DNA from: Flectonema sp. DT1601
Taxonomy: Eukaryota
Assembly: GCA_964019425.1 (NCBI GenBank)
Contig: OZ025786.1
Span: 1,302,001 to 1,366,000, forward strand
DNA: 64,000 nucleotides
Direction: 5' to 3'
Shown here: in pieces, positions 1 through 64,000 of the stretch
How positions within the stretch are numbered: the first letter of the stretch is position 1
How the letters are laid out: each line of letters begins with the position of its first letter
Notes under the pieces: generated by a model
Databases searched by the model: none
What the model was told of the DNA's origin: nothing
What the model saw: the letters and a program-made list of their open reading frames with translations, nothing else
Program-made: the position numbers and the translations under genes

Positions 1-3000
1 ATGTGAGTAGTATCCATCAAAGGACCTCATCACAGAGGAGTTGGTTACGAGAACTGTTTTTTCTTTTGATAGTATTTCTCTGACAGCCATGTCCACAGTT
101 GAGAACAAGTGTAGAGAATCATCAAACAAGCAAACAATTATTAATTTCGGATCCCTGTTTTCAGCAGACGACAACTCAAATTCCAATTCCTCTTTTGTTT
201 TAACGGCACCAACATCTATCAATACGATGTCCCTATCTTTACTTTGAAAGAGATATTCACTTTGATCAACTGTCACATGCATTGGTCCCCCAAGACTCAA
301 AACCATATCAAGACTGGTATGGGATACGTCTAAGGGAACACCAAAACAGTGCCTCAAAGACTTTTTTGCTTCGTCTGCTGAACCACAAACTGAAAGTAAC
401 ATTGCCAGCTGTTCATCAGCTGGTGGATCTGTGCATATTAATTCATCATCAAGCTTACCAAGTCCGTGACAATGACCGCGGACCTTCCCTTCCTCAATAA
501 CCCAATTCTTCAGAGCAGTCGATCCATCATCGGCCACGAAGAAACAGTGCTTCTGAAATCTGTTTAAAAGCGGTGGTGGAAAAGCATGATACGCATCCCA
601 GCGATTCGCAAGCAACAATAGTTTGAAGTTTTTGTGAACCGAAACTTTTATTTTAGTCCTTCCAAGACCAATGTCTACCAACTGTTGACCATCGAATTCA
701 GTAAAGTGTTTATTAAATAAATCATAAAGACTTTCATAAGAAGTGTTCGCATTTAATAAAACTAATCCACGACCGCTGTTTAAGATTGGTCGGATTCTTG
801 ATATCAACTTCTTTGTGTACTCGAGGTCTGAATCTCTTGAGAACCCACTTCCTGAAACAACTTCAAACCCGTCGGGAAGCAGTTTTTCTAGTTCAGGTTT
901 TAAGTAAGAAAGTGTCGACGAAATATTCGACGACACAATCAGTGGAAACCTTCCGTTGTCGATGTCTTGGAATGAACTTGAGATTTCAGTTTGAGAGAGA
1001 GTAAAATTAAATGCCCGGATTGGGATTCCCATTTTAGATTCGAATATCTTATCCACCGCCAACTGAGGAGTTCTAGGAAGTCCTGAAAAGTTCTTATGAA
1101 CAATAGTTCGAATACAATGAGGAACTGGATCAGGTAGTGAAACAATCATCTTCACGCAGTTGTAGAAATCTCTCAAAGCGTAGAATGCTCCTTCTGGAAA
1201 TTCTTTCATTCCTCTCATGAATTCAGCGGCTTCCTTAAATCCAATGGAAAGACCAGTTAAGAACTTCTCCAACACTTGATGACTACTTCCAGCAAATAAC
1301 TTCGCAGTTTCTAATAAAACTTCATCTGATGGCATACTACGAGTTAAGAACAGACCTCGATTCATCTTTGCTGGATCAATATTCCAATTTGAAGTCAGGA
1401 TGCAGGGACGTTCTTCTTCATCAAACTTCTCATGAAGAAGTTTCAACGGCATTTCTGGACTCATTTCAGCGAGACCTGCTTCTTCCAGAACGACGACGTC
1501 GTTTTTGTTTCGAGAGCAATCATCAAAATGGTCAGACAAATCTTTTGCCGTCGTATGAGGAGAACACTGTAGAACTCTTAATGTTGCTTCTGGTAGTTTT
1601 CGAAATAAAGAATTCTGACTCGCAATCCCAATCATCACCTCAGAGACAATACTTTTTGATAAAGACTTACTGGTACCAGGAGGTCCGATAATAAAGACTG
1701 GAATCTTAAGAGTAATTCCAACAATCATCATAAACACATTATCTCTAAGAGCATCATTCAGAACTATACCTTTCGGTAGTTTAATGCATTCCATGAAACG
1801 ATTCTGAACTTGTAGGACGGTACTCTCAAAAGTATCTCCGAGTTTTGAGTAAAGACCGCTTCTGTTATTTAATTTAGAAACATAAACAACATGAATTGCG
1901 ACCATACTCGCTGAATCTGATGTCATCCCTAACTCAGCACAAAGTGATCCCATGAATAACTTATACACAGATATGACTCGCGCCACGTCTCGAAAACTCA
2001 CAAAACGATAGTCGCTGTCGTCAGAGTATTTTATATAAGAGTGAGCAACTTTAACTAAATCAACGAAATAATAATTTACGATATTTTCTGATTCGATTGC
2101 TTCCTCAATAGACTGACACATAATCTCTTGATCCATGTCAGGGAACTTTATACAATATTGTTTAAGTGTTTCAGGTAAACTGTGAACTCGATAAACCTTG
2201 TCCGCGAGATTTGTTGAATTCCCTGACAACACTTGTAATCCCTGATGACGATATCTCTCTAGTTCTTTATTTGTTCGTTTACGATCAGGGTTGATCGCAC
2301 CAATAAAGGTTACGTTCTCGAACAAACCGTTTGTTGCCAACGACTTACCGTCAACACGAAAATCACAAATCGCTTCTTTAAGAAGATCAACTGCAGAAGT
2401 TGTGTTCATCTCGTCCAGGAATATCAAAGTCTTCTTTCTTTTTGTTTTATCTTTCGTACTTCGGTATCTGTTGTGTGCCTTCTCAATTACCTTCAGTAAC
2501 ATTTCTTTAATTCGAAACATATCATATCCACCATGAATAGTAATCACTTCCAGAGATAAGTTACGAAGAGCACACCAACACTTTACTAAATAAGTTTTTC
2601 CACAACCCGTCTCACCCTCCAATATGATAGGAATACGTGCTGTGTACCAAGTGTCTAACTGAACCATTAAATCAGCGAGTTCGCGAGTCCATGTAAAAGA
2701 CTCATAGCCAATCGGAGTAGAACGGTTTCTGTATTCATCAATAATTGAATTGTCCAAGTTTAAGAAAGGATAGGTTTGAGTATTGTTTACTTTCGTAATC
2801 CTTTTTATGATATTCGGTTCTGCTGCACGACTGCCATTCGTACGATAAAAAGCTGAGAGTGTCGCCCACTGCGTCATGGGCATCGTACCAAGTCTTCTCA
2901 TAAGGTCATTTTTCTGTGACTTACTCACATCACGGAAGCTAACGTTGTCCCGATTCCAGGTTTTGAGATCGACTACTTCTTTGTTAAATAAATTAAGCAA

Positions 3001-6000
3001 CTCTGTGCTACGTTGTATTTCAATAGTAATTGGCTGGTTGAAAGTGTGAGCCTTTGATTCACCGTCAACTAGAGACTTGAGAATTATAATTTGAAAAAGC
3101 AGCCTATCCACATCAGACTTGTTGATGACTGCATCTCCAATTCTAATTACTAAGTTTTGCTTTCTTGTGCATTGCATACCTACAAAAGCGTATTCAACCT
3201 TGTCACCGTTTACAGTGACTACCCTACGAGGTCGGTCTCCCAAAGACTTTTTGATGAAGCGAGTCTTTCCACAACCAGCATCACCTACAATGCAACAAGC
3301 ATTGACAGTTGGCAGCGTTGTGTTTTTAATATTCAGGATTTCGAAAAAATCATTCTTAGGTTCGATAACATCAGCGAAGAGTAAACAAACATCAGTTGCA
3401 ACATCCTCCACGGTCTTCATTAGAAGTTTTTGAAGAGAATACGTCAAGTGACTGATGTTGGTGCAGGCATACACAACTTTAGGGAATAGATTGATTCTTC
3501 TGATAAAAAGATTCACATCTTCTTCCGTTGTAGTTCGGTGTCCCAACAACATCGACCATCGTGAAGGCAGAACTTTAGTTAGACTCACATAACCTTGAAC
3601 AATAGTAGCATACGGACAGCTAGTTCCCTCTAGTCGAACGTGAAAGGCTCCCGGTCGTGTGTGTGATGAAGCACGGGGAGCTCCGTATGCGCCAGGACAT
3701 TCTTCTGCTGTAGATAATAAAGGAGACCAGTAATTGTCTTTAGATCTCAGAACTGCCATCGGTACATTCGCGAGAACTGGATTTCGTTTTTGCCTCACCA
3801 GAAGACTTTTATTCCAAGTTTGTAATTCAATCTTCCATTCTTCTTCCAAATTACGAAGCTCAGCTGTTGTATCAACAGAGTACTCTTTGTAATCATAGAT
3901 GTTCCATGTGCCTGACTTCCTGGTGTTGATGAAGGTAGTTGCGGCACTCTTTGCGGCTTTGAAAAGGCTATTTGCCAGTTTTCTGTTTTCCAGATGCCCT
4001 CCTTCTAAATTTGTGAACCCAAAGTTCACAGTCGTCATAAATTCCTCCCACTCTGTAAAACTCATTTCGAAATCGTTATCGGGAAACCTTCCCGTTAAAT
4101 AAAGAACATCGTTGATTGCGAGGCTTAATTCAGAATCAACCTCTGTTTTAATAAAAACACGGGAGTTGGAAACGATGGACAGTTTTCGCATGTCTCTCCC
4201 TCCATCATTTTTCAAATCAGCGACAAGAACTTTAATAGCAGGAAGGTTTTCAACTAATTTGGAGCTCACTTCTGGTAAGTCAGCCAGTGATTCCGATACT
4301 CTGTACTGGTGAGCTTTACTCAACTCTCTTATTATGTGTTGCAGCTTTGGATCGTGAGTGGTGTGGTCTAACGCAACAGGAACGAAATTGATGAAATTTC
4401 TTCTATCAGGAAACATTGACCTCAGCAAGTCAATAACTGGCTTCAACATCCTCTTAGTAGTGTATTTGTTAGCATTACGGCGATCAAAGCCAGCTGCTGT
4501 GAACCCATCGATTAATGCTTGCAGCCCCATGACTGGAAGATCACAAGGTTCCTGATAAGGAAAAAAACTAAATCCATGTGATATATGCATCCAGTCTCTG
4601 ATTGCTCCGATGCAAGATAAGTTTTCCGCATGCTTTAAAAGGACAGGTATATTATCATTGTTCCCACCTAGTACGGTTGTAACTAATTCCAACACATCTT
4701 TCTCAATCCATTTCACGTTATCCTTTTGAATAATTATGTTATCCGGTGCGCCAGATAGGAATAATCGTTTTATTTCAAGAAGAATGGAGCGTACCCTTAC
4801 AGCACTTGAATTTACGTCTCCTTCACTTTGTAAGAAAGGAAAGAGTTGATTCCTTTTCTCAAGTGACATTGTATCCAATAAAGGCATACCCTTTAAGATA
4901 TCCCACCAGCTGATGTATTCCCAGAACTCACTATCGGTTTTCTTGAGTTCTTTGAAAGATGGCTGAGATGTTATCACCTTGTGAGAAGTAACCAAATGAT
5001 CGCTGATTCGAGAAGCAATCTTCTTTGGGAGTTTAACAACTTTCAGAAACGAATTATATAGAATTCGTTTGTTTTCAATATTTTTCCGAATTGCATGCCA
5101 TGCAGCTACCTCCTTGTTGAATGCATCCCAGTCATATGGCTGTTCAAGTTTGTCGTAAAGCTCTTCCTCAAGTTGTAGTTCGAATAGGTTTGGGATGTCA
5201 CGGGACTCTCTGTTAATTACTTTCTCAATTCTTTTTATTAAAATATTTGTAAGCTCACCAATAAGATTTGTAATTGTCAATAATATCTCATCAGTTAGAT
5301 ATAATCCGTCCTCGGTAGGAACACTCTTCGATTCTTTATTCTGTGTCACTACATTGGTGTGATTCTTTATAAACTTTTCATAAATTGAGACAGCTGTTAT
5401 CATCGACATTCCATTTGATCGCGTCTCCGGTGATTTCAAAGACATGATCAGAACGTGAGGAATGTATTTGTAAAGCACACGATTCGTCTGCGCAGCATTT
5501 AGAAATAGTGATCGAGACTGACTGACAAGTGAAACAATAAATTTAACATCAATAGCCCAAGGTTCCAAACTATTCTCTTCAAGAGATTGGATCAGACTTT
5601 CGATTGGTGGCATTAAGTTTGCGACATCAATAGAATGCTGTTTCCAGCAGTTGTGTATTTTTTCTAATTTCTGTTTCAGAACAGTAGATCTATCAAACAA
5701 AACTTTCAGTTGATTGGGAACATCTTTTGAGAAATTAAAGTACCCGACTAATAATTCGATCATCACATCAACGTTTACATGTTCTGAATTAATTAATATT
5801 GCAACCAATTCTAATAACTGCGTCTTGGACTTCTCATGTCCCTTCCCTTCAGTAATAAAATACCCTTCTGTAAGAGAAGTGATTACATCAGCATCAGTTG
5901 TTGATTTCATTACTTTACTGACACTACACAAAATAGGAATCATTACTTCACTCACTCTTAATTCCTTAAGTTGGTATCTTGATAATTCACAAGATGACAT

Positions 6001-6747
6001 AATTAACAATACAGGAATCAGAAGTGGATACCGCACCGATAATTCTCCAAAGTGATGTTCTGGGATTCCTTCGAATGAAAAGAATCCTTCTCCGTAATCA
6101 ATCGGAATCTTTAACATCGTCATGCACTCTTCTTTATTCATCGGAATACGAGAAGACGACGACTTATGACTAGCACAGAGAAACAAGATGTGTAAGTTTC
6201 TGTACTGGTGAAGCTCTTCTAATTGTGGAATAGTAGCAGCTCGTTGTGACAGAAGAATAATTACTTCCGGCGGATAAGATGCATTTTTAAAGTACTCCAA
6301 GAAACTCCAAAGTGAAAGATTTGATTTCAGCAGTCCCAGTTCGAGGGTGTTTTCTGGAATATCTCTTTCACATGATAAGCTTTGAGACAGACAACGTGCC
6401 ACTTCTTGTTCATCCCAAGAAGTCAGCGACTTTATAATACGCAATCGCGCATTGGCGTTGTTAACGACACCCTCAACAGCGTCTTCACTGAGACCTCGAC
6501 AGTCTAAAAACATTTTCATGTTTTGTGGAAATGATACCTTGCGAGTCTTTGTTTTCCTTTTTTTACCATCCCCATCTGTCACCTCATAGTGAATGTTGAG
6601 TTCAGCAAGTGGTTCGGTCTTAATATCAGCATTCAGAGTGTAACGCATACACTGCAAGGATACCCTTCTTGTTTGTGTACCGACCTCCATTATAAGAATG
6701 CATTCTTTTATAATGGTGTTCTCATCCTTACCCAGCTGGACTCTCAT
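1..6747 (-). CDS. RNF213 (mysterin)-like giant multi-AAA+ ATPase, N-terminal >2,200 aa, continues beyond window start
   Basis: Same minus frame is open wherever sampled from ATG at 6747 to base 1; no stop inside the window explains its absence from the ORF track. Motifs in RNF213 order: RIPIILEGETGCGKT (~2593-2637), LIFLDEMNT, FIGAINP, VYRVHSLP, FVSFRDV, NVFMMIVGITLKIPVFIIGPPGTSKS. Not every codon was checked. Confidence 0.85.
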   Translation of the reverse strand, partial: MRVQLGKDENTIIKECILIMEVGTQTRRVSLQCMRYTLNADIKTEPLAELNIHYEVTDGDGKKRKTKTRKVSFPQNMKMFLDCRGLSEDAVEGVVNNANARLRIIKSLTSWDEQEVARCLSQSLSCERDIPENTLELGLLKSNLSLWSFLEYFKNASYPPEVIILLSQRAATIPQLEELHQYRNLHILFLCASHKSSSSRIPMNKEECMTMLKIPIDYGEGFFSFEGIPEHHFGELSVRYPLLIPVLLIMSSCELSRYQLKELRVSEVMIPILCSVSKVMKSTTDADVITSLTEGYFITEGKGHEKSKTQLLELVAILINSEHVNVDVMIELLVGYFNFSKDVPNQLKVLFDRSTVLKQKLEKIHNCWKQHSIDVANLMPPIESLIQSLEENSLEPWAIDVKFIVSLVSQSRSLFLNAAQTNRVLYKYIPHVLIMSLKSPETRSNGMSMITAVSIYEKFIKNHTNVVTQNKESKSVPTEDGLYLTDEILLTITNLIGELTNILIKRIEKVINRESRDIPNLFELQLEEELYDKLEQPYDWDAFNKEVAAWHAIRKNIENKRILYNSFLKVVKLPKKIASRISDHLVTSHKVITSQPSFKELKKTDSEFWEYISWWDILKGMPLLDTMSLEKRNQLFPFLQSEGDVNSSAVRVRSILLEIKRLFLSGAPDNIIIQKDNVKWIEKDVLELVTTVLGGNNDNIPVLLKHAENLSCIGAIRDWMHISHGFSFFPYQEPCDLPVMGLQALIDGFTAAGFDRRNANKYTTKRMLKPVIDLLRSMFPDRRNFINFVPVALDHTTHDPKLQHIIRELSKAHQYRVSESLADLPEVSSKLVENLPAIKVLVADLKNDGGRDMRKLSIVSNSRVFIKTEVDSELSLAINDVLYLTGRFPDNDFEMSFTEWEEFMTTVNFGFTNLEGGHLENRKLANSLFKAAKSAATTFINTRKSGTWNIYDYKEYSVDTTAELRNLEEEWKIELQTWNKSLLVRQKRNPVLANVPMAVLRSKDNYWSPLLSTAEECPGAYGAPRASSHTRPGAFHVRLEGTSCPYATIVQGYVSLTKVLPSRWSMLLGHRTTTEEDVNLFIRRINLFPKVVYACTNISHLTYSLQKLLMKTVEDVATDVCLLFADVIEPKNDFFEILNIKNTTLPTVNACCIVGDAGCGKTRFIKKSLGDRPRRVVTVNGDKVEYAFVGMQCTRKQNLVIRIGDAVINKSDVDRLLFQIIILKSLVDGESKAHTFNQPITIEIQRSTELLNLFNKEVVDLKTWNRDNVSFRDVSKSQKNDLMRRLGTMPMTQWATLSAFYRTNGSRAAEPNIIKRITKVNNTQTYPFLNLDNSIIDEYRNRSTPIGYESFTWTRELADLMVQLDTWYTARIPIILEGETGCGKTYLVKCWCALRNLSLEVITIHGGYDMFRIKEMLLKVIEKAHNRYRSTKDKTKRKKTLIFLDEMNTTSAVDLLKEAICDFRVDGKSLATNGLFENVTFIGAINPDRKRTNKELERYRHQGLQVLSGNSTNLADKVYRVHSLPETLKQYCIKFPDMDQEIMCQSIEEAIESENIVNYYFVDLVKVAHSYIKYSDDSDYRFVSFRDVARVISVYKLFMGSLCAELGMTSDSASMVAIHVVYVSKLNNRSGLYSKLGDTFESTVLQVQNRFMECIKLPKGIVLNDALRDNVFMMIVGITLKIPVFIIGPPGTSKSLSKSIVSEVMIGIASQNSLFRKLPEATLRVLQCSPHTTAKDLSDHFDDCSRNKNDVVVLEEAGLAEMSPEMPLKLLHEKFDEEERPCILTSNWNIDPAKMNRGLFLTRSMPSDEVLLETAKLFAGSSHQVLEKFLTGLSIGFKEAAEFMRGMKEFPEGAFYALRDFYNCVKMIVSLPDPVPHCIRTIVHKNFSGLPRTPQLAVDKIFESKMGIPIRAFNFTLSQTEISSSFQDIDNGRFPLIVSSNISSTLSYLKPELEKLLPDGFEVVSGSGFSRDSDLEYTKKLISRIRPILNSGRGLVLLNANTSYESLYDLFNKHFTEFDGQQLVDIGLGRTKIKVSVHKNFKLLLLANRWDAYHAFPPPLLNRFQKHCFFVADDGSTALKNWVIEEGKVRGHCHGLGKLDDELICTDPPADEQLAMLLSVCGSADEAKKSLRHCFGVPLDVSHTSLDMVLSLGGPMHVTVDQSEYLFQSKDRDIVLIDVGAVKTKEELEFELSSAENRDPKLIIVCLFDDSLHLFSTVDMAVREILSKEKTVLVTNSSVMRSFDGYYSH

Positions 6748-7354
6748 TTATTGAACACGTTGATTACGTTGTTGTTATATATTTTCCTGTTTAAGAAGTA
6801 GTCTTTGTATTAAAGAAGTGGTCGCAAAGTAAATCACAAAACATTATAATCGCTTATCGTTCATATAAAGCAAGAATTCATCTTGTTGTTTTAAAGTCTT
6901 GGAGTTTTACTCAACCAGTCGGAGGGGGTAATTTGATACTGCATTCTTAAGCTCAAAAGTAACAACAATTTCTCAGACAATCTTGACTGTCAGCGGCAGC
7001 GTAGTAAATGACTGCAAATAAATAAATAATACCACTGGAGCGCCACTTGCCTATGGTACCGTAACAGCTTTTTATAAAACTCATGAGTACTTAATTAATA
7101 ATTATTGTCTTGAAAATTAACCATAGAAAAAGACGAACACAGGGGGAAGAGTAACCTGATGGAATGAAGAAAGATGGCTTAAGCCTATACGGATACACTC
7201 TCTCATACTCCATACTGCTGAACCTGCTGAGGTGTGAGTGAAACTTATCTCATCTTACTACTTCCGTATTTCTGTGAATTCACCGAACAGAACTTATAAC
7301 TGAGATTCATAATAATACGAACTAAACGATGTTATAAATAGTACACAGTTTCTA

Positions 7355-7897
7355 TTACACTGGATCAACAGAACAAGGATTAATATTTATTACAGATCCA
7401 CGCTGATGTTTTGAAGCGAGGAGATGTCTCCTTCGTGACCCGCGTTGCTTTCTAACTCGATTCTTTGCATCAGGTGCTGATGGATCACTCTTTTCAAGAA
7501 TGACGGCGGTACCAGAGACATGTGTAAAATAAAAAGCTGAAGACGGAATAAGCAATTTCGGGAAGAATGGCAATCGTCTGACCCATGTAGTTGAGATTTG
7601 TTCTCTAAAGTTCAGAACGGCATTGCCTCCGCGAGATTCTGCCTCAGCCAGTGCTCTGGCGGTAGCTCTTCGAATCGAATCATTCATTCTGTGTTTGGCT
7701 TGTTCCATTGGCCCCCCAACAACATTAGCAATAGAGCTCTTTATATCGCTATACCCACCACCACAGACACAACTACTGCCTGTGACAGTTCCTAATTCTT
7801 TAGAAATGCTGTACCCCACGAAGTTAGCCCTGTTTGTCAGTAGTAACCTACTTAAGTGTCGCATGTTGAAAACCCTGTTGAGCGTACCGGAATTCAT
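7355..7897 (-). CDS. YbjQ/UPF0145 family (putative heavy-metal-binding) protein
   Basis: ORF with GYSISKELGTVTG...DIKSSIANVVGG...ALAEAESRGGNAVLNFR...SGTAV, the UPF0145 pattern. Confidence 0.8.
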   Translation of the reverse strand: MNSGTLNRVFNMRHLSRLLLTNRANFVGYSISKELGTVTGSSCVCGGGYSDIKSSIANVVGGPMEQAKHRMNDSIRRATARALAEAESRGGNAVLNFREQISTTWVRRLPFFPKLLIPSSAFYFTHVSGTAVILEKSDPSAPDAKNRVRKQRGSRRRHLLASKHQRGSVININPCSVDPV

Positions 7898-8314
7898 GAG
7901 TAGGTACGGTTGATTTTAAATTTTAAAAAAAAGGGAAGCCAACATCACATTTTTTTTTTATTTGCGCAACTGGTACGAAACTTGTTGTGTCTGTAGAATT
8001 GGTTAAATCACGCAATATGATTCTCAGTTCGAACAATAAGTTTTTCGTAGGTATAAAAAATAAATCATACATGCTGCCCTCCCCCTCCACTATCCATTTT
8101 ACCTCTTAAAACAGACGGAAAATAAGAATGTGTGACAAGGCTTTAAAAAAAAAAAATTTCAATTTTCAACTTTCACAGTACTGGATGACGCGTTTGTCAA
8201 CAACGCCCTACTTGCTAATAACAATAAAAAAAAGGAATACAAAGCAGTGACCAATGAGAGATTTATTCAATTTCTTTAAATGTGATGAACAATAAAACAA
8301 TGACAAGAAAAGAC

Positions 8315-9742
8315 CTACAACTCCATTTCGTCATTGATGCTGTGAAGTTGTTGCAAAACTGGAATCACATTCCTATTCGCAGATTGATAATTCTCAACTA
8401 TTGAAGAGTAACAAATATTACTCTGGTGGGATTCGAACTTGTTGAATGTCGCCATGACAGCTGGTTCACCCGTTGCGTTTCGATCCGAAAAACTGACATA
8501 CAAAAGATAACCAGTCGGACCTTCAACAAATGGGAGAGCTGTACCATGATACTTCAGCAGACATGATAAGGCAAAATCAGGTGAAGGAAAATCGAATATA
8601 AATCGATCTTCAGTACCAATTCCACATTGAGCACCAAGGGAATAAAAATAATTTACTAATAAGTGTCGAGTTCGGTCTGTGATGTATCCAAGAGGAAGTT
8701 CAGATACCAAAATACTTGATGAAACAGCGCAGTTCCATTCCAAACCTCGCAGGTCATTTGGAAATGAGAATCTATTCGGAGGAGGAAGTTGGTTAGAATG
8801 ATCCCAATAATGAGGATCATTCATTAATGGTGTTATTTGTAGTTCTGTTGCCTCACATGTCATAATTGATTCATAAATCATCAACTGATTGATCTTCGCA
8901 ATGACACTCGCTACTTCATCATAATTACCAAATTGAGCCAATGCCATCCTCACACCTTCAACTTCAATAAGTTGTAAATGAGAAACATTACTATAACAAC
9001 AAATAAGATTTCTAAGTACTGGAATAGTAAACAATTCAATTGGTATTCCCCCAATGCATACTACATTGCTGTGAAGTTGGTAGTCTCGTTGGAGGTTTGT
9101 TTTTCCTTGCACAAAGAATCCTCTTTTCTGACTATCCTCAAAATGTATTAATAAACTGCTATCAAGAATATATTTACCTGACAGTTGGGTTTTGCATTGG
9201 AAGGCTGCTGAGACTGTGTCCATAACAACCCAGCCATGAGATCCATCTTTTCGTCGTTCGATTCTTATTTTGAGTGGTCTACCACAGCGTCTAACAAGTC
9301 TTTCTAATACGTCTGCGTTAAACTTATTACCTGGATCAAGTACTACGGTAAAATATAAACAAGTTGGGATTCCTTTTACGGTGTTTACTTGTGGTGGATG
9401 TACTCGCATGAGTTCTGTAAAAATATTCGACGGTTGCTCTGCTCCAGTCATCGAGGTAATTTGATCTCCTGAATCAGAAATTACAACACCTCTCGCCTCT
9501 CCTTTAATCCCAAGTCGTATAACTTCCTTACGACCATCAATATGCATTCCTTCAAAGGCTCTCATACTTCTCAGACTGTCATTTTGTATCGTAGTCATCG
9601 CAGAAGCACAACATCCAACTGTACCAGGTCTCAATATTTTTATACTACTGCAATTTATACAATATGAGTCGAGTAATGCTCGGAGGTCTCGTTCAGTAAA
9701 ATCAGCTGGTAGACCACCAATAAACACTCTGGTATCTGACAT
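8315..9742 (-). CDS. Multi-RRM RNA-binding protein, PTB/hnRNP-L-like
   Basis: 475-aa intronless ORF with degenerate RRMs (VFIGGLP; GRPLKIRI...GWVVMDTVSAAFQCKTQLSGKYI; CIGGIP...ALAQF; ILVSELP). Confidence 0.7.
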   Translation of the reverse strand: MSDTRVFIGGLPADFTERDLRALLDSYCINCSSIKILRPGTVGCCASAMTTIQNDSLRSMRAFEGMHIDGRKEVIRLGIKGEARGVVISDSGDQITSMTGAEQPSNIFTELMRVHPPQVNTVKGIPTCLYFTVVLDPGNKFNADVLERLVRRCGRPLKIRIERRKDGSHGWVVMDTVSAAFQCKTQLSGKYILDSSLLIHFEDSQKRGFFVQGKTNLQRDYQLHSNVVCIGGIPIELFTIPVLRNLICCYSNVSHLQLIEVEGVRMALAQFGNYDEVASVIAKINQLMIYESIMTCEATELQITPLMNDPHYWDHSNQLPPPNRFSFPNDLRGLEWNCAVSSSILVSELPLGYITDRTRHLLVNYFYSLGAQCGIGTEDRFIFDFPSPDFALSCLLKYHGTALPFVEGPTGYLLYVSFSDRNATGEPAVMATFNKFESHQSNICYSSIVENYQSANRNVIPVLQQLHSINDEMEL

Positions 9743-10259
9743 GTGTAGTGAATGCTACCTGGATAGATACTAAAGGAAATATATTTATTATGCATCTTGC
9801 ATCAGAAGCAGAACAACGTCTCGATCGGAAGGATCCCCTCCGCGAACAGAGATAAGCAACGAGCCTATGATAAAAAATTCCACGGGTTATTTTATACAAA
9901 GACCGTTTGCGGAAATGAAAAGCATCTCTCAAGCCATTGTGACCGCTTGTTTATGTTTGTTACAAAATTTATTTGTTGAAGAAGAAAGAACTATTTCTCC
10001 CCCCACCCCTAAAACTAATGAGACGCAAAGTAATTCTGTCTCATCTTTATCTCCGTTTCGTCATCTGTCTTATCACCGATTTCATCATCGACCTTAACAA
10101 CTATCTCATCAGAGTTAACTGCCACCTTGGCACCCAATTTAACTCTTGGTTTGTTTATTATGTCATCACCATGTGTTTCATCGAACAAAAAATGCAAATG
10201 ACTTCTCAACGACATCATCGGTCTGCGATGACAATTTTAAAATGAACTCAGGGAACGAT

Positions 10260-10810
10260 AGTCTTCCACCACCGCTCTTTCGCCACTCAGCTGCATGCAT
10301 CCAGATTTGCGGAACTGAATCCCCCACACAAAGTGAAAAAAGTGACTGTGAAACCCCTCAGCATGAAAGGGAATGTAGGGCTGCTAGCTCTGAAACAACA
10401 TTGCAAGAGACAACTGAGACACAAACACTTCCTATCACTGTTTATAGAGGAAATTTGATTGAAATTGAGACTCAAACGGATCATTTAATTAATCAGGATG
10501 AAAGAAAACAACGCTTTTTATTAAACAAACGCAAACTTTTAGAAAATGAAATAGAACAACAGAAAGAATTAGTAGCGCACCTAACTGCACTATCTACCTC
10601 CCTAAAAGAAAAAAGCGAACTCTTGGAAAAAGAGAACCAACACCCGGTCACTGAACTTGAATTAGTGAAAAGTTCTCTTCCAACATTAGTTCAAAGAACT
10701 AACTCCTTGGAGGAAAGTAGGAGGAGTGAACTAGCACGACAAACACAAAAGGCGGACCATGCCGAAATGTTTTTTTTCAACTTACAACAAAGGTTCATTC
10801 TTTTAATGAG
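10260..10810 (+). pseudogene. Truncated remnant of the coiled-coil C-terminal extension of an H-related retrotransposon
   Basis: LLEKENQHPVTELELVKSSL...QKADHAEMFFFNLQQRFILL aligns to LLEKENQHLIAECDLVKSSL...QRADHAEMFYFNLQQRFILL in the 30966-34025 ORF. Left boundary approximate. Confidence 0.8.
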
Positions 10811-10818
10811 CCGATCGG

Positions 10819-11809
10819 CAGGGTGGAGGTGTTCACGATTTTTCACTTTGCTACACGAAAATTCACAATTTTTCACGATTTTTGACTTAATTTTTTGCTG
10901 CTTTCTGGTAGTGAAATCCCGTGAAAATGTGTGAATTCTAGTGAAAAAAGTGAGTGATATCCAGTGAATATTATGTGTTGCAATAGTACTGCTTTTGGAT
11001 CTCTATGTGTCTTCGTTGCAATCTCTGCTGTCTTAACGATGGTGTGTCGACATCAATGTTCTCATGTGGAACTCGCACAAGTAGGATGGTACCGTTGGTG
11101 CTGGTGTGCTGTGCGATGTCAAACCTGTTCAGTTTGCCATACATGTCACTTTGACAACTAAATGGGCATCGCTTGTGCCCAGTGACCCATCACCCTTCCT
11201 GACCATCGCTTGTGGTGAGGTTCCGGACTTTGGACCGGCGCATCGCATGTGCGGTGGGTTTAATCACTGAGGGGCTCATTCTCGTTCAGACTGTTCTGTT
11301 CTGTTCTGTTCTGTGGTGTCTTTCCATTACTCCCATCTCTGCCAGGAGACAGCCTGGCGTTAGCCTCGACACGGAAGGTCCCTTTCTTTCTTCTGGCAGC
11401 AGCCTTCTCAGCCGCCACTTCAGCGATGGCATTCTCCAGCTCTCCTTTCGTAGCGTTCCTTCTGGAGGATCATCTCTCTTCGTGCAGCCCAATAACTGAC
11501 GGAGTCAAGACCATGAAGCTGGCGGGTAAACTGCGGAATGCGGCGCATGGCGATGTGCTGCAAGAGGATCGGGACAACTGTACTTGGTGGCTGTGGGCGG
11601 AGATGCAGGGTCCCAGCAACAGTGTATTGCGATACACCGTCAACCTCCCTGAGTAGTTTTTTTTTACCAAGACCACAAATCTCAATATCAAAATTCACGA
11701 AAATTCACGATTTTTCACCATGTTTTTGGCAGTGAATTTTCGTGACAGGTAGTGATAACCCGTGACAAACCGTGAAGGATCGTGAAAATTCGTGAAACCT
11801 CCACCCCTG
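10819..11809. mobile_element. Non-autonomous hAT-like DNA transposon with GC-rich internal cargo
   Basis: TIRs CAGGGTGGAGGT...ACCTCCACCCCTG; 8-bp TSD CCGATCGG/CCGATCGC; subterminal TTCACG/CGTGAA repeats at both ends; no transposase. Confidence 0.75.
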
Positions 11810-11823
11810 CCGATCGCCTCATT

Positions 11824-23192: not shown

Positions 23193-26100
23193 GTGAACTA
23201 TCCAACCCTTGGACAATTCTGCTTGTCTAGGTTAGGAAGAGCCGACATTGAAGGATCAAAAGCAATGAACGCTTGGCTGGGTTTGCAGGCCCCAAAAGCT
23301 GAACGAAAAAATTGGGCCGTTCGAATCACTAACTTGCATGTTGTCGGTTGCAGTCATCACTCACCTGTCAGCATACTCTTTACCTTAATTACGCTCGATA
23401 TTGTTTCTGAGCCATTCTCTTTTCTATTTTTTTTTTTTTTTATTATTGCTACTTCACAACAAAAAAAAAAAGAAACACCGGGCCGGCGGTGTCATAAAGA
23501 TACTGGCAACCATCTCTCAGCCAACCCAGCCCCCGAGGCTTTGCAAGAGGCTATTTCGAGATCGGCTCTGGATGGGGATAAAACTTTAGTAGCCAAATGT
23601 CCTTTATGTTTTGAGACATACCTCAAAGGTCCAGTTGCGCATTTTAGACGTAACTGTAAGTTTAGTAAGGAATTTAAGGACTATAAGTCACGTTTTCCCC
23701 CATCTACCCACTCCCAAGTTAAAGATTGTTACCACTTACCTTGTCCAGAATGTGGTAAGCTTTTCAAAAGTATCGCTACGAGAGCGAAACACTGTGTTAA
23801 CGGTACATGTAAAGGTACACCTCTGTCTCCCCTCACAGGGAATAATTCAGACCTTGAACCTCCCTTTGTAGGAGAATCTGTAGATTTTAAAACTTCACAA
23901 ACAGCTTTCGTTCCTTATAACTCTACAACACCCACTTTTACCCCGTTACACCCGTCTCGTCTCAAATTCCGATCTTTTGGAACTGAATGGAAGGACATCG
24001 ACGTTTCTGCTGCAGAAAAACTTCAAACTTTCACCGTCGAAACAGAAAACTCTTCAAAACCTGCCGACCAACTTGATAAACTACTCAAAACGGTTTATCA
24101 AATATGTAGCGGTTTCTTTGAAGAAACAAAGCGGAATTTACCCCGCAAACAGAAATCAAGGGAAGAGGTCATCCTCGACCAAGAAAAACTTGAATGTCGT
24201 CTGGAAATGAAACAGCTAAGACAGGAGCTCCGCAAATCTGGGCCTTCTATAGAGAACGCTGTCAAATGGAAAGAGGCAAGAACGAGAATGAAAAGGATTT
24301 TCCGAATGTATCGGAATTTAGAAAAGAAAAATTTATTCAAAAAATTACAAGATAAATTTCGTCAAAATCCGTTTACTGCCATAAAAGAAGAACTCCAAAA
24401 AGAAGATCCTCAACCCCCCTCCCTTGATATTCCAGAGGAAAAAATAATTGAACATTTTAAAAACAATTATTGTGACAATGAAAAAAAAAAAACTGATTTC
24501 ACCCATCCCTCTTTTTTACCTAAGTCTGACTACAAGACAATGGATGATATCCAGTTCCCGAGCTTCGAACAGTTTGGTATTCTCTTATCAAAGAAAAAAA
24601 ACAAATGTGCCCCTGGTCCCAATTGCATACCTTATGTTGTATGGAAAAAGGTCCCAACTTTTATGGAAGCACTTTACAAGGTATTAAAGAGAATTTTCGA
24701 ACTCAAGGCCTATCCGGATAGTTGGGGCTTAGCATTTGTAACAATGCTCCCAAAGCCCAACTCCGATGGGAAAGACATCTCGAAAACGAGACCGATAGCT
24801 GTGGGCAACTGCGACGGGAAAATTTTTAATACGGTTATTCAGGAAGCTGTCGCAAGCCACACTCTTTCTAAATTTAATTTTCAAAAAGGCTTTAGGAAAG
24901 GTGTCTCTGGATGTATCGAACATGCCACGATCACCTCAGAGATTTTTAAAGAAGTGAAAGCTCTCCGGAAAAACCTAACAATTGTCTGGGTGGATTTGGC
25001 AGATGCTTTCGGCTCAGTCAAACATCAATTAATTTTCTTTGCTTTAAAATATTTCGGAATTCACGAAAGAATAATCGGTTTCTATAAAAGGTATTATTCC
25101 TCCATGCGCGTCCAAATCAGAGTTGGAGAAGGCCTGACGCCCACTATCCCTTTTGAAGTTGGTGTCTTTCAAGGCTGCGTTTCCTCCCCAACCCTTTTTA
25201 ATTTGGTATTCCAACTACTGCTCTTTTCCTTAGCAGTTCATCAACAGGAAGCCTACGAGTTTAACAATAAATCCCTCCAACTATTAGTTGCAGCTTTTGC
25301 TGATGATTTACAACTTACCACGTCATCAAAGGCGGGGGCAAAATTGCTAATCAAGTCGCTCGAACAGTTTCTTTCCTGGTCTCGAGGTATGAAAGCGAAA
25401 CCCCAGAAATGCATTGCCCACAGCTTTGTACAAGGGAAACCAGCTAACCCGGACCTGAAGATTAACAATGTTCCGATTACGAATCTCCAGGAAGCTGGAG
25501 AGTTCAAATACCTCGGGCGTTGGTTTGAGCCGAACGCCAAAGAACAGAAATTGCGAGAGCGCCTGACCACTTTTACCAGGAATTTTTTAAAAAAAGTCGA
25601 CGCCATGCCACTATATGGGTCTCAGAAGGCTTGGTCTGTCCAACACTTGTTATTGTCAAGGTTAACATGGAGTTTGATGATCCATGACTTATCTCTCCCT
25701 TTTGCCAAAAAAATGGACAAAATTATTAACCTTTTTTGAAGAAATGGTGGGGATTTGTCCGCTCTGCGAACACAGTCATCCTTTTTACCGGTTCAAAGAA
25801 CACTGTTGGTCTCAGACACAAAAGAGTTGAGACGCTATATAAACAAGCGCAATCAATTAAACTAGACATCCTCAGATCCTCACAGGACTCTGACATGCAC
25901 GGTGTCTACAATGTTATTATGGAGAAATCGTCCAACTGGTCGAAAAAGTTTTCAGCTTCTGCTGAGTGGGAGCGCCTTATTAAGTTTTTTTCTTACCGTT
26001 CTCTTGCGAAGCAATCAGCTGGTCTTGGTCACCGATTGCGCGATCTACGTACTACTCGCCCCGATCTCCTTAAGCGTTTTGAAGTGGAAGCCACAGATGA

Positions 26101-28253
26101 ACTACTGAACTCTTTGAATAAATTACAAGTCCAAGGTCAATGGAAGGAGTGGTCTAAATGTATGATAAACGACTTCACCTGGAATAAGGTACTTAGGGAG
26201 GGAAATCCTGCCTATATCTCATTTCAACTGAAAGCGGTTACAAACACCCTCCCCTCACAAGATAATTTAAAGAGGTGGAACATCACCAATGTGGACCAAA
26301 ATTGTGTTTTGTGTGGCAAAGTGAATCCTACCCTCAGGCATGTCTTAACAGGCTGTCCTGTCTCTTTAACACAAGGGAGGTTCACGTGGCGTCACGACAG
26401 CGTTCTAAAACGCATTGTTATCTTCTTGGAAGAGTTGATAATAAAAGCCAACAAAAGAAAAGAAAACCTCCCGCCTCCCTCTCAAACTTTTTTAAAAACA
26501 GGGGAAAATAAACCCCTAGAAAGAATTTCTAAAGAGACAGGCGAACTTTCACTAGCGAATGATTGGGTCATCCTCGACGATGTCGGTGATAACCGCCTAA
26601 TTGTTCCTCTTGAAGTGTGCCATGTCTCGTCCTCTCTAAGACCAGACATTTTTATTTATTCTTTTTTTGCGAAAAGAGCACTGATTTTGGAGCTGACGTG
26701 TCCAAATGAAGATCGTTTCGAAACCTCTCATGTCTTAAAGGAAAAGAAATACCTAAAGCTAAGAGACTCGATCATCGCTAATGGCTTCGACTGTAACATT
26801 TTTACTATTGAAGTTGGCGTACGAGGAAACATCTGCATGGACCAGCTGAACATCTGGACACGTCACATCGGTTCACCTTTAGCACCAACAAAAGCTTTAT
26901 TTTGTGAATGCACCAGAATCGCCAGACAGTGCTCATATGTTCTGTTCCAGACGAGGAACCTCCCCACGTGGCATTCAAGACCACTAATGCGCAGCATTAA
27001 AGAAGAACCTGCCACTGCAAGTTTTATAAAAGATGGTAAAGAAATCTTCCCTGTGGAAGAAGTCAAAATCCACAAAATAACAAAACTGAAAACGATCGAA
27101 AAGCTCACCATTGAAAGATCGTGGCTTGAGAAATGTTTTATCTGGCAAACTTGTTACGCATCGGCTCTTTCTATTCTACTTATTGCCAATGGTTCTTCCT
27201 CCCCGGCCCCTTCTGTTTTGTTAGATGAGGATGAGCTCACTGGACTCTCCTTGTCATTCTCTTCTATTTCTTCCATCTCTTTCCAGACTCCCCCACCTGA
27301 ACTCATGTCAACGGGATCGCAAACACTTCCTGCTGATTTCGCTATACTGCAACTGGAAATATTACTGCGCGGAAAAAACCGCACTAATTTCCAAATCTGC
27401 AAAAAACCGCACTAATTTTTCCACGCAGTAATATTTCCACCGCACTAATATTTCTGCTCAGAAGTGATTTTTTCTCCAGATGCATTTTTCTGCTGGTGCC
27501 TTACACAGCAAAAAAGCAACCAAATTTTTTTCTACCACCAGGTGGAAAAAACCGCGCTAATCTTTTCTCAAAAAAACCGCACTAATTTTTCCGCGCAGTA
27601 ATATTTCCCCGCAGTAATTATTCAGCGCAGTAATATTTCCAGTTGCAGTAGTGATAAGAACTCAATCTGACATGGGTTCTCAAACCCCCTTGTACAAAAA
27701 AAAAGAAGGAAAATTAAGGCTGAAACTTTCCTTGAAATGCCAGATTTTAGAAAACGAACTAGAACAAATGAAAGAACGAATGTTTTATGTTCTATTTTTA
27801 TTTTACTTTAATGCGATGTCAGCCTCCCTCGAGAAAGACAAGCAGTTACTAAATGGATTACCTGTTGAGATCAAAGCTACCAACCAGGATCCATCCTCAC
27901 TTCCTCCTGCACCCCCTGTTTTAATTATTGAAAAAGATAGAAAAGAATATGAACTTCTGGAAGGAGTAATTCAACGGTTAACAGCAGAACGCGATGAATC
28001 GAAGACTTCTCTTTCTGCACTAGTTCGACAATATGACTTAGTGGAAGATTACAGGAAACGTGAGCTCGCAAATCTGACTCAGAGAGCAGACCTATCGGAA
28101 ATGGCGCTCTTTAATTACCATCAAAGGTTTGTTCTTCTGTCGAACGAATTGGAGACCAAATGTAATGAGGAAAGAGAAAGTAAAATAAGACTTTTCTATA
28201 CTCAACAGGAGGTCGAGAGTTTGCGTGCCGCGCGTCCCCGTATGACCCACTTT
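23193..28253 (+). mobile_element. H copy 1 (outer): HERO-like R2-group non-LTR retrotransposon ORF, disrupted
   Basis: N-terminal Zn fingers (CPLC..HFRRNC; CPECGKLF..HC); RT (APGPN, RPIA, FQKGF, DLADAFGSV, GVFQGCVSSP, FADD, FKYLG); CVLC..HVLTGC; QGRFTWRHD; RPD..LELTCP..KKY..EVGVRG. One-base deletion near 25729 and a MITE at 27347. Confidence 0.9.
27347..27648. mobile_element. 302-bp MITE with TA target duplication (Tc1/mariner-type)
   Basis: 24-bp perfect TIR CTGCAACTGGAAATATTACTGCGC; empty site GCTATAGTG visible at ~32706 and ~42079; internal AAAAAACCGCACTAAT repeats. Confidence 0.9.
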
Positions 28254-30934
28254 TACCAGGAATTTTTTAAAAAAAGTCGACGCCATGCCACTATATGGGT
28301 CTCAGAAGGCTTGGTCTGTCCAACACTTGTTATTGTCAAGGTTAACATGGAGTTTAATGATCCATGACTTATCTCTCCCTTTTGCCAAAAAATTGGACAA
28401 AATTATTAAACCTTTTTTGAAGAAATGGTGGGGATTTGTCCGCTCTGCGAACACAGTCATCCTTTTTACCGGTTCAAAGAACACTGTTGGTCTCAGACAC
28501 AAAAGAGTTGAGACGCTATATAAACAAGCGCAATCAATTAAACTAGACATCCTCAGATCCTCACAGGACTCTGACATGCACGGTGTCTACAATGTTATTA
28601 TGGAGAAATCGTCCAATTGGTCGAAAAAGTTTTCAGCTTCTGCTGAGTGGGAGCGCCTTATTAAGTTTTTTTCTTACCGTTCTCTTGCGAAGCAATCAGC
28701 TGGTCTTGGTCACCGATTGCGCGATCTACGTACTACTCGCCCCGATCTCCTTAAGCGTTTTGAAGTGGAAGCCACAGATGAACTACTGAACTCTTTGAAT
28801 AAATTACAAGTCCAAGGTCAGTGGAAGGAGTGGTCTAAATGTATGATAAACGACTTCACCTGGAATAAGGTACTTAGGGAGGGAAATCCTGCCTATATCT
28901 CATTTCAACTGAAAGCGGTTACAAACACCCTCCCCTCACAAGATAATTTAAAGAGGTGGAACATCACCAATGTGGACCAAAATTGTGTTTTGTGTGGCAA
29001 AGTGAATCCTACCCTCAGGCATGTCTTAACAGGCTGTCCTGTCTCTTTAACACAAGGGAGGTTCACGTGGCGTCACGACAGCGTTCTAAAACGCATTGTT
29101 ATCTTCTTGGAAGAGTTGATAATAAAAGCCAACAAAAGAAAAGAAAACCTCCCGCCTCCCTCTCAAACTTTTTTAAAAACAGGGGAAAATAAACCCCTAG
29201 AAAGAATTTCTAAAGAGACAGGCGAACTTTCACTAGCGAATGATTGGGTCATCCTCGACGATGTCGGTGATAACCGCCTAATTGTTCCTCTTGAAGTGTG
29301 CCATGTCTCGTCCTCTCTAAGACCAGACATTTTTATTTATTCTTTTTTTGCGAAAAGAGCACTGATTTTGGAGCTGACGTGTCCAAATGAAGATCGTTTC
29401 GAAACCTCTCATGTCTTAAAGGAAAAGAAATACCTAAAGCTAAGAGACTCGATCATCGCTAATGGCTTCGACTGTAACATTTTTACTATTGAAGTTGGCG
29501 TACGAGGAAACATCTGCATGGACCAGCTGAACATCTGGACACGTCACATCGGTTCACCTTTAGCACCAACAAAAGCTTTATTTTGTGAATGCACCAGAAT
29601 CGCCAGACAGTGCTCATATGTTCTGTTCCAGACGAGGAACCTCCCCACGTGGCATTCAAGACCACTAATGCGCAGCATTAAAGAAGAACCTGCCACTGCA
29701 AGTTTTATAAAAGATGGTAAAGAAATCTTCCCTGTGGAAGAAGTCAAAATCCACAAAATAACAAAACTGAAAACGATCGAAAAGCTCACCATTGAAAGAT
29801 CGTGGCTTGAGAAATGTTTTATCTGGCAAACTTGTTACGCATCGGCTCTTTCTATTCTACTTATTGCCAATGGTTCTTCCTCCCCGGCCCCTTCTGTTTT
29901 GTTAGATGAGGATGAGCTCACTGGACTCTCCTTGTCATTCTCTTCTATTTCTTCCATCTCTTTCCAGACTCCCCCACCTGAACTCATGTCAACGGGATCG
30001 CAAACACTTCCTGCTGATTTCGCTATACTGCAACTGGAAATATTACTGCGCGGAAAAAACCGCACTAATTTCCAAATCTGCAAAAAACCGCACTAATTTT
30101 TCCACGCAGTAATATTTCCACCGCACTAATATTTCTGCTCAGAAGTGATTTTTTCTCCAGATGCATTTTTCTGCTGGTGCCTTACACAGCAAAAAAGCAA
30201 CCAAATTTTTTTCTACCACCAGGTGGAAAAAACCGCGCTAATCTTTTCTCAAAAAAACCGCACTAATTTTTCCGCGCAGTAATATTTCCCCGCAGTAATT
30301 ATTCAGCGCAGTAATATTTCCAGTTGCAGTAGTGATAAGAACTCAATCTGACATGGGTTCTCAAACCCCCTTGTACAAAAAAAAAGAAGGAAAATTAAGG
30401 CTGAAACTTTCCTTGAAATGCCAGATTTTAGAAAACGAACTAGAACAAATGAAAGAACGAATGTTTTATGTTCTATTTTTATTTTACTTTAATGCGATGT
30501 CAGCCTCCCTCGAGAAAGACAAGCAGTTACTAAATGGATTACCTGTTGAGATCAAAGCTACCAACCAGGATCCATCCTCACTTCCTCCTGCACCCCCTGT
30601 TTTAATTATTGAAAAAGATAGAAAAGAATATGAACTTCTGGAAGGAGTAATTCAACGGTTAACAGCAGAACGCGATGAATCGAAGACTTCTCTTTCTGCA
30701 CTAGTTCGACAATATGACTTAGTGGAAGATTACAGGAAACGTGAGCTCGCAAATCTGACTCAGAGAGCAGACCTATCGGAAATGGCGCTCTTTAATTACC
30801 ATCAAAGGTTTGTTCTTCTGTCGAACGAATTGGAGACCAAATGTAATGAGGAAAGAGAAAGTAAAATAAGACTTTTCTATACTCAACAGGAGGTCGAGAG
30901 TTTGCGTGCCGCGCGTCCCCGTATGACCCACTTT
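28254..30934 (+). repeat. 2,681-bp tandem duplication of the H ORF segment, including the MITE
   Basis: Identical junction CCCACTTT|TACCAGG at 28253 and 30934; ORF starts at 28285 and 30966 differ by 2,681. Confidence 0.9.
30028..30329. mobile_element. 302-bp MITE, duplicated copy
   Basis: Same TIRs and same site as 27347. Confidence 0.9.
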
Positions 30935-33900
30935 TACCAGGAATTTTTTAAAAAAAGTCGACGCCATGCCACTATATGGGTCTCAGAAGGCTTGGTCTGT
31001 CCAACACTTGTTATTGTCAAGGTTAACATGGAGTTTAATGATCCATGACTTATCTCTCCCTTTTGCCAAAAAATTGGACAAAATTATTAAACCTTTTTTG
31101 AAGAAATGGTGGGGATTTGTCCGCTCTGCGAACACAGTCATCCTTTTTACCGGTTCAAAGAACACTGTTGGTCTCAGACACAAAAGAGTTGAGACGCTAT
31201 ATAAACAAGCGCAATCAATTAAACTAGACATCCTCAGATCCTCACAGGACTCTGACATGCACGGTGTCTACAATGTTATTATGGAGAAATCGTCCAATTG
31301 GTCGAAAAAGTTTTCAGCTTCTGCTGAGTGGGAGCGCCTTATTAAGTTTTTTTCTTACCGTTCTCTTGCGAAGCAATCAGCTGGTCTTGGTCACCGATTG
31401 CGCGATCTACGTACTACTCGCCCCGATCTCCTTAAGCGTTTTGAAGTGGAAGCCACAGATGAACTACTGAACTCTTTGAATAAATTACAAGTCCAAGGTC
31501 AGTGGAAGGAGTGGTCTAAATGTATGATAAACGACTTCACCTGGAATAAGGTACTTAGGGAGGGAAATCCTGCCTATATCTCATTTCAACTGAAAGCGGT
31601 TACAAACACCCTCCCCTCACAAGATAATTTAAAGAGGTGGAACATCACCAATGTGGACCAAAATTGTGTTTTGTGTGGCAAAGTGAATCCTACCCTCAGG
31701 CATGTCTTAACAGGCTGTCCTGTCTCTTTAACACAAGGGAGGTTCACGTGGCGTCACGACAGCGTTCTAAAACGCATTGTTATCTTCTTGGAAGAGTTGA
31801 TAATAAAAGCCAACAAAAGAAAAGAAAACCTCCCGCCTCCCTCTCAAACTTTTTTAAAAACAGGGGAAAATAAACCCCTAGAAAGAATTTCTAAAGAGAC
31901 AGGCGAACTCTCACTAGCGAATGATTGGGTCATCCTCGACGATGTCGGTGATAACCGCCTAATTGTTCCTCTTGAAGTGTGCCATGTCTCGTCCTCTCTA
32001 AGACCAGACATTTTTATTTATTCTTTTTTTGCGAAAAGAGCACTGATTCTGGAGCTGACGTGTCCAAATGAAGATCGTTTCGAAACCTCTCATGTCTTAA
32101 AGGAAAAGAAATACCTAAAGCTAAGAGACTCGATCATCGCTAATGGCTTCGACTGTAACATTTTTACTATTGAAGTTGGCGTACGAGGAAACATCTGCAT
32201 GGACCAGCTGAACATCTGGACACGTCACATCGGTTCACCTTTAGCACCAACAAAAGCTTTATTTTGTGAATGCACCAGAATCGCCAGACAGTGCTCATAT
32301 GTTCTGTTCCAGACGAGGAACCTCCCCACGTGGCATTCAAGACCACTAATGCGCAGCATTAAAGAAGAACCTGCCACCGCAAGTTTTATAAAAGATGGTA
32401 AAGAAATCTTCCCTGTGGAAGAAGTCAAAATCCACAAAGTAACAAAACTGAAAACGATCGAAAAGCTCACCATTGAAAGATCGTGGCTTGAGAAATGTTT
32501 TATCTGGCAAACTTGTTACGCATCGGCTCTTTCTATTCTACTCATTGCCAATGGTTCTTCTTCCTCCCCGGCCCCTTCTTTTTTGTTAGATGAGGATGAG
32601 CTCACTGGACTCTCCTTGTCATTCTCTTCTATTTCTTCCATCTCTCTCCAGAATTCCCCACCTGAACTCATGTCAACGGGATCGCAAACACTTCCTGCTG
32701 ATTTCGCTATAGTGATAAGAAGTCAATCTGACATGGGTTCCCAAACCCCCTTGTACAATAAAAAAGAAGGAAGATTAAGGCTGAAACTTTCCTTGAAATG
32801 CCAGATTTTAGAAAACGAACTAGAACAAATGAAAGAACGAATGTTTTATGTTCTATTTTTATTTTACTTTAATGCGATGTCAGCCTCCCTTGAGAATGAC
32901 AAGCAGCTACTGAATGGATTGTCTATTGAGAACAAAGCATCCAAACAACGGGCCGCCGAGAGTGTATCTCACAGCCCACTCCCTTTAAATCTATCCGCAC
33001 CCCCATCTGTCTTTAACGTAGAAACGGAACAGAAAAAACGTGAACTATTGGAAAAAGAGAATCAACACCTGATCGCTGAATGTGATTTAGTGAAAAGTTC
33101 TCTTCTCTCATTAGTTCAAAGAACTAACTCTCTGGAGGAAAAAAGGACGAGCGAGCTGGCGCGACAATCACAAAGAGCGGACCACGCTGAAATGTTTTAT
33201 TTCAACTTACAACAAAGGTTCATTCTATTAAACAATGAATTAGAATCTAAGTGTAGGGACGAAACTGGAACAAAAATTCAACTCTATTTGTCTCAACAAG
33301 AGGTCGCAACATTGCGTGCTGGCCCTCAACTGTCCCATTTTTCCCAACAATTTTCCCCAACACCCCCTTTTTTATTCGAATCAACGTCCACGGTAAAGAA
33401 TTATCGACTCCCTCTCATCGCAACAACCTATTACTCCTGGACTCCCAAACCCCGTCTTTCCTTTTTTTTTAAACCTCATTCTCCATTGATCACGTTCCCT
33501 TCTGAACTGTCTCAAAGTAGACTACTGGTATCGTCTTCTGCTCAAACGGAACAAGAAAAAGACAGTGCGGCGACCTCATCGACGGAAGATTCACCTATTG
33601 CGAGGCAATGGTCCGAAGGTAGACTCGATTTACTGGACAACTACTGTCAAGCGGTAAGTGACTCTCTCCAGACAAATGAGAAAGTGGCGCTGCTCTCGGA
33701 AAAACTAGTGGAAGAGCAACGTCGATGCTCCGAGTTGAGCTATCAACAGAAGACTATCCATAAAGAACAACTGGATCATTCCATGTTGTTGATGGAGATG
33801 GCCAGTGAGCTCTCTGAGCAACTCTATTTGGCAAAAGACCAAAACAGAGCTCTCAAATTTCAGTTACAAACATGGGCAAATGGTTTTAACCCACCCGAAA

Positions 33901-34505
33901 AGGAAGCGCAAGAAGAAAATGAGACCCCAAAGCGTCCGAGGGAGCGCCTATCCCAAAAAAAGCGAACTCCACCCTCAACGAATCCTCATGATCGCAGAAG
34001 AATCTTTTTAGATGACGATTGCTAAGTTCTAGTTTCTATTAGTATTAAATTATTTGTATTATTTTGTCGATATGTTTATGTCTGTCCGATCATAACGTCA
34101 ATCAGATTAATTGTTAATTGTAATTGGTTTGAGCGCTTATCAAAAAAAAAAAAAAGCGAACTCCAACCTCAACGAACTTTCATGATCGCAGAAGAATCTT
34201 TTTAGATGACGATTGCTAAGTTCTAGTTTCTATTAGTATTTATTTATTTGTATTATTTTGTCGATATGTTTATGTCCGTCAGATCATAACGTTAATCAGA
34301 TTAATTGTCAATTGTTAATTGTAAATGGTCTAAACCCCAATCCAAGTTCCCAAGGCTTGGCATAGATTTGAGTGACGCCTTACTGGCCTCCTCATCCTCT
34401 ATGAGTGGTGAGGGGGCCAGCAATGGTTTTTTTTTTTTTTCTCTTATTTCCTTTTTTCTTTTTCTTTTACTCTAATAGGAAATATTTTTGAACAAAATGT
34501 GATTA

Positions 34506-34540
<35 letters not shown>

Positions 34541-36297
34541 AATGAATAATAAAAAAAAAAAAAAAAAAAAAAACATGCCTTGGGAATACAACCAAAGCCC
34601 CAATTAATCGGTCCTTTCTTTTTTCCTTCTTGTCAAGTGATCGCTCCACTCGTCGATCACCAAAACCGATTGTATTTATATCTGTTCTTTTCTCAACGAT
34701 CGGCTATACCGATCTTTTTTTTAAAAATAATTGTTTTCTTCTTCTCGACGATCAGATCCAATTGATCGACCTTTTCTTTTTTTTTCCTTTATTCCTTCCA
34801 TCCCTCCCGCTCCCCTTATTTTAATAAAAACAAGATCAGCACAGCTTGATCGTTAAACTTTTTTTATTTATTTATTTTTTTTTTTTTTTTTATTTAAACT
34901 GATTGTATTTATATCTGGTTATTTTTCTCAACGATCGGCTATGCCGATCGACCATTAAAATAATTGTCTTCTTCTTCTCGACGACCAGATCCAATTGATC
35001 GACCTTTTCTTTTTTTTTCCTTTATTCCTTCCATCCCTCCCGCTCCCCTTATTTTAATAAAAACAAGATCAGCTCAGCTTGATCGTTATTTATTTATTTA
35101 TTTATTTTTTTTTTTTTTTTGTTGGTCCTAGTCAAGACCTTAAACTGACTAATCGGTCTTAACTTTAACTAAGTGAATGAACCCTTTCCGTTTTCCTTTT
35201 CCCTTTATTACTCTCTATCTGGTCTGTTATGTCATAAATCTCATTTAATTTTATCATTCATTTTAATTTTCACTGTTTCCCATCTACATTTTATTTTCAA
35301 ATAGTTCCGGTCTGTCTCTGATGTTAAATAAAACTGATCATGTTAACTCAATATTTTTTTTTATTATGTGCAAGAGATACCAACACGCAAGAGATACCAA
35401 CGCACATACGAGATACCAGCACTTCCGAGATACCGACACACAAGAGATACCAAGACACTTAAGATACCAGCAAGGACAGTGAGAGGTAGAATGAACTCTC
35501 CTCCTTGTGTCCGATCCTGATTATTTTTTGTTGAATTGGTAGTGTTACCTCAGTTTGCTACTCTCGTATCTGTGTTGTGTTAACTCATGTAAGTGATCTT
35601 AACTCCTGTTAAATAAAAAAAAAATTTCAAAAAAAAAGAAATTAAAAAAGAAGAATTTTCAAATGAAGTTATATCAACCCCTGCCACCCATTATGATCAA
35701 TTCCGCTTGTTTTTTTTTTTTTTTTTTTTTTTTTCTTCTTTCTTTTCTTCAAATATAAAAAAAAATTAAAAAATATAAAAGATGAAACAATGTTATCATT
35801 GTTTTTTTTATCGATCGACTATGTCGATTACTTCCAGTTTTCCGTCCTGGTCAAGACGCTAAACTGATTGTTTTTTTTTTTTTTTTTAAAAAATTAATAA
35901 AAAGAATATAAAAAAAAAAAAAAAAGAATAAACAATGTTATCATTGTTTTTTTTTATCGTTCGACTTTGTCGACTAATTTCTATTTTCCGTTTCTTTTCT
36001 TTAAATAATAAATAAAAAGAATTTAAAATAAAAAAAAAGAATAAACAATGTTATCATTGTTTTTTTATCGATCGACTATGTCGATTACTTTCTATTTTCC
36101 GTCCTGGTCAAGACGCTAAACTGATTGTTTTTTTTTCAAAATTAATAAAAAAGAATAAAAAAAAAAAAAAAAAAAAAAAGAATAAACAATGTTATCATTG
36201 TTTTTTTATCGATCGACTATGTCGATCACTTTCTATTTTCCGTCCTGGTCAAGACGCTAAACTGATTGTTTTTTTTTTCAAAATTAATAAAAAAGAA

Positions 36298-36328
<31 letters not shown>

Positions 36329-38956
36329 GAATAAACAATGTTATCATTGTTTTTTTTATCGTTCGACTTTGTTGACTAATTTCTATTTTCCGTTTTTTTT
36401 CTTTTAAAAAATAAATAAAAAGAATTTAAAATAAAAAAAAAGAATAAACAATGTTATCATTGTTTTTTTATCGATCGACTATGTCGATCACTTTCTATTT
36501 TCCGTCCTGGTCAAGACGCTAAACTGATTGTTTTTTTTCAAAATTAATAAAAAAGAATATAAAAAAAAAAAAAAAAAAGAATAAACAATGTTATCATTGT
36601 TTTTTTTTTTATCGTTCGACTTTGTCGACTAATTTCTATTTTCCGTTTCTTTTCTTTAAAGAATAAATAAAAAGAATTTAAAATAAAAAAAAAGAATAAA
36701 CAATGCTATCATTGTTTTTTTTATCGATCGACTATGTCGATCACTTTCTATTTTCCGTCCTGGTCAAGACGCTAAACTGATTGTTTTTTTTTTTCAAAAT
36801 TAATAAAAAAGAATATAAAAAAATACAAAAAAAAAGAATAAACAATGTTATCATTGTTTTTTTTTATCGTTCGACTTTGTCGACTAATTTCTATTTTCCG
36901 TTTTTTTTCTTTTAAAAATAAATAAAAAGAATTTAAAATAAAAAAAAAGAATAAACAATGTTATCATTGTTTTTTTATCGATCGACTATGTCGATCACTT
37001 TCTATTTTCCGTCCTGGTCAAGACGCTAAACTGATTGTTTTTTTTTTTTCAAAATAAAAAAAAAATATTAAAAAAAAAAAAATAAAAAAAAAAAAGAATA
37101 AACAATGTTATCATTGTTTTTCTTTATCGTTCGACTTTGTTGACTAATTTCTATTTTCCGTTTTTTTTTCTTTAAAAAATAAATAAAAAGAATTTAAAAA
37201 AAAAAAAAAAAAAAAAAGAATAAACAATGTTATCATTGTTTTTTTTATCGATCGACTATGTCGATTACTTTCTATTTTCCGTCCTGGTCAAGACGCTAAA
37301 CTGATTGTTTTTTTTCAAAATTAATAAAAAAGAATATAAAAAAATACAAAAAAAAGAATAAACAATGTTATCATTGTTTTCTTTATCGATCGACTATGTC
37401 GATTACTTTCTATTTTCCGTCCTGGTCAAGACGCTAAACTGATTGTTTTTTTTTCAAAATTAATAAAAAAGAATATAAAAAAATACAAAAAAAAGAATAA
37501 ACAATGTTATCATTGTTTTTTTTATCGATCGACTATGTCGATTACTTTCTATTTTCCGTCCTGGTCAAGACGCTAAACTGATTGTTTTTTTTTCAAAATT
37601 AATAAAAAAGAATATAAAAAAATACAAAAAAAAGAATAAACAATGTTATCATTGTTTTTTTTATCGATCGACTATGTCGATTACTTTCTATTTTCCGTCC
37701 TGGTCAAGACGCTAAACTGATTGTTTTTTTTTTCAAAATTAATAAAAAAGAATATAAAAAAATACAAAAAAAAGAATAAACAATGTTATCATTGTTTTTT
37801 TTATCGATCGACTATGTCGATTACTTTCTATTTTCCGTCCTGGTCAAGACGCTAAACTGATTGTTTTTTTTTTCAAAATAAAAAAAAAATATTAAAAAAA
37901 AAAAAATAAAAAAAAAGAATAAACAATGTTATCATTGTTTTTTTTTATCGTTCGACTTTATTGACTAATTTCTATTTTCCGTTTTTTTTCTTTAAAAAAT
38001 AAAAAAAAAGAATTTAAAAAAAAAAAAAAAAAAAGAATAAACAATGTTATCATTGTTTTTTTTATCGATCGACTATGTCGATTACTTTCTATTTTCCGTC
38101 CTGGTCAAGACGCTAAACTGATTGTTTTTTTTTCAAAATTAATAAAAAAAAAGAATATAAAAAAATACAAAAAAAAGAATAAACAATGTTATCATTGTTT
38201 TTTTTTATCGTTCGACTTTGTCGACTAATTTCTATTTTCCGTTTTTTTTCTTTAAAAAATTAATAAAAAGAATTTAAAATAAAAAAAAAAAAGAATAAAC
38301 AATGTTATCATTGTTTTTTTTATCGATCGACTATGTCGATTACTTTCTATTTTCCGTCCTGGTCAAGACGCTAAACTGATTGTTTTTTTTTTCAAAATTA
38401 ATAAAAAAGAATATAAAAAAAATAAAAAAAAAAAAGAATAAACAATGTTATCATTGTTTTTTTTTATCGTTCGACTTTGTTGACTAATTTCTATTTTCCA
38501 TTTTTTTTCTTTTTAAAAATAAATAAAAAGAATTAAAATAAAAAAAAAAAAAAAAGAATAAACAATGTTATCATTGTTTTTTTTATCGATCGACTATGTC
38601 GATTACTTTCTATTTTCCGTCCTGGTCAGGACGCTAAACTGATTGTTTTTTCTTTAAAAATAAATAAAAAGAATAAAAAAAAAAAAAAAAGGAATAAACA
38701 ATGTTATCATTGTTTTTTTTTTATCGATCGACTATGTCGATTACTTACTATTTTCCGTCCTGGTCAAGACGCTAAACTGATTGTTTTTTCTTTAAAATAA
38801 TTAAAAAGATTTAAAAAAAAAAAAAAAAAAAAAAAATGAATAAACAATGTTATCATTGTTTTTTTTTCTATCGATCAACTATGTCGATTAATTTCTATTT
38901 TCCGTCCTGATCGAGACGCTAAACTGATTGTTTCCTTTTTTTAAATAATAAATAAG

Positions 38957-38988
<32 letters not shown>

Positions 38989-39387
38989 ATCTCCCTGCTA
39001 TCCCTCATATCCCCACAATAATATTATACCTTTTCATTTTCTCTTTCCTTTTCTGGTCTTTTTTTTTTTCTTTTTTTCCTTTTTCATACAACGTTTTTTA
39101 TTTATATATATATATTTTTTTTTTTTTTTTTCATGTTTGATTATTTCCTCTTCATTTTTTTTTTTCTTTTCTTTTCTTTCTTTTTTTTTTTTTTTCCTCT
39201 GCCTCTCTCTTAATTCTGTTCGTTTCTTTGAAACGAAAATTCATTTGAATATTATTCCTTGGTCAGCAACCATCATTGTCGCCCTTTGGGCCTGTTAAAA
39301 AAAAATAAAATAAAAAGAAAGTTTACATCGGGAATAGGGCAGGAGCCAAAAGCTCCCAGTCCGTTACTTCCCACTTTATCGAAATTC
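30935..39387 (+). mobile_element. H copy 3: 5'-truncated ORF (variant B tail, stop 34025), 3' UTR, satellite array and cap
   Basis: The host-copy sequence CCCACTTT^AGTCAACAAG is split exactly around it and resumes at 39388. Confidence 0.85.
35780..38960 (+). repeat. Satellite array of ~139-bp (A) and ~113-bp (B) units
   Basis: Core GAATAAACAATGTTATCATTG(T)nATCGATCGACTATGTCGAT...TTTTCCGTCCTGGTCAAGACGCTAAACTGATTG; A-unit starts at 37356, 37495 and 37634. Confidence 0.95.
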
Positions 39388-39524
39388 AGTCAACAAGTTT
39401 CCCCCCGAACCCCCGTTCTGTATGAATCTGTTGCTATGATGAAGATAGCAAAGAACTACCTCTCGCTCTTTACAACTACGAGTAGTCTTTTTACTCCTCT
39501 TATTAAACCCCTTATCCCTACCCT
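39388..39524 (+). pseudogene. Resumed fragment of the outer H ORF
   Basis: Matches ~42688-42824. Confidence 0.85.
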
Positions 39525-42500
39525 GGTCAAGACGCTAAACTGATTGTTTTTTTTTTCAAAATAAAAAAAATATTAAAAAAAAAAAAATAAAAAAAAAGAA
39601 TAAACAATGTTATCATTGTTTTTTTTTTATTGTTCGACTTTGTTGACTAATTTCTATTTTCCGTTTTTTTTTCTTTAAAAAATAAATAAAAAGAATTTAA
39701 AAAAAAAAAAAAAAAAAGAATAAACATTGGATTTGGCAGATGCTTTCGGCTCAGTCAAACATCAATTAATTTTCTTTGCTTTAAAATATTTCGGAATTCA
39801 CGAAAGAATAATCGGTTTCTATAAAAGGTATTATTCCTCCATGCGCGTCCAAATCAGAGTTGGAGAAGGCCTGACGCCCACTATCCCTTTTGAAGTTGGT
39901 GTCTTTCAAGGCTGCGTTTCCTCCCCAACCCTTTTTAATTTGGTATTCCAACTACTGCTCTTTTCCTTAGCAGTTCATCAACAGGAAGCCTACGAGTTTA
40001 ACAATAAATCCCTCCAACTATTAGTTGCAGCTTTTGCTGATGATTTACAACTTACCACGTCATCAAAGGCGGGGGCAAAATTGCTAATCAAGTCGCTCGA
40101 ACAGTTTCTTTCCTGGTCTCGTGGTATGAAAGCGAAACCCCAGAAATGCATTGCCCACAGCTTTGTACAAGGGAAACCAGCTAACCCGGACCTGAAGATT
40201 AACAATGTTCCGATTACGAATCTCCAGGAAGCTGGAGAGTTCAAATACCTCGGGCGTTGGTTTGAGCCGAACGCCAAAGAACAGAAATTGCGAGAGCGCC
40301 TGACCACTTTTACCAGGAATTTTTTAAAAAAAGTCGACGCCATGCCACTATATGGGTCTCAGAAGGCTTGGTCTGTCCAACACTTGTTATTGTCAAGGTT
40401 AACATGGAGTTTAATGATCCATGACTTATCTCTCCCTTTTGCCAAAAAAATGGACAAAATTATTAAACCTTTTTTGAAGAAATGGTGGGGATTTGTCCGC
40501 TCTGCGAACACAGTCATCCTTTTTACCGGTTCAAAGAATACTGTTGGTCTCAGACACAAAAGAGTTGAGACGCTATATAAACAAGCGCAATCAATTAAAC
40601 TAGACATCCTCAGATCCTCACAGGACTCTGACATGCACGGTGTCTACAATGTTATTATGGAGAAATCGTCCAACTGGTCGAAAAAGTTTTCAGCTTCTGC
40701 TGAGTGGGAGCGCCTTATTAAGTTTTTTTCTTACCGTTCTCTTGCGAAGCAATCAGCTGGTCTTGGTCACCGATTGCGCGATCTACGTACTACTCGCCCC
40801 GATCTCCTTAAGCGTTTTGAAGTGGAAGCCACAGATGAACTACTGAACTCTTTGAATAAATTACAAGTCCAAGGTCAATGGAAGGAGTGGTCTAAATGTA
40901 TGATAAACGACTTCACCTGGAATAAGGTACTTAGGGAGGGAAATCCTGCCTATATCTCATTTCAACTGAAAGCGGTTACAAACACCCTCCCCTCACAAGA
41001 TAATTTAAAGAGGTGGAACATCACCAATGTGGACCAAAATTGTGTTTTGTGTGGCAAAGTGAATCCTACCCTCAGGCATGTCTTAACAGGCTGTCCTGTC
41101 TCTTTAACACAAGGGAGGTTCACGTGGCGTCACGACAGCGTTCTAAAACGCATTGTTATCTTCTTGGAAGAGTTGATAATAAAAGCCAACAAAAGAAAAG
41201 AAAACCTTCCGCCTCCCTCTCAAACTTTTTTAAAAACAGGGGAAAATAAACCCCTAGAAAGAATTTCTAAAGAGACAGGCGAACTTTCACTAGCGAATGA
41301 TTGGGTCATCCTCGACGATGTCGGTGATAACCGCCTAATTGTTCCTCTTGAAGTGTGCCATGTCTCGTCCTCTCTAAGACCAGACATTTTTATTTATTCT
41401 TTTTTTGCGAAAAGAGCACTGATTCTGGAGCTGACGTGTCCAAATGAAGATCGTTTCGAAACCTCTCATGTCTTAAAGGAAAAGAAATACCTAAAGCTAA
41501 GAGACTCGATCATCGCTAATGGCTTCGACTGTAACATTTTTACTATTGAAGTTGGCGTACGAGGAAACATCTGCATGGACCAGCTGAACATCTGGACACG
41601 TCACATCGGTTCACCTTTAGCACCAACAAAAGCTTTATTTTGTGAATGCACCAGAATCGCCAGACAGTGCTCATATGTTCTGTTCCAGACGAGGAACCTC
41701 CCCACGTGGCATTCAAGACCACTAATGCGCAGCATTAAAGAAGAACCTGCCACTGCAAGTTTTATAAAAGATGGTAAAGAAATCTTCCCTGTGGAAGAAG
41801 TCAAAATCCACAAAGTAACAAAACTGAAAACGATCGAAAAGCTCACCATTGAAAGATCGTGGCTTGAGAAATGTTTTATCTGGCAAACTTGTTACGCATC
41901 GGCTCTTTCTATTCTACTTGTTGCCAATGGTTCTTCCTCCCCGGCCCCTTCTGTTTTGTTAGATGAGGATGAGCTCACTGGACTCTCCTTGTCATTCTCT
42001 TCTATTTCTTCCATCTCTTTCCAGACTCCCCCACCTGAACTCATGTCAACGGGATCGCAAACACTTCCTGCTGATTTCGCTATAGTGATAAGAACTCAAT
42101 CTGACATGGGTTCTCAAACCCCCTTGTACAAAAAAAAAGAAGGAAAATTAAGGCTGAAACTTTCCTTGAAATGCCAGATTTTAGAAAACGAATTAGAGCA
42201 AATGAAAGAACGAATTTTTTATGTTCTATTTTTATTTTACTTTAATGCGATGTCAGCCTCCCTCGAGAAAGACAAGCAGTTACTAAATGGATTACCTGTT
42301 GAGATCAAAGCTACCAACCAGGATCCATCCTCACTTCCTCCTGCACCCCCTGTTTTAATTATTGAAAAAGATAGAAAAGAATATGAACTTCTGGAAGGAG
42401 TAATTCAACGGTTAACAGCAGAACGCGATGAATCGAAGACTTCTCTTTCTGCACTAGTTCGACAATATGACTTAGTGGAAGATTACAGGAAACGTGAGCT

Positions 42501-43738
42501 CGCAAATCTGACTCAGAGAGCAGACCTATCGGAAATGGCGCTCTTTAATTACCATCAAAGGTTTGTTCTTCTGTCGAACGAATTGGAGACCAAATGTAAT
42601 GAGGAAAGAGAAAGTAAAATTAGACTTTTCTATACTCAACAGGAGGTCGAGAGTTTGCGTGCCGCGCGTCCCCGTATGACCCACTTTAGTCAACAAGTTT
42701 CCCCCCGAACCCCCGTTCTGTATGAATCTGTTGCTATGATGAAGATAGCAAAGAACTACCTCTCGCTCTTTACAACTACGAGTAGTCTTTTTACTCCTCT
42801 TATTAAACCCCTTATCCCTACCCTTAATTATATCACCCCTCTTTGTCCTCTAGCCTCAATTCCTCCGACAATGCCGCAGAGTGAAGCTCTCGACCGCACG
42901 CCGACCAAGATTTTACGACAAGAGAGTCACGTTATCTCCGTTAAAGAGAATACACCTATTGCGAGACAATGGTCCGAGGGTAGGATTGACTTACTCGAGA
43001 ACTACTGTCGAGCAGTAGATGACTCTCTCGAAACAAACGAGAAAGCGGCAGAGCTCTCAGAACAACTTCTGGATGCCCAACTTCGCCTCTCGGAGCTGAA
43101 TCACCAACGGTGTACAACTCACGCAGAGCAGCTTGAGCAATCCATGATGTTAACGGGACTGGCGAGCGATTTAAATGCTCAACTCGCTTTGGCACGGTCT
43201 CAAATTGCGGCCCTGAAGTTCCAATTAGCTTCATGGGCAGAAGGTTTGAGTCCGCCAGACACAGAAGAACATGAGGAAAATGAAACTCCGCCGAGAAAGT
43301 CTGAGCGTTCAACTCTGAAAAAACGAACCCCTCCATCAAGATATCGTTACAATCGAAGGAGATGTTCTGCTGATGACGTTCACGGTGACTCCACCCCCTT
43401 GTAATTCTCTTTTTCCTTACTTTCACATCACTTTGTTTATTTAGTTTTTTAGCTTATTTATTATTTATTGTTCGTTTTTGTTTGTATTATTTTATCGATA
43501 TGTTTATGTCCGTCAGATCATAACGTTAATCAGGTTAATTGTTAATTGTTAATTATAAATGGTCTAAACCCCAATCCAAGTTCCCAAGGCTTGGCATAGA
43601 TTTGAGTGACGCCTTACTGGCCTCCTCATCCTCTATGAGTGGTGAGGGGGCCAGCAATGGTTTTTTTTTTTTTCTCTTATTTCTTTTTTTCTTTTTCTTT
43701 TACTCTAATATGAAATATTTTTGAACAAAATGTGATTA

Positions 43739-43770
<32 letters not shown>

Positions 43771-45024
43771 TGTAAATGAATAATAAAAAAAAAAAAAAAA
43801 AAAAATCATGCCTTGGGAATACAACCAAAGCCCCAATTAATCGGTCCTTTCTTTTTTCCTTCTTGTCAAGTGATCGCTCCACTCGTCGATCACCAAAACC
43901 GATTGTATTTATATCTGTTCTTTTCTCAACGATCGGCTATACCGATCATTTTTTTTAAAAATAATTGTTTTCTTCTTCTCGACGATCAGATCCAATTGAT
44001 CGACCTTTTCTTTTTTTTTCCTTTATTCCTTCCATCCCTCCCGCTCCCCTTATTTTAATAAAAACAAGATCAGCTCAGCTTGATCGTTAAACTTTTTTTA
44101 TTTATTTATTTTTTTTTTTTATTTATTTAAACTGATTGTATTTATATCTGGTTATTTTTCTCAACGATCGGCTATGCCGATCGACCTTTAAAATAATTGT
44201 CTTCTTCTTCTCGACGACCAGATCCAATTGATCGACCTTTTCTTTTTTTTTCCCTTTATTCCTTCCATCCCTCCCGCTCCCCTTATTTTAATAAAAACAA
44301 GATCAGCTCAGCTTGATCGTTATTTATTTATTTATTTATATATTTTTTTTTTTTTTTTTTTTTTTTTGTTGGTCCTAGTCAAGACCTTAAACTGACTAAT
44401 CGGTCTTAACTTTAACTAAGTGAATGAACCCTTTCCGTTTTCCTTTTCCCTTTATTACTCTCTATCTGGTCTGTTATGTCATAAATCTCATTTAATTTTA
44501 TCATTCATTTTAATTTTCACTGTTTCCCATCTACATTTTATTTTCAAATAGTTCCGGTCTGTCTCTGATGATAAATTAAACTGATCATGTTAACTCAATT
44601 TTTTTTTTATTATGTGCAAGAGATACCAACACGCAAGAGATACCAACGCACATACGAGATACCAGCACTTCCGAGATACCGACACACAAGAGATACCAAG
44701 ACACTTAAGATACCAGCAAGGACAGTGAGAGGTAGAATGAACTCTCCTCCTTGTGTCCGATCCTGATTATTTTTTGTTGAATTGGTAGTGTTACCTCATT
44801 TTGCTACTCTCGTATCTGTGTTGTGTTAACTCATGTAAGTGATCTTAACTCCTGTTAAATAAAAAAAAAAAAATTTCAAAAAAAAAGAAATTAAAAAAGA
44901 AGAATTTTCAAATGAAGTTATATCAACCCCTGCCACCCATTATGATCAATTCCGCTTGTTTTTTTTTTTTTCTTTTTTCTTCTTTCTTTTCTTCAAATAT
45001 AAAAAAAAATTAAAAAATATAAAA

Positions 45025-48000
45025 GATGAAACAATGTTATCATTGTTTTTTTTATCGATCGACTATGTCGATTACTTCCAGTTTTCCGTCCTGGTCAAGA
45101 CGCTAAACTGATTGTTTTTTTTTTTTTTTTTTTTAAAAAATTAATAAAAAGAATATATTAAAAAAAAAAAAAAAAAGAATAAACAATGTTATCATTGTTT
45201 TTTTTTATCGTTCGACTCTGTCGACTAATTTCTATTTTCCGTTTCTTTTCTTTAAATAATAAATAAAAAGAATTTAAAATAAAAAAAAGGAATAAACAAT
45301 GTTATCATTGTTTTTTTATCGATCGACTATGTCGATTACTTTCTATTTTCCGTCCTGGTCAAGACGCTAAACTGATTGTTTTTTTTTTCAAAATTAATAA
45401 AAAAGAATATTAAAAAAAAAAAAAAAAAAAAAAAAGAATAAACAATGTTATCATTGTTTTTTTTTATTGTTCGACTTTGTTGACTAATTTCTATTTTCCG
45501 TTTTTTTTCTTTAAAAAATAAATAAAAAGAATTTAAAATAAAAAAAAAGAATAAACAATGTTATCATTGTTTTTTTATCGATCGACTATGTCGATCACTT
45601 TCTATTTTCCGTCCTGGTCAAGACGCTAAACTGATTGTTTTTTTTTTCAAAATTAATAAAAAAGAATACTGCAACTGGAAATATTACTGCGCGGAAAAAA
45701 CCGCACTAATTTCCAAATCTGCAAAAAACCGCACTAATTTTTCCACGCAGTAATATTTCCACCGCACTAATATTTCTGCTCAGAAGTGATTTTTTCTCCA
45801 GCTGCATTTTTCTGCTGGTGCCTTACACAGCAAAAAAGCAACCAAATTTTTTTCTACCACCAAGTGGAAAAAACCGCACTAATCTTTTCTCAAAAAAACC
45901 GCACTAATTTTTCCGCGCAGTAATATTTCCCCGCAGTAATTATTCAGCGCAGTAATATTTCCAGTTGCAGTATAAAAAAAAAAAAAAAAAAAAAAAAAAT
46001 AAACAATGTTATCATTGTTTTTTTTATCGTTCGACTTTGTTGACTAATTTCTATTTTCTGTTTTTTTTTCTTTAAAAAAAAAATAAATAAAAAGAATTTA
46101 AAATAAAAAAAAAGAATAAACAATGTTATCATTGTTTTTTTATCGATCGACTATGTCGATCACTTTCTATTTTCCGTCCTGGTCAAGACGCTAAACTGAT
46201 TGTTTTTTTTTCAAAATTAATAAAAAAGAATATAAAAAAAAAAAAAAAAAAAAGAATAAACAATGTTATCATTGTTTTTTTTTTTATCGTTCGACTTTGT
46301 CGACTAATTTCTATTTTCCGTTTCTTTTCTTTAAAGAATAAATAAAAAGAATTTAAAATAAAAAAAAAAGAATAAACAATGTTATCATTGTTTTTTTTAT
46401 CGATCGACTATGTCGATCACTTTCTATTTTCCGTCCTGGTCAAGACGCTAAACTGATTGTTTTTTTTTTTCAAAATTAATAAAAAAGAATATAAAAAAAT
46501 ACAAAAAAAAGAATAAACAATGTTATCATTGTTTTTTTTATCGTTCGACTTTGTCGACTAATTTCTATTTTCCGTTTTTTTTCTTTAAAAAATAAATAAA
46601 AAGATTTTAAATAAAAAAAAAGAATAAACAATGTTATCATTGTTTTTTTATCGATCGACTATGTCGATCACTTTCTATTTTCCGTCCTGGTCAAGACGCT
46701 AAACTGATTGTTTTTTTTTTCAAAATTAATAAAAAAGAATATAAGAAAAAAAAAAAAAAAGAATAAACAATGTTATCATTGTTTTTTTTTATCGTTCGAC
46801 TTTGTCGACTAATTTCTATTTTCCGTTTCTTTTCTTTAAAGAATAAATAAAAAGAATTTAAAATAAAAAAAAAGAATAAACAATGTTATCATTGTTTTTT
46901 TATCGATCGACTATGTCGATCACTTTCTATTTTCCGTCCTGGTCAAGACGCTAAACTGATTGTTTTTTTTTTTTCAAAATTAATAAAAAAGAATATAAAA
47001 AAAAAAAAAAAAAAGGAAAAACAATGTTATCATTGTTTTTTTTTTATCGTTCGACTTTGTCGACTAATTTCTATTTTCCGTTTCTTTTCTTTAAAGAATA
47101 AATAAAAAGAATTTAAAATAAAAATAAAAAAAAAGAATAAACAATGTTATCATTGTTTTTTTTTATCGATCGACTATGTCGATCACTTTCTATTTTCCGT
47201 CCTGGTCAAGACGCTAAACTGATTGTTTTTTTTTTTCAAATTAATAAAAAAGAATATAAAAAAATACAAAAAAAAGAATAAACAATGTTATCATTGTTTT
47301 TTTTATCGTTCGACTTTGTCGACTAATTTCTATTTTCCGTTTTTTTTTTTCTCTTTAAAAAATAAATAAAAAGAATCTAAAATAAAAAAAAAGAATAAAC
47401 AATGTTATCATTGTTTTTTTATCGATCGACTATGTCGATCACTTTCTATTTTCCGTCCTGGTCAAGACGCTAAACTGATTGTTTTTTTTTTTTTTTCAAA
47501 ATTAATAAAAAAGAATATTAAAAAAAATACAAAAAAAAAAAGAATAAACAATGTTATCATTGTTTTTTTTTTTATCGTTCGACTTTGTCGACTAATTTCT
47601 ATTTTCCGTTTCTTTTCTTTAAAGAATAAATAAAAAGAATTTAAAATAAAAATAAAAAAAAAGAATAAACAATGTTATCATTGTTTTTTTTTATCGATCG
47701 ACTATGTCGATCACTTTCTATTTTCCGTCCTGGTCAAGACGCTAAACTGATTGTTTTTTTTTTTCAAATTAATAAAAAAGAATATAAAAAAATACAAAAA
47801 AAAGAATAAACAATGTTATCATTGTTTTTTTTATCGTTCGACTTTGTCGACTAATTTCTATTTTCCGTTTTTTTTTTTCTCTTTAAAAAATAAATAAAAA
47901 GAATCTAAAATAAAAAAAAAGAATAAACAATGTTATCATTGTTTTTTTATCGATCGACTATGTCGATCACTTTCTATTTTCCGTCCTGGTCAAGACGCTA

Positions 48001-49100
48001 AACTGATTGTTTTTTTTTTTTTTTCAAAATTAATAAAAAAGAATATTAAAAAAAATACAAAAAAAAAAAGAATAAACAATGTTATCATTGTTTTTTTTTT
48101 TATCGTTCGACTTTGTCGACTAATTTCTATTTTCCGTTTTTTTTCTTTAAAAAATAAATAAAAAGAATTTAAAATAAAAAAAAAGAATAAACAATGTTAT
48201 CATTGTTTTTTTTTATCGATCGACTATGTCGATTACTTTCTATTTTCCGTCCTGGTCAAGACGCTAAACTGATTGTTTTTTTTTTCAAAATAAAAAAAAT
48301 ATTAAAAAAAAAAAATAAAAAAAAAGAATAAACAATGTTATCATTGTTTTTTTTTTTATCGTTCGACTTTGTTGACTAATTTCTATTTCCGTTTTTTTTC
48401 TTTAAAAAATAAATAAAAAGAATTTAAAAAAAAAAAAAAAAAAAAGAATAAACAATGTTATCATTGTTTTTTTTATCGATCGACTATGTCGATTACTTTC
48501 TATTTTCCGTCCTGGTCAAGACGCTAAACTGATTGTTTTTTTTTCAAAATAAAAAAAATATTAAAAAAAAAAAAATAAAAAAAAGAATAAACAATGTTAT
48601 CATTGTTTTTTTTTATCGTTCGACTTTGTTGACTAATTTCTATTTTCCGTTTTTTTTCTTTAAAAAATTAATAAAAAGAATTTAAAAAAAAAAAAAAAAA
48701 GAATAAACAATGTTATCATTGTTTTTTTTATCGATCGACTATGTCGATTACTTTCTATTTTCCGTCCTGGTCAAGACGCTAAACTGATTGTTTTTTCTTT
48801 AAAAATAAATAAAAAGAATAAAAAAAAAAAAAAAGGAATAAACAATGTTATCATTGTTTTTTTTTTATCGATCGACTATGTCGATTACTTACTATTTTCC
48901 GTCCTGGTCAAGACGCTAAACTGATTGTTTTTTCTTTAAAATAATTAAAAAGATTTAAAAAAAAAAAAAAAAAAAAAAAATGAATAAACAATGTTATCAT
49001 TGTTTTTTTTTCTATCGATCAACTATGTCGATTAATTTCTATTTTCCGTCCTGATCGAGACGCTAAACTGATTGTTTCCTTTTTTTAAATAATAAATAAG
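45025..49100 (+). repeat. Satellite array, mostly alternating A/B units
   Basis: Same units; same first and last units as 35780-38960. Confidence 0.95.
45669..45970. mobile_element. 302-bp MITE, independent insertion into satellite
   Basis: Same TIRs, TA on both sides, a few substitutions versus 27347. Confidence 0.9.
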
Positions 49101-49473
49101 AAAAAAAAAAAAAAAAAAAAAAAAAGAGCATCTCCCTGCTATCCCTCATATCCCCACAATAATATTATACCTTTTCATTTTCTCTTTCCTTTTCTGGTCT
49201 TTTTTTTTTCTTTTTTTTCCTTTTTCATACAACGTTTTTTATTTATATATATATTTTTTTTTTTTTTTTTTTTTCATGTTTGATTATTTCCTCTTCATTT
49301 TTTTTTTCTTTTCTTTTCTTTCTTTTTTTTTTTTTTTCCTCTGCCTCTCTCTTAATTCTGTTCGTTTCTTTGAAACGAAAATTCATTTGAATATTATTCC
49401 TTGGTCAGCAACCATCATTGTCGCCCTTTGGGCCTGTTAAAAAAAAATAAAAATAAAAAGAAAGTTTACATCG

Positions 49474-50307
49474 GAGTTGAATTTCCAGGTGAGATTTGGA
49501 CTGTTAGCTTTTGGCTAAGGCCCTCCCTGAAGAGCAAGAACAAAAAAACTACTCACACCTGAAGAAAACATACACAAAGAACACACTGTAAGCTGTGTGT
49601 GTATTTTGTGTTTGTCACAACAGGAGAGAAAAGAAAGAATGTCAAGGTTGGTCACCTTGCCTATCAACGCACAACATTGGTGGTCTCTACTAGACCCTGA
49701 GTGATCCCACTGGATCTCTCATCGTTCATAGTACCCTGTGTGAAGTTATAAAATCAAAGGTAAACTATGAACTACAAATGACTTAGCCTGTTATTATAAT
49801 GCCACAGGCAGGCCCTGCATTCAGCAACTATCCAGCAGTGCTTGGATGTCCTGATCTTCTTCTAAAAAAAAGAAAGAAAAACAAAACTGTAGCTGGGATC
49901 ACTCAGGATCAACAGACTACCAATGCTACCTGTTGTACTTGCTCACTATGGGGGGTGATGCCAAACACCCAGAAGTACTTAACTACTTTCCTTCTTGCTG
50001 CCCAGGAGTTTCTGACCAGAACTAATAGAAAATAAAAAGTAGATGGGAAACAATAAAAAGTAAAATGGATATAACTGAAGTTAAACAAGACAAATGAGGT
50101 AACAGACCAGAACAGAAAGAGGATTGTAATAGAAGATTACAAATAAAAGAAATGCAAGTATCAACACATAATCAAGATACACCAGCAGCTAACAAACAAC
50201 ATAAAATTGAAGATCAGTTGCCAGAGTATTTCAACCATGGTAGAATACTCGCCCCTCTGGCAGGGATTATCCCAGACTTGTCCTTTAATTTAGTTGGACA
50301 CCATGGC
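49474..50307 (-). mobile_element. Family X copy inserted in an H cap
   Basis: Splits TACATCG^GGAATAGGGC without a clear TSD. Confidence 0.85.
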
Positions 50308-50477
50308 AGGAATAGGGCAGGAGCCAAAAGCTCCCAGTCCGTTACTTCCCACTTTATCGAAATTCATTATATCACCCCTCTTTGTCCTCTAGCCTCAATT
50401 CCTCCGACAATGCCGCAGAGTGAAGCTCTCGACCGCACGCCGACCAAGATTTTACGACAAGAGAGTCACGTTATCTC

Positions 50478-52883
50478 GGAGTTGAATTACCAGGTGAGAT
50501 TTGGACAGTTAGCTTTTGGCTAAGGCCCTCCCTGAAGAGCAAGAACAGAAAAACTACTCACACCTGAAGAAAACATACACAAAGAACACACTGTAAGCTG
50601 TGTGTGTATTTTGTGTTTGTCACAACAGGAGAGAAAAGAAAGAATGTCAAGGTTGGTCACCTTGCCTATCAACGCACAACATTGGTGGTCTCTACTAGAC
50701 CCTGAGTGATCCCACTGGATCTCTCATCGTTCATAGTACCCTGTGTGAAGTTATAAAATCAAAGGTAAACTATGAACTACAAATGACTTAGCCTGTTATT
50801 ATAATGCCACAGGCAGGCCCTGCATTCAGCAACTATCCAGCAGTGCTTGGATGTCCTGATCTTCTTCTAAAAAAAAGAAAGAAAAACAAAACTGTAGCTG
50901 GGATCACTCAGGATCAACAGACTACCAATGCTACCTGTTGTACTTGCTCACTATGGGGGGTGATGCCAAACACCCAGAAGTACTTAACTACTTTCCTTCT
51001 TGCTGCCCAGGAGTTTCTGACCAGAACTAATAGAAAATAAAAAGTAGATGGGAAACAATAAAAAGTAAAATGGATATAACTGAAGTTAAACAAGACAAAT
51101 GAGGTAACAGACCAGAACAGAAAGAGGATTGTAATAGAAGATTACAAATAAAAAAAAATGCAAGTATCAACACATAATCAAGATACACCAGCAGCTAACA
51201 AACAACATAAAATTGAAGATCAGTTGCCAGAGTATTTCAACCATGGTAGAATACTCGCCCCTCTGGCAGGGATTATCCCAGACTTGTCCTTTAATCTAGT
51301 TGGACACCATGGCTTACAACCCTTCCAGAGGGAAGCACCATTATGACTTCTATTTTTTTTCTTCAAGAAAATCATAAGGTGGTAACAAAGAAAAATGCTA
51401 AGAGGAACCCCCTATTAACACCTAAGACATCTAAACTGCAGCCCAGCCTATGCCCAATGCACTAACAGGTCATTCCCTCACACTCAGATCAAAAAATCAA
51501 AGTTCAGAGTGCATCTTAGCGTGAATGAGAGAATTTCCTCCCGCTTATTTTGAACAAAAGGGATAGGAGAAGGGATAGAAAACGAACATAAAAATAAGAT
51601 TCTAAGTGAGAAACACTTAGCAGAAATACTTAGCAGCTTTTAAGGAGCTGAAAAGCAAAAAAAAAATCTAAGTGAGAAACACTTAGTAGAAACAATTTGT
51701 AGCTAATTAAGCTGAAAATAAAAAAATAAAAAATTTCTAAGTGAGAAATACTTAGCAACTTTTAGAACAAATATTTCAGTAAATAACCTGTAATGATTAA
51801 ACCATTACAGGTTTGATGTCAAAACTGACAAGGACTGAGTTGAATTACCAGGTGAGATTTGGACAGTTAGCTTTTGGCTAAGGCCCTCCCTGAAGAGCAA
51901 GAACAGAAAAACTACTCACACCTGAAGAAAACATACACAAAGAACACACTGTAAGCTGTGTGTGTATTTTGTGTTTGTCACAACAGGAGAGAAAAGAAAG
52001 AATGTCAAGGTTGGTCACCTTGCCTATCAACGCACAACATTGGTGGTCTCTACTAGACCCTGAGTGATCCCACTGGATCTCTCATCGTTCATAGTACCCT
52101 GTGTGAAGTTATAAAATCAAAGGTAAACTATGAACTACAAATGACTTAGCCTGTTATTATAATGCCACAGGCAGGCCCTGCATTCAGCAACTATCCAGCA
52201 GTGCTTGGATGTCCTGATCTTCTTCTAAAAAAAAGAAAGAAAAACAAAACTGTAGCTGGGATCACTCAGGATCAACAGACTACCAATGCTACCTGTTGTA
52301 CTTGCTCACTATGGGGGGTGATGCCAAACACCCAGAAGTACTTAACTACTTTCCTTCTTGCTGCCCAGGAGTTTCTGACCAGAACTAATAGAAAATAAAA
52401 AGTAGATGGGAAACAATAAAAAGTAAAATGGATATAACTGAAGTTAAACAAGACAAATGAGGTAACAGACCAGAACAGAAAGAGAATTGTAATAGAAGAT
52501 TACAAATAAAAAAAAATGCAAGTATCAACACATAATCAAGATACACCAGCAGCTAACAAACAACATAAAATTGAAGATCAGTTGCCAGAGTATTTCAACC
52601 ATGGTAGAATACTCGCCCCTCTGGCAGGGATTATCCCAGACTTGTCCTTTAATCTAGTTGGACACCATGGCTTACAACCCTTCCAGAGGGAAGCACCATT
52701 ATGACTTCTATTTTTTTTCTTCAAGAAAATCATAAGGTGGTAACAAAGAAAAATGCTAAGAGGAACCCCCTATTAACACCTAAGACATCTAAACTGCAGC
52801 CCAGCCTATGCCCAATGCACTAACAGGTCATTCCCTCACACTCAGATCAAAAAATCAAAGTTCAGAGTGCATCTTAGCGTGAA
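50478..52883 (-). mobile_element. Two tandem family X copies (~1,358-bp period) inserted in the outer H ORF
   Basis: GAGTTGAATTACCAGG at ~50479 and 51837; the ORF is split at GTTATCTC^TTAAAGAG. Confidence 0.85.
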
Positions 52884-53847
52884 TTAAAGAGAATACACCT
52901 ATTGCGAGACAATGGTCCGAGGGTAGGATTGACTTACTCGAGAATTACTGTCGAGCAGTAGATGACTCTCTCGAAACAAACGAGAAAGCGGCAGAGCTCT
53001 CAGAACAACTTCTGGATGCCCAACTTCGCCTCTCGGAGCTGAATCACCAACGGTGTACAACTCACGCAGAGCAGCTTGAGCAATCCATGATGTTAACGAT
53101 TTTCGATAAAGTGGGAAGTAACGGACTGGGAGCTTTTGGCTCCTGCCCTATTCCCGATGTAAACTTTCTTTTTATTTTTTATTTTTTTTAACAGGCCCAA
53201 AGGGCGACAATGATGGTTGCTGACCAAGGAATAATATTCAAATGAATTTTCGTTTCAAAGAAACGAACAGAATTAAGAGAGAGGCAGAGAAAAAAAAGAA
53301 AAAAAAGAAAGAAAAGAAAAAAGAAAAAAAATATGAAGAGGAAATAATCAAACATGAAAAAAAAAAAAAAAAAAAATATATAAATAAAAAAAACGTTGTA
53401 TGAAAAAGGAAAAAAAAAATAAGGACTGGCGAGCGATTTAAATGCTCAACTCGCCTTGGCACGGTCTCAAATTGCGGCCCTGAAGTTCCAATTAGCTTCA
53501 TGGGCAGAAGGTTTGAGTCCGCCAGACACAGAAGAACATGAGGAAAATGAAACTCCGCCGAGAAAGTCTGAGCGTTCAACTCTGAAAAAACGAACCCCTC
53601 CATCAAGATATCGTTACAATCGAAGGAGATGTTCTGCTGATGACGTTCACGGTGACTCCACCCCCTTGTAATTCTCTTTTTCCTTACTTTCACATCACTT
53701 TGTTTATTTAGTTTTTTAGCTTATTTATTATTTATTGTTCGTTTTTGTTTGTATTATTTTATCGATATGTTTATGTCCGTCAGATCATAACGTTAATCAG
53801 GTTAATTGTTAATTGTTAATTATAATTGTTAATTGTTAATTATAAAT
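52884..53847 (+). pseudogene. End of the outer H ORF (stop 53671) with an inverted cap insert at 53099-53422
   Basis: Matches ~42941-43560 once the insert is removed. Confidence 0.85.
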
Positions 53848-54302
53848 CTTTTTTCTTTAAAAATAAATAAAAAAGAATTTAAAAAAAAAAAAAAAAAAGA
53901 ATAAACAATGTTATCATTGTTTTTTTATCGATCGACTATGTCGATTACTTTCTATTTTCCGTCCTGGTCAAGACGCTAAACTGATTGTTTTTTTCAAAAT
54001 TAATAAAAAAGAATATAATAAAAAAAATAAAAAAAAAATAAAAAAAAAATAAAAAAAAAATAAAAAAAAAAAGATTAAACAATGTTATCATTGTTTTTTT
54101 TTATCGTTCGACCTTGTCGACTAATTTCTATTTTTTTTTCTTTAAAAATAAATAAAAAAGAATAAAAAAAAAAAAAAAAAAAAGAATAAACAATGTTATC
54201 ATTGTTTTTTTATCGATCGACTATGTCGATTACTTTCTATTTTCCGTCCTGGTCAAGACGCTAAATTGATTGTTTCTTCTTTAAAAATAAATTAAAAAAA
54301 AA

Positions 54303-54337
<35 letters not shown>

Positions 54338-54704
54338 AATAAACAATGTTATCATTGTTTTTATCGATCGGCTTTGTCGACTAATTTCTATTTTCCGTCC
54401 TGGTCAAGACGCTAAACTGATTGTTTTTCTAAAAATAAATAAAAAGAATAAAAAAAAAAAAAAAAAAAAAAGAATAAACAATGTTATCATTGTTTTTTTA
54501 TCGATCGACTCTGTCGACTAATTTCTATTTTCCGTTTTCTTTTCTTTAAAAAATAAATAAAAAGAATAAAAAAAAAAAAAAAAAAAAAAAGAATAAACAA
54601 TGTTATCATTGTTTCTTATCGATCGACTTTGTCGACTAATTTCTATTTTCCGTCCTGGTCAAGACGCTAAACTGATTGTTTTTTCTTTAAAAATAAATAA
54701 AAGA

Positions 54705-54738
<34 letters not shown>

Positions 54739-56145
54739 AATAAACAATGTTATCATTGTTTTTTTTTATCGATCGACTTTGTCGACTAATTTCTATTTTC
54801 CGTCCTGGTCAAGACGCTAAACTGATTAGTTTTTTCTTTAAAAAATAAATAAAAAGAATAAAAAAAAAAAAAAAAAAAATGAATAAACAATGTTATCATT
54901 GGTTCTTATCGATCGACTTTGTCGACTAATTTCTATTTTCCGTCCTGGTCAAGACGCTAAACTGATTGTTTATTCCTTTAAAAAATAAATAAAAGATATA
55001 AAAAAAAAAAAAAAAAAAAAGAAATAAACAATGTTATCATTGTTTTTTTTATCGATCGACTTTGTCGATTACTGTCTACTTTCCGTCCTGGTCAAGACGC
55101 TAAACTGATTTTTTTTTTTTTTTTAAAAATTAATAAAAAGAATATAAAAAAAAAAAAAAAAAAAAAATGAATAAACAATGTTATCATTGTTTCTTATCGA
55201 TCGACTTTGTCGACTAATTTCTATTTTCCGTCCTGGTCAGGACGCTAAACTGATTGTTTTTTCTTTAAAAAATAAATAAAAAGATAAATAAAAAAAAAAA
55301 AAAAAAAAGGAATAAACAATGTTATCATTGTTTTTTTTATCGATCGACTATGTCGATTACTTTCTATTTTCCGTCCTGGTCAGGACGCTAAACTGATTGT
55401 TTTTTCTTTAAGAAATAAATAAAAAGTTAAAAAAAAAAAAAAAAAAAAAAAAGGAATAAACAATGTTATCATTGTTTTTTTTTTATCGATCGACTATGTC
55501 GATTACTTTCTATTTTCTGTCCTGGTCAAGACGCTAAACGGAAGTTTTTTCTTTAAAATAATTAAAAGGATTTAAAAAAAAAAAAAAAAAAAAAAAAAGA
55601 ATAAACAATGTTATCATTGTTTTTTTTTCTATCGATCAACTATGTCGATTAATTTCTATTTTCCGTCCTGATCGAGACACTAAACTGATTGTTTCCTTTT
55701 TTTTTAAATAATAAATAAAAAAAAAAAAATAAAAAAAAAAAAAAAAAAGAGCATCTCCCTGCTATCCCTCATATCCCCACAATAATATTATACCTTTTCA
55801 TTTTCTCTTTCCTTTTCTGGTCTTTATTTTTTTTTTCCTTTTTCATACAACGTTTTTTTATTTATATATTTTTTTTTTTTTTTTTCATGTTTGATTATTT
55901 CCTCTTCATATTTTTTTTTCTTTTTTCTTTTCTTTCTTTTTTTTCTTTTTTTTCTCTGCCTCTCTCTTAATTCTGTTCGTTTCTTTGAAACGAAAATTCA
56001 TTTGAATATTATTCCTTGGTCAGCAACCATCATTGTCGCCCTTTGGGCCTGTTAAAAAAAATAAAAAATAAAAAGAAAGTTTACATCGGGAATAGGGCAG
56101 GAGCCAAAAGCTCCCAGTCCGTTACTTCCCACTTTATCGAAATTC
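53848..56145 (+). mobile_element. 5'-truncated H insertion made only of satellite plus cap
   Basis: Splits ATAAAT(GG)TCTAAACCCC with a 2-bp loss. Confidence 0.85.
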
Positions 56146-57540
56146 TCTAAACCCCAATCCAAGTTCCCAAGGCTTGGCATAGATTTGAGTGACGCCTTAC
56201 TGGCCTCCTCATCCTCTATGAGTGGTGAGGGGGCCAGCAATGGTTTTTTTTTTTTTTTTTTCTCTTATTTCTTTTTTTCTTTTTCTTTTACTCTAATATG
56301 AAATATTTTTGAACAAAATGTGATTATTAATTTAAAAAAAAAAAAAAAAAATAATAATGTAAATGAATAAAAAAAAAAAAAAAACATGCCTTGGGAATAC
56401 AATCAAAGCCCCAATTAATCGGTCCTTTCTTTTTCCTTCTTGTCAAGTGATCGCTCCACTCGACGATCACCAAAACCGATTGTATTTATATCTGTTCTTT
56501 TCTCAACGATCGGCTATACCGACCATTTTTTTTTTTATAAATAATTGTTTTCTTCTTCTCGACGATCAGTTCCAATTGATCGACCTTTTTTTTTTTTTTC
56601 CTTTATTCCTTCCATCCCTCCCGCTCCCCTAATTTTAAATAAAAACAAGATCAGCTCAGCTTGATCGTTAATCTTTTTTTCTTTTTTTAATTTAAACTGA
56701 TTGTATTTATATCTGTTTATTTTTCTCAACGATCGGCTATACCGATCAACCTTTAAAATAATTTCTTCTTCTCGACGATCAGATCCAAATGATCAACCTT
56801 TTCTTTTTTTTTCCTCTATTCCTTCCATCCCTCCCGCTCCCCTATTTGTAATAAAAACAAGATCAGCTCAGCTTGATCGTTAATTTTTTTTCTTTCTTTT
56901 TTGTTGGTCCTAGTCAAGACCTTAAACTGACTAACCGGTCTTAATTTTAAATAAGTGTTAACCTAGTTTCTCTTTTCCTTTTCAATTTCCTTTTAATACT
57001 CTCTATCTGGTCTGTTATGTCATATTTCTCATTTAATTTTATCATCCATTTTACTTTTCACTGTTTCCCATCTACATTTTATTTTCAAATAGTTACGGTC
57101 TGTTAAAAAAAAAAAAAGTTTAAATAAGTTAAATAGAACATGTTAACTCAATTCCTCAATTCTTCCGTCATGGTCATGACATTCTTTTTCGTTTCTCTAA
57201 ATGCACAAGAGATACCATCACTCATGAGATACCAACGCACATACGAGATACCAGCACTCCAGAGATACCGACACGCTAGAGATACCAAGTCACTTGAGAT
57301 ACCTCCTTGTAAATTAATTCCCGGTATTTCAAATTTGAATTGATAGTGTCAACTCTGCTTGCTGCTCTTGTTAATGTGTTGTCTCCTGACAGTGATCTTA
57401 ACTCCTGTAAAAAGAAAAAAAAAAAAAGAAATCAAAAAAGAAGAATTTTCAAACGAAGTTATAACAACCCCTACCACCCATTATGATCAATTCCGCTTGT
57501 TTTTTTTTTTTTTATAACAAAAAAAAAATAAAAAATTATA
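56146..57540 (+). mobile_element. H 3' UTR of the outer copy
   Basis: Homologous to ~34328-35780 and ~43563-45025. Confidence 0.85.
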
Positions 57541-57561
57541 AAAGATTAAACAATGTTATCA

Positions 57562-57610
<49 letters not shown>

Positions 57611-58407
57611 CTATCGACTATGTCGATTACTTTCTATTTTCCGTCCTGGTCAAGACGCTAAACTGATTGTTTTTTTTTCAAAATTAATAAAAAAGAATAT
57701 AAAAAAAATAAAAAAAAAAAAGAATAAACAGTGTTATCATTGTTTTTTTTTATCGTTCGACTTTGTTGACTAATTTCTATTTTCCATTTTTTTTCTTTTT
57801 AAAAAATAAATAAAAAGAATTAAAATAAAAAAAAAAAAAAAAAGAATAAACAATGTTATCATTGTTTTTTTTATCGATCGACTATGTCGATTACTTTCTA
57901 TTTTCCGTCCTGGTCAGGACGCTAAACTGATTGTTTTTTCTTTAAAAATAAATAAAAAGAATAAAAAAAAAAAAAAAGGAATAAACAATGATATCATTGT
58001 TTTTTTTTTATCGATCGACTATGTCGATTACTTACTATTTTCCGTCCTGGTCAAGACGCTAAACTGATTGTTTTTTCTTTAAAATAATTAAAAAGATTTA
58101 AAAAAAAAAAAAAAAAAAAAAAATGAATAAACAATGTTATCATAGTTTTTTTTTCTATCGATCAACTATGTCGATTAATTTCTATTTTCCGTCCTGATCG
58201 AGACGCTAAACTGATTGTTTCCTTTTTTTAAATAATAAATAAGAAAAAAAAAAAAAAAAAAAAAAAAAAGAGCATCTCCCTGCTATCCCTCATATCCCCA
58301 CAATAATATTATACCTTTTCATTTTCTCTTTCCTTTTCTGGTCTTTTTTTTTTCTTTTTTTTCCTTTTTCATACAACGTTTTTTATTTATATTTATATTT
58401 ATATATA

Positions 58408-59186
58408 TCAGTCATTCCTTTTTTTTGCGAACAAAAAACACCATTTTCTCACCGCCTGAGCAAGGTTACACGATATGTTACTTTTGCTCGATTTTTTATT
58501 TTTTGGAATCGGGGAGGGTGCGATCTGTAAAATTAGGCATAGGGATATACTTTTAAACATGGTAAGTGCTGCTAAAAAGAGATAAACGTCTCTTTGCAAG
58601 ATTTCCTTGGTACTACTCAATGATAAATATTAATCCCAGACCTGGAATGGAAAGATCGAGAAAATCTGAGTAAAAAACACCCTAATTTTTTTTTTTTTAC
58701 TAATTTTTTTTCCTTCTCCCGAACTCAAGAGATATGCACCTTTTTGCTAACTAATCAACCCTAGTAGCAATTATGTAAGGAAAATGTTGCATCTATATAA
58801 AGAAAGTGTTTTCATTAAGTATCAAAGTAGGTCCAAAAAGACAGGTAGTAACAATCTGCCTCACCGGCACATGCTGAGTACTCTTTAATATATTTTTGCT
58901 CGATTATTTTTTCTCTGAATCCCGCTGGGTCAGCAGTGTAAAATTAGACCCTTCGATTAATTTTTAGTTTTGGTACTTGTCCACGGCTGAGCTGATTTAG
59001 TAAACCACAAAATCTCTTTTCTCAATTCGGGAGACAAGTATGTGATGCCAACCTCCCGATTTCGGACGGAAATGAACCCAACGATGCAGCGCATTAAAAT
59101 GCCGCTTCGATCGAAATTTTTACAATTTTTTTTTGAAAATTTTTTTCAGTGTCCAGAATTTGTTCGCAAAAAAAAGGAATGACTGA
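58408..59186. mobile_element. ~780-bp non-autonomous TIR element in a (TA)n tract
   Basis: TIR TCAGTCATTCC(T)nGCGAACAAA / TTTGTTCGC(A)nGGAATGACTGA; absent from other caps. Confidence 0.85.
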
Positions 59187-60674
59187 TATATATTTTTTTT
59201 TTTTTTTTTTTTTCATGTTTGATTATTTCCTCTTCATTTTTTTTTTTCTTTTCTTTTCTTTCTTTTTTTTTTTTTTTTCCTCTGCCTCTCTCTTAATTCT
59301 GTTCGTTTCTTTGAAACGAAAATTCATTTGAATATTATTCCTTGGTCAGCAACCATCATTGTCGCCCTTTGGGCCTGTTAAAAAAAATAAAAATAAAAAG
59401 AAAGTTTACATCGGGAATAGGGCAGGAGCCAAAAGCTCCCAGTCCGTTACTTCCCACTTTATCGAAATTCAGTTATCGATCGACTATGTCGATTACTTTC
59501 TATTTTCCGTCCTGGTCAAGACGCTAAACTGATTGTTTTTTTTTTTTTTTTCCAAAATTAATAAAAAAGAATATAAAAAAAAAAAAATAAAAAAAAGAAT
59601 AAACAATGTTATCATTGTTTTTTTATCGTTCGACTTTGTCGACTAATTTCTATTTTCCGTTTTTTCTTAAAAAGTAAATAAAAAGAATTTAAAAAAAAAA
59701 AAAAAAAAAAAGAATAAACAATGTTATCATTGTTTTTTTATCGATCGACTATGTCGATTACTTTCTATTTTCCGTCCTGGTCAAGACGCTAAACTGATTG
59801 TTTTTTTTTTTTTTTCAAAATTAATAAAAAAGAATATAAAAAAAAAAAAATAAAAAAAAAAATAAACAATGTTATCATTGTTTTCTTATCGTTCGACTTT
59901 GTCGACTAATTTCTATTTTCCGTTTTTTTTTTCTTAAAAAATAAATAAAAAGAATTTAAAAAAAAAAAAAAAAAAAAGAATAAACAATGTTATCATTGTT
60001 TTTTTATCGATCGACTATGTCGATTACTTTCTATTTTCCGTCCTGGTCAAGACGCTAAACTGATTGTTTTTTTTTTTTTTTTCAAAATTAATAAAAAAGA
60101 ATATAAAAAAAAAAAATAAAAAAAAGAATAAACAATGTTATCATTGTTTTTTTATCGTTCGACTTTGTCGACTAAATTCTATTTTCCGTTTTTTCTCTTA
60201 AAAAAAATAAATAAAAAGAATTTAAAAAAAAAAAAAAAAAAAGAATAAACAATGTTATCATTGTTTTTTTATCGATTCTGTCCTGGTCAGGACGCTAAAC
60301 TGATTGTTTTTTTTTTTCAAAATTAATAAAAAAGATTATAAAATAAAAAAAATAAAAAAAAGAATAAACAATGTTATCATTGTTTTTTTATCGTTCGACT
60401 TTGTCGACTAATTTCTATTTTCCGTTTTTTTCTCTTAAAAAATAAAGGGAAAACCTCTAATTCAACAAAAATAGTTTGCGAAATCGCCAACTCCCTACAA
60501 AAAAAAGTTGTCCACCAGGACTCGAACTTGACCCAAAAATTTGGCTTGCGGCGGGTTTTTTGTTTTTTAGCCTACTAAGCTGGGAAGAGTGCAAGCCCCC
60601 CAAGGGGGGGGAGCCCTAATAAAAGCCCGCCTGTCCCGTACAAAGTCCAACCTGAAAAAACAAATTTGCAACTG

Positions 60675-60706
<32 letters not shown>

Positions 60707-61084
60707 TTCTAATTAAAGACGCGCATGAATGGACCAATGAGATTCCTTCTGCCCCTACCTACTATCTGGCGAACAGCAGTCAAGGGAACGGACTTGAAAC
60801 TGTCAGCGGGGAAAGAAGACCCTGTTGAGTTTGACTCTAGTCTGACTTTGTGCAGTGACATAGGGGGTGTAGTTATAGGTGGGAGGTTTACCAACAATGA
60901 AATACCACTACTCTTATCGTCGCTTTACTTATCCAATGATGGGGGAACGGCAGCTGCCTCTTCGGAGGTTAGGGTCCTTTCGGACTCGTGGCTTTTCCGA
61001 TTCCGGAGACAAACGGGCTTCGGCTCGACCCCTCGTTTGGAGACACCAGTCATGTTGGGAGTTTGGCTGGGAGGAGGGCCACAT
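60675..61084 (+). pseudogene. 28S (LSU) rRNA gene fragment inside the Mutator-like element
   Basis: Conserved LSU blocks TCTCTTAAGGTAGCCAAATGCCTCGTC, CAGCGGGGAAAGAAGACCCTGTTGAG, TGAAATACCACTAC, GAGTTTGGCTGGG. Confidence 0.9.
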
Positions 61085-61421
61085 GACGAAGGCTTCTGAG
61101 TCACGAACCTAAATCGATGATGAGGATCGTTAAGCCACATTTCTAAAGGCTTTTACTAACGTGAGAATTTCTGTTGTCGATGGTTCGAATATGCCTGACA
61201 AAAATTACCTAATTTGGAACTTGAAGTCTGGTGAATTTTGGTTGGAGGTCTTAGTCTCACTGGTGAACTGCACAGTAACATTTTAAAGTGATCGATCACA
61301 CGGGAGGGGTCTTGGTGATTTATTGCAACGGGAATATGTCTCAACTCGACCAGTGGGTGATCAATCCGCCCTTTGACTATGTTTTGGTCTCATTTTCCGT
61401 CATTACGAAAAAGAGAAAAAA

Positions 61422-61493
61422 GGATGTCACGGGGTTCGAACCCGAGACCTCCGGGTCATGATTCGGCGGTCATAACCAGTAGACCACCGGAGC
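61422..61493 (-). promoter_or_regulatory. tRNA-derived sequence (Pol III A/B boxes)
   Basis: Minus strand reads GCTCCGGTGGTCTACTGG...GGTTCGAACCCC, then a T-run. Confidence 0.6.
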
Positions 61494-62026
61494 TCAAAAA
61501 ATTCTGAAAATTTTCCCGTCATGTTGGGTTGTTTCGAGCGGTTAAAATTTTTGTGATGAGTTGGCGATTTCGCAAACTATTTTTGTGGAATTAGGGGTTT
61601 TCCCAAAAATAAATAAAAAGAATTTAAAAAAAAAAAAAAAAAAGAATAAACAATGTTATCATTGTTTTTTTATCGATCGACTATGTCGATTACTTTCTAT
61701 TTTCCGTCCTGGTCAAGACGCTAAACTGATTGTTTTTTTTTTTTCTCAAAATTAATAAAAAAGATTATAAAAAAAAAAAATAAAAAAAGAATAAACAATG
61801 TTATCATTGTTTTTTTATCGTTCGACTTTGTCGACTAATTTCTATTTTCCGTTTTTTTTCTTAAAAAATAAATAAAAAGAATTTAAAAAAAAAAAAAAAA
61901 AAAAGAATAAACAATGTTATCATTGTTTTTTTATCGATCGACTTTGTCGACTAATTTCTATTTTCCGTCCCGGTCAAGACGCTAAACTGATTGTTTTTTC
62001 TAAATAAATAAAAAGAATAAAAAAAA

Positions 62027-62998
62027 CGACCTGTGACCACGCACCACCGATGCAAAAGGGACCAAGGGTCAAATGTGACTTCTGCCGTAGATTGCTACAA
62101 CGGAAATGGCTCAGGAGCAGATGCACGAAGTGCCAGATAACCACCTGCCGCAGGTGCTGGACCGCCGGAGAGAAGAATGCCACCAGAGCCTTGGCTCACC
62201 CAGACGGTACGCCAAGACACGGGAGGACGAGGTCGTGCCCGTCCCCAGCCGAGAAGACAAAGAAAAAGTTATCACCATACAGTTCCGCGGACTCAGAGAA
62301 GACCAACCTGAGTCCGGGGAAGAGACTTAAAGACGACTGCTGAGATCTGTGGGTGTACTCACACGTCCCCTCCCCCTCCTCCTCCCCCACCCCCCCCCTT
62401 TATACCCACCGGAATAGATAATTTCTTTTAAAAGTGTCACTGTGAGACCACAAAGAAAGCCGCACGTCCTCGGCAAAAAGAAGCCTGAGATGCTGACAAA
62501 AAGTCGATCTGTTAGTGAAACCTTGCCACTTAGCTTAGCTCTTCCAAAAACAACCAAGGCGGAACAAGATTGACTGCATCGAAGGTGGAAACCGACAGCG
62601 TGCGAAGAAGAAAAAAGTAAAAGACTTAGGTAAAGCATACAACAGGTTATTAGGGAATAACCGCCGTCACATGGAAGAGTGATGAGTAAACCAGGGGCAA
62701 TAATTACAACTTGGTCCACCGGGCTGGTGACAATGTTCCAACGTAGCATGCTAGGGCTAAGACAAGAGATGCGCCTGACGCGGGTGGAGTAGAGTCTTGT
62801 TATATTTTGGAGCGCAACGTTTTCGAACTACCCACAATATACCCGTCAGGAGGCAACTTGTACTTGGCTTACAATTTTAAAGACTACCAGTTTTCTCAGA
62901 TAGAATTCCAGCAGACAAAGAAAAGTAAAAGAACTGTACTAGCATGTGGTTTCTTCCCGGCATCTTCGCTTCGGCGAAAAAAAAATAAAAAAAAAAAA

Positions 62999-63050
<52 letters not shown>
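62027..63050 (+). mobile_element. 5'-truncated poly(A)-tailed retroposed fragment in a satellite A-tract
   Basis: Cys-rich ORF end (CDFC...CTKC..TCRRC, stop 62343), ~630-nt tail, terminal hairpin, long A-run. Confidence 0.6.
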
Positions 63051-63052
<2 letters not shown>

Positions 63053-63449
63053 TTAAACAATGTTATCATTGTTTTTTTTTATCGATCGACTATGTCGATT
63101 ACTTTCTATTTTCCGTCCTGGTCAGGACGCTAAACTGATTGTTTTTTCTTTAAAAAATAAATAAAAAGAATAAAAAAAAAAAAAAAAAAAAAAAGAATAA
63201 ACAATGTTATCATTGTTTTGTTATCGATTGACTTTGTCGACTAATTTCTATTTTCCGTCCTGGTCAAGACGCTAAACTGATTGTTTTTTCTTTAAAAATA
63301 AATAAAAAGAATAAAAAAAAAAAGAAAAAAGGAATAAACAATGTTATCATTGTTTTTATTTTATCGATCGACTATGTCGATTACTTTCTATTTTCCGTCC
63401 TGGTCAAGACGCTAAACTGATTGTTTTTTCTTTAAAAAATAATAAGAAG

Positions 63450-63482
<33 letters not shown>

Positions 63483-63594
63483 ATAAACAATGTTATCATT
63501 GTTTTTTTATCGATCGACTATGTCGATCACTTTCTATTTTTCGTCCTGGTCAAGACGCTAAACTGATTGTTTTTTCTTTAAAAATAATAAAAAG

Positions 63595-63629
<35 letters not shown>

Positions 63630-64000
63630 TAAACAATGTTATCATTGTTTTTTTTTATCGATCGACTATGTCGATCACTTTCTATTTTCCGTCCTGGTCA
63701 AGACGCTAAACTGATTGTTTTTTTTCAAAATTAATAAAAAAGAATACAAAAAAAAATAAAAAAAAAAGAATAAACAATGTTATCATTGTTTTTTTTTATC
63801 GATCGACTATGTCGATCACTTTCTATTTTCCGTCCTGGTCAAGACGCTAAACTGATTGTTTTTTTTTTCAAAATTAATAAAAAAGAATAAAAAAAAAAAT
63901 AAAAAAAAAAGAATAAACAATGTTATCATTGTTTTTTTTTTTTTATTGTTCGATTTTGTTGACTAATTTCTATTTTCCGTTTTTTTTTCTTTTTAAAATA

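What the first reader, a model, noticed from the sequence alone, without database searches (positions are those of the whole stretch)
23193..59470. Russian-doll self-insertion: one element split into six pieces over ~35 kb
Seen: the outer copy reassembles from 23193-28253, 39388-39524, 50366-50477, 52884-53098, 53423-53847 and 56146 onward. Each gap is filled by H or X sequence with a fixed 3' end and a variable 5' end. Targets lose 0-2 bp (TA at 39524/50366, GG at 53847/56146), with no TSD and no poly(A). Bases after the cap differ between sites. Inference: regional or self-targeting rather than sequence-specific cleavage, unlike R2.
Basis: partly seen in the sequence, partly recalled or inferred. 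Interest (0 to 1): 0.8.

Follow-up and report, generated by a model that had tools for sequence, protein, structure and literature searches.

The report
Retrotransposon piled up inside itself
One copy of an R2-like jumping gene in a eukaryote is split by five later insertions of itself or of a non-coding element sharing its 3' hairpin, likely because it cuts DNA with little sequence preference and piles up in transposon-rich patches, much as known self-nesting elements do.

Summary
The nesting is real. Six pieces of one element (H) are collinear with an intact inner copy, and the five junctions lose 0, 2, 2, 0 and 2 bp with no TSD or poly(A). Corrections: the start is about 23300-23446 (23193 lies in a 28S-derived fragment), two MITEs also split it, and gap 1 includes a 2.7-kb tandem duplication. 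H encodes RT, a zinc knuckle and a restriction-like endonuclease (R2 superfamily; HERO-like by recalled motifs). Its junction anatomy is ordinary R2-type; only the site specificity is missing. H and X end in the same hairpin with two compensatory pairs, so X likely uses H's machinery. Chimeric proteins from other contigs show 37 more H/X junctions at H ORFs, in both orientations and at scattered positions. There is no target consensus beyond weak 3' microhomology. Self-targeting is unproven: H/X also hit other transposons, and 11 of 14 ends in H/X matches their 78% share of the island. Self-nesting LINEs (Zepp, Cnl1) and non-specific RLE elements (HERO) are known. Five insertions in 876 bp and the lack of orientation bias remain unexplained.

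The parts
23446..28253 (+). Outer H copy A, piece 1: N-terminal zinc fingers, RT, zinc knuckle, RLE, start of C-terminal extension; 1-bp frameshift near 25727; true 5' end between about 23300 and 23446
27347..27648 (.). Y, 302-bp TIR element with TA TSD inside piece 1 (also 30028-30329 and 45669-45970); same site in another contig's H copy (P0072)
28247..30934 (+). Copy B: tandem duplication, 5' part identical to C and 3' part identical to A (crossover between A 26140 and 26548); unequal crossover or assembly join
30928..39387 (+). Copy C: 5'-truncated H (variant C-terminal ORF) with 3.2-kb satellite and cap; 7-nt 5' microhomology; 0 bp lost
39388..39524 (+). A piece 2
   Evidence: 137/137 to D 42688-42824
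39525..50365 (+). Gap 2: 203-bp satellite head, then copy D (39728-50365, 5'-truncated in RT), itself holding Y (45669-45970) and minus-strand X (49475-50308) in its cap; TA lost
50366..50477 (+). A piece 3
   Evidence: 112/112
50478..52883 (-). Gap 3: head-to-tail X dimer (1358-bp copy 50479-51836 plus 1048-bp truncated copy); CG lost
52884..53098 (+). A piece 4
   Evidence: 214/215
53099..53422 (-). Gap 4: 324-bp antisense H cap; 0 bp lost
53423..53847 (+). A piece 5 (ORF end, start of 3' UTR)
53848..56145 (+). Gap 5: 2.3-kb H 3' fragment (satellite plus cap); GG lost
56146..59470 (+). A piece 6: 3' UTR (variant type), short satellite, cap; split by TIR element Z at 58409-59185
39337..39362 (+). 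H 3' hairpin (example; 8 H copies in the window), 25 nt before the end
50503..50528 (-). X 3' hairpin (example; 6 X copies), same loop, two compensatory pairs, 24 nt before the end
20569..22249 (+). Older H 3'-UTR fragment holding an antisense cap (20939-21167) and a sense X (21363-22198)
14432..16229 (-). X (14432-15177) joined directly to an H 3' fragment (15177-16229), inside an endonuclease-VII ORF; nested insertion or template jump
19704..20435 (+). H 3' fragment inserted at the 5' part of a Penelope-like RT ORF
59471..64000 (+). H-type satellite downstream of A, split by a TIR element (60447-61604, 9-bp TSD) and an unassigned 950-bp sequence (62027-62975)

Best explanation
H is an R2-superfamily (RT plus restriction-like endonuclease) LINE whose copies sit nested in both orientations at unrelated sequences, likely because it inserts by target-primed reverse transcription with little sequence preference and accumulates in existing transposon islands, while the non-coding X, which shares H's 3' hairpin, is likely mobilised by the same or a closely related enzyme. 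Shown: domain content, fixed 3' and variable 5' ends, 0-2 bp loss, no TSD, the shared hairpin, scattered targets. Inferred: first nick by the RLE; priming at the hairpin-defined 3' end, sometimes helped by 1-3 nt of pairing with the target; second cut opposite or 2 bp upstream; 5' joining by microhomology. Also inferred: template jumps for the X-X and X-H joins, and that island confinement comes from chromatin preference and/or selection against hits in genes.
For: RVT_1 and zf-RVT hits. CCHC, RH and PD..E motifs are invariant or nearly so in 32 relatives. The model of the C-terminal part (pLDDT 84) has R2 proteins as all 7 PDB hits with E<=0.001, and the profile search ranks R2 first (E 3e-83). 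Junctions; the same anatomy is described for R2 (PMC2718515). Hairpin: 9 pairs, 100% paired, 2 pairs with changes on both sides, best register among slides; H end z=-3.4. 37 H/X-derived junctions on 31 of 95 H-family proteins, nearly all from other contigs: H sense 13 (+4 ambiguous), H antisense 11, X 3 sense and 6 antisense. No recurrent hotspot among 36 positions (p 0.10-0.17). Non-H targets exist: Penelope-like and endonuclease-VII ORFs in the window, one cap end with a flank absent from the window in run X1, and 14 unassigned protein junctions.
Against: Five insertions in 876 bp of an 8.2-kb copy (P about 6e-4, post hoc) are not explained by mere island preference. H/X-derived junctions (37) outnumber TIR-element junctions (7) and unassigned ones (14), which would fit self-preference. 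The X end alone does not fold better than shuffles (z=-0.46 over 102 nt), and the two compensatory pairs are one H-versus-X difference, not many events. The 3' microhomology signal (4 of 18 sites with >=3 nt, p=0.001) comes only from protein-derived sites; the 9 window sites overlap by at most 2 nt.
Confidence: 0.65

Rival explanations
1. True self-targeting: the H ribonucleoprotein is recruited to existing H DNA (for example to its satellite or cap, or to chromatin peculiar to H) and cuts nearby without a fixed sequence, giving positive feedback and dense nests.
For: Five insertions within 876 bp. Short H fragments bounded by two H/X junctions at other loci (P0125, P0147, P0128, P0044, P0055, P0132). 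Precedent in Cnl1 and Zepp.
Against: 11 of 14 ends in H/X equals the 78% H/X share of the island (an upper bound because inserts are counted). H/X hit other transposons. TIR elements also pile into H (7 protein junctions; Y, Z and the MULE-like element in the window), so the island attracts or tolerates everything. Spacing after a cap is not fixed (112, 133, 137, 158, 215, 303 bp and longer).
Confidence: 0.2
2. The cluster records repair of a repeatedly broken or recombining locus: H/X cDNA captured at pre-existing breaks, plus ectopic recombination between copies.
For: B is a clean C/A recombinant. A's left and right flanks do not form one empty site. A combines a D-type ORF with a different UTR variant.
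Against: All five gaps end at the element's 3' terminus (one with an extra base, one with a base change) and lose only 0-2 bp with pieces in order; break repair would be expected to give larger, variable losses (own knowledge).
Confidence: 0.1
3. Assembly artefact from a high-copy repeat.
For: Duplication B has no private differences from its two parents. None of 4 runs showed the filled junctions 1 or 2 (other samples, contigs only).
Against: Precise 3' ends, both orientations, copy-specific SNPs and non-templated bases; the same kinds of junction at 37 places in other proteins.
Confidence: 0.05
4. On X only: X is not a SINE-like passenger but the 3' tail of a sister autonomous family whose ORF is not in the window.
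For: H's own 3' UTR is over 5 kb, so truncated sisters would look non-coding. X shares a 99-bp, 79-81% segment with H's UTR. Diverged H relatives exist (P0003 88%, P0109 61%). No B-box match in X and no Rfam family above threshold.
Against: No ORF-bearing extension of X was seen in 6 window copies; the longest is 1358 bp.
Confidence: 0.4

Closest known systems
HERO clade of RLE non-LTR retrotransposons
   Same: Single ORF with RT, zinc knuckle and RLE; many members are not target-specific (PMC4640811, passage). Nearest Atlas clusters are mollusc, cnidarian and chordate RT zinc-binding proteins (0.97-0.98).
   Different: Clade placement not tested against named HERO sequences (the motif likeness is recalled). 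H adds an about 570-aa C-terminal extension, a multi-kb satellite in the 3' UTR, and dense nesting.
R2 (R2Bm, R2Tg, Drosophila R2)
   Same: Domain order and fold; 0 or -2 second cut, 5' truncation, microhomology, non-templated bases (PMC2718515); 3'-UTR structure recognition and template jumping (PMC10499050, PMC3414825).
   Different: No 28S site specificity: two intact R2 sites in the window are unused. No poly(A), unlike Drosophila R2.
Cnl1 of Cryptococcus
   Same: R2-superfamily element (PMC12810828) that inserts preferentially into itself and forms nested, 5'-truncated arrays (PMC9942834).
   Different: Cnl1 nests in tandem orientation at subtelomeres and TSDs are mentioned; H nests in both orientations without TSD. 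Chromosomal position unknown here.
Zepp and ZeppL of green algae
   Same: Nested clusters (1.5-42.3 kb in Coccomyxa) made mostly of 3' ends by insertion into existing copies (PMC3446292, PMC8226300).
   Different: L1 clade; tandem arrays; one cluster per chromosome, putatively centromeric; no satellite in Coccomyxa clusters. Not tested for H.
Stringent LINE/SINE pairs and R2 SIDEs
   Same: Non-coding partner with the LINE's 3' stem-loop and compensatory changes (PMC3747384, PMC3414825).
   Different: X is at least 1.36 kb, has no detected Pol III head or ribozyme, and shares only about 45 nt of the 3' end plus one 99-bp UTR segment with H.

Membership tests
RLE (R2-superfamily) non-LTR retrotransposon | RT followed by CCHC zinc knuckle and PD-(D/E)xK restriction-like endonuclease in one ORF | tested here: met
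RLE (R2-superfamily) non-LTR retrotransposon | Fixed 3' end, variable 5' truncation, no LTR | tested here: met
   8 H ends in the window, insert lengths 229 bp to 10.6 kb
R2 proper | Insertion at the conserved 28S rDNA site | tested here: not met
   18 unrelated targets; intact site twice in the window
R2 proper | 5' HDV-like ribozyme | tested here: inconclusive
   No ribozyme family in Rfam scan of 22150-23600; the true 5' end is not defined
HERO clade | RT phylogeny with named HERO elements | not tested
   No named HERO sequence was obtained (supplement search empty); motif likeness is recalled
HERO clade | Mostly non-specific integration | tested here: met
Self-targeting nested LINEs (Zepp, Cnl1) | Nested, 5'-truncated copies inside copies | tested here: met
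Self-targeting nested LINEs (Zepp, Cnl1) | Tandem (same) orientation | tested here: not met
Self-targeting nested LINEs (Zepp, Cnl1) | Preference for own copies over other DNA | tested here: inconclusive
Self-targeting nested LINEs (Zepp, Cnl1) | Confinement to centromere or subtelomere | not testable with these tools
   H-family proteins occur on about 70 contigs of distinct length; positions not available
Stringent SINE/SIDE partner (X) | 3' stem-loop shared with the LINE, with compensatory changes | tested here: met
Stringent SINE/SIDE partner (X) | Pol III head or 5' ribozyme and no own ORF | tested here: inconclusive
   No ORF >=150 aa within X, no B-box match, no Rfam family; 5' end undefined

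The most novel reading that the evidence does not exclude
H is an RLE retrotransposon that replaced sequence specificity with recognition of its own DNA or chromatin. It inserts in either orientation within a few hundred bases of earlier insertions and, because its 3' UTR carries an AT-rich satellite, builds satellite-rich islands on many chromosomes that could serve as centromeres, with X riding along through a 26-nt hairpin.
Probability: 0.15. Interest if true: 0.75.

Novelty: new variant of a known kind. Interest (0 to 1): 0.38.

Why it matters
If the preference is for self DNA or for a chromatin state, H would show how an R2-type enzyme can be steered without a fixed target sequence, and how a LINE can spread its own satellite. 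The H/X hairpin is a compact natural candidate for the RNA tag of a non-site-specific RLE enzyme and can be tested directly. If the nesting reflects only tolerated space, it is a well-resolved but ordinary transposon island.

Tried and rejected
No genome was held, so the genome-wide logo and enrichment test were replaced by chimeric proteins, which see only junctions touching the H ORF and cannot measure enrichment against unique DNA. Read check: only 367 bp around junctions 1-2 were laid on 4 runs. They show the uninterrupted H sequence across the junction-2 site in 4 of 4 runs and the junction-1 site in 2 of 4, and no filled junction; these are contigs of probably other samples, so this is no evidence either way. 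No RNA holder listed. Cap pattern in metagenome contigs: 0 hits; protein scan: 3 short loci at 26-39% identity, not used. The cap-peptide search found 2 proteins among 7 candidates, one being the window's own. The first target logo (p=0.55) had four misplaced sites and was redone. 6 of 15 protein junctions could not be placed to the base and were dropped. In the tally, native ends, frameshifts and tails under 6 aa (except the diagnostic EFR-stop) were left out, and labels were set by hand. Rejected: fixed nucleosome-like spacing after caps; recurrent hotspots; X as an LTR/TRIM (single copies keep one fixed end, no TSD); likeness of two targets to the cap sequence (not general). The Atlas did not place the host below Eukaryota. 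Earlier-findings look-ups returned nothing. The original Zepp paper was not held.

Full report
Setting. The first 9.8 kb hold three intron-free eukaryotic ORFs (AAA, YbjQ and RRM proteins). The remaining 54 kb are a transposon island, of which H and X make up about 78%.

Observation. The five junctions lose 0, TA, CG, 0 and GG. Flank duplication is 0-1 bp, while three DNA transposons in the same window show 2, 8 and 9 bp, so the check can see TSDs. The fillers are: H plus a duplication (+); satellite head plus H (+); an X dimer (-); a 324-bp H cap (-); and a 2.3-kb H 3' fragment (+). Six of 8 H ends read ...TTATCGAAATTC and two are variants; downstream bases differ; none has poly(A).

Corrections. 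Position 23193 is only the first codon after a stop. It lies in a degenerate LSU rRNA fragment on the minus strand, and H is traceable from 23446 through a protein of another contig (P0052). Two TIR elements also interrupt the outer copy. Segment 28247-30934 equals copy C in its 5' part and copy A in its 3' part with no private change: an unequal crossover or an assembly join, not a retro-insertion. Piece 6 has a variant UTR. A's two flanks do not form one empty site, so a deletion or recombination is also recorded here.

What H is. One ORF with two N-terminal zinc fingers, RT, CCHC knuckle, RH and PD..E motifs, then about 570 further residues. The key residues are invariant or nearly so in a 32-sequence alignment. 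The predicted fold of the knuckle-endonuclease part (pLDDT 84) matches R2 proteins in all 7 PDB hits with E<=0.001. The 3' UTR is about 1.6 kb of low-complexity sequence, then 0.7-4 kb of a 78-80% AT satellite with 110-150 bp units, then a 410-bp cap. The family is abundant: clusters of 235, 47, 14 and 12 proteins on about 70 contigs of distinct length (whether one assembly is not known), and 5 runs of 5 studies hold over half of its words. I call it HERO-like from recalled motifs only.

What X is. Non-coding, at least 1358 bp, with a fixed 3' end and variable 5' end. H and X end in the same hairpin, 25 and 24 nt before the terminus, with loop and outer stem identical and two inner pairs swapped G-C for U-A (14 of 14 copies match the pattern; 13 aligned, 9 pairs, 100% paired). 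This is one H-versus-X difference, and X alone folds no better than shuffles. It is the pattern described for stringent LINE/SINE pairs and R2 SIDEs (passages of PMC3747384 and PMC3414825). X may instead be the tail of a sister family.

Targets. Of 14 H/X 3' ends in the window, 11 lie in or join H/X (two may be template jumps), three lie in other sequence, and none lies in the gene block. This equals the H/X share (p=0.64). I examined 95 listed H-family proteins, a subset of the clusters, three of them the window's own. 31 carry 37 H/X-derived junctions (28 H, 9 X), 7 junctions are TIR elements, and 14 are sequences absent from the window (hand-labelled). Both orientations occur about equally. 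36 positions along the ORF show no significant recurrence. 18 sites placed to the base (9 window, 9 of 15 protein-derived tried) show no consensus (best column p=0.09) but a weak summed signal at -6..+6 (p=0.005), largely from overlap with the element's last bases: 4 of 18 sites share 3 nt against 0.4 expected (p=0.001), all four protein-derived. The R2 28S site is present twice and unused. One cap end in run X1 continues into sequence not in the window. The five junctions of A fall within 876 bp of 8.2 kb (P about 6e-4 under uniform placement, post hoc). At other loci only 5 of 34 mapped junctions fall in that interval, so it is a property of this copy, not of the sequence.

Mechanism (inferred). 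RLE nick at a nearly arbitrary site; priming at the hairpin-defined 3' end, at times with 1-3 nt of pairing; early termination; second cut opposite or 2 bp upstream; 5' joining by microhomology (7 nt at J1, 3 nt at J2) or non-templated bases. These match R2 junctions (PMC2718515 passages; PMC10499050 passages). The X-X dimer and the X-H join fit template jumping, shown in vivo for R2, but read-through or nested insertion fit as well. Why insertions concentrate is open: I put regional preference and/or selection at 0.65, active self-targeting at 0.2, repair or recombination at 0.1 and artefact at 0.05.

Comparison. Non-specific RLE elements are known (HERO, PMC4640811 passage; BLAG, PMC7650587 passages). 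Self-nesting LINEs are known: Zepp (passages of PMC3446292 and PMC8226300) and Cnl1, which is R2-superfamily (passages of PMC9942834 and PMC12810828). H differs in lacking orientation bias, TSD and poly(A), in carrying a satellite, and in having a hairpin-sharing partner. Two searches for this combination (15 listed of 275 and of 48) showed no paper on a HERO-like self-nesting element; most subscription journals and Repbase Reports are not searched, so this is weak. All papers were seen as passages or search listings only; one supplement set was searched for HERO without result. PMC13580325 passages added nothing decisive.

Verdict. A real, precisely resolved nest of a new R2-superfamily LINE and its likely passenger; a variant of known behaviour; self-targeting unproven. 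Interest 0.38.

Noticed in passing
window 60447-61604 and 16230-17260: TIR element (57-bp TIRs, 9-bp TSD, MULE-like) carrying a 28S rRNA fragment that includes the intact R2 site, plus a tRNA-like stretch; Pack-MULE-like capture of rDNA.
   Followed up: partly
window 22250-23290: Sequence starting with the same 10 terminal bases as that TIR element, with a tRNA-like stretch, a T run and a different, degenerate 3' LSU fragment on the minus strand (Rfam 69 bits); its right end is missing.
   Followed up: partly
window 21363, 50306 and protein P0057: Three X copies are 5'-truncated at or next to the same CCATGG position, about 835 bp from the 3' end; possible processing site or RT stop.
   Followed up: partly
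window 17569-19703 (-): Penelope-like RT ORF (by recalled motifs; weak RVT_1 hit) with a C-terminal OTU protease domain (Pfam E 1e-6).
   Followed up: no
window 13633-14431 (+): ORF with a weak endonuclease VII match, resembling the front of a Polinton-type DNA polymerase (recalled), cut by X.
   Followed up: no
window 10143-11815: Diverged piece of H's C-terminal ORF (85% over 204 bp) cut by a 1-kb TIR element that also interrupts H at five places in other proteins.
   Followed up: partly
window 32543-34330 vs 41919-43563: H has two versions of its C-terminal extension (69-94% identical) on a 99% identical RT-RLE core, and two UTR versions; families look mosaic.
   Followed up: partly
window 11822-11898: An 80-bp motif 75-78% like the segment shared by X and H's UTR, in sequence belonging to neither; possibly a third related element.
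   Followed up: no
window 1-6747 (-): Intron-free ORF of at least 2249 aa with AAA ATPase domains (RNF213-like by recalled likeness).
   Followed up: no

What the first reader, a model, noticed from the sequence alone, without database searches (positions are those of the whole stretch)
30935..39387. Retrotransposon whose mobile unit includes a multi-kb satellite array
Seen: the order ORF, ~1.7-kb UTR, 3-4 kb satellite, ~400-bp cap recurs at 30935-39387 and 39728-50365. The interrupted host sequence resumes exactly after the cap (CCCACTTT...GAAATTC|AGTCAAC), so the array moved together with the ORF. Arrays share the same first unit and the same last units and vary in the middle. Known: R2-group/HERO 3' UTRs are normally short. 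Inference: an RT-driven satellite-seeding system, possibly building centromeric or subtelomeric chromatin.
Basis: partly seen in the sequence, partly recalled or inferred. Interest (0 to 1): 0.92.

Follow-up and report, generated by a model that had tools for sequence, protein, structure and literature searches.

The report
Jumping gene carrying its own satellite
A reverse-transcriptase jumping gene in an unidentified eukaryote has a 3-4 kb block of tandem repeats built into its own tail and likely copies that block to new sites through RNA, but nothing here shows that it builds centromeres.

Summary
The unit is an RLE-type (R2-superfamily, HERO-like) non-LTR retrotransposon: RT, CCHC knuckle, endonuclease, an orphan 564-aa helical extension, 1.6-1.8 kb UTR, an array of 115/140-bp monomers and a 402-bp cap. 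The window holds 8 cap ends. All stop at the same place (6 exactly), 5' ends vary from 0.22 to 10.8 kb, and 5 sites with an empty copy lose 0-2 target bases with no duplication: the signature of target-primed reverse transcription. Three ORF-UTR-array-cap copies exist, not two; the third has only 5 monomers against 24 and 29. Arrays keep terminal units and block order, and the UTR holds older monomer-like motifs, so the array is likely native to the element. The extension comes in two forms, 50% identical and under purifying selection, on near-identical chassis. Copies nest in each other inside a 54-kb repeat island. No RNA or raw long reads were available; no independent contig spans an array. 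A centromere or subtelomere role is untested. Arrays inside retrotransposon UTRs are known (Ogre, FoTeR/MoTeR); a multi-kb 3' array in an RLE element was not found in 9 literature searches. New variant of a known kind.

The parts
23190..25739 (+). Copy A, 5' part of the ORF: two N-terminal Cys/His motifs and the RT domain; frame shifts near 25730; true 5' end lies about 23290-23480
   Evidence: (RVT_1 1.2e-26)
25730..28253 (+). Copy A, thumb, CCHC knuckle, RLE and start of the helical extension, split by a 306-bp TA-flanked MITE at 27344-27650
28247..30934 (+). 2681-bp tandem duplicate, a B/A recombinant (4 B-type sites, then 9 A-type sites, one crossover between 28821 and 29229)
30928..34025 (+). 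Copy B ORF, 5'-truncated after the RT core: thumb, CCHC, RLE, B-type extension
34026..35784 (+). Copy B 3' UTR, with 194-bp and 233-bp duplications and diverged monomer-like motifs
35785..38984 (+). Copy B array, 24 monomers (long about 140 bp, short about 115 bp), 21% GC
38985..39387 (+). Copy B cap; predicted stem-loop at 39330-39372; ends GAAATTC with no poly(A) tail
39388..39524 (+). Copy A coding sequence resumes (equals 42688-42824)
39525..39727 (+). Array fragment at the 5' end of the second insertion (template switch or later recombination)
39724..43404 (+). Copy C ORF, 1226 aa open, 5'-truncated inside the RT; C-type extension of 564 aa after the RLE
43405..45028 (+). Copy C 3' UTR, 99.6% identical to B's in aligned columns after homopolymer trimming
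45029..49125 (+). Copy C array, 29 monomers, with the MITE at 45666-45972 and a 528-bp higher-order duplication
49126..50365 (+). Copy C cap, split by an 836-bp insert at 49474-50310; A resumes at 50366 with 2 nt lost
53098..53422 (-). 325-bp cap-only insertion in A's coding region, 1 nt lost, altered last bases
53848..56145 (+). Copy F: truncated inside the array (13 monomers) plus cap, inserted in A's UTR, 2 nt lost
56146..59470 (+). Copy A UTR (diverged type, about 94% to B/C), 5-monomer array 57548-58270, cap split by a TA-flanked TIR element at about 58409-59187
59471..64000 (+). Further array segments (to 62026 and from 62980) with two other inserts; runs off the window, no cap seen
19700..20435 (+). 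Copy P: 2 monomers plus cap inserted in a Penelope-like RT ORF
20567..22249 (+). UTR piece of another copy (E), holding a reversed 0.22-kb cap insertion (20939-21167, 2 nt lost) and an 836-bp insert
15177..16229 (-). Copy M: 4 monomers plus cap, cut by a TIR element at 16230
10143..10806 (+). Third, older variant of the helical extension, cut by a TIR element

Best explanation
This is an RLE-type non-LTR retrotransposon whose 5.4-6 kb 3' non-coding region contains a tandem array, and which likely copies that array with itself by target-primed reverse transcription starting at the cap. Shown: domain order, shared 3' end, variable 5' ends, 0-2 nt target loss, nesting. Inferred steps: a transcript of up to about 11 kb runs through ORF, UTR, array and cap; the protein binds the cap stem-loop; the endonuclease nicks DNA with little sequence preference inside repeat-rich regions; the RT starts at the cap end and drops off at random, giving cap-only, array+cap and ORF-bearing copies; the second nick falls 0-2 nt upstream and the 5' end joins by microhomology. 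Afterwards unequal exchange and slippage change the middle of the array while edge units persist. The array likely arose by tandem amplification of a UTR motif and most likely acts as a passenger or as a repeated protein-binding or promoter element of the transposon itself, not as a host structure. The helical extension is a selected part of the protein; it would most plausibly oligomerise or tether the particle.
For: 8 cap ends, 6 ending exactly GAAATTC and 2 with altered last bases, 8 different flanks, both orientations. Target loss 0, 2, 2, 1, 2 nt at the 5 sites with an empty copy; 5' microhomology at 2 of them; B. germanica R2 deletes 3 nt (PMC7650587). RT, CCHC, RH, PD, E, K..KY and RG motifs intact (motifs named in PMC4838377); best PDB match R2 protein at 9.9e-22. 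5 of 49 family proteins from ENA contigs of 5 different lengths join the cap end to the element's ORF at places not seen in the window, and 2 join array to ORF. Contigs of 2 of 4 public runs run from the C-type coding region into the UTR. Arrays B and C share the order of variant blocks; 15 of 24 units collinear at 2 edits, reached by 4 of 2000 shuffles. UTR holds the monomer's palindrome with a compensatory A-T to G-C swap and aligns to the monomer above 200 of 200 shuffles in 2 of 5 segments. Extension dN 0.37, dS about 2.35 (near saturation) over 343 codons. The tandem duplicate is a single-crossover mosaic, as unequal exchange predicts.
Against: No transcript or raw long read was seen; no independent contig spans an array or the array-cap joint (repeats were skipped). 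Collinearity is weak at other thresholds: 235 and 86 of 2000 shuffles at 1 and 3 edits. The UTR-monomer match failed in 3 of 5 segments. Copy A has only 5 monomers, so long arrays could have grown after insertion. The stem-loop scores z -3.15 in 88 nt but z -0.67 in 148 nt, and identical copies give no covariation. The array holds 57 AATAAA motifs and 25 runs of 9 or more A, which could end transcripts early. Copy A's two flanks do not form one simple target.
Confidence: 0.82

Rival explanations
1. The element moves with a short array (about 5 units) and multi-kb arrays grow only after insertion by DNA slippage and unequal exchange.
For: Copy A has 5 monomers; B and C differ in the middle and C has a 528-bp higher-order duplication; unequal exchange is visible at 28247-30934.
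Against: B and C are young (dS 0.016 over 469 codons) yet both have 24-29 units in the same block order; F is truncated inside an array with 13 units left; A's units 2-5 match the last units of B, which looks like a contraction.
Confidence: 0.1
2. UTR+array+cap is a separate non-autonomous element (SINE-like or Helentron-like with central tandem repeats) that sits behind the RT ORF by chance or targeting.
For: 5 of 8 capped copies have no ORF; cap depth exceeds ORF depth 1.5-5 fold in 3 runs (rough); Helitron/Helentron elements often hold central arrays (PMC12628747).
Against: Three copies show the same ORF-UTR order, B sits in a target with zero bases lost and no inner breakpoint, ORF-less copies start at random places inside array or cap, no Rep/helicase ORF of 150 aa or more in the window.
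Confidence: 0.04
3. The long arrays or nesting are assembly artefacts of a homopolymer-rich repeat.
For: No raw reads seen; long A and T runs; 99.6% identical duplicates; a frameshift in an A-run of copy A.
Against: Each array has its own ordered variants, junctions are base-precise with different flanks, nested elements have target duplications, and independent short-read contigs hold ORF, UTR, monomers, cap and the empty site.
Confidence: 0.04

Closest known systems
HERO clade RLE non-LTR retrotransposons (R2 superfamily)
   Same: Single ORF with RT, CCHC and RLE; mostly not site-specific (PMC4640811, passages). Closest database relatives are 28-37% identical and include sponge, ctenophore, mollusc and fish proteins; the WRH[DN], RPD and ELT motifs are in 114-117 of 118 of them. 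That these motifs mark HERO is recalled.
   Different: 564-aa orphan extension (relatives: median 15 aa past the RLE, 18 of 107 over 100 aa) and a 5.4-6 kb 3' non-coding region. Clade assignment could not be tested without labelled references.
R2 and R2-like BLAG elements
   Same: Domain order, 5' truncation, short target deletion (PMC7650587, PMC13580325, passages); PDB R2 match 9.9e-22.
   Different: 3' UTR is 600 bp in B. germanica R2 and 132-241 bp in BLAG; here about ten times longer. None of 8 3' junctions is in rDNA.
FoTeR / MoTeR and CRE-SLACS RLE elements with internal tandem repeats
   Same: RLE elements carrying variable tandem repeats that expand and contract (PMC12857005, PMC7367193, PMC12278014, passages).
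   Different: FoTeR repeats are many short motifs totalling at most 1395 bp, mostly 5'; their 3' UTRs are 336-409 bp; they target telomere repeats or SL genes. Here one 115/140-bp family fills 3-4 kb of the 3' end, the part every truncated copy keeps.
Ogre LTR retrotransposons with 3' UTR tandem arrays
   Same: Arrays at a fixed place downstream of the coding region, dispersed with the element; 9 of 11 Lathyrus satellites arose so (PMC7004042, abstract and section 7). Best functional analogue.
   Different: Ogre is an LTR/integrase element. Expansion into long free arrays is shown there and not here.
Helitron/Helentron (DINE-1) central tandem repeats; HeT-A/TART-derived 18HT satellite
   Same: Conserved ends around a variable array; 3' UTR of a non-LTR element as source of satellite (PMC12628747, PMC9659126, passages).
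   Different: Rolling-circle DNA mechanism in the first; in the second the satellite derives from decayed elements rather than travelling in an intact one.

Membership tests
RLE non-LTR retrotransposon (R2 superfamily) | Single ORF with RT, then CCHC knuckle, then PD-(D/E)...K endonuclease | tested here: met
   RVT_1, zf-RVT; C440-C457, RH 469, PD 553, E 569, K..KY 585, RG 613 in copy C; R2 PDB hits
RLE non-LTR retrotransposon (R2 superfamily) | N-terminal zinc fingers | tested here: met
   Two C-x2-C...H...C motifs in copy A; not recognised by Pfam
RLE non-LTR retrotransposon (R2 superfamily) | Fixed 3' end, variable 5' truncation, no LTRs | tested here: met
   8 of 8 cap ends at one place, inserts 0.22-10.8 kb
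RLE non-LTR retrotransposon (R2 superfamily) | RNA intermediate and TPRT activity | not testable with these tools
   No RNA holder listed
R2 clade in the strict sense | Insertion at the 28S rDNA site | tested here: not met
   0 of 8 3' flanks are rDNA; a 28S-like fragment lies just 5' of copy A but is not the R2 site junction
HERO clade | Groups with Repbase HERO elements in an RT tree | not testable with these tools
   70-sequence tree has no labelled references; long branch inside a 17-member group with support 1.0 that includes a Sycon protein
HERO clade | Mostly no strict target site | tested here: met
   8 unrelated flanks; feature from PMC4640811
Classical satellite DNA | Long contiguous arrays independent of a mobile element | tested here: not met
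   Longest array 4.1 kb, 6 of 6 intact right ends capped; window only, genome not held
Centromeric or subtelomeric retrotransposon | Clustering at centromeres or chromosome ends; centromeric histone binding | not testable with these tools
   No genome or chromatin data; no telomere-type repeat among the 150 of 193 tandem-repeat rows shown
Helitron/Helentron | Rep/helicase ORF and fixed termini at both ends without target loss | tested here: not met
   No such Pfam hit among 10 long ORFs scanned; 5' ends vary and 1-2 nt are lost at 4 of 5 sites

The most novel reading that the evidence does not exclude
A self-building chromosome domain: the orphan coiled-coil extension steers insertion into the element's own islands, the hairpin-palindrome array that every truncated copy delivers is the binding platform, and the nested islands serve as the centromeres of this eukaryote, with two anciently diverged extension alleles kept on one chassis by conflict with the host.
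Probability: 0.12. Interest if true: 0.88.

Novelty: new variant of a known kind. Interest (0 to 1): 0.58.

Why it matters
It gives a non-LTR counterpart to the Ogre route from transposon to satellite, with a twist: because TPRT starts at the 3' end, the array is the part that nearly every new copy delivers, so satellite-like DNA spreads faster than the gene (13.3 kb of array in this 64-kb window). It makes the question of how satellites disperse directly testable, since each array has a dated insertion, a defined start and a defined end. It also points to an RT that likely crosses more than 5 kb of homopolymer-rich, 79% AT template from a small 3' handle, and to a selected 564-aa domain with no relative outside this family among 1.84 billion proteins.

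Tried and rejected
No whole genome is held, so genome-wide mapping was not possible. Exact scans for a 24-base cap motif found 0 loci in JGI metagenomes, IMG/VR and GTDB. No RNA holder listed. Run X6 laid 0 contigs on the cap stretch, and the arrays and T-rich cap interior were skipped by the laying tool. An own HDV-like ribozyme pattern found 0 matches in 22200-23700; Rfam found no ribozyme at the element. ARAGORN found 0 tRNAs. AlphaFold2 of the extension gave long helices only (mean pLDDT 48, pTM 0.20), too weak for a fold search, which was not run. Atlas look-alikes were generic coiled coils such as Spindly with low recognition (1666) and under 170 shared features: not evidence for a kinetochore link. 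A (C/T)AA(A/C) motif near the 3' flank was seen in 4 of 8 sites against 9% background, but the pattern was chosen after looking. Insertion into own-family sequence (6 of 8) is no higher than the family's 68% share of the island, so sequence-specific self-targeting is not supported. A search for longer relatives found no intact full-length form among 8 hits (weak evidence). The host organism was not identified: host genes gave only distant or unnamed hits. No earlier finding of this scan came up. No complex prediction was run.
Full report
Setting. The window is eukaryotic. Three intronless host-type ORFs lie on the minus strand at 1-9754 (RNF213-like AAA protein, YbjQ-like, RRM protein), and the first sits on a 1.39-Mb ENA contig. 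From 10 kb to the window's end there is a nest of repeats, 68% of it (36.9 of 54 kb) from one family. The organism was not identified and no genome is held.

Observation check. Both units are as described. Copy B is one 8460-bp insertion, 30928-39387. Its target is seen empty at 42680-42694; the 3' joint loses no base and the 5' joint has about 10 nt of microhomology. The empty form is also in contigs of 3 of 4 public runs. The interrupted sequence is the coding region of a third copy, A, which runs from about 23.3 kb to 59470 and holds 4 family insertions (B, C, a 325-bp reversed cap, and F) plus 3 unrelated inserts. The second insertion starts at 39525 with 0.2 kb of array before the RT. That is either a template switch or a later recombination between arrays.

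The protein. RT (Pfam 1.2e-26), CCHC knuckle and the RH, PD, E, K..KY and RG motifs that PMC4838377 (passages) names for the R2 endonuclease are all present. The best solved match is an R2 protein at 9.9e-22. Relatives are 28-37% identical. By recalled motifs it is HERO-like, but a 70-sequence tree had no labelled references. After the endonuclease the frame stays open for 563-564 aa; 107 of 118 relatives could be aligned to this point, with a median tail of 15 aa and 18 tails over 100 aa, some with other domains, so C-terminal add-ons recur in this group. This extension found 19 hits among 1.84 billion proteins, all pieces of this same family. It is predicted as long helices with low confidence. 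B and C are nearly identical in RT/RLE (dS 0.016 over 469 codons), UTR (99.6%) and cap (100%), yet their extensions are 50% identical with dN 0.37 and dS near saturation; a third variant lies at 10143-10806. So an old, selected module is exchanged on a young chassis. The two forms have clusters of 235 and 47 members; the 30 listed members lie on contigs of 27 different lengths, 19 of them over 240 kb. Whether these are one assembly is not known.

The 3' end. The window has 8 cap ends, 5 on plus and 3 on minus. Six end exactly in GAAATTC, two have altered last bases, none has a poly(A) tail, and all flanks differ. Insert lengths run from 0.22 to 10.8 kb. At the 5 sites with an empty copy, 0, 2, 2, 1 and 2 target bases are lost and none is duplicated; PMC7650587 (passages) reports a 3-nt loss for cockroach R2. 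Of 49 family proteins tested, 7 read into the cap; 5 of them join its end to the ORF at places not in the window, one matches the window's own joint and one holds an inner piece; 2 join array to ORF. A stem-loop is predicted 15-57 nt from the end (z -3.15, 0 of 200 shuffles in 88 nt; z -0.67, 52 of 200 in 148 nt). PMC13580325 (passages) states that the R2 protein binds the 3' UTR to position the RNA end, so the cap is the likely handle.

The array. Monomers are about 140 and 115 bp, often alternating, 21% GC, each with two short palindromes. Copies hold 24 (B), 29 (C), 13 (F, truncated), 5 (A), 4 (M, cut) and 2 (P, truncated) units. Terminal units are shared by position. B and C show the same order of variant blocks; collinearity was 11, 15 and 16 of 24 units at 1, 2 and 3 edits, reached by 235, 4 and 86 of 2000 shuffles, which is moderate support for a long ancestral array. 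The UTR carries the monomer's palindrome with a compensatory swap and aligned above all 200 shuffles in 2 of 5 segments, so the array likely grew from the element's own UTR. Of 9 array segments, 6 end in the cap and 3 are cut by an insert or the window edge. Contig depths give about 21-40 monomers per cap in 3 runs. The tool warns against reading these as copy numbers, but they give no hint of large free arrays.

Independent support and its limit. Short-read contigs of 4 public runs hold the RLE region nearly unchanged, and 2 of them run from the C-type coding region into the UTR. None spans an array. The 2681-bp duplicate at 28247 is a clean B/A mosaic (4 B sites, then 9 A sites), as unequal crossing-over predicts. 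No RNA holder was listed.

Mechanism. Shown: anatomy, joints, nesting, selection on the extension. Inferred: a transcript of up to about 11 kb, cap recognition, nicking with little sequence preference, reverse transcription from the cap through the array with random drop-off, a near-blunt second nick, and later change of the array's middle by unequal exchange. Since copying starts at the 3' end, cap and array are delivered more often than the gene. I put this at 0.82. Growth only after insertion (0.10), a separate non-autonomous element (0.04) and artefact (0.04) are the rivals. What the array does for the element is open; passenger or repeated cis-element is my best guess. Own-family targets (6 of 8) match the family's share of the island, so the preference looks regional.

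Comparison. Arrays inside retrotransposons are known: Ogre 3' regions gave 9 of 11 Lathyrus satellites (PMC7004042, abstract and section 7); FoTeR, MoTeR and CRE RLE elements carry repeats, in FoTeR at most 1395 bp and mostly 5', with 3' UTRs of 336-409 bp (PMC12857005, PMC7367193, PMC12278014, passages); Helentrons hold central arrays and HeT-A/TART gave the 18HT satellite (PMC12628747, PMC9659126, passages). A centromere atlas lists three ways in which transposons form tandem repeats, none an array carried inside an intact LINE (10.64898/2026.09.17.752431, passages and section 9). PMC4640811, PMC9004415 and PMC10088271 were seen as passages only. Nine searches listed no RLE element with a multi-kb 3' array or a coiled-coil tail. 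The library lacks Repbase Reports and most subscription journals, and no supplements were read, so an entry there cannot be excluded.

Verdict. A real and unusual element, a new variant of a known kind. Interest 0.58.

Noticed in passing
window 60447-61604 and 16230-17240: A TIR element starting GGGAAAACC with a 9-bp target duplication (Mutator-like by recalled features) carries 28S rRNA fragments, one beginning at the recalled R2 target region, and a tRNA-like piece.
   Followed up: partly
window 22250-23290: A second block starting GGGAAAACC with a tRNA-like piece and reversed 28S fragments lies directly 5' of copy A; its other end is not in the window.
   Followed up: partly
window 17569-19824 (minus): RT ORF that looks Penelope-like (recalled) followed by an OTU protease domain and Cys-rich motifs instead of a recognised nuclease; interrupted by copy P.
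   Followed up: partly
window 49474-50310, 50479-52883, 21363-22196, 14432-15176, 12273-12491: An 836-bp non-coding element with fixed ends, once as a direct repeat around a 520-bp spacer; about 110 bp of it resemble the retrotransposon's UTR at 35200-35312 in the opposite orientation.
   Followed up: partly
window 27344-27650, 30025-30331, 45666-45972; 58409-59187; 10806-11820: Three different TIR elements without a long ORF; two are flanked by TA. All sit inside copies of the retrotransposon family.
   Followed up: no
window 13633-14517: ORF fragment with a weak recombination endonuclease VII hit (0.0065), resembling the polymerase-associated region of Polinton-type elements (recalled).
   Followed up: no
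window 1-6747 (minus): Intronless RNF213-like AAA protein, 3623 aa in full, with paralogues at 94% and 87% on other ENA contigs; best non-self hits are unnamed EukProt proteins.
   Followed up: partly
window 11183-11266 (minus): Weak twister-P1 ribozyme match (31.3 bits, gathering 67.2) inside a TIR element; probably chance.
   Followed up: no
window 62027-63031: A 950-bp GC-richer insert ending in a long A-rich run splits the last array; no long sense ORF.
   Followed up: partly
P0038, P0049, P0057, P0068, P0080, P0089: Relatives of this RT carry other domains in long tails after the endonuclease (PF00443, PF14487; ubiquitin hydrolase and DarT by recall), so the group seems prone to C-terminal domain capture.
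   Followed up: partly

What the first reader, a model, noticed from the sequence alone, without database searches (positions are those of the whole stretch)
39330..39387. Fixed 3' terminus with a strand-specific stem-loop instead of a poly(A) tail
Seen: GGGAATA-GGGC-A-GGAGC-CAAAA-GCTCC-CA-GTCC-GTTAC-TTCCC folds as an extended hairpin, with a G-U pair that favours the + strand, 15 nt before the end ACTTTATCGAAATTC. This end occurs eight times in both orientations (15177, 20435, ~20939, 39387, 50365, ~53099, 56145, 59470); even the ~220-bp copy keeps it. Inference: the RT recognition and priming signal.
Basis: partly seen in the sequence, partly recalled or inferred. Interest (0 to 1): 0.7.

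Follow-up and report, generated by a model that had tools for sequence, protein, structure and literature searches.

The report
Hairpin start signal of retro-parasite repeats
A small hairpin lies 25 bases before the end of two protein-less mobile repeats in this eukaryote, kept between them through compensating base changes, and likely tells a borrowed reverse transcriptase (most likely a Penelope-type one) where to start copying without a poly(A) tail.

Summary
The hairpin and end are real. Eight copies occur in both orientations with eight different flanks: 6 are exact, 1 has a mismatch, and the 214-bp copy keeps the hairpin but loses the last 6 nt.

The end belongs to a non-coding repeat, E (3-7 kb, internal satellite arrays). 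A second family, F (6 copies), has the same 9-bp core at the same distance from its end (22/27 identical, 3/18 just upstream) with two compensatory pairs.

Copies are 5'-truncated (214 bp to 10.6 kb), lie sense-downstream of RT ORFs and form head-to-tail partial tandems. None of 7 reconstructable sites has a target duplication, and one junction carries a poly(A) run. This points to an RNA intermediate. Helentron, Helitron and Replitron features were tested and not met.

Which enzyme reads the hairpin is open. Both RT elements in the window have their own hairpin-free 3' ends. Chlamys-type Penelope RTs (four families apparently in this assembly) fit best (0.5). The R2-group LINE fused upstream of E is the rival (0.33).

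3' stem-loop recognition by RTs is known; this is a new instance with unusual passengers.

The parts
39337..39362 (+). Conserved 9-bp core hairpin (GGGC/GTCC with G-U; GGAGC/GCTCC; CAAAA loop)
   Evidence: MFE fold; 100% of 117 cells paired, 2 pairs compensatory between E and F
39330..39372 (+). Extended hairpin incl. outer stem GGGAA/TTCCC (register differs in F)
39363..39387 (+). 25-nt tail between core hairpin and 3' end; same length in F, only 10/25 identical
34329..39387 (+). Complete family-E copy: 233-bp x2 repeat (34663-35120), ~140/115-bp satellite array (35739-38985), ~400-bp terminal region
43563..50365 (+). Complete E copy, interrupted by a TIR MITE (45667-45972) and an inverted F (49473-50306)
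56146..59470 (+). Complete E copy, head-to-tail behind the E end at 56145; interrupted by TIR element 58409-59185
53845..56145 (+). E copy lacking its 5' part, joined to the LINE tail
15177..16230 (-). E 3' part; upstream of it lie a rRNA-bearing MITE piece and a truncated Penelope-like element
19701..20435 (+). 5'-truncated E (735 bp), inverted against the Penelope-like ORF
20943..21156 (-). Short E copy (214 bp) with filler bases at both ends
53098..53422 (-). Short E copy (325 bp) in the LINE ORF, no target loss or duplication
21363..22196 (+). Family-F copy (834 bp) with the compensated hairpin 25 nt before its 3' end
50478..52884 (-). F partial tandem (1358-bp period) inserted in the LINE ORF
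14433..15183 (-). F copy, interrupted by the E end at 15177
11815..12491 (+). Diverged, interrupted F copy; last 8-9 nt missing
17240..19701 (-). 5'-truncated Chlamys-type Penelope-like element (RT + OTU domain), own 3' end in a C-run, no hairpin
39728..43562 (+). 5'-truncated R2-group LINE (RT, zf-RVT, RLE-like motif, ~570-aa extension) whose tail abuts E
34128..34155 (+). Own 3' end of LINE variant 2: 14 nt plus A14, joined to an A7 run of a 180-bp LINE piece followed by E

Best explanation
The hairpin is the conserved subterminal structure of two non-coding mobile repeat families (E and F) and is likely the RNA handle that a trans-acting reverse transcriptase, most likely a Chlamys-type Penelope-like RT with a GIY-YIG nickase, binds to start cDNA synthesis about 25 nt downstream, so that no poly(A) would be needed. 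Shown: the structure, its conservation and compensation, its fixed distance to the ends, 5' truncation, near-blunt insertion without duplication, head-to-tail tandems, and co-insertion of upstream sense sequence. Inferred: (1) E is transcribed on the + strand, often as read-through from an upstream LINE or as a multimer. (2) The RT is anchored on the hairpin and primes from a near-blunt chromosomal nick. (3) It copies until it stalls or jumps to another RNA, and the 5' side is sealed by microhomology or filler. (4) Whatever lies upstream on the transcript (LINE, Penelope fragment, MITEs) is carried as a passenger.
For: Selection on the structure: 22/27 identity in the core (binomial p 6e-9) vs 3/18 upstream and 10/25 in the tail. 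Two G-C to U-A double changes; slid controls 24-50% paired.

RNA intermediate: insertions of 214, 325, 735, 3325, 4524, >=5239 and 10638 bp share the 3' end. Every RT ORF fused to an end is in sense. An A14 run sits at an internal junction. 7 of 7 reconstructable sites have no duplication and lose 0-3 nt, with 5' microhomology or filler. The empty LINE site is seen in 2 of 4 other runs laid.

Penelope-type features: partial head-to-tail tandems (E-E at 56145/56146; F, 1358-bp period), a 1352-nt closed-loop contig ending in the E end in run X6, an inverted truncated copy beside a PLE, no hammerhead, and internal tandem repeats. All are listed for Naiad/Chlamys in PMC8557442. A purified PLE starts RT internally at a stem-loop (PMC11167929). 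Four Chlamys-type families with 12, 29, 59 and 24 member proteins share contig lengths, so appear to be one assembly; three have an N-terminal GIY-YIG motif.
Against: No autonomous PLE carrying this hairpin was seen. The only PLE 3' end visible lacks it and sits in a C-run, the usual Chlamys target, which E and F do not use. The inverted pair 15177/20435 is weaker than it looks: the arms differ (68-nt gap, 17 substitutions) and the right flank does not continue the left target. All three variant-1-type LINE tails in the window, and a contig in run X5, run into E, which favours the LINE. The compensation rests on two lineages only, and F's hairpin is no more stable than shuffles (z +0.8, -0.4). 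There are no RNA data. No 30-40-nt PLE 'tail' extension was found.
Confidence: 0.5

Rival explanations
1. The hairpin is read by the R2-group (HERO-like, name recalled) LINE protein. The LINE acquired E as a 5-6 kb 3' trailer, and its RT now starts at E's end; F and short copies are SINE-like users of the same signal.
For: LINE tail + GG + E start is identical at 34329 and 43563 and in an X5 contig with the other E subtype; the subtypes differ by ~6%, so the junction is old. Two 5'-truncated LINE+E insertions end at the hairpin end. R2 RT adds non-templated bases and jumps templates (PMC8857657, listing and abstract start). Restriction-like-endonuclease elements can have precise 3' ends, variable 5' ends and no TSD (PMC4640811 passages).
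Against: LINE variants 80% identical in the 3' region keep their own ~70-nt conserved 3' block, and variant 2 ends in A14 without the hairpin. E-only, F and X6 loop units carry no LINE sequence.
Confidence: 0.33
2. E and F are non-autonomous rolling-circle (HUH) DNA elements such as Helentron/HINE, Helitron or Replitron. The hairpin would be a single-stranded DNA origin or terminator, and read-through would capture flanking DNA.
For: A 3' hairpin, central tandem repeats and no TSD also describe HINEs (PMC4067079 passages). E starts with TC. The hairpin also forms as DNA.
Against: No inverted or direct terminal word of 7 nt or more. No TT, A|T or RG target: the base after the 8 E ends is T, A, A, A, A, G, T, A. 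No CTRR end. Junctions carry fillers and 2-nt deletions. There is a poly(A) junction. No Rep/helicase match among the 20 window ORFs scanned.
Confidence: 0.07
3. The hairpin is a transcript-end signal (terminator or processing site). Resulting RNAs are patched into chromosome breaks by any available RT without specific recognition.
For: Sloppy junctions and mixed passengers. 3 of 6 E targets resemble E's last 40 nt, as annealing-guided repair would give.
Against: High copy density (14 hairpins in 64 kb), near-zero substitutions among E ends and tandem multimers suggest a dedicated mechanism. There is no U-run or poly(A) signal after the hairpin.
Confidence: 0.1

Closest known systems
Non-autonomous Chlamys Penelope-like elements (MRC1, Chlamys-N4; PMC8557442, bioRxiv 10.1101/2022.05.23.493040)
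   Same: Non-coding, frequent 5' truncation to very short copies, partial or multicopy head-to-tail tandems, no hammerhead, tandem repeats inside; Chlamys-type RTs apparently in the same assembly
   Different: No (C)n/(CA)n targeting; no 3' similarity to an autonomous PLE shown; a conserved, compensated terminal hairpin is not described in the sections read; carries a LINE as passenger
Poseidon PLE PAc of Anolis (PMC11167929)
   Same: Fixed genomic end without poly(A), tied to a stem-loop; tandem organisation
   Different: PAc starts inside an AC-rich stem-loop at two sites that define a 30-40-nt tail and has a hammerhead; here one end lies 25 nt 3' of the core, with no tail and no ribozyme found
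Stringent LINE/SINE 3' stem-loops (UnaL2, zebrafish LINEs; PMC1636434, PMC4176376, listing and abstract starts only)
   Same: Stem-loop with internal loop near the 3' end, shared between partner families and needed by the RT
   Different: Those end in short tandem repeats (recalled) and belong to APE-type LINEs (recalled); sequence is unrelated
R2-group / HERO-like RLE LINEs
   Same: RT + zinc knuckle + RLE-like motif upstream of E; precise 3' end, variable 5' end, no TSD
   Different: A 5-6 kb satellite-bearing trailer and a ~570-aa C-terminal extension; the LINE also has its own poly(A)-like end
Helentron/HINE/DINE-1 (PMC4067079)
   Same: 3' stem-loop, central tandem repeats, no TSD
   Different: No subterminal inverted repeats, no T-flanks, strongly 5'-truncated copies

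Membership tests
Non-autonomous Chlamys/Naiad PLE | 5' truncation with shared 3' end | tested here: met
Non-autonomous Chlamys/Naiad PLE | Partial tandem / head-to-tail copies (pLTR) | tested here: met
   56145/56146; F 1358-bp period; X6 loop contig
Non-autonomous Chlamys/Naiad PLE | Inverted 5'-truncated copy adjacent to the 5' end | tested here: inconclusive
   Present at 19701-20435, but arms differ and flanks do not rejoin
Non-autonomous Chlamys/Naiad PLE | 3' similarity to an autonomous PLE | tested here: inconclusive
   Not met for the one PLE in the window; DNA of the three other families could not be fetched
Non-autonomous Chlamys/Naiad PLE | (C)n/(CA)n target (many, not all, families) | tested here: not met
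   Targets; only the PLE itself ends in a C-run
Non-autonomous Chlamys/Naiad PLE | No canonical hammerhead | tested here: met
   Rfam scans; core motif scan hit only F's antisense strand, in 3 copies
Non-autonomous Chlamys/Naiad PLE | Optional 30-40-nt tail extension | tested here: not met
   No two of 8 E or 6 F flanks are shared
Chlamys-type PLE (ORF 17569-19701) | CxC motif, DK motif, insertion in fingers, N-terminal GIY-YIG without CCHH | tested here: met
   CxC, DKA and the insertion in P0031, the longer form of the window ORF; GIY-YIG seen only in relatives P0036/P0061/P0065; no tree built
3' UTR of an RLE LINE | Contiguous sense fusion downstream of the ORF in all copies | tested here: inconclusive
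   3 of 4 LINE tails run into E; the variant-2 tail ends in A14
HERO clade | RT phylogeny with HERO references | not tested
   No labelled reference returned; name recalled from motifs
Helentron/HINE | 11-15-bp subterminal inverted repeats | tested here: not met
Helentron/HINE | TT target / T-flanks | tested here: not met
Helitron | 5' TC, 3' CTRR, A|T target (recalled; AT/TT target in PMC10288648) | tested here: not met
   TC present in E only; ends ATTC/CTCC; varied flanks
Replitron | Short terminal direct repeats | tested here: not met
   features
Any HUH element | Rep transposase partner in the genome | not testable with these tools
   No genome held
RT recognition signal | Protein binding and start-site dependence on the hairpin | not testable with these tools
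   needs biochemistry

The most novel reading that the evidence does not exclude
A hammerhead-less, telomerase-sister Penelope RT uses the hairpin as an anchor and ruler, starting a fixed 25 nt downstream whatever the tail sequence. The RNA's 3' arm pairs with the target DNA to help pick the site (3 of 6 E targets match it over 8-15 nt). A whole R2-group LINE has become a passenger of this signal: one retroelement class hitch-hiking on another.
Probability: 0.15. Interest if true: 0.75.

Novelty: new variant of a known kind. Interest (0 to 1): 0.42.

Why it matters
How hammerhead-less Naiad/Chlamys elements define their 3' end is open; PMC8557442 calls for an in vitro system. A 27-nt structure with natural compensatory variants and a measurable 25-nt spacing gives a ready substrate and mutants for such an assay. 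It also shows cargo of up to ~10 kb inserted from a non-poly(A) end. If the LINE is the enzyme, it documents a LINE swapping its poly(A) end for a structured one. The general idea of RT recognition of a 3' stem-loop is already established, which caps the surprise.

Tried and rejected
No whole genome is held, so genome-wide end counts were impossible.

Pattern scans for the hairpin core gave 0 hits in viral contigs and 0 in prokaryote genomes. Metagenomes gave 14 hits; none has the compensated stem or matches the window by blastn, so they were rejected as chance. Related-locus scans of viral contigs for the PLE and LINE proteins found none.

Rfam gave no ribozyme or tRNA family over either end, and ARAGORN found 0 genes. 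An rDNA-spacer reading was rejected because the 28S fragments lie inside TIR elements. A covariance model from 13 ends found only the 14 known copies; the other 5 hits had E>=3.3.

Sequencing runs: no RNA holder listed. Run X2 laid nothing. Contig depths are not copy numbers and were not used. Five LINE ORFs were not in the protein collection by exact sequence. The earlier-findings index was empty. The supplement of PMC8557442 gave no hit for the core 11-mer, 'hairpin', 'stem-loop' or 'OTU', but long cells are cut, so this is weak.

An assembly artefact was rejected because the empty site and the same end occur in other runs. No structure or complex job was run.

Full report
1. Observation. 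The hairpin is at 39330-39372 and the end at 39387. Eight ends exist, five on + and three on -, each with a different flank. Six are exact, 53098 has one substitution, and the 214-bp copy has its last 6 nt replaced.

2. Setting. The window is eukaryotic: 28S rRNA fragments and an AAA host gene at 1-6747. From ~10 kb on it is a nest of transposons. No genome is held. The end belongs to a non-coding family, E. Three complete copies start with TCTAAACCCC (34329, 43563, 56146). They hold a 233-bp x2 repeat and a ~140/115-bp satellite array, then ~400 bp of terminal sequence. The 8 terminal regions are nearly identical: 0-3 substitutions per pair, except one pair with 14 around a deletion.

3. A sister family. 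Family F (834 bp; 6 copies) carries the same core at the same register: 22/27 identical, against 3/18 just upstream and 10/25 in the tail. All 9 pairs are kept in 13 of 13 aligned ends (the split 50365 copy was left out of the alignment). Two G-C pairs become U-A, the G-U pair and the CAAAA loop are invariant, and slid controls pair at 24-50%. This is two lineages, so the compensation is suggestive, not statistical proof, and F's fold is not better than shuffles. E ends lie 25 nt after the core. Four of 6 F ends lie 24-25 nt after it; two are shorter. E and F also share a 99-bp internal block at 81%.

4. Other runs. Seven runs hold part of the end region. Contigs of X3, X5 and X6 stop matching exactly at the end, X4 stops 2 nt short and X1 11 nt short; contig breaks are not molecule ends. 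X4 and X6 show the empty LINE site of the 39387 insertion. X6 has a 1352-nt closed-loop contig made of the E end plus 1284 unlaid letters, i.e. a head-to-tail or circular unit. In X5 the E start is preceded by the LINE tail.

5. Insertion signature. Lengths ending at the E end range from 214 bp to 10.6 kb. All 7 insertions with both sides reconstructable (4 E, 3 F) have no duplication and lose 0-3 target bases; several have filler or 3-7-nt microhomology at the 5' side. Three further E ends had no second side. RT ORFs fused upstream are always in sense. One internal junction joins a LINE 3' end with A14 to an A7 run, as a jump onto an mRNA tail would. I infer an RNA intermediate with template jumps (about 0.9). 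Post hoc, 3 of 6 E targets resemble E's last 40 nt (host-window fractions 0.001, 0.006, 0.027; the others 0.40, 0.95, 0.97; Fisher p 0.0009), while 0 of 3 F targets resemble F's end. This is a lead only.

6. Candidate enzymes. (a) A 5'-truncated Penelope-like element, RT + OTU (17240-19701). Its longer form and relatives show the CxC, DK and finger-insertion motifs; three sister families have an N-terminal GIY-YIG without CCHH. This is the Chlamys type of PMC8557442 (read: parts 2-6 of 10). Shared contig lengths suggest that four such families lie in one assembly. The window's own PLE ends in a C-run without the hairpin. (b) An R2-group LINE (RT, zf-RVT; 'HERO-like' is recalled, no labelled reference was returned). 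Three of its four tails run into E, two with the same junction. Yet its variants share their own conserved ~70-nt 3' block and variant 2 ends in A14. So neither element in the window owns the hairpin outright.

7. Mechanism. The best reading (0.5) is a Chlamys-type RT anchored on the hairpin and starting ~25 nt downstream. It rests on partial tandems, the loop contig, lack of poly(A) and hammerhead, and the precedent of internal initiation at a stem-loop by a purified PLE (PMC11167929, parts 1-2 of 4). Against it: no PLE with this end was seen, there is no (C)n targeting and no tail, and the inverted pair at 15177/20435 has unequal arms and non-matching flanks. The LINE reading (0.33) rests on the old, stable fusion and on template jumping and non-templated addition by R2 RT (PMC8857657, listing and abstract start). 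HUH elements (0.07) fail on subterminal repeats, targets and termini (features from passages of PMC4067079 and PMC10288648). Unspecific capture of terminated RNAs takes 0.1.

8. Known versus new. 3' stem-loop recognition is established for stringent LINEs (PMC1636434, PMC4176376; listing and abstract starts). Non-autonomous Chlamys elements with short truncated insertions are known (bioRxiv 10.1101/2022.05.23.493040 passages). Searches showed no description of this hairpin or of a LINE carried behind such a trailer, but the library lacks most subscription journals and Repbase. One supplement was searched with no hit, and its long cells are cut; supplements of the other papers were not seen. 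Also consulted: bioRxiv 10.64898/2026.07.22.740005 part 1 of 5 and passages of PMC4640811, PMC13580325, PMC7650587 and PMC6431247.

9. Verdict. This is a real, conserved subterminal structure of young non-autonomous retro-mobilised repeats. New variant of a known kind; interest 0.42.

Noticed in passing
window 17569-19701 (-); P0031, P0036, P0006, P0078, P0009: Chlamys/Naiad-type PLE RTs carry three different deubiquitinase-type domains at the C-terminus: OTU (window, P0031; motif also in P0036), UCH/USP (P0006, P0078) and Josephin (P0009). LINE relatives carry UCH (P0096) or Ulp1 (P0098).
   Followed up: partly
window 60447-61604, 16230-17229 and 22250-23300: Non-autonomous TIR elements (57-bp TIR, GGG...CCC, A-rich flanks, Mutator-like by recall) carrying 28S rRNA fragments and tRNA-like sequence. 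One is inserted in E's satellite and hosts the PLE in a C-run just upstream of the 28S R2-site sequence (recalled).
   Followed up: partly
window 41670-43404, 32700-34025 and 10143-10934: The LINE ORF continues ~570 aa past the endonuclease motif with no Pfam match; part of the variant-2 extension is similar to a separate ORF at 10143 (E 6e-30), suggesting gene capture.
   Followed up: partly
window 34382-34420: Strong hairpin near the start of E (z -3.5), with no Rfam match.
   Followed up: no
window 21363-21460: The 5' end of F is rich in inverted repeats; two independent F copies begin within 1 nt of the same base, hinting at a natural RNA 5' end.
   Followed up: partly
window 58409-59185, 27345-27650, 10826-11810: Three further TIR elements: two TA-flanked MITEs and one with an 8-bp target duplication (hAT-like by recall).
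   Followed up: no
window 13055-14432: Fragment with an endonuclease VII-like motif, resembling a Polinton-type polymerase region (recalled), cut by F.
   Followed up: no
window 62027-63050: 950-bp unique piece with a zinc-finger-like ORF and a ~70-nt A-run, inserted in E's array.
   Followed up: no
window 11183-11266 (-): Weak twister-P1 match (31 bits, below the gathering score of 67).
   Followed up: no
window 1-6747 (-): Intron-less ORF of over 2249 aa with AAA domains, RNF213-like by recall.
   Followed up: no

Follow-up and report, generated by a model that had tools for sequence, protein, structure and literature searches.

An RLE-type non-LTR retrotransposon in the window (the whole 64-kb stretch of DNA analysed here) carries a tail of 564 amino acids fused in frame behind its restriction-like endonuclease (RLE). 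The tail is an orphan, is under purifying selection and is found in three subtypes on one core, in an element that occurs in 5'-truncated copies with a fixed 3' end. From the structure predictions we propose, giving it an even chance, that the tail is a coiled-coil scaffold that would oligomerise the RT-nuclease protein on its own RNA (an RNP scaffold). Proteins of the R2 group, which are now being engineered to insert genes, are described as compact single proteins that end in the nuclease. A lineage in nature in which large post-nuclease fusions are tolerated and selected would offer a usable fusion site, and suggests that R2-group elements bring their own oligomerisation or host-manipulating modules.

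The retrotransposon core and the open frame behind it

39724..43404 (+): single ORF, truncated at its 5' end, from a non-LTR retrotransposon of the RLE type; 1226 aa between stops, with tail type A
39724..40254 (+): C-terminal portion of the RT domain (PF00078, E 6e-17)
41041..41094 (+): CCHC zinc knuckle, inside a PF13966 zf-RVT match
41281..41709 (+): restriction-like endonuclease, approximate start, last residue the conserved Trp in QTRNLPTW
41710..43404 (+): the orphan tail (type A) at the C-terminus, 564 codons to 43401, stop at 43402-43404

The ORF is homologous to a longer copy of the element from 39728, with satellite DNA directly before it. PF00078 is matched in that longer copy (23460..28253) at E 1e-26, which identifies a non-LTR reverse transcriptase, and R2 proteins are the top PDB matches of the RT region (E 1e-21). 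The CCHC knuckle is followed by a PD-(D/E)xK nuclease, with C101 C104 H113 C118, P214 D215, E230 and K246 invariant in alignment A2; the PD, ELT.P.E and K of the RLE are invariant in 13 aligned proteins. The nearest relatives share only about 34% identity with the core. QTRNLPTW ends at residue 662 of the ORF, in which no 2A-like motif was found.

The element is an RLE-type (R2-group) retrotransposon, probably related to HERO. Its named relatives are unclassified animal proteins, which we take to resemble HERO, and in trees the element falls outside these animal proteins, on a long branch. It has in common with RLE-type elements a single ORF (N-terminal zinc fingers, RT, CCHC knuckle, RLE) and 5'-truncated copies with a fixed 3' end. 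However, the RLE is usually C-terminal, whereas here 564 aa follow it (architecture is not a basis of clade membership), and the element differs further in its 5.4-kb 3' region with an internal satellite and no poly(A). No target motif was seen by eye across 8 junctions, a small sample, on which target-sequence specificity is absent or weak, as is taken to characterise the HERO clade. Many HERO families are likewise described without an evident target sequence in the sections consulted of PMC4640811.

The initial annotation had noted that the frame stays open far past QTRNLPTW, and it does so for 564 codons beyond the nuclease. Each of the other five frames has 23-39 stops over the same stretch, and the probability of 564 open codons by chance at the local base composition is 2e-14. 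The Ser-rich linker, heptad-like segments and KKRTPPS that it had listed are all found in the tail. The hydrophobic stretches are present too, but modest, and they are not transmembrane-like (best 19-residue Kyte-Doolittle mean 1.38-1.40), which rules out a transmembrane segment.

Copies, tail subtypes and selection

Self-comparison of the window reveals a nest of element copies, as follows.

30927..34025 (+): second copy (B), core 99% identical, tail type B of 563 aa (32334-34022)
42320..43477 (+): block divergent from copy B, about 60% nt identity, flanks 92-99% identical
10317..10805 (+): piece of tail type C, the third and more diverged one, tied to the A/B linker by protein P0063
23460..28253 (+): oldest, longest copy, with N-terminal zinc fingers and full RT, 5' boundary approximate
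39385-39524, 50363-50477, 52884-53098, 53423-53828: leftover tail pieces of the longest copy, split by nested insertions
34026..39388 (+): 3' region of copy B, 5363 bp, with ~1.7 kb of unique sequence, a satellite array of ~140-bp units and an end piece, X

The cores of copies A and B differ at 6 positions in 468 codons, 5 of them synonymous. Copy B is >90% identical up to about 42320 and ~97% identical again past 43477. As the ~60% block thus lies between flanks of 92-99% identity, the tails have been exchanged, and the A/B pair is a ready-made swap experiment. Type C (10317-10805; P0063, P0070) is ~33% identical to A. In sequencing run X1, 762 bp of B-type tail is also present; contigs of runs X5 and X6 leave the B-specific block uncovered and run X7 gave none, which is no evidence that type B is missing there.

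The longest copy has two zinc-finger-like motifs N-terminally, one frameshift near 25730 and a MITE inside its tail, which later insertions have broken at the equivalents of 42687, 42824, 42938, 43155 and 43561. A tandem duplication of a 2681-bp unit, with short microhomology at the join, covers 25567-30934. End piece X is ~400 bp long and lacks poly(A). Its 3' end is fixed and is seen 8 times, with variable 5' starts, and X copies show the pattern of 5'-truncated target-primed insertions. Given the variable starts and the fixed end, the satellite would be carried by the element itself.

A dN/dS comparison across variants, proposed with the initial annotation, contradicts neutral evolution of the tail: corrected dN/dS between A and B is 0.30 over the whole tail, and 14 of the 23 tail differences in contigs of four runs are synonymous, where neutrality would give a share of 0.23-0.32 (p 1e-4 to 4e-3, depending on transition bias). 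Contigs of low depth may contain errors; none of the 23 differences is a stop or a frameshift, and leaving out 7 differences from B-type contigs gives 11/16 synonymous. Over the 346 codons of the divergent block, where amino acid identity is 50% and both frames are open, A and B are identical at codon positions 1/2/3 in proportions of 0.68/0.70/0.45. With pS 0.71 and pN 0.30 the uncorrected ratio is 0.35-0.49; this is an upper limit, since synonymous sites are nearly saturated. Predicted helical segments are 52-61% conserved at the amino acid level between A and B, vs 29-38% for the linkers, and no tail segment shows any sign of dN above dS. The comparisons indicate that purifying selection keeps the tail open and fused, and part of the A/B signal could predate the fusion.

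Predicted tail anatomy and the post-nuclease cargos of relatives

42040..42126 (+): cluster of three [TS]Q[TS] motifs in 25 aa, candidate LC8-like sites, predicted disordered, just before helix 1
42133..42288 (+): predicted helix / coiled coil 1 (tail 142-193, pLDDT 51-59)
42361..42663 (+): predicted coiled coil 2 (tail 218-318, pLDDT about 70-85)
42955..43239 (+): predicted coiled coil 3 (tail 416-510, pLDDT about 66-86), 61% aa identity A vs B, the best-conserved tail segment
43279..43362 (+): basic tip, a T-P-x-[KR] site and KKRTPPS common to A and B

AlphaFold with a 10-row alignment predicts three long helices with disordered linkers (mean pLDDT 52 and pTM 0.24 for the tail overall), with low confidence everywhere but in coiled coils 2 and 3; the single-sequence model is unusable (pLDDT 34). 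A simple in-house heptad score, used as the coiled-coil score, marks the predicted helices in all three tail types but no part of the core, with modest a/d hydrophobic enrichment (0.37-0.47 vs 0.19-0.35). Of the two kinds of module first suggested for the tail, oligomerisation or chromatin targeting, it is the former that this predicted helical, heptad-rich anatomy fits. The basic tip is possibly a nuclear-localisation or nucleic-acid-binding segment; T-P-x-[KR] we assume to be a kinase site and KKRTPPS a nuclear signal, as consensus motifs.

The [TS]Q[TS] cluster has a shuffle p of 0.00025 for a pattern picked after the cluster was seen, and type C has TQT and TQTD at the aligned place before helix 1. 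In the portion of PMC3078936 drawn on here, LC8 motifs lie in disordered segments beside coiled coils (consensus [D/S]K X [TVI] Q [TV] [DE], VSRGTQTE). The motif stretch is likewise predicted disorder next to a coiled coil, with pLDDT <40 over tail 101-140 and a helix from 142. Lys at -3 is missing from the A and B motifs, two of which have Ser at -1. These motifs match the LC8 consensus, built around an invariant Gln with a TQT-type anchor, partially, and the tail may be a putative ligand.

For the proposed scaffold, two or more proteins would pair via coiled coils 2 and 3, the host dynein light chain LC8 may clamp the TQT-like motifs before helix 1, and the basic tip may aid nuclear import or RNA binding. 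This would amount to a packaging function like that of ORF1p, fused in cis, which could be useful for a transcript of ~11 kb (about 1,700 codons plus the satellite-containing 3' region). L1 has a coiled-coil RNA-packaging protein (PMC6428221, in part), and L1 coiled coils have been exchanged between families by recombination (PMC3600994, in part). Like the coiled coil of LINE-1 ORF1p, the predicted one of the tail belongs to a retrotransposon, evolves rapidly and moves from one family to another. However, ORF1p, with its RNA-binding domains, has its own ORF upstream, whereas the tail is fused downstream; it shows no similarity to ORF1p in sequence or fold, and no Pfam or fold match to an RNA-binding domain like those of ORF1p (RRM, C-terminal).

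That RLE ORFs usually stop soon after the nuclease, as the initial annotation stated, holds in two samples. Among 32 other knuckle-nuclease proteins (20 of them taken in by the Pfam scan), 20 end <=21 aa from the aligned Tyr, 2 at 50-76 aa and 1 at 149 aa, while 8 carry a USP domain and 1 a DarT-like domain. Among the best 80 of 323 metagenome loci, which include some near-copies, 73 reach a stop (50 at <=30 aa, 11 at 31-99, 12 at 100 or more) and 7 are open, 2 of these exceeding 240 aa. Long tails are thus found in 10/32 proteins and 14/80 loci, the latter comprising 9 USP, 3 DarT-like and 2 without a family, and none is like the type A, B or C tail.

P0018-P0031, L007, L011, L012, L014, L019, L029, L034, L036, L040: USP (PF00443) in frame after the RLE, one group in trees
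P0027, L053:2503-3627, L071:1874-3016, L078:1928-2893: DarT-like ADP-ribosyltransferase (PF14487) after the RLE, E 1e-21 to 1e-25

The Cys and His catalytic boxes of the USP cargos are mostly intact, and the YHFT and QAEVL motifs are seen in most DarT-like cargos. Broken DarT-like remnants are present in L033, L047 and L075. These relatives share with the element the nuclease lineage and the fusion point after the conserved Trp; however, they carry enzyme domains, whereas the type A tail is a non-enzymatic, predicted helical orphan on a separate long branch. In quick and FastTree trees (P0044 and P0046 left out of one, one short-cover locus out of another), USP bearers form one group and DarT-like bearers fall in another. 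The element stands on its long branch beside short-tailed P0017 and P0021 with weak support, or is placed without resolution in another tree. P0017 and P0021, the nearest relatives, have tails of only 19 and 13 aa, so retrotransposition in general does not depend on the tail, a point against the scaffold.

Since post-nuclease tails recur (USP, DarT-like), the slot is not unique, but the predicted coiled-coil cargo is. The cargos are unrelated, which implies at least three independent gains, and the lineage of this nuclease thus has a slot for C-terminal cargo that has been filled that often. NeSL and Utopia are also RLE elements with gained accessory domains (Ulp1-like protease or RNase H; consulted part of PMC4640811), although these domains lie upstream of the RT. 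The nuclease of RLE elements is placed at the C-terminus in the parts used of PMC4640811 and PMC13708176, and the part used of PMC5678591 contains nothing on post-nuclease tails. No description of post-RLE ubiquitin, DarT or coiled-coil domains was found in the literature covered, partly as excerpts (Repbase Reports, most subscription journals and supplements lay outside its scope). The wider view, which we hold tentatively and at somewhat under an even chance, is of a broad, mostly undescribed R2-group branch with an exchangeable post-nuclease slot. It would be filled by host-manipulating modules (USP, a DarT-like DNA ADP-ribosyltransferase or an LC8-clamped coiled-coil scaffold), with tail types recombined between subfamilies. 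The USP and DarT-like cargos may be a larger result than the coiled-coil tail.

These cargos also bear on a rather unlikely alternative, that the tail is a host-interaction or counter-defence module which binds or decoys a silencing or restriction factor, its diverged subtypes being kept and swapped in an arms race, as may also hold for the USP and DarT-like domains. In its favour, a 99%-identical core bears three subtypes, enzymes with their catalytic boxes or motifs fill the same slot in relatives, and an OTU domain is found in a neighbouring element, which we take to be Penelope-like. However, the tail has no enzyme domain, and the selection seen is purifying, with dN not above dS in any segment. 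Host interaction is compatible with oligomerisation.

Insertion sites, origin of the tail and neighbouring elements

49474-50307, 50478-52883, 21363-22196, 14432-15183, 12273-12491: element Y, a repeated ~836-bp piece, fixed end, variable start
27344-27650, 30025-30331, 45666-45972: 307-bp MITE, inverted repeats at its ends, TA as insertion site, in tail and satellite

Y probably represents the 3' end of another non-LTR family; it is also joined to the retrotransposon with the tail in proteins from other contigs. Of the eight element 3' ends in the window, six lie inside the element's own sequence, one in Y and one apparently in the Penelope-like ORF. That the tail anchors the protein at heterochromatin, at centromeres or at the element's own satellite, and in this way causes the nested clustering, is quite unlikely. 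The six self-insertions are what a tether would give, as are 10 of 51 family protein fragments that run into X (a set biased to broken copies, which may include the window's own) and, from partial text of PMC9940879, LINE clusters that mark putative centromeres in Chlamydomonas. However, self-hits are expected because the element is most of the right two-thirds of the window, unrelated elements pile up in the same region, and there is neither a target motif nor a chromatin-reader domain. The dense local clusters of one LINE family formed by ZeppL of Chlamydomonas (PMC9940879, same text) are similar, but ZeppL is L1-type.

The chromatin targeting first suggested for the tail accordingly finds no backing, as no chromatin-reader family or fold was found in it (it may hold a novel reader). 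Nor does any link appear between tail and clustering, which it had been thought to explain; Y, two MITE types and the Penelope-like element crowd the same region. A chromodomain-like start was also considered and has no support (Atlas on tail 1-85, all scores 0.84 or lower).

No homologue of the tail outside its own family was detected. A word-seeded search gave 1 match, a B copy, among 7991 scored candidates (proteins 674-2146 aa). HMMER with a 4-sequence tail profile gave 22 matches among 1.84 billion representative proteins, 21 of them type A, B or C fragments, many interrupted by X, Y or MITE. The only match outside the family, P0068 (E 6e-4), has no BLAST match to the tails and is put down to chance. 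Pfam gave only a sub-threshold coiled-coil match, and Foldseek vs PDB 0 matches at E 0.001, with weak generic helical ones only. Atlas look-alikes are generic eukaryotic coiled-coil proteins (recognition 1577, below the level where scores count). In viral contigs neither a relative of the nuclease nor an LC8 gene was found.

This orphan status would suit a coding fragment picked up from the host or a foreign source, or a second ORF that became joined through stop-codon loss, carried as a passive passenger, a reading we consider very unlikely. Its GC3 (0.39-0.40 in the tail vs 0.44 in the core vs 0.36 in a host gene) and several Met codons near the tail start that could permit separate translation are in line with such an origin. 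However, recent variants are mostly synonymous, both subtypes are open and fused, and the 22 HMMER matches include no unfused or host copy.

Contigs of other runs bridge nuclease and tail: X2 over 40744-43560 with 8 differences and 0 gaps, X3 over 40615-42705 with 0 gaps, and X1 likewise across the junction without gaps. The RT region continues through the nuclease to the tail end in P0075, P0079, P0082 and P0083 (type A) and P0006 (type B), all from other ENA contigs and among the matches listed from two clusters, of 47 and 235 members. One of these runs or contigs may be what the window itself derives from. Repeats and rearrangements abound in the region, but these independent contigs, which tell against an assembly artefact, together with the improbable length of the open run and the purifying selection, leave an artefact or a chance open frame with negligible probability.

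Further features were seen in the window, whose LSU rRNA fragments mark the host as a eukaryote.

60447-61604 (+), 16230-17242 (-): non-autonomous DNA element with terminal inverted repeats; its degenerate 28S rRNA piece of ~400 bp includes the R2 target region, and one of the copies lies within satellite
22250-23400: same terminal motif as the 28S-carrying element, other end not found, antisense LSU rRNA fragments at 23032-23253, adjoining the longest copy upstream
17569-19824 (-): the Penelope-like element, RT then OTU protease domain (Pfam) and a Cys-rich end, apparently 5'-broken by a satellite and X insertion
11183-11266 (-): weak twister-P1 ribozyme match, 31 bits vs a gathering score of 67
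13633-14517 (+): ORF with a weak endonuclease VII match, presumably a Polinton-like polymerase fragment
8315-9754 (-): multi-RRM protein, which we take to be PTB/hnRNP L-like
1-6747 (-): intron-free ORF of >2249 aa with dynein-related AAA domains, presumably RNF213-like, running off the window
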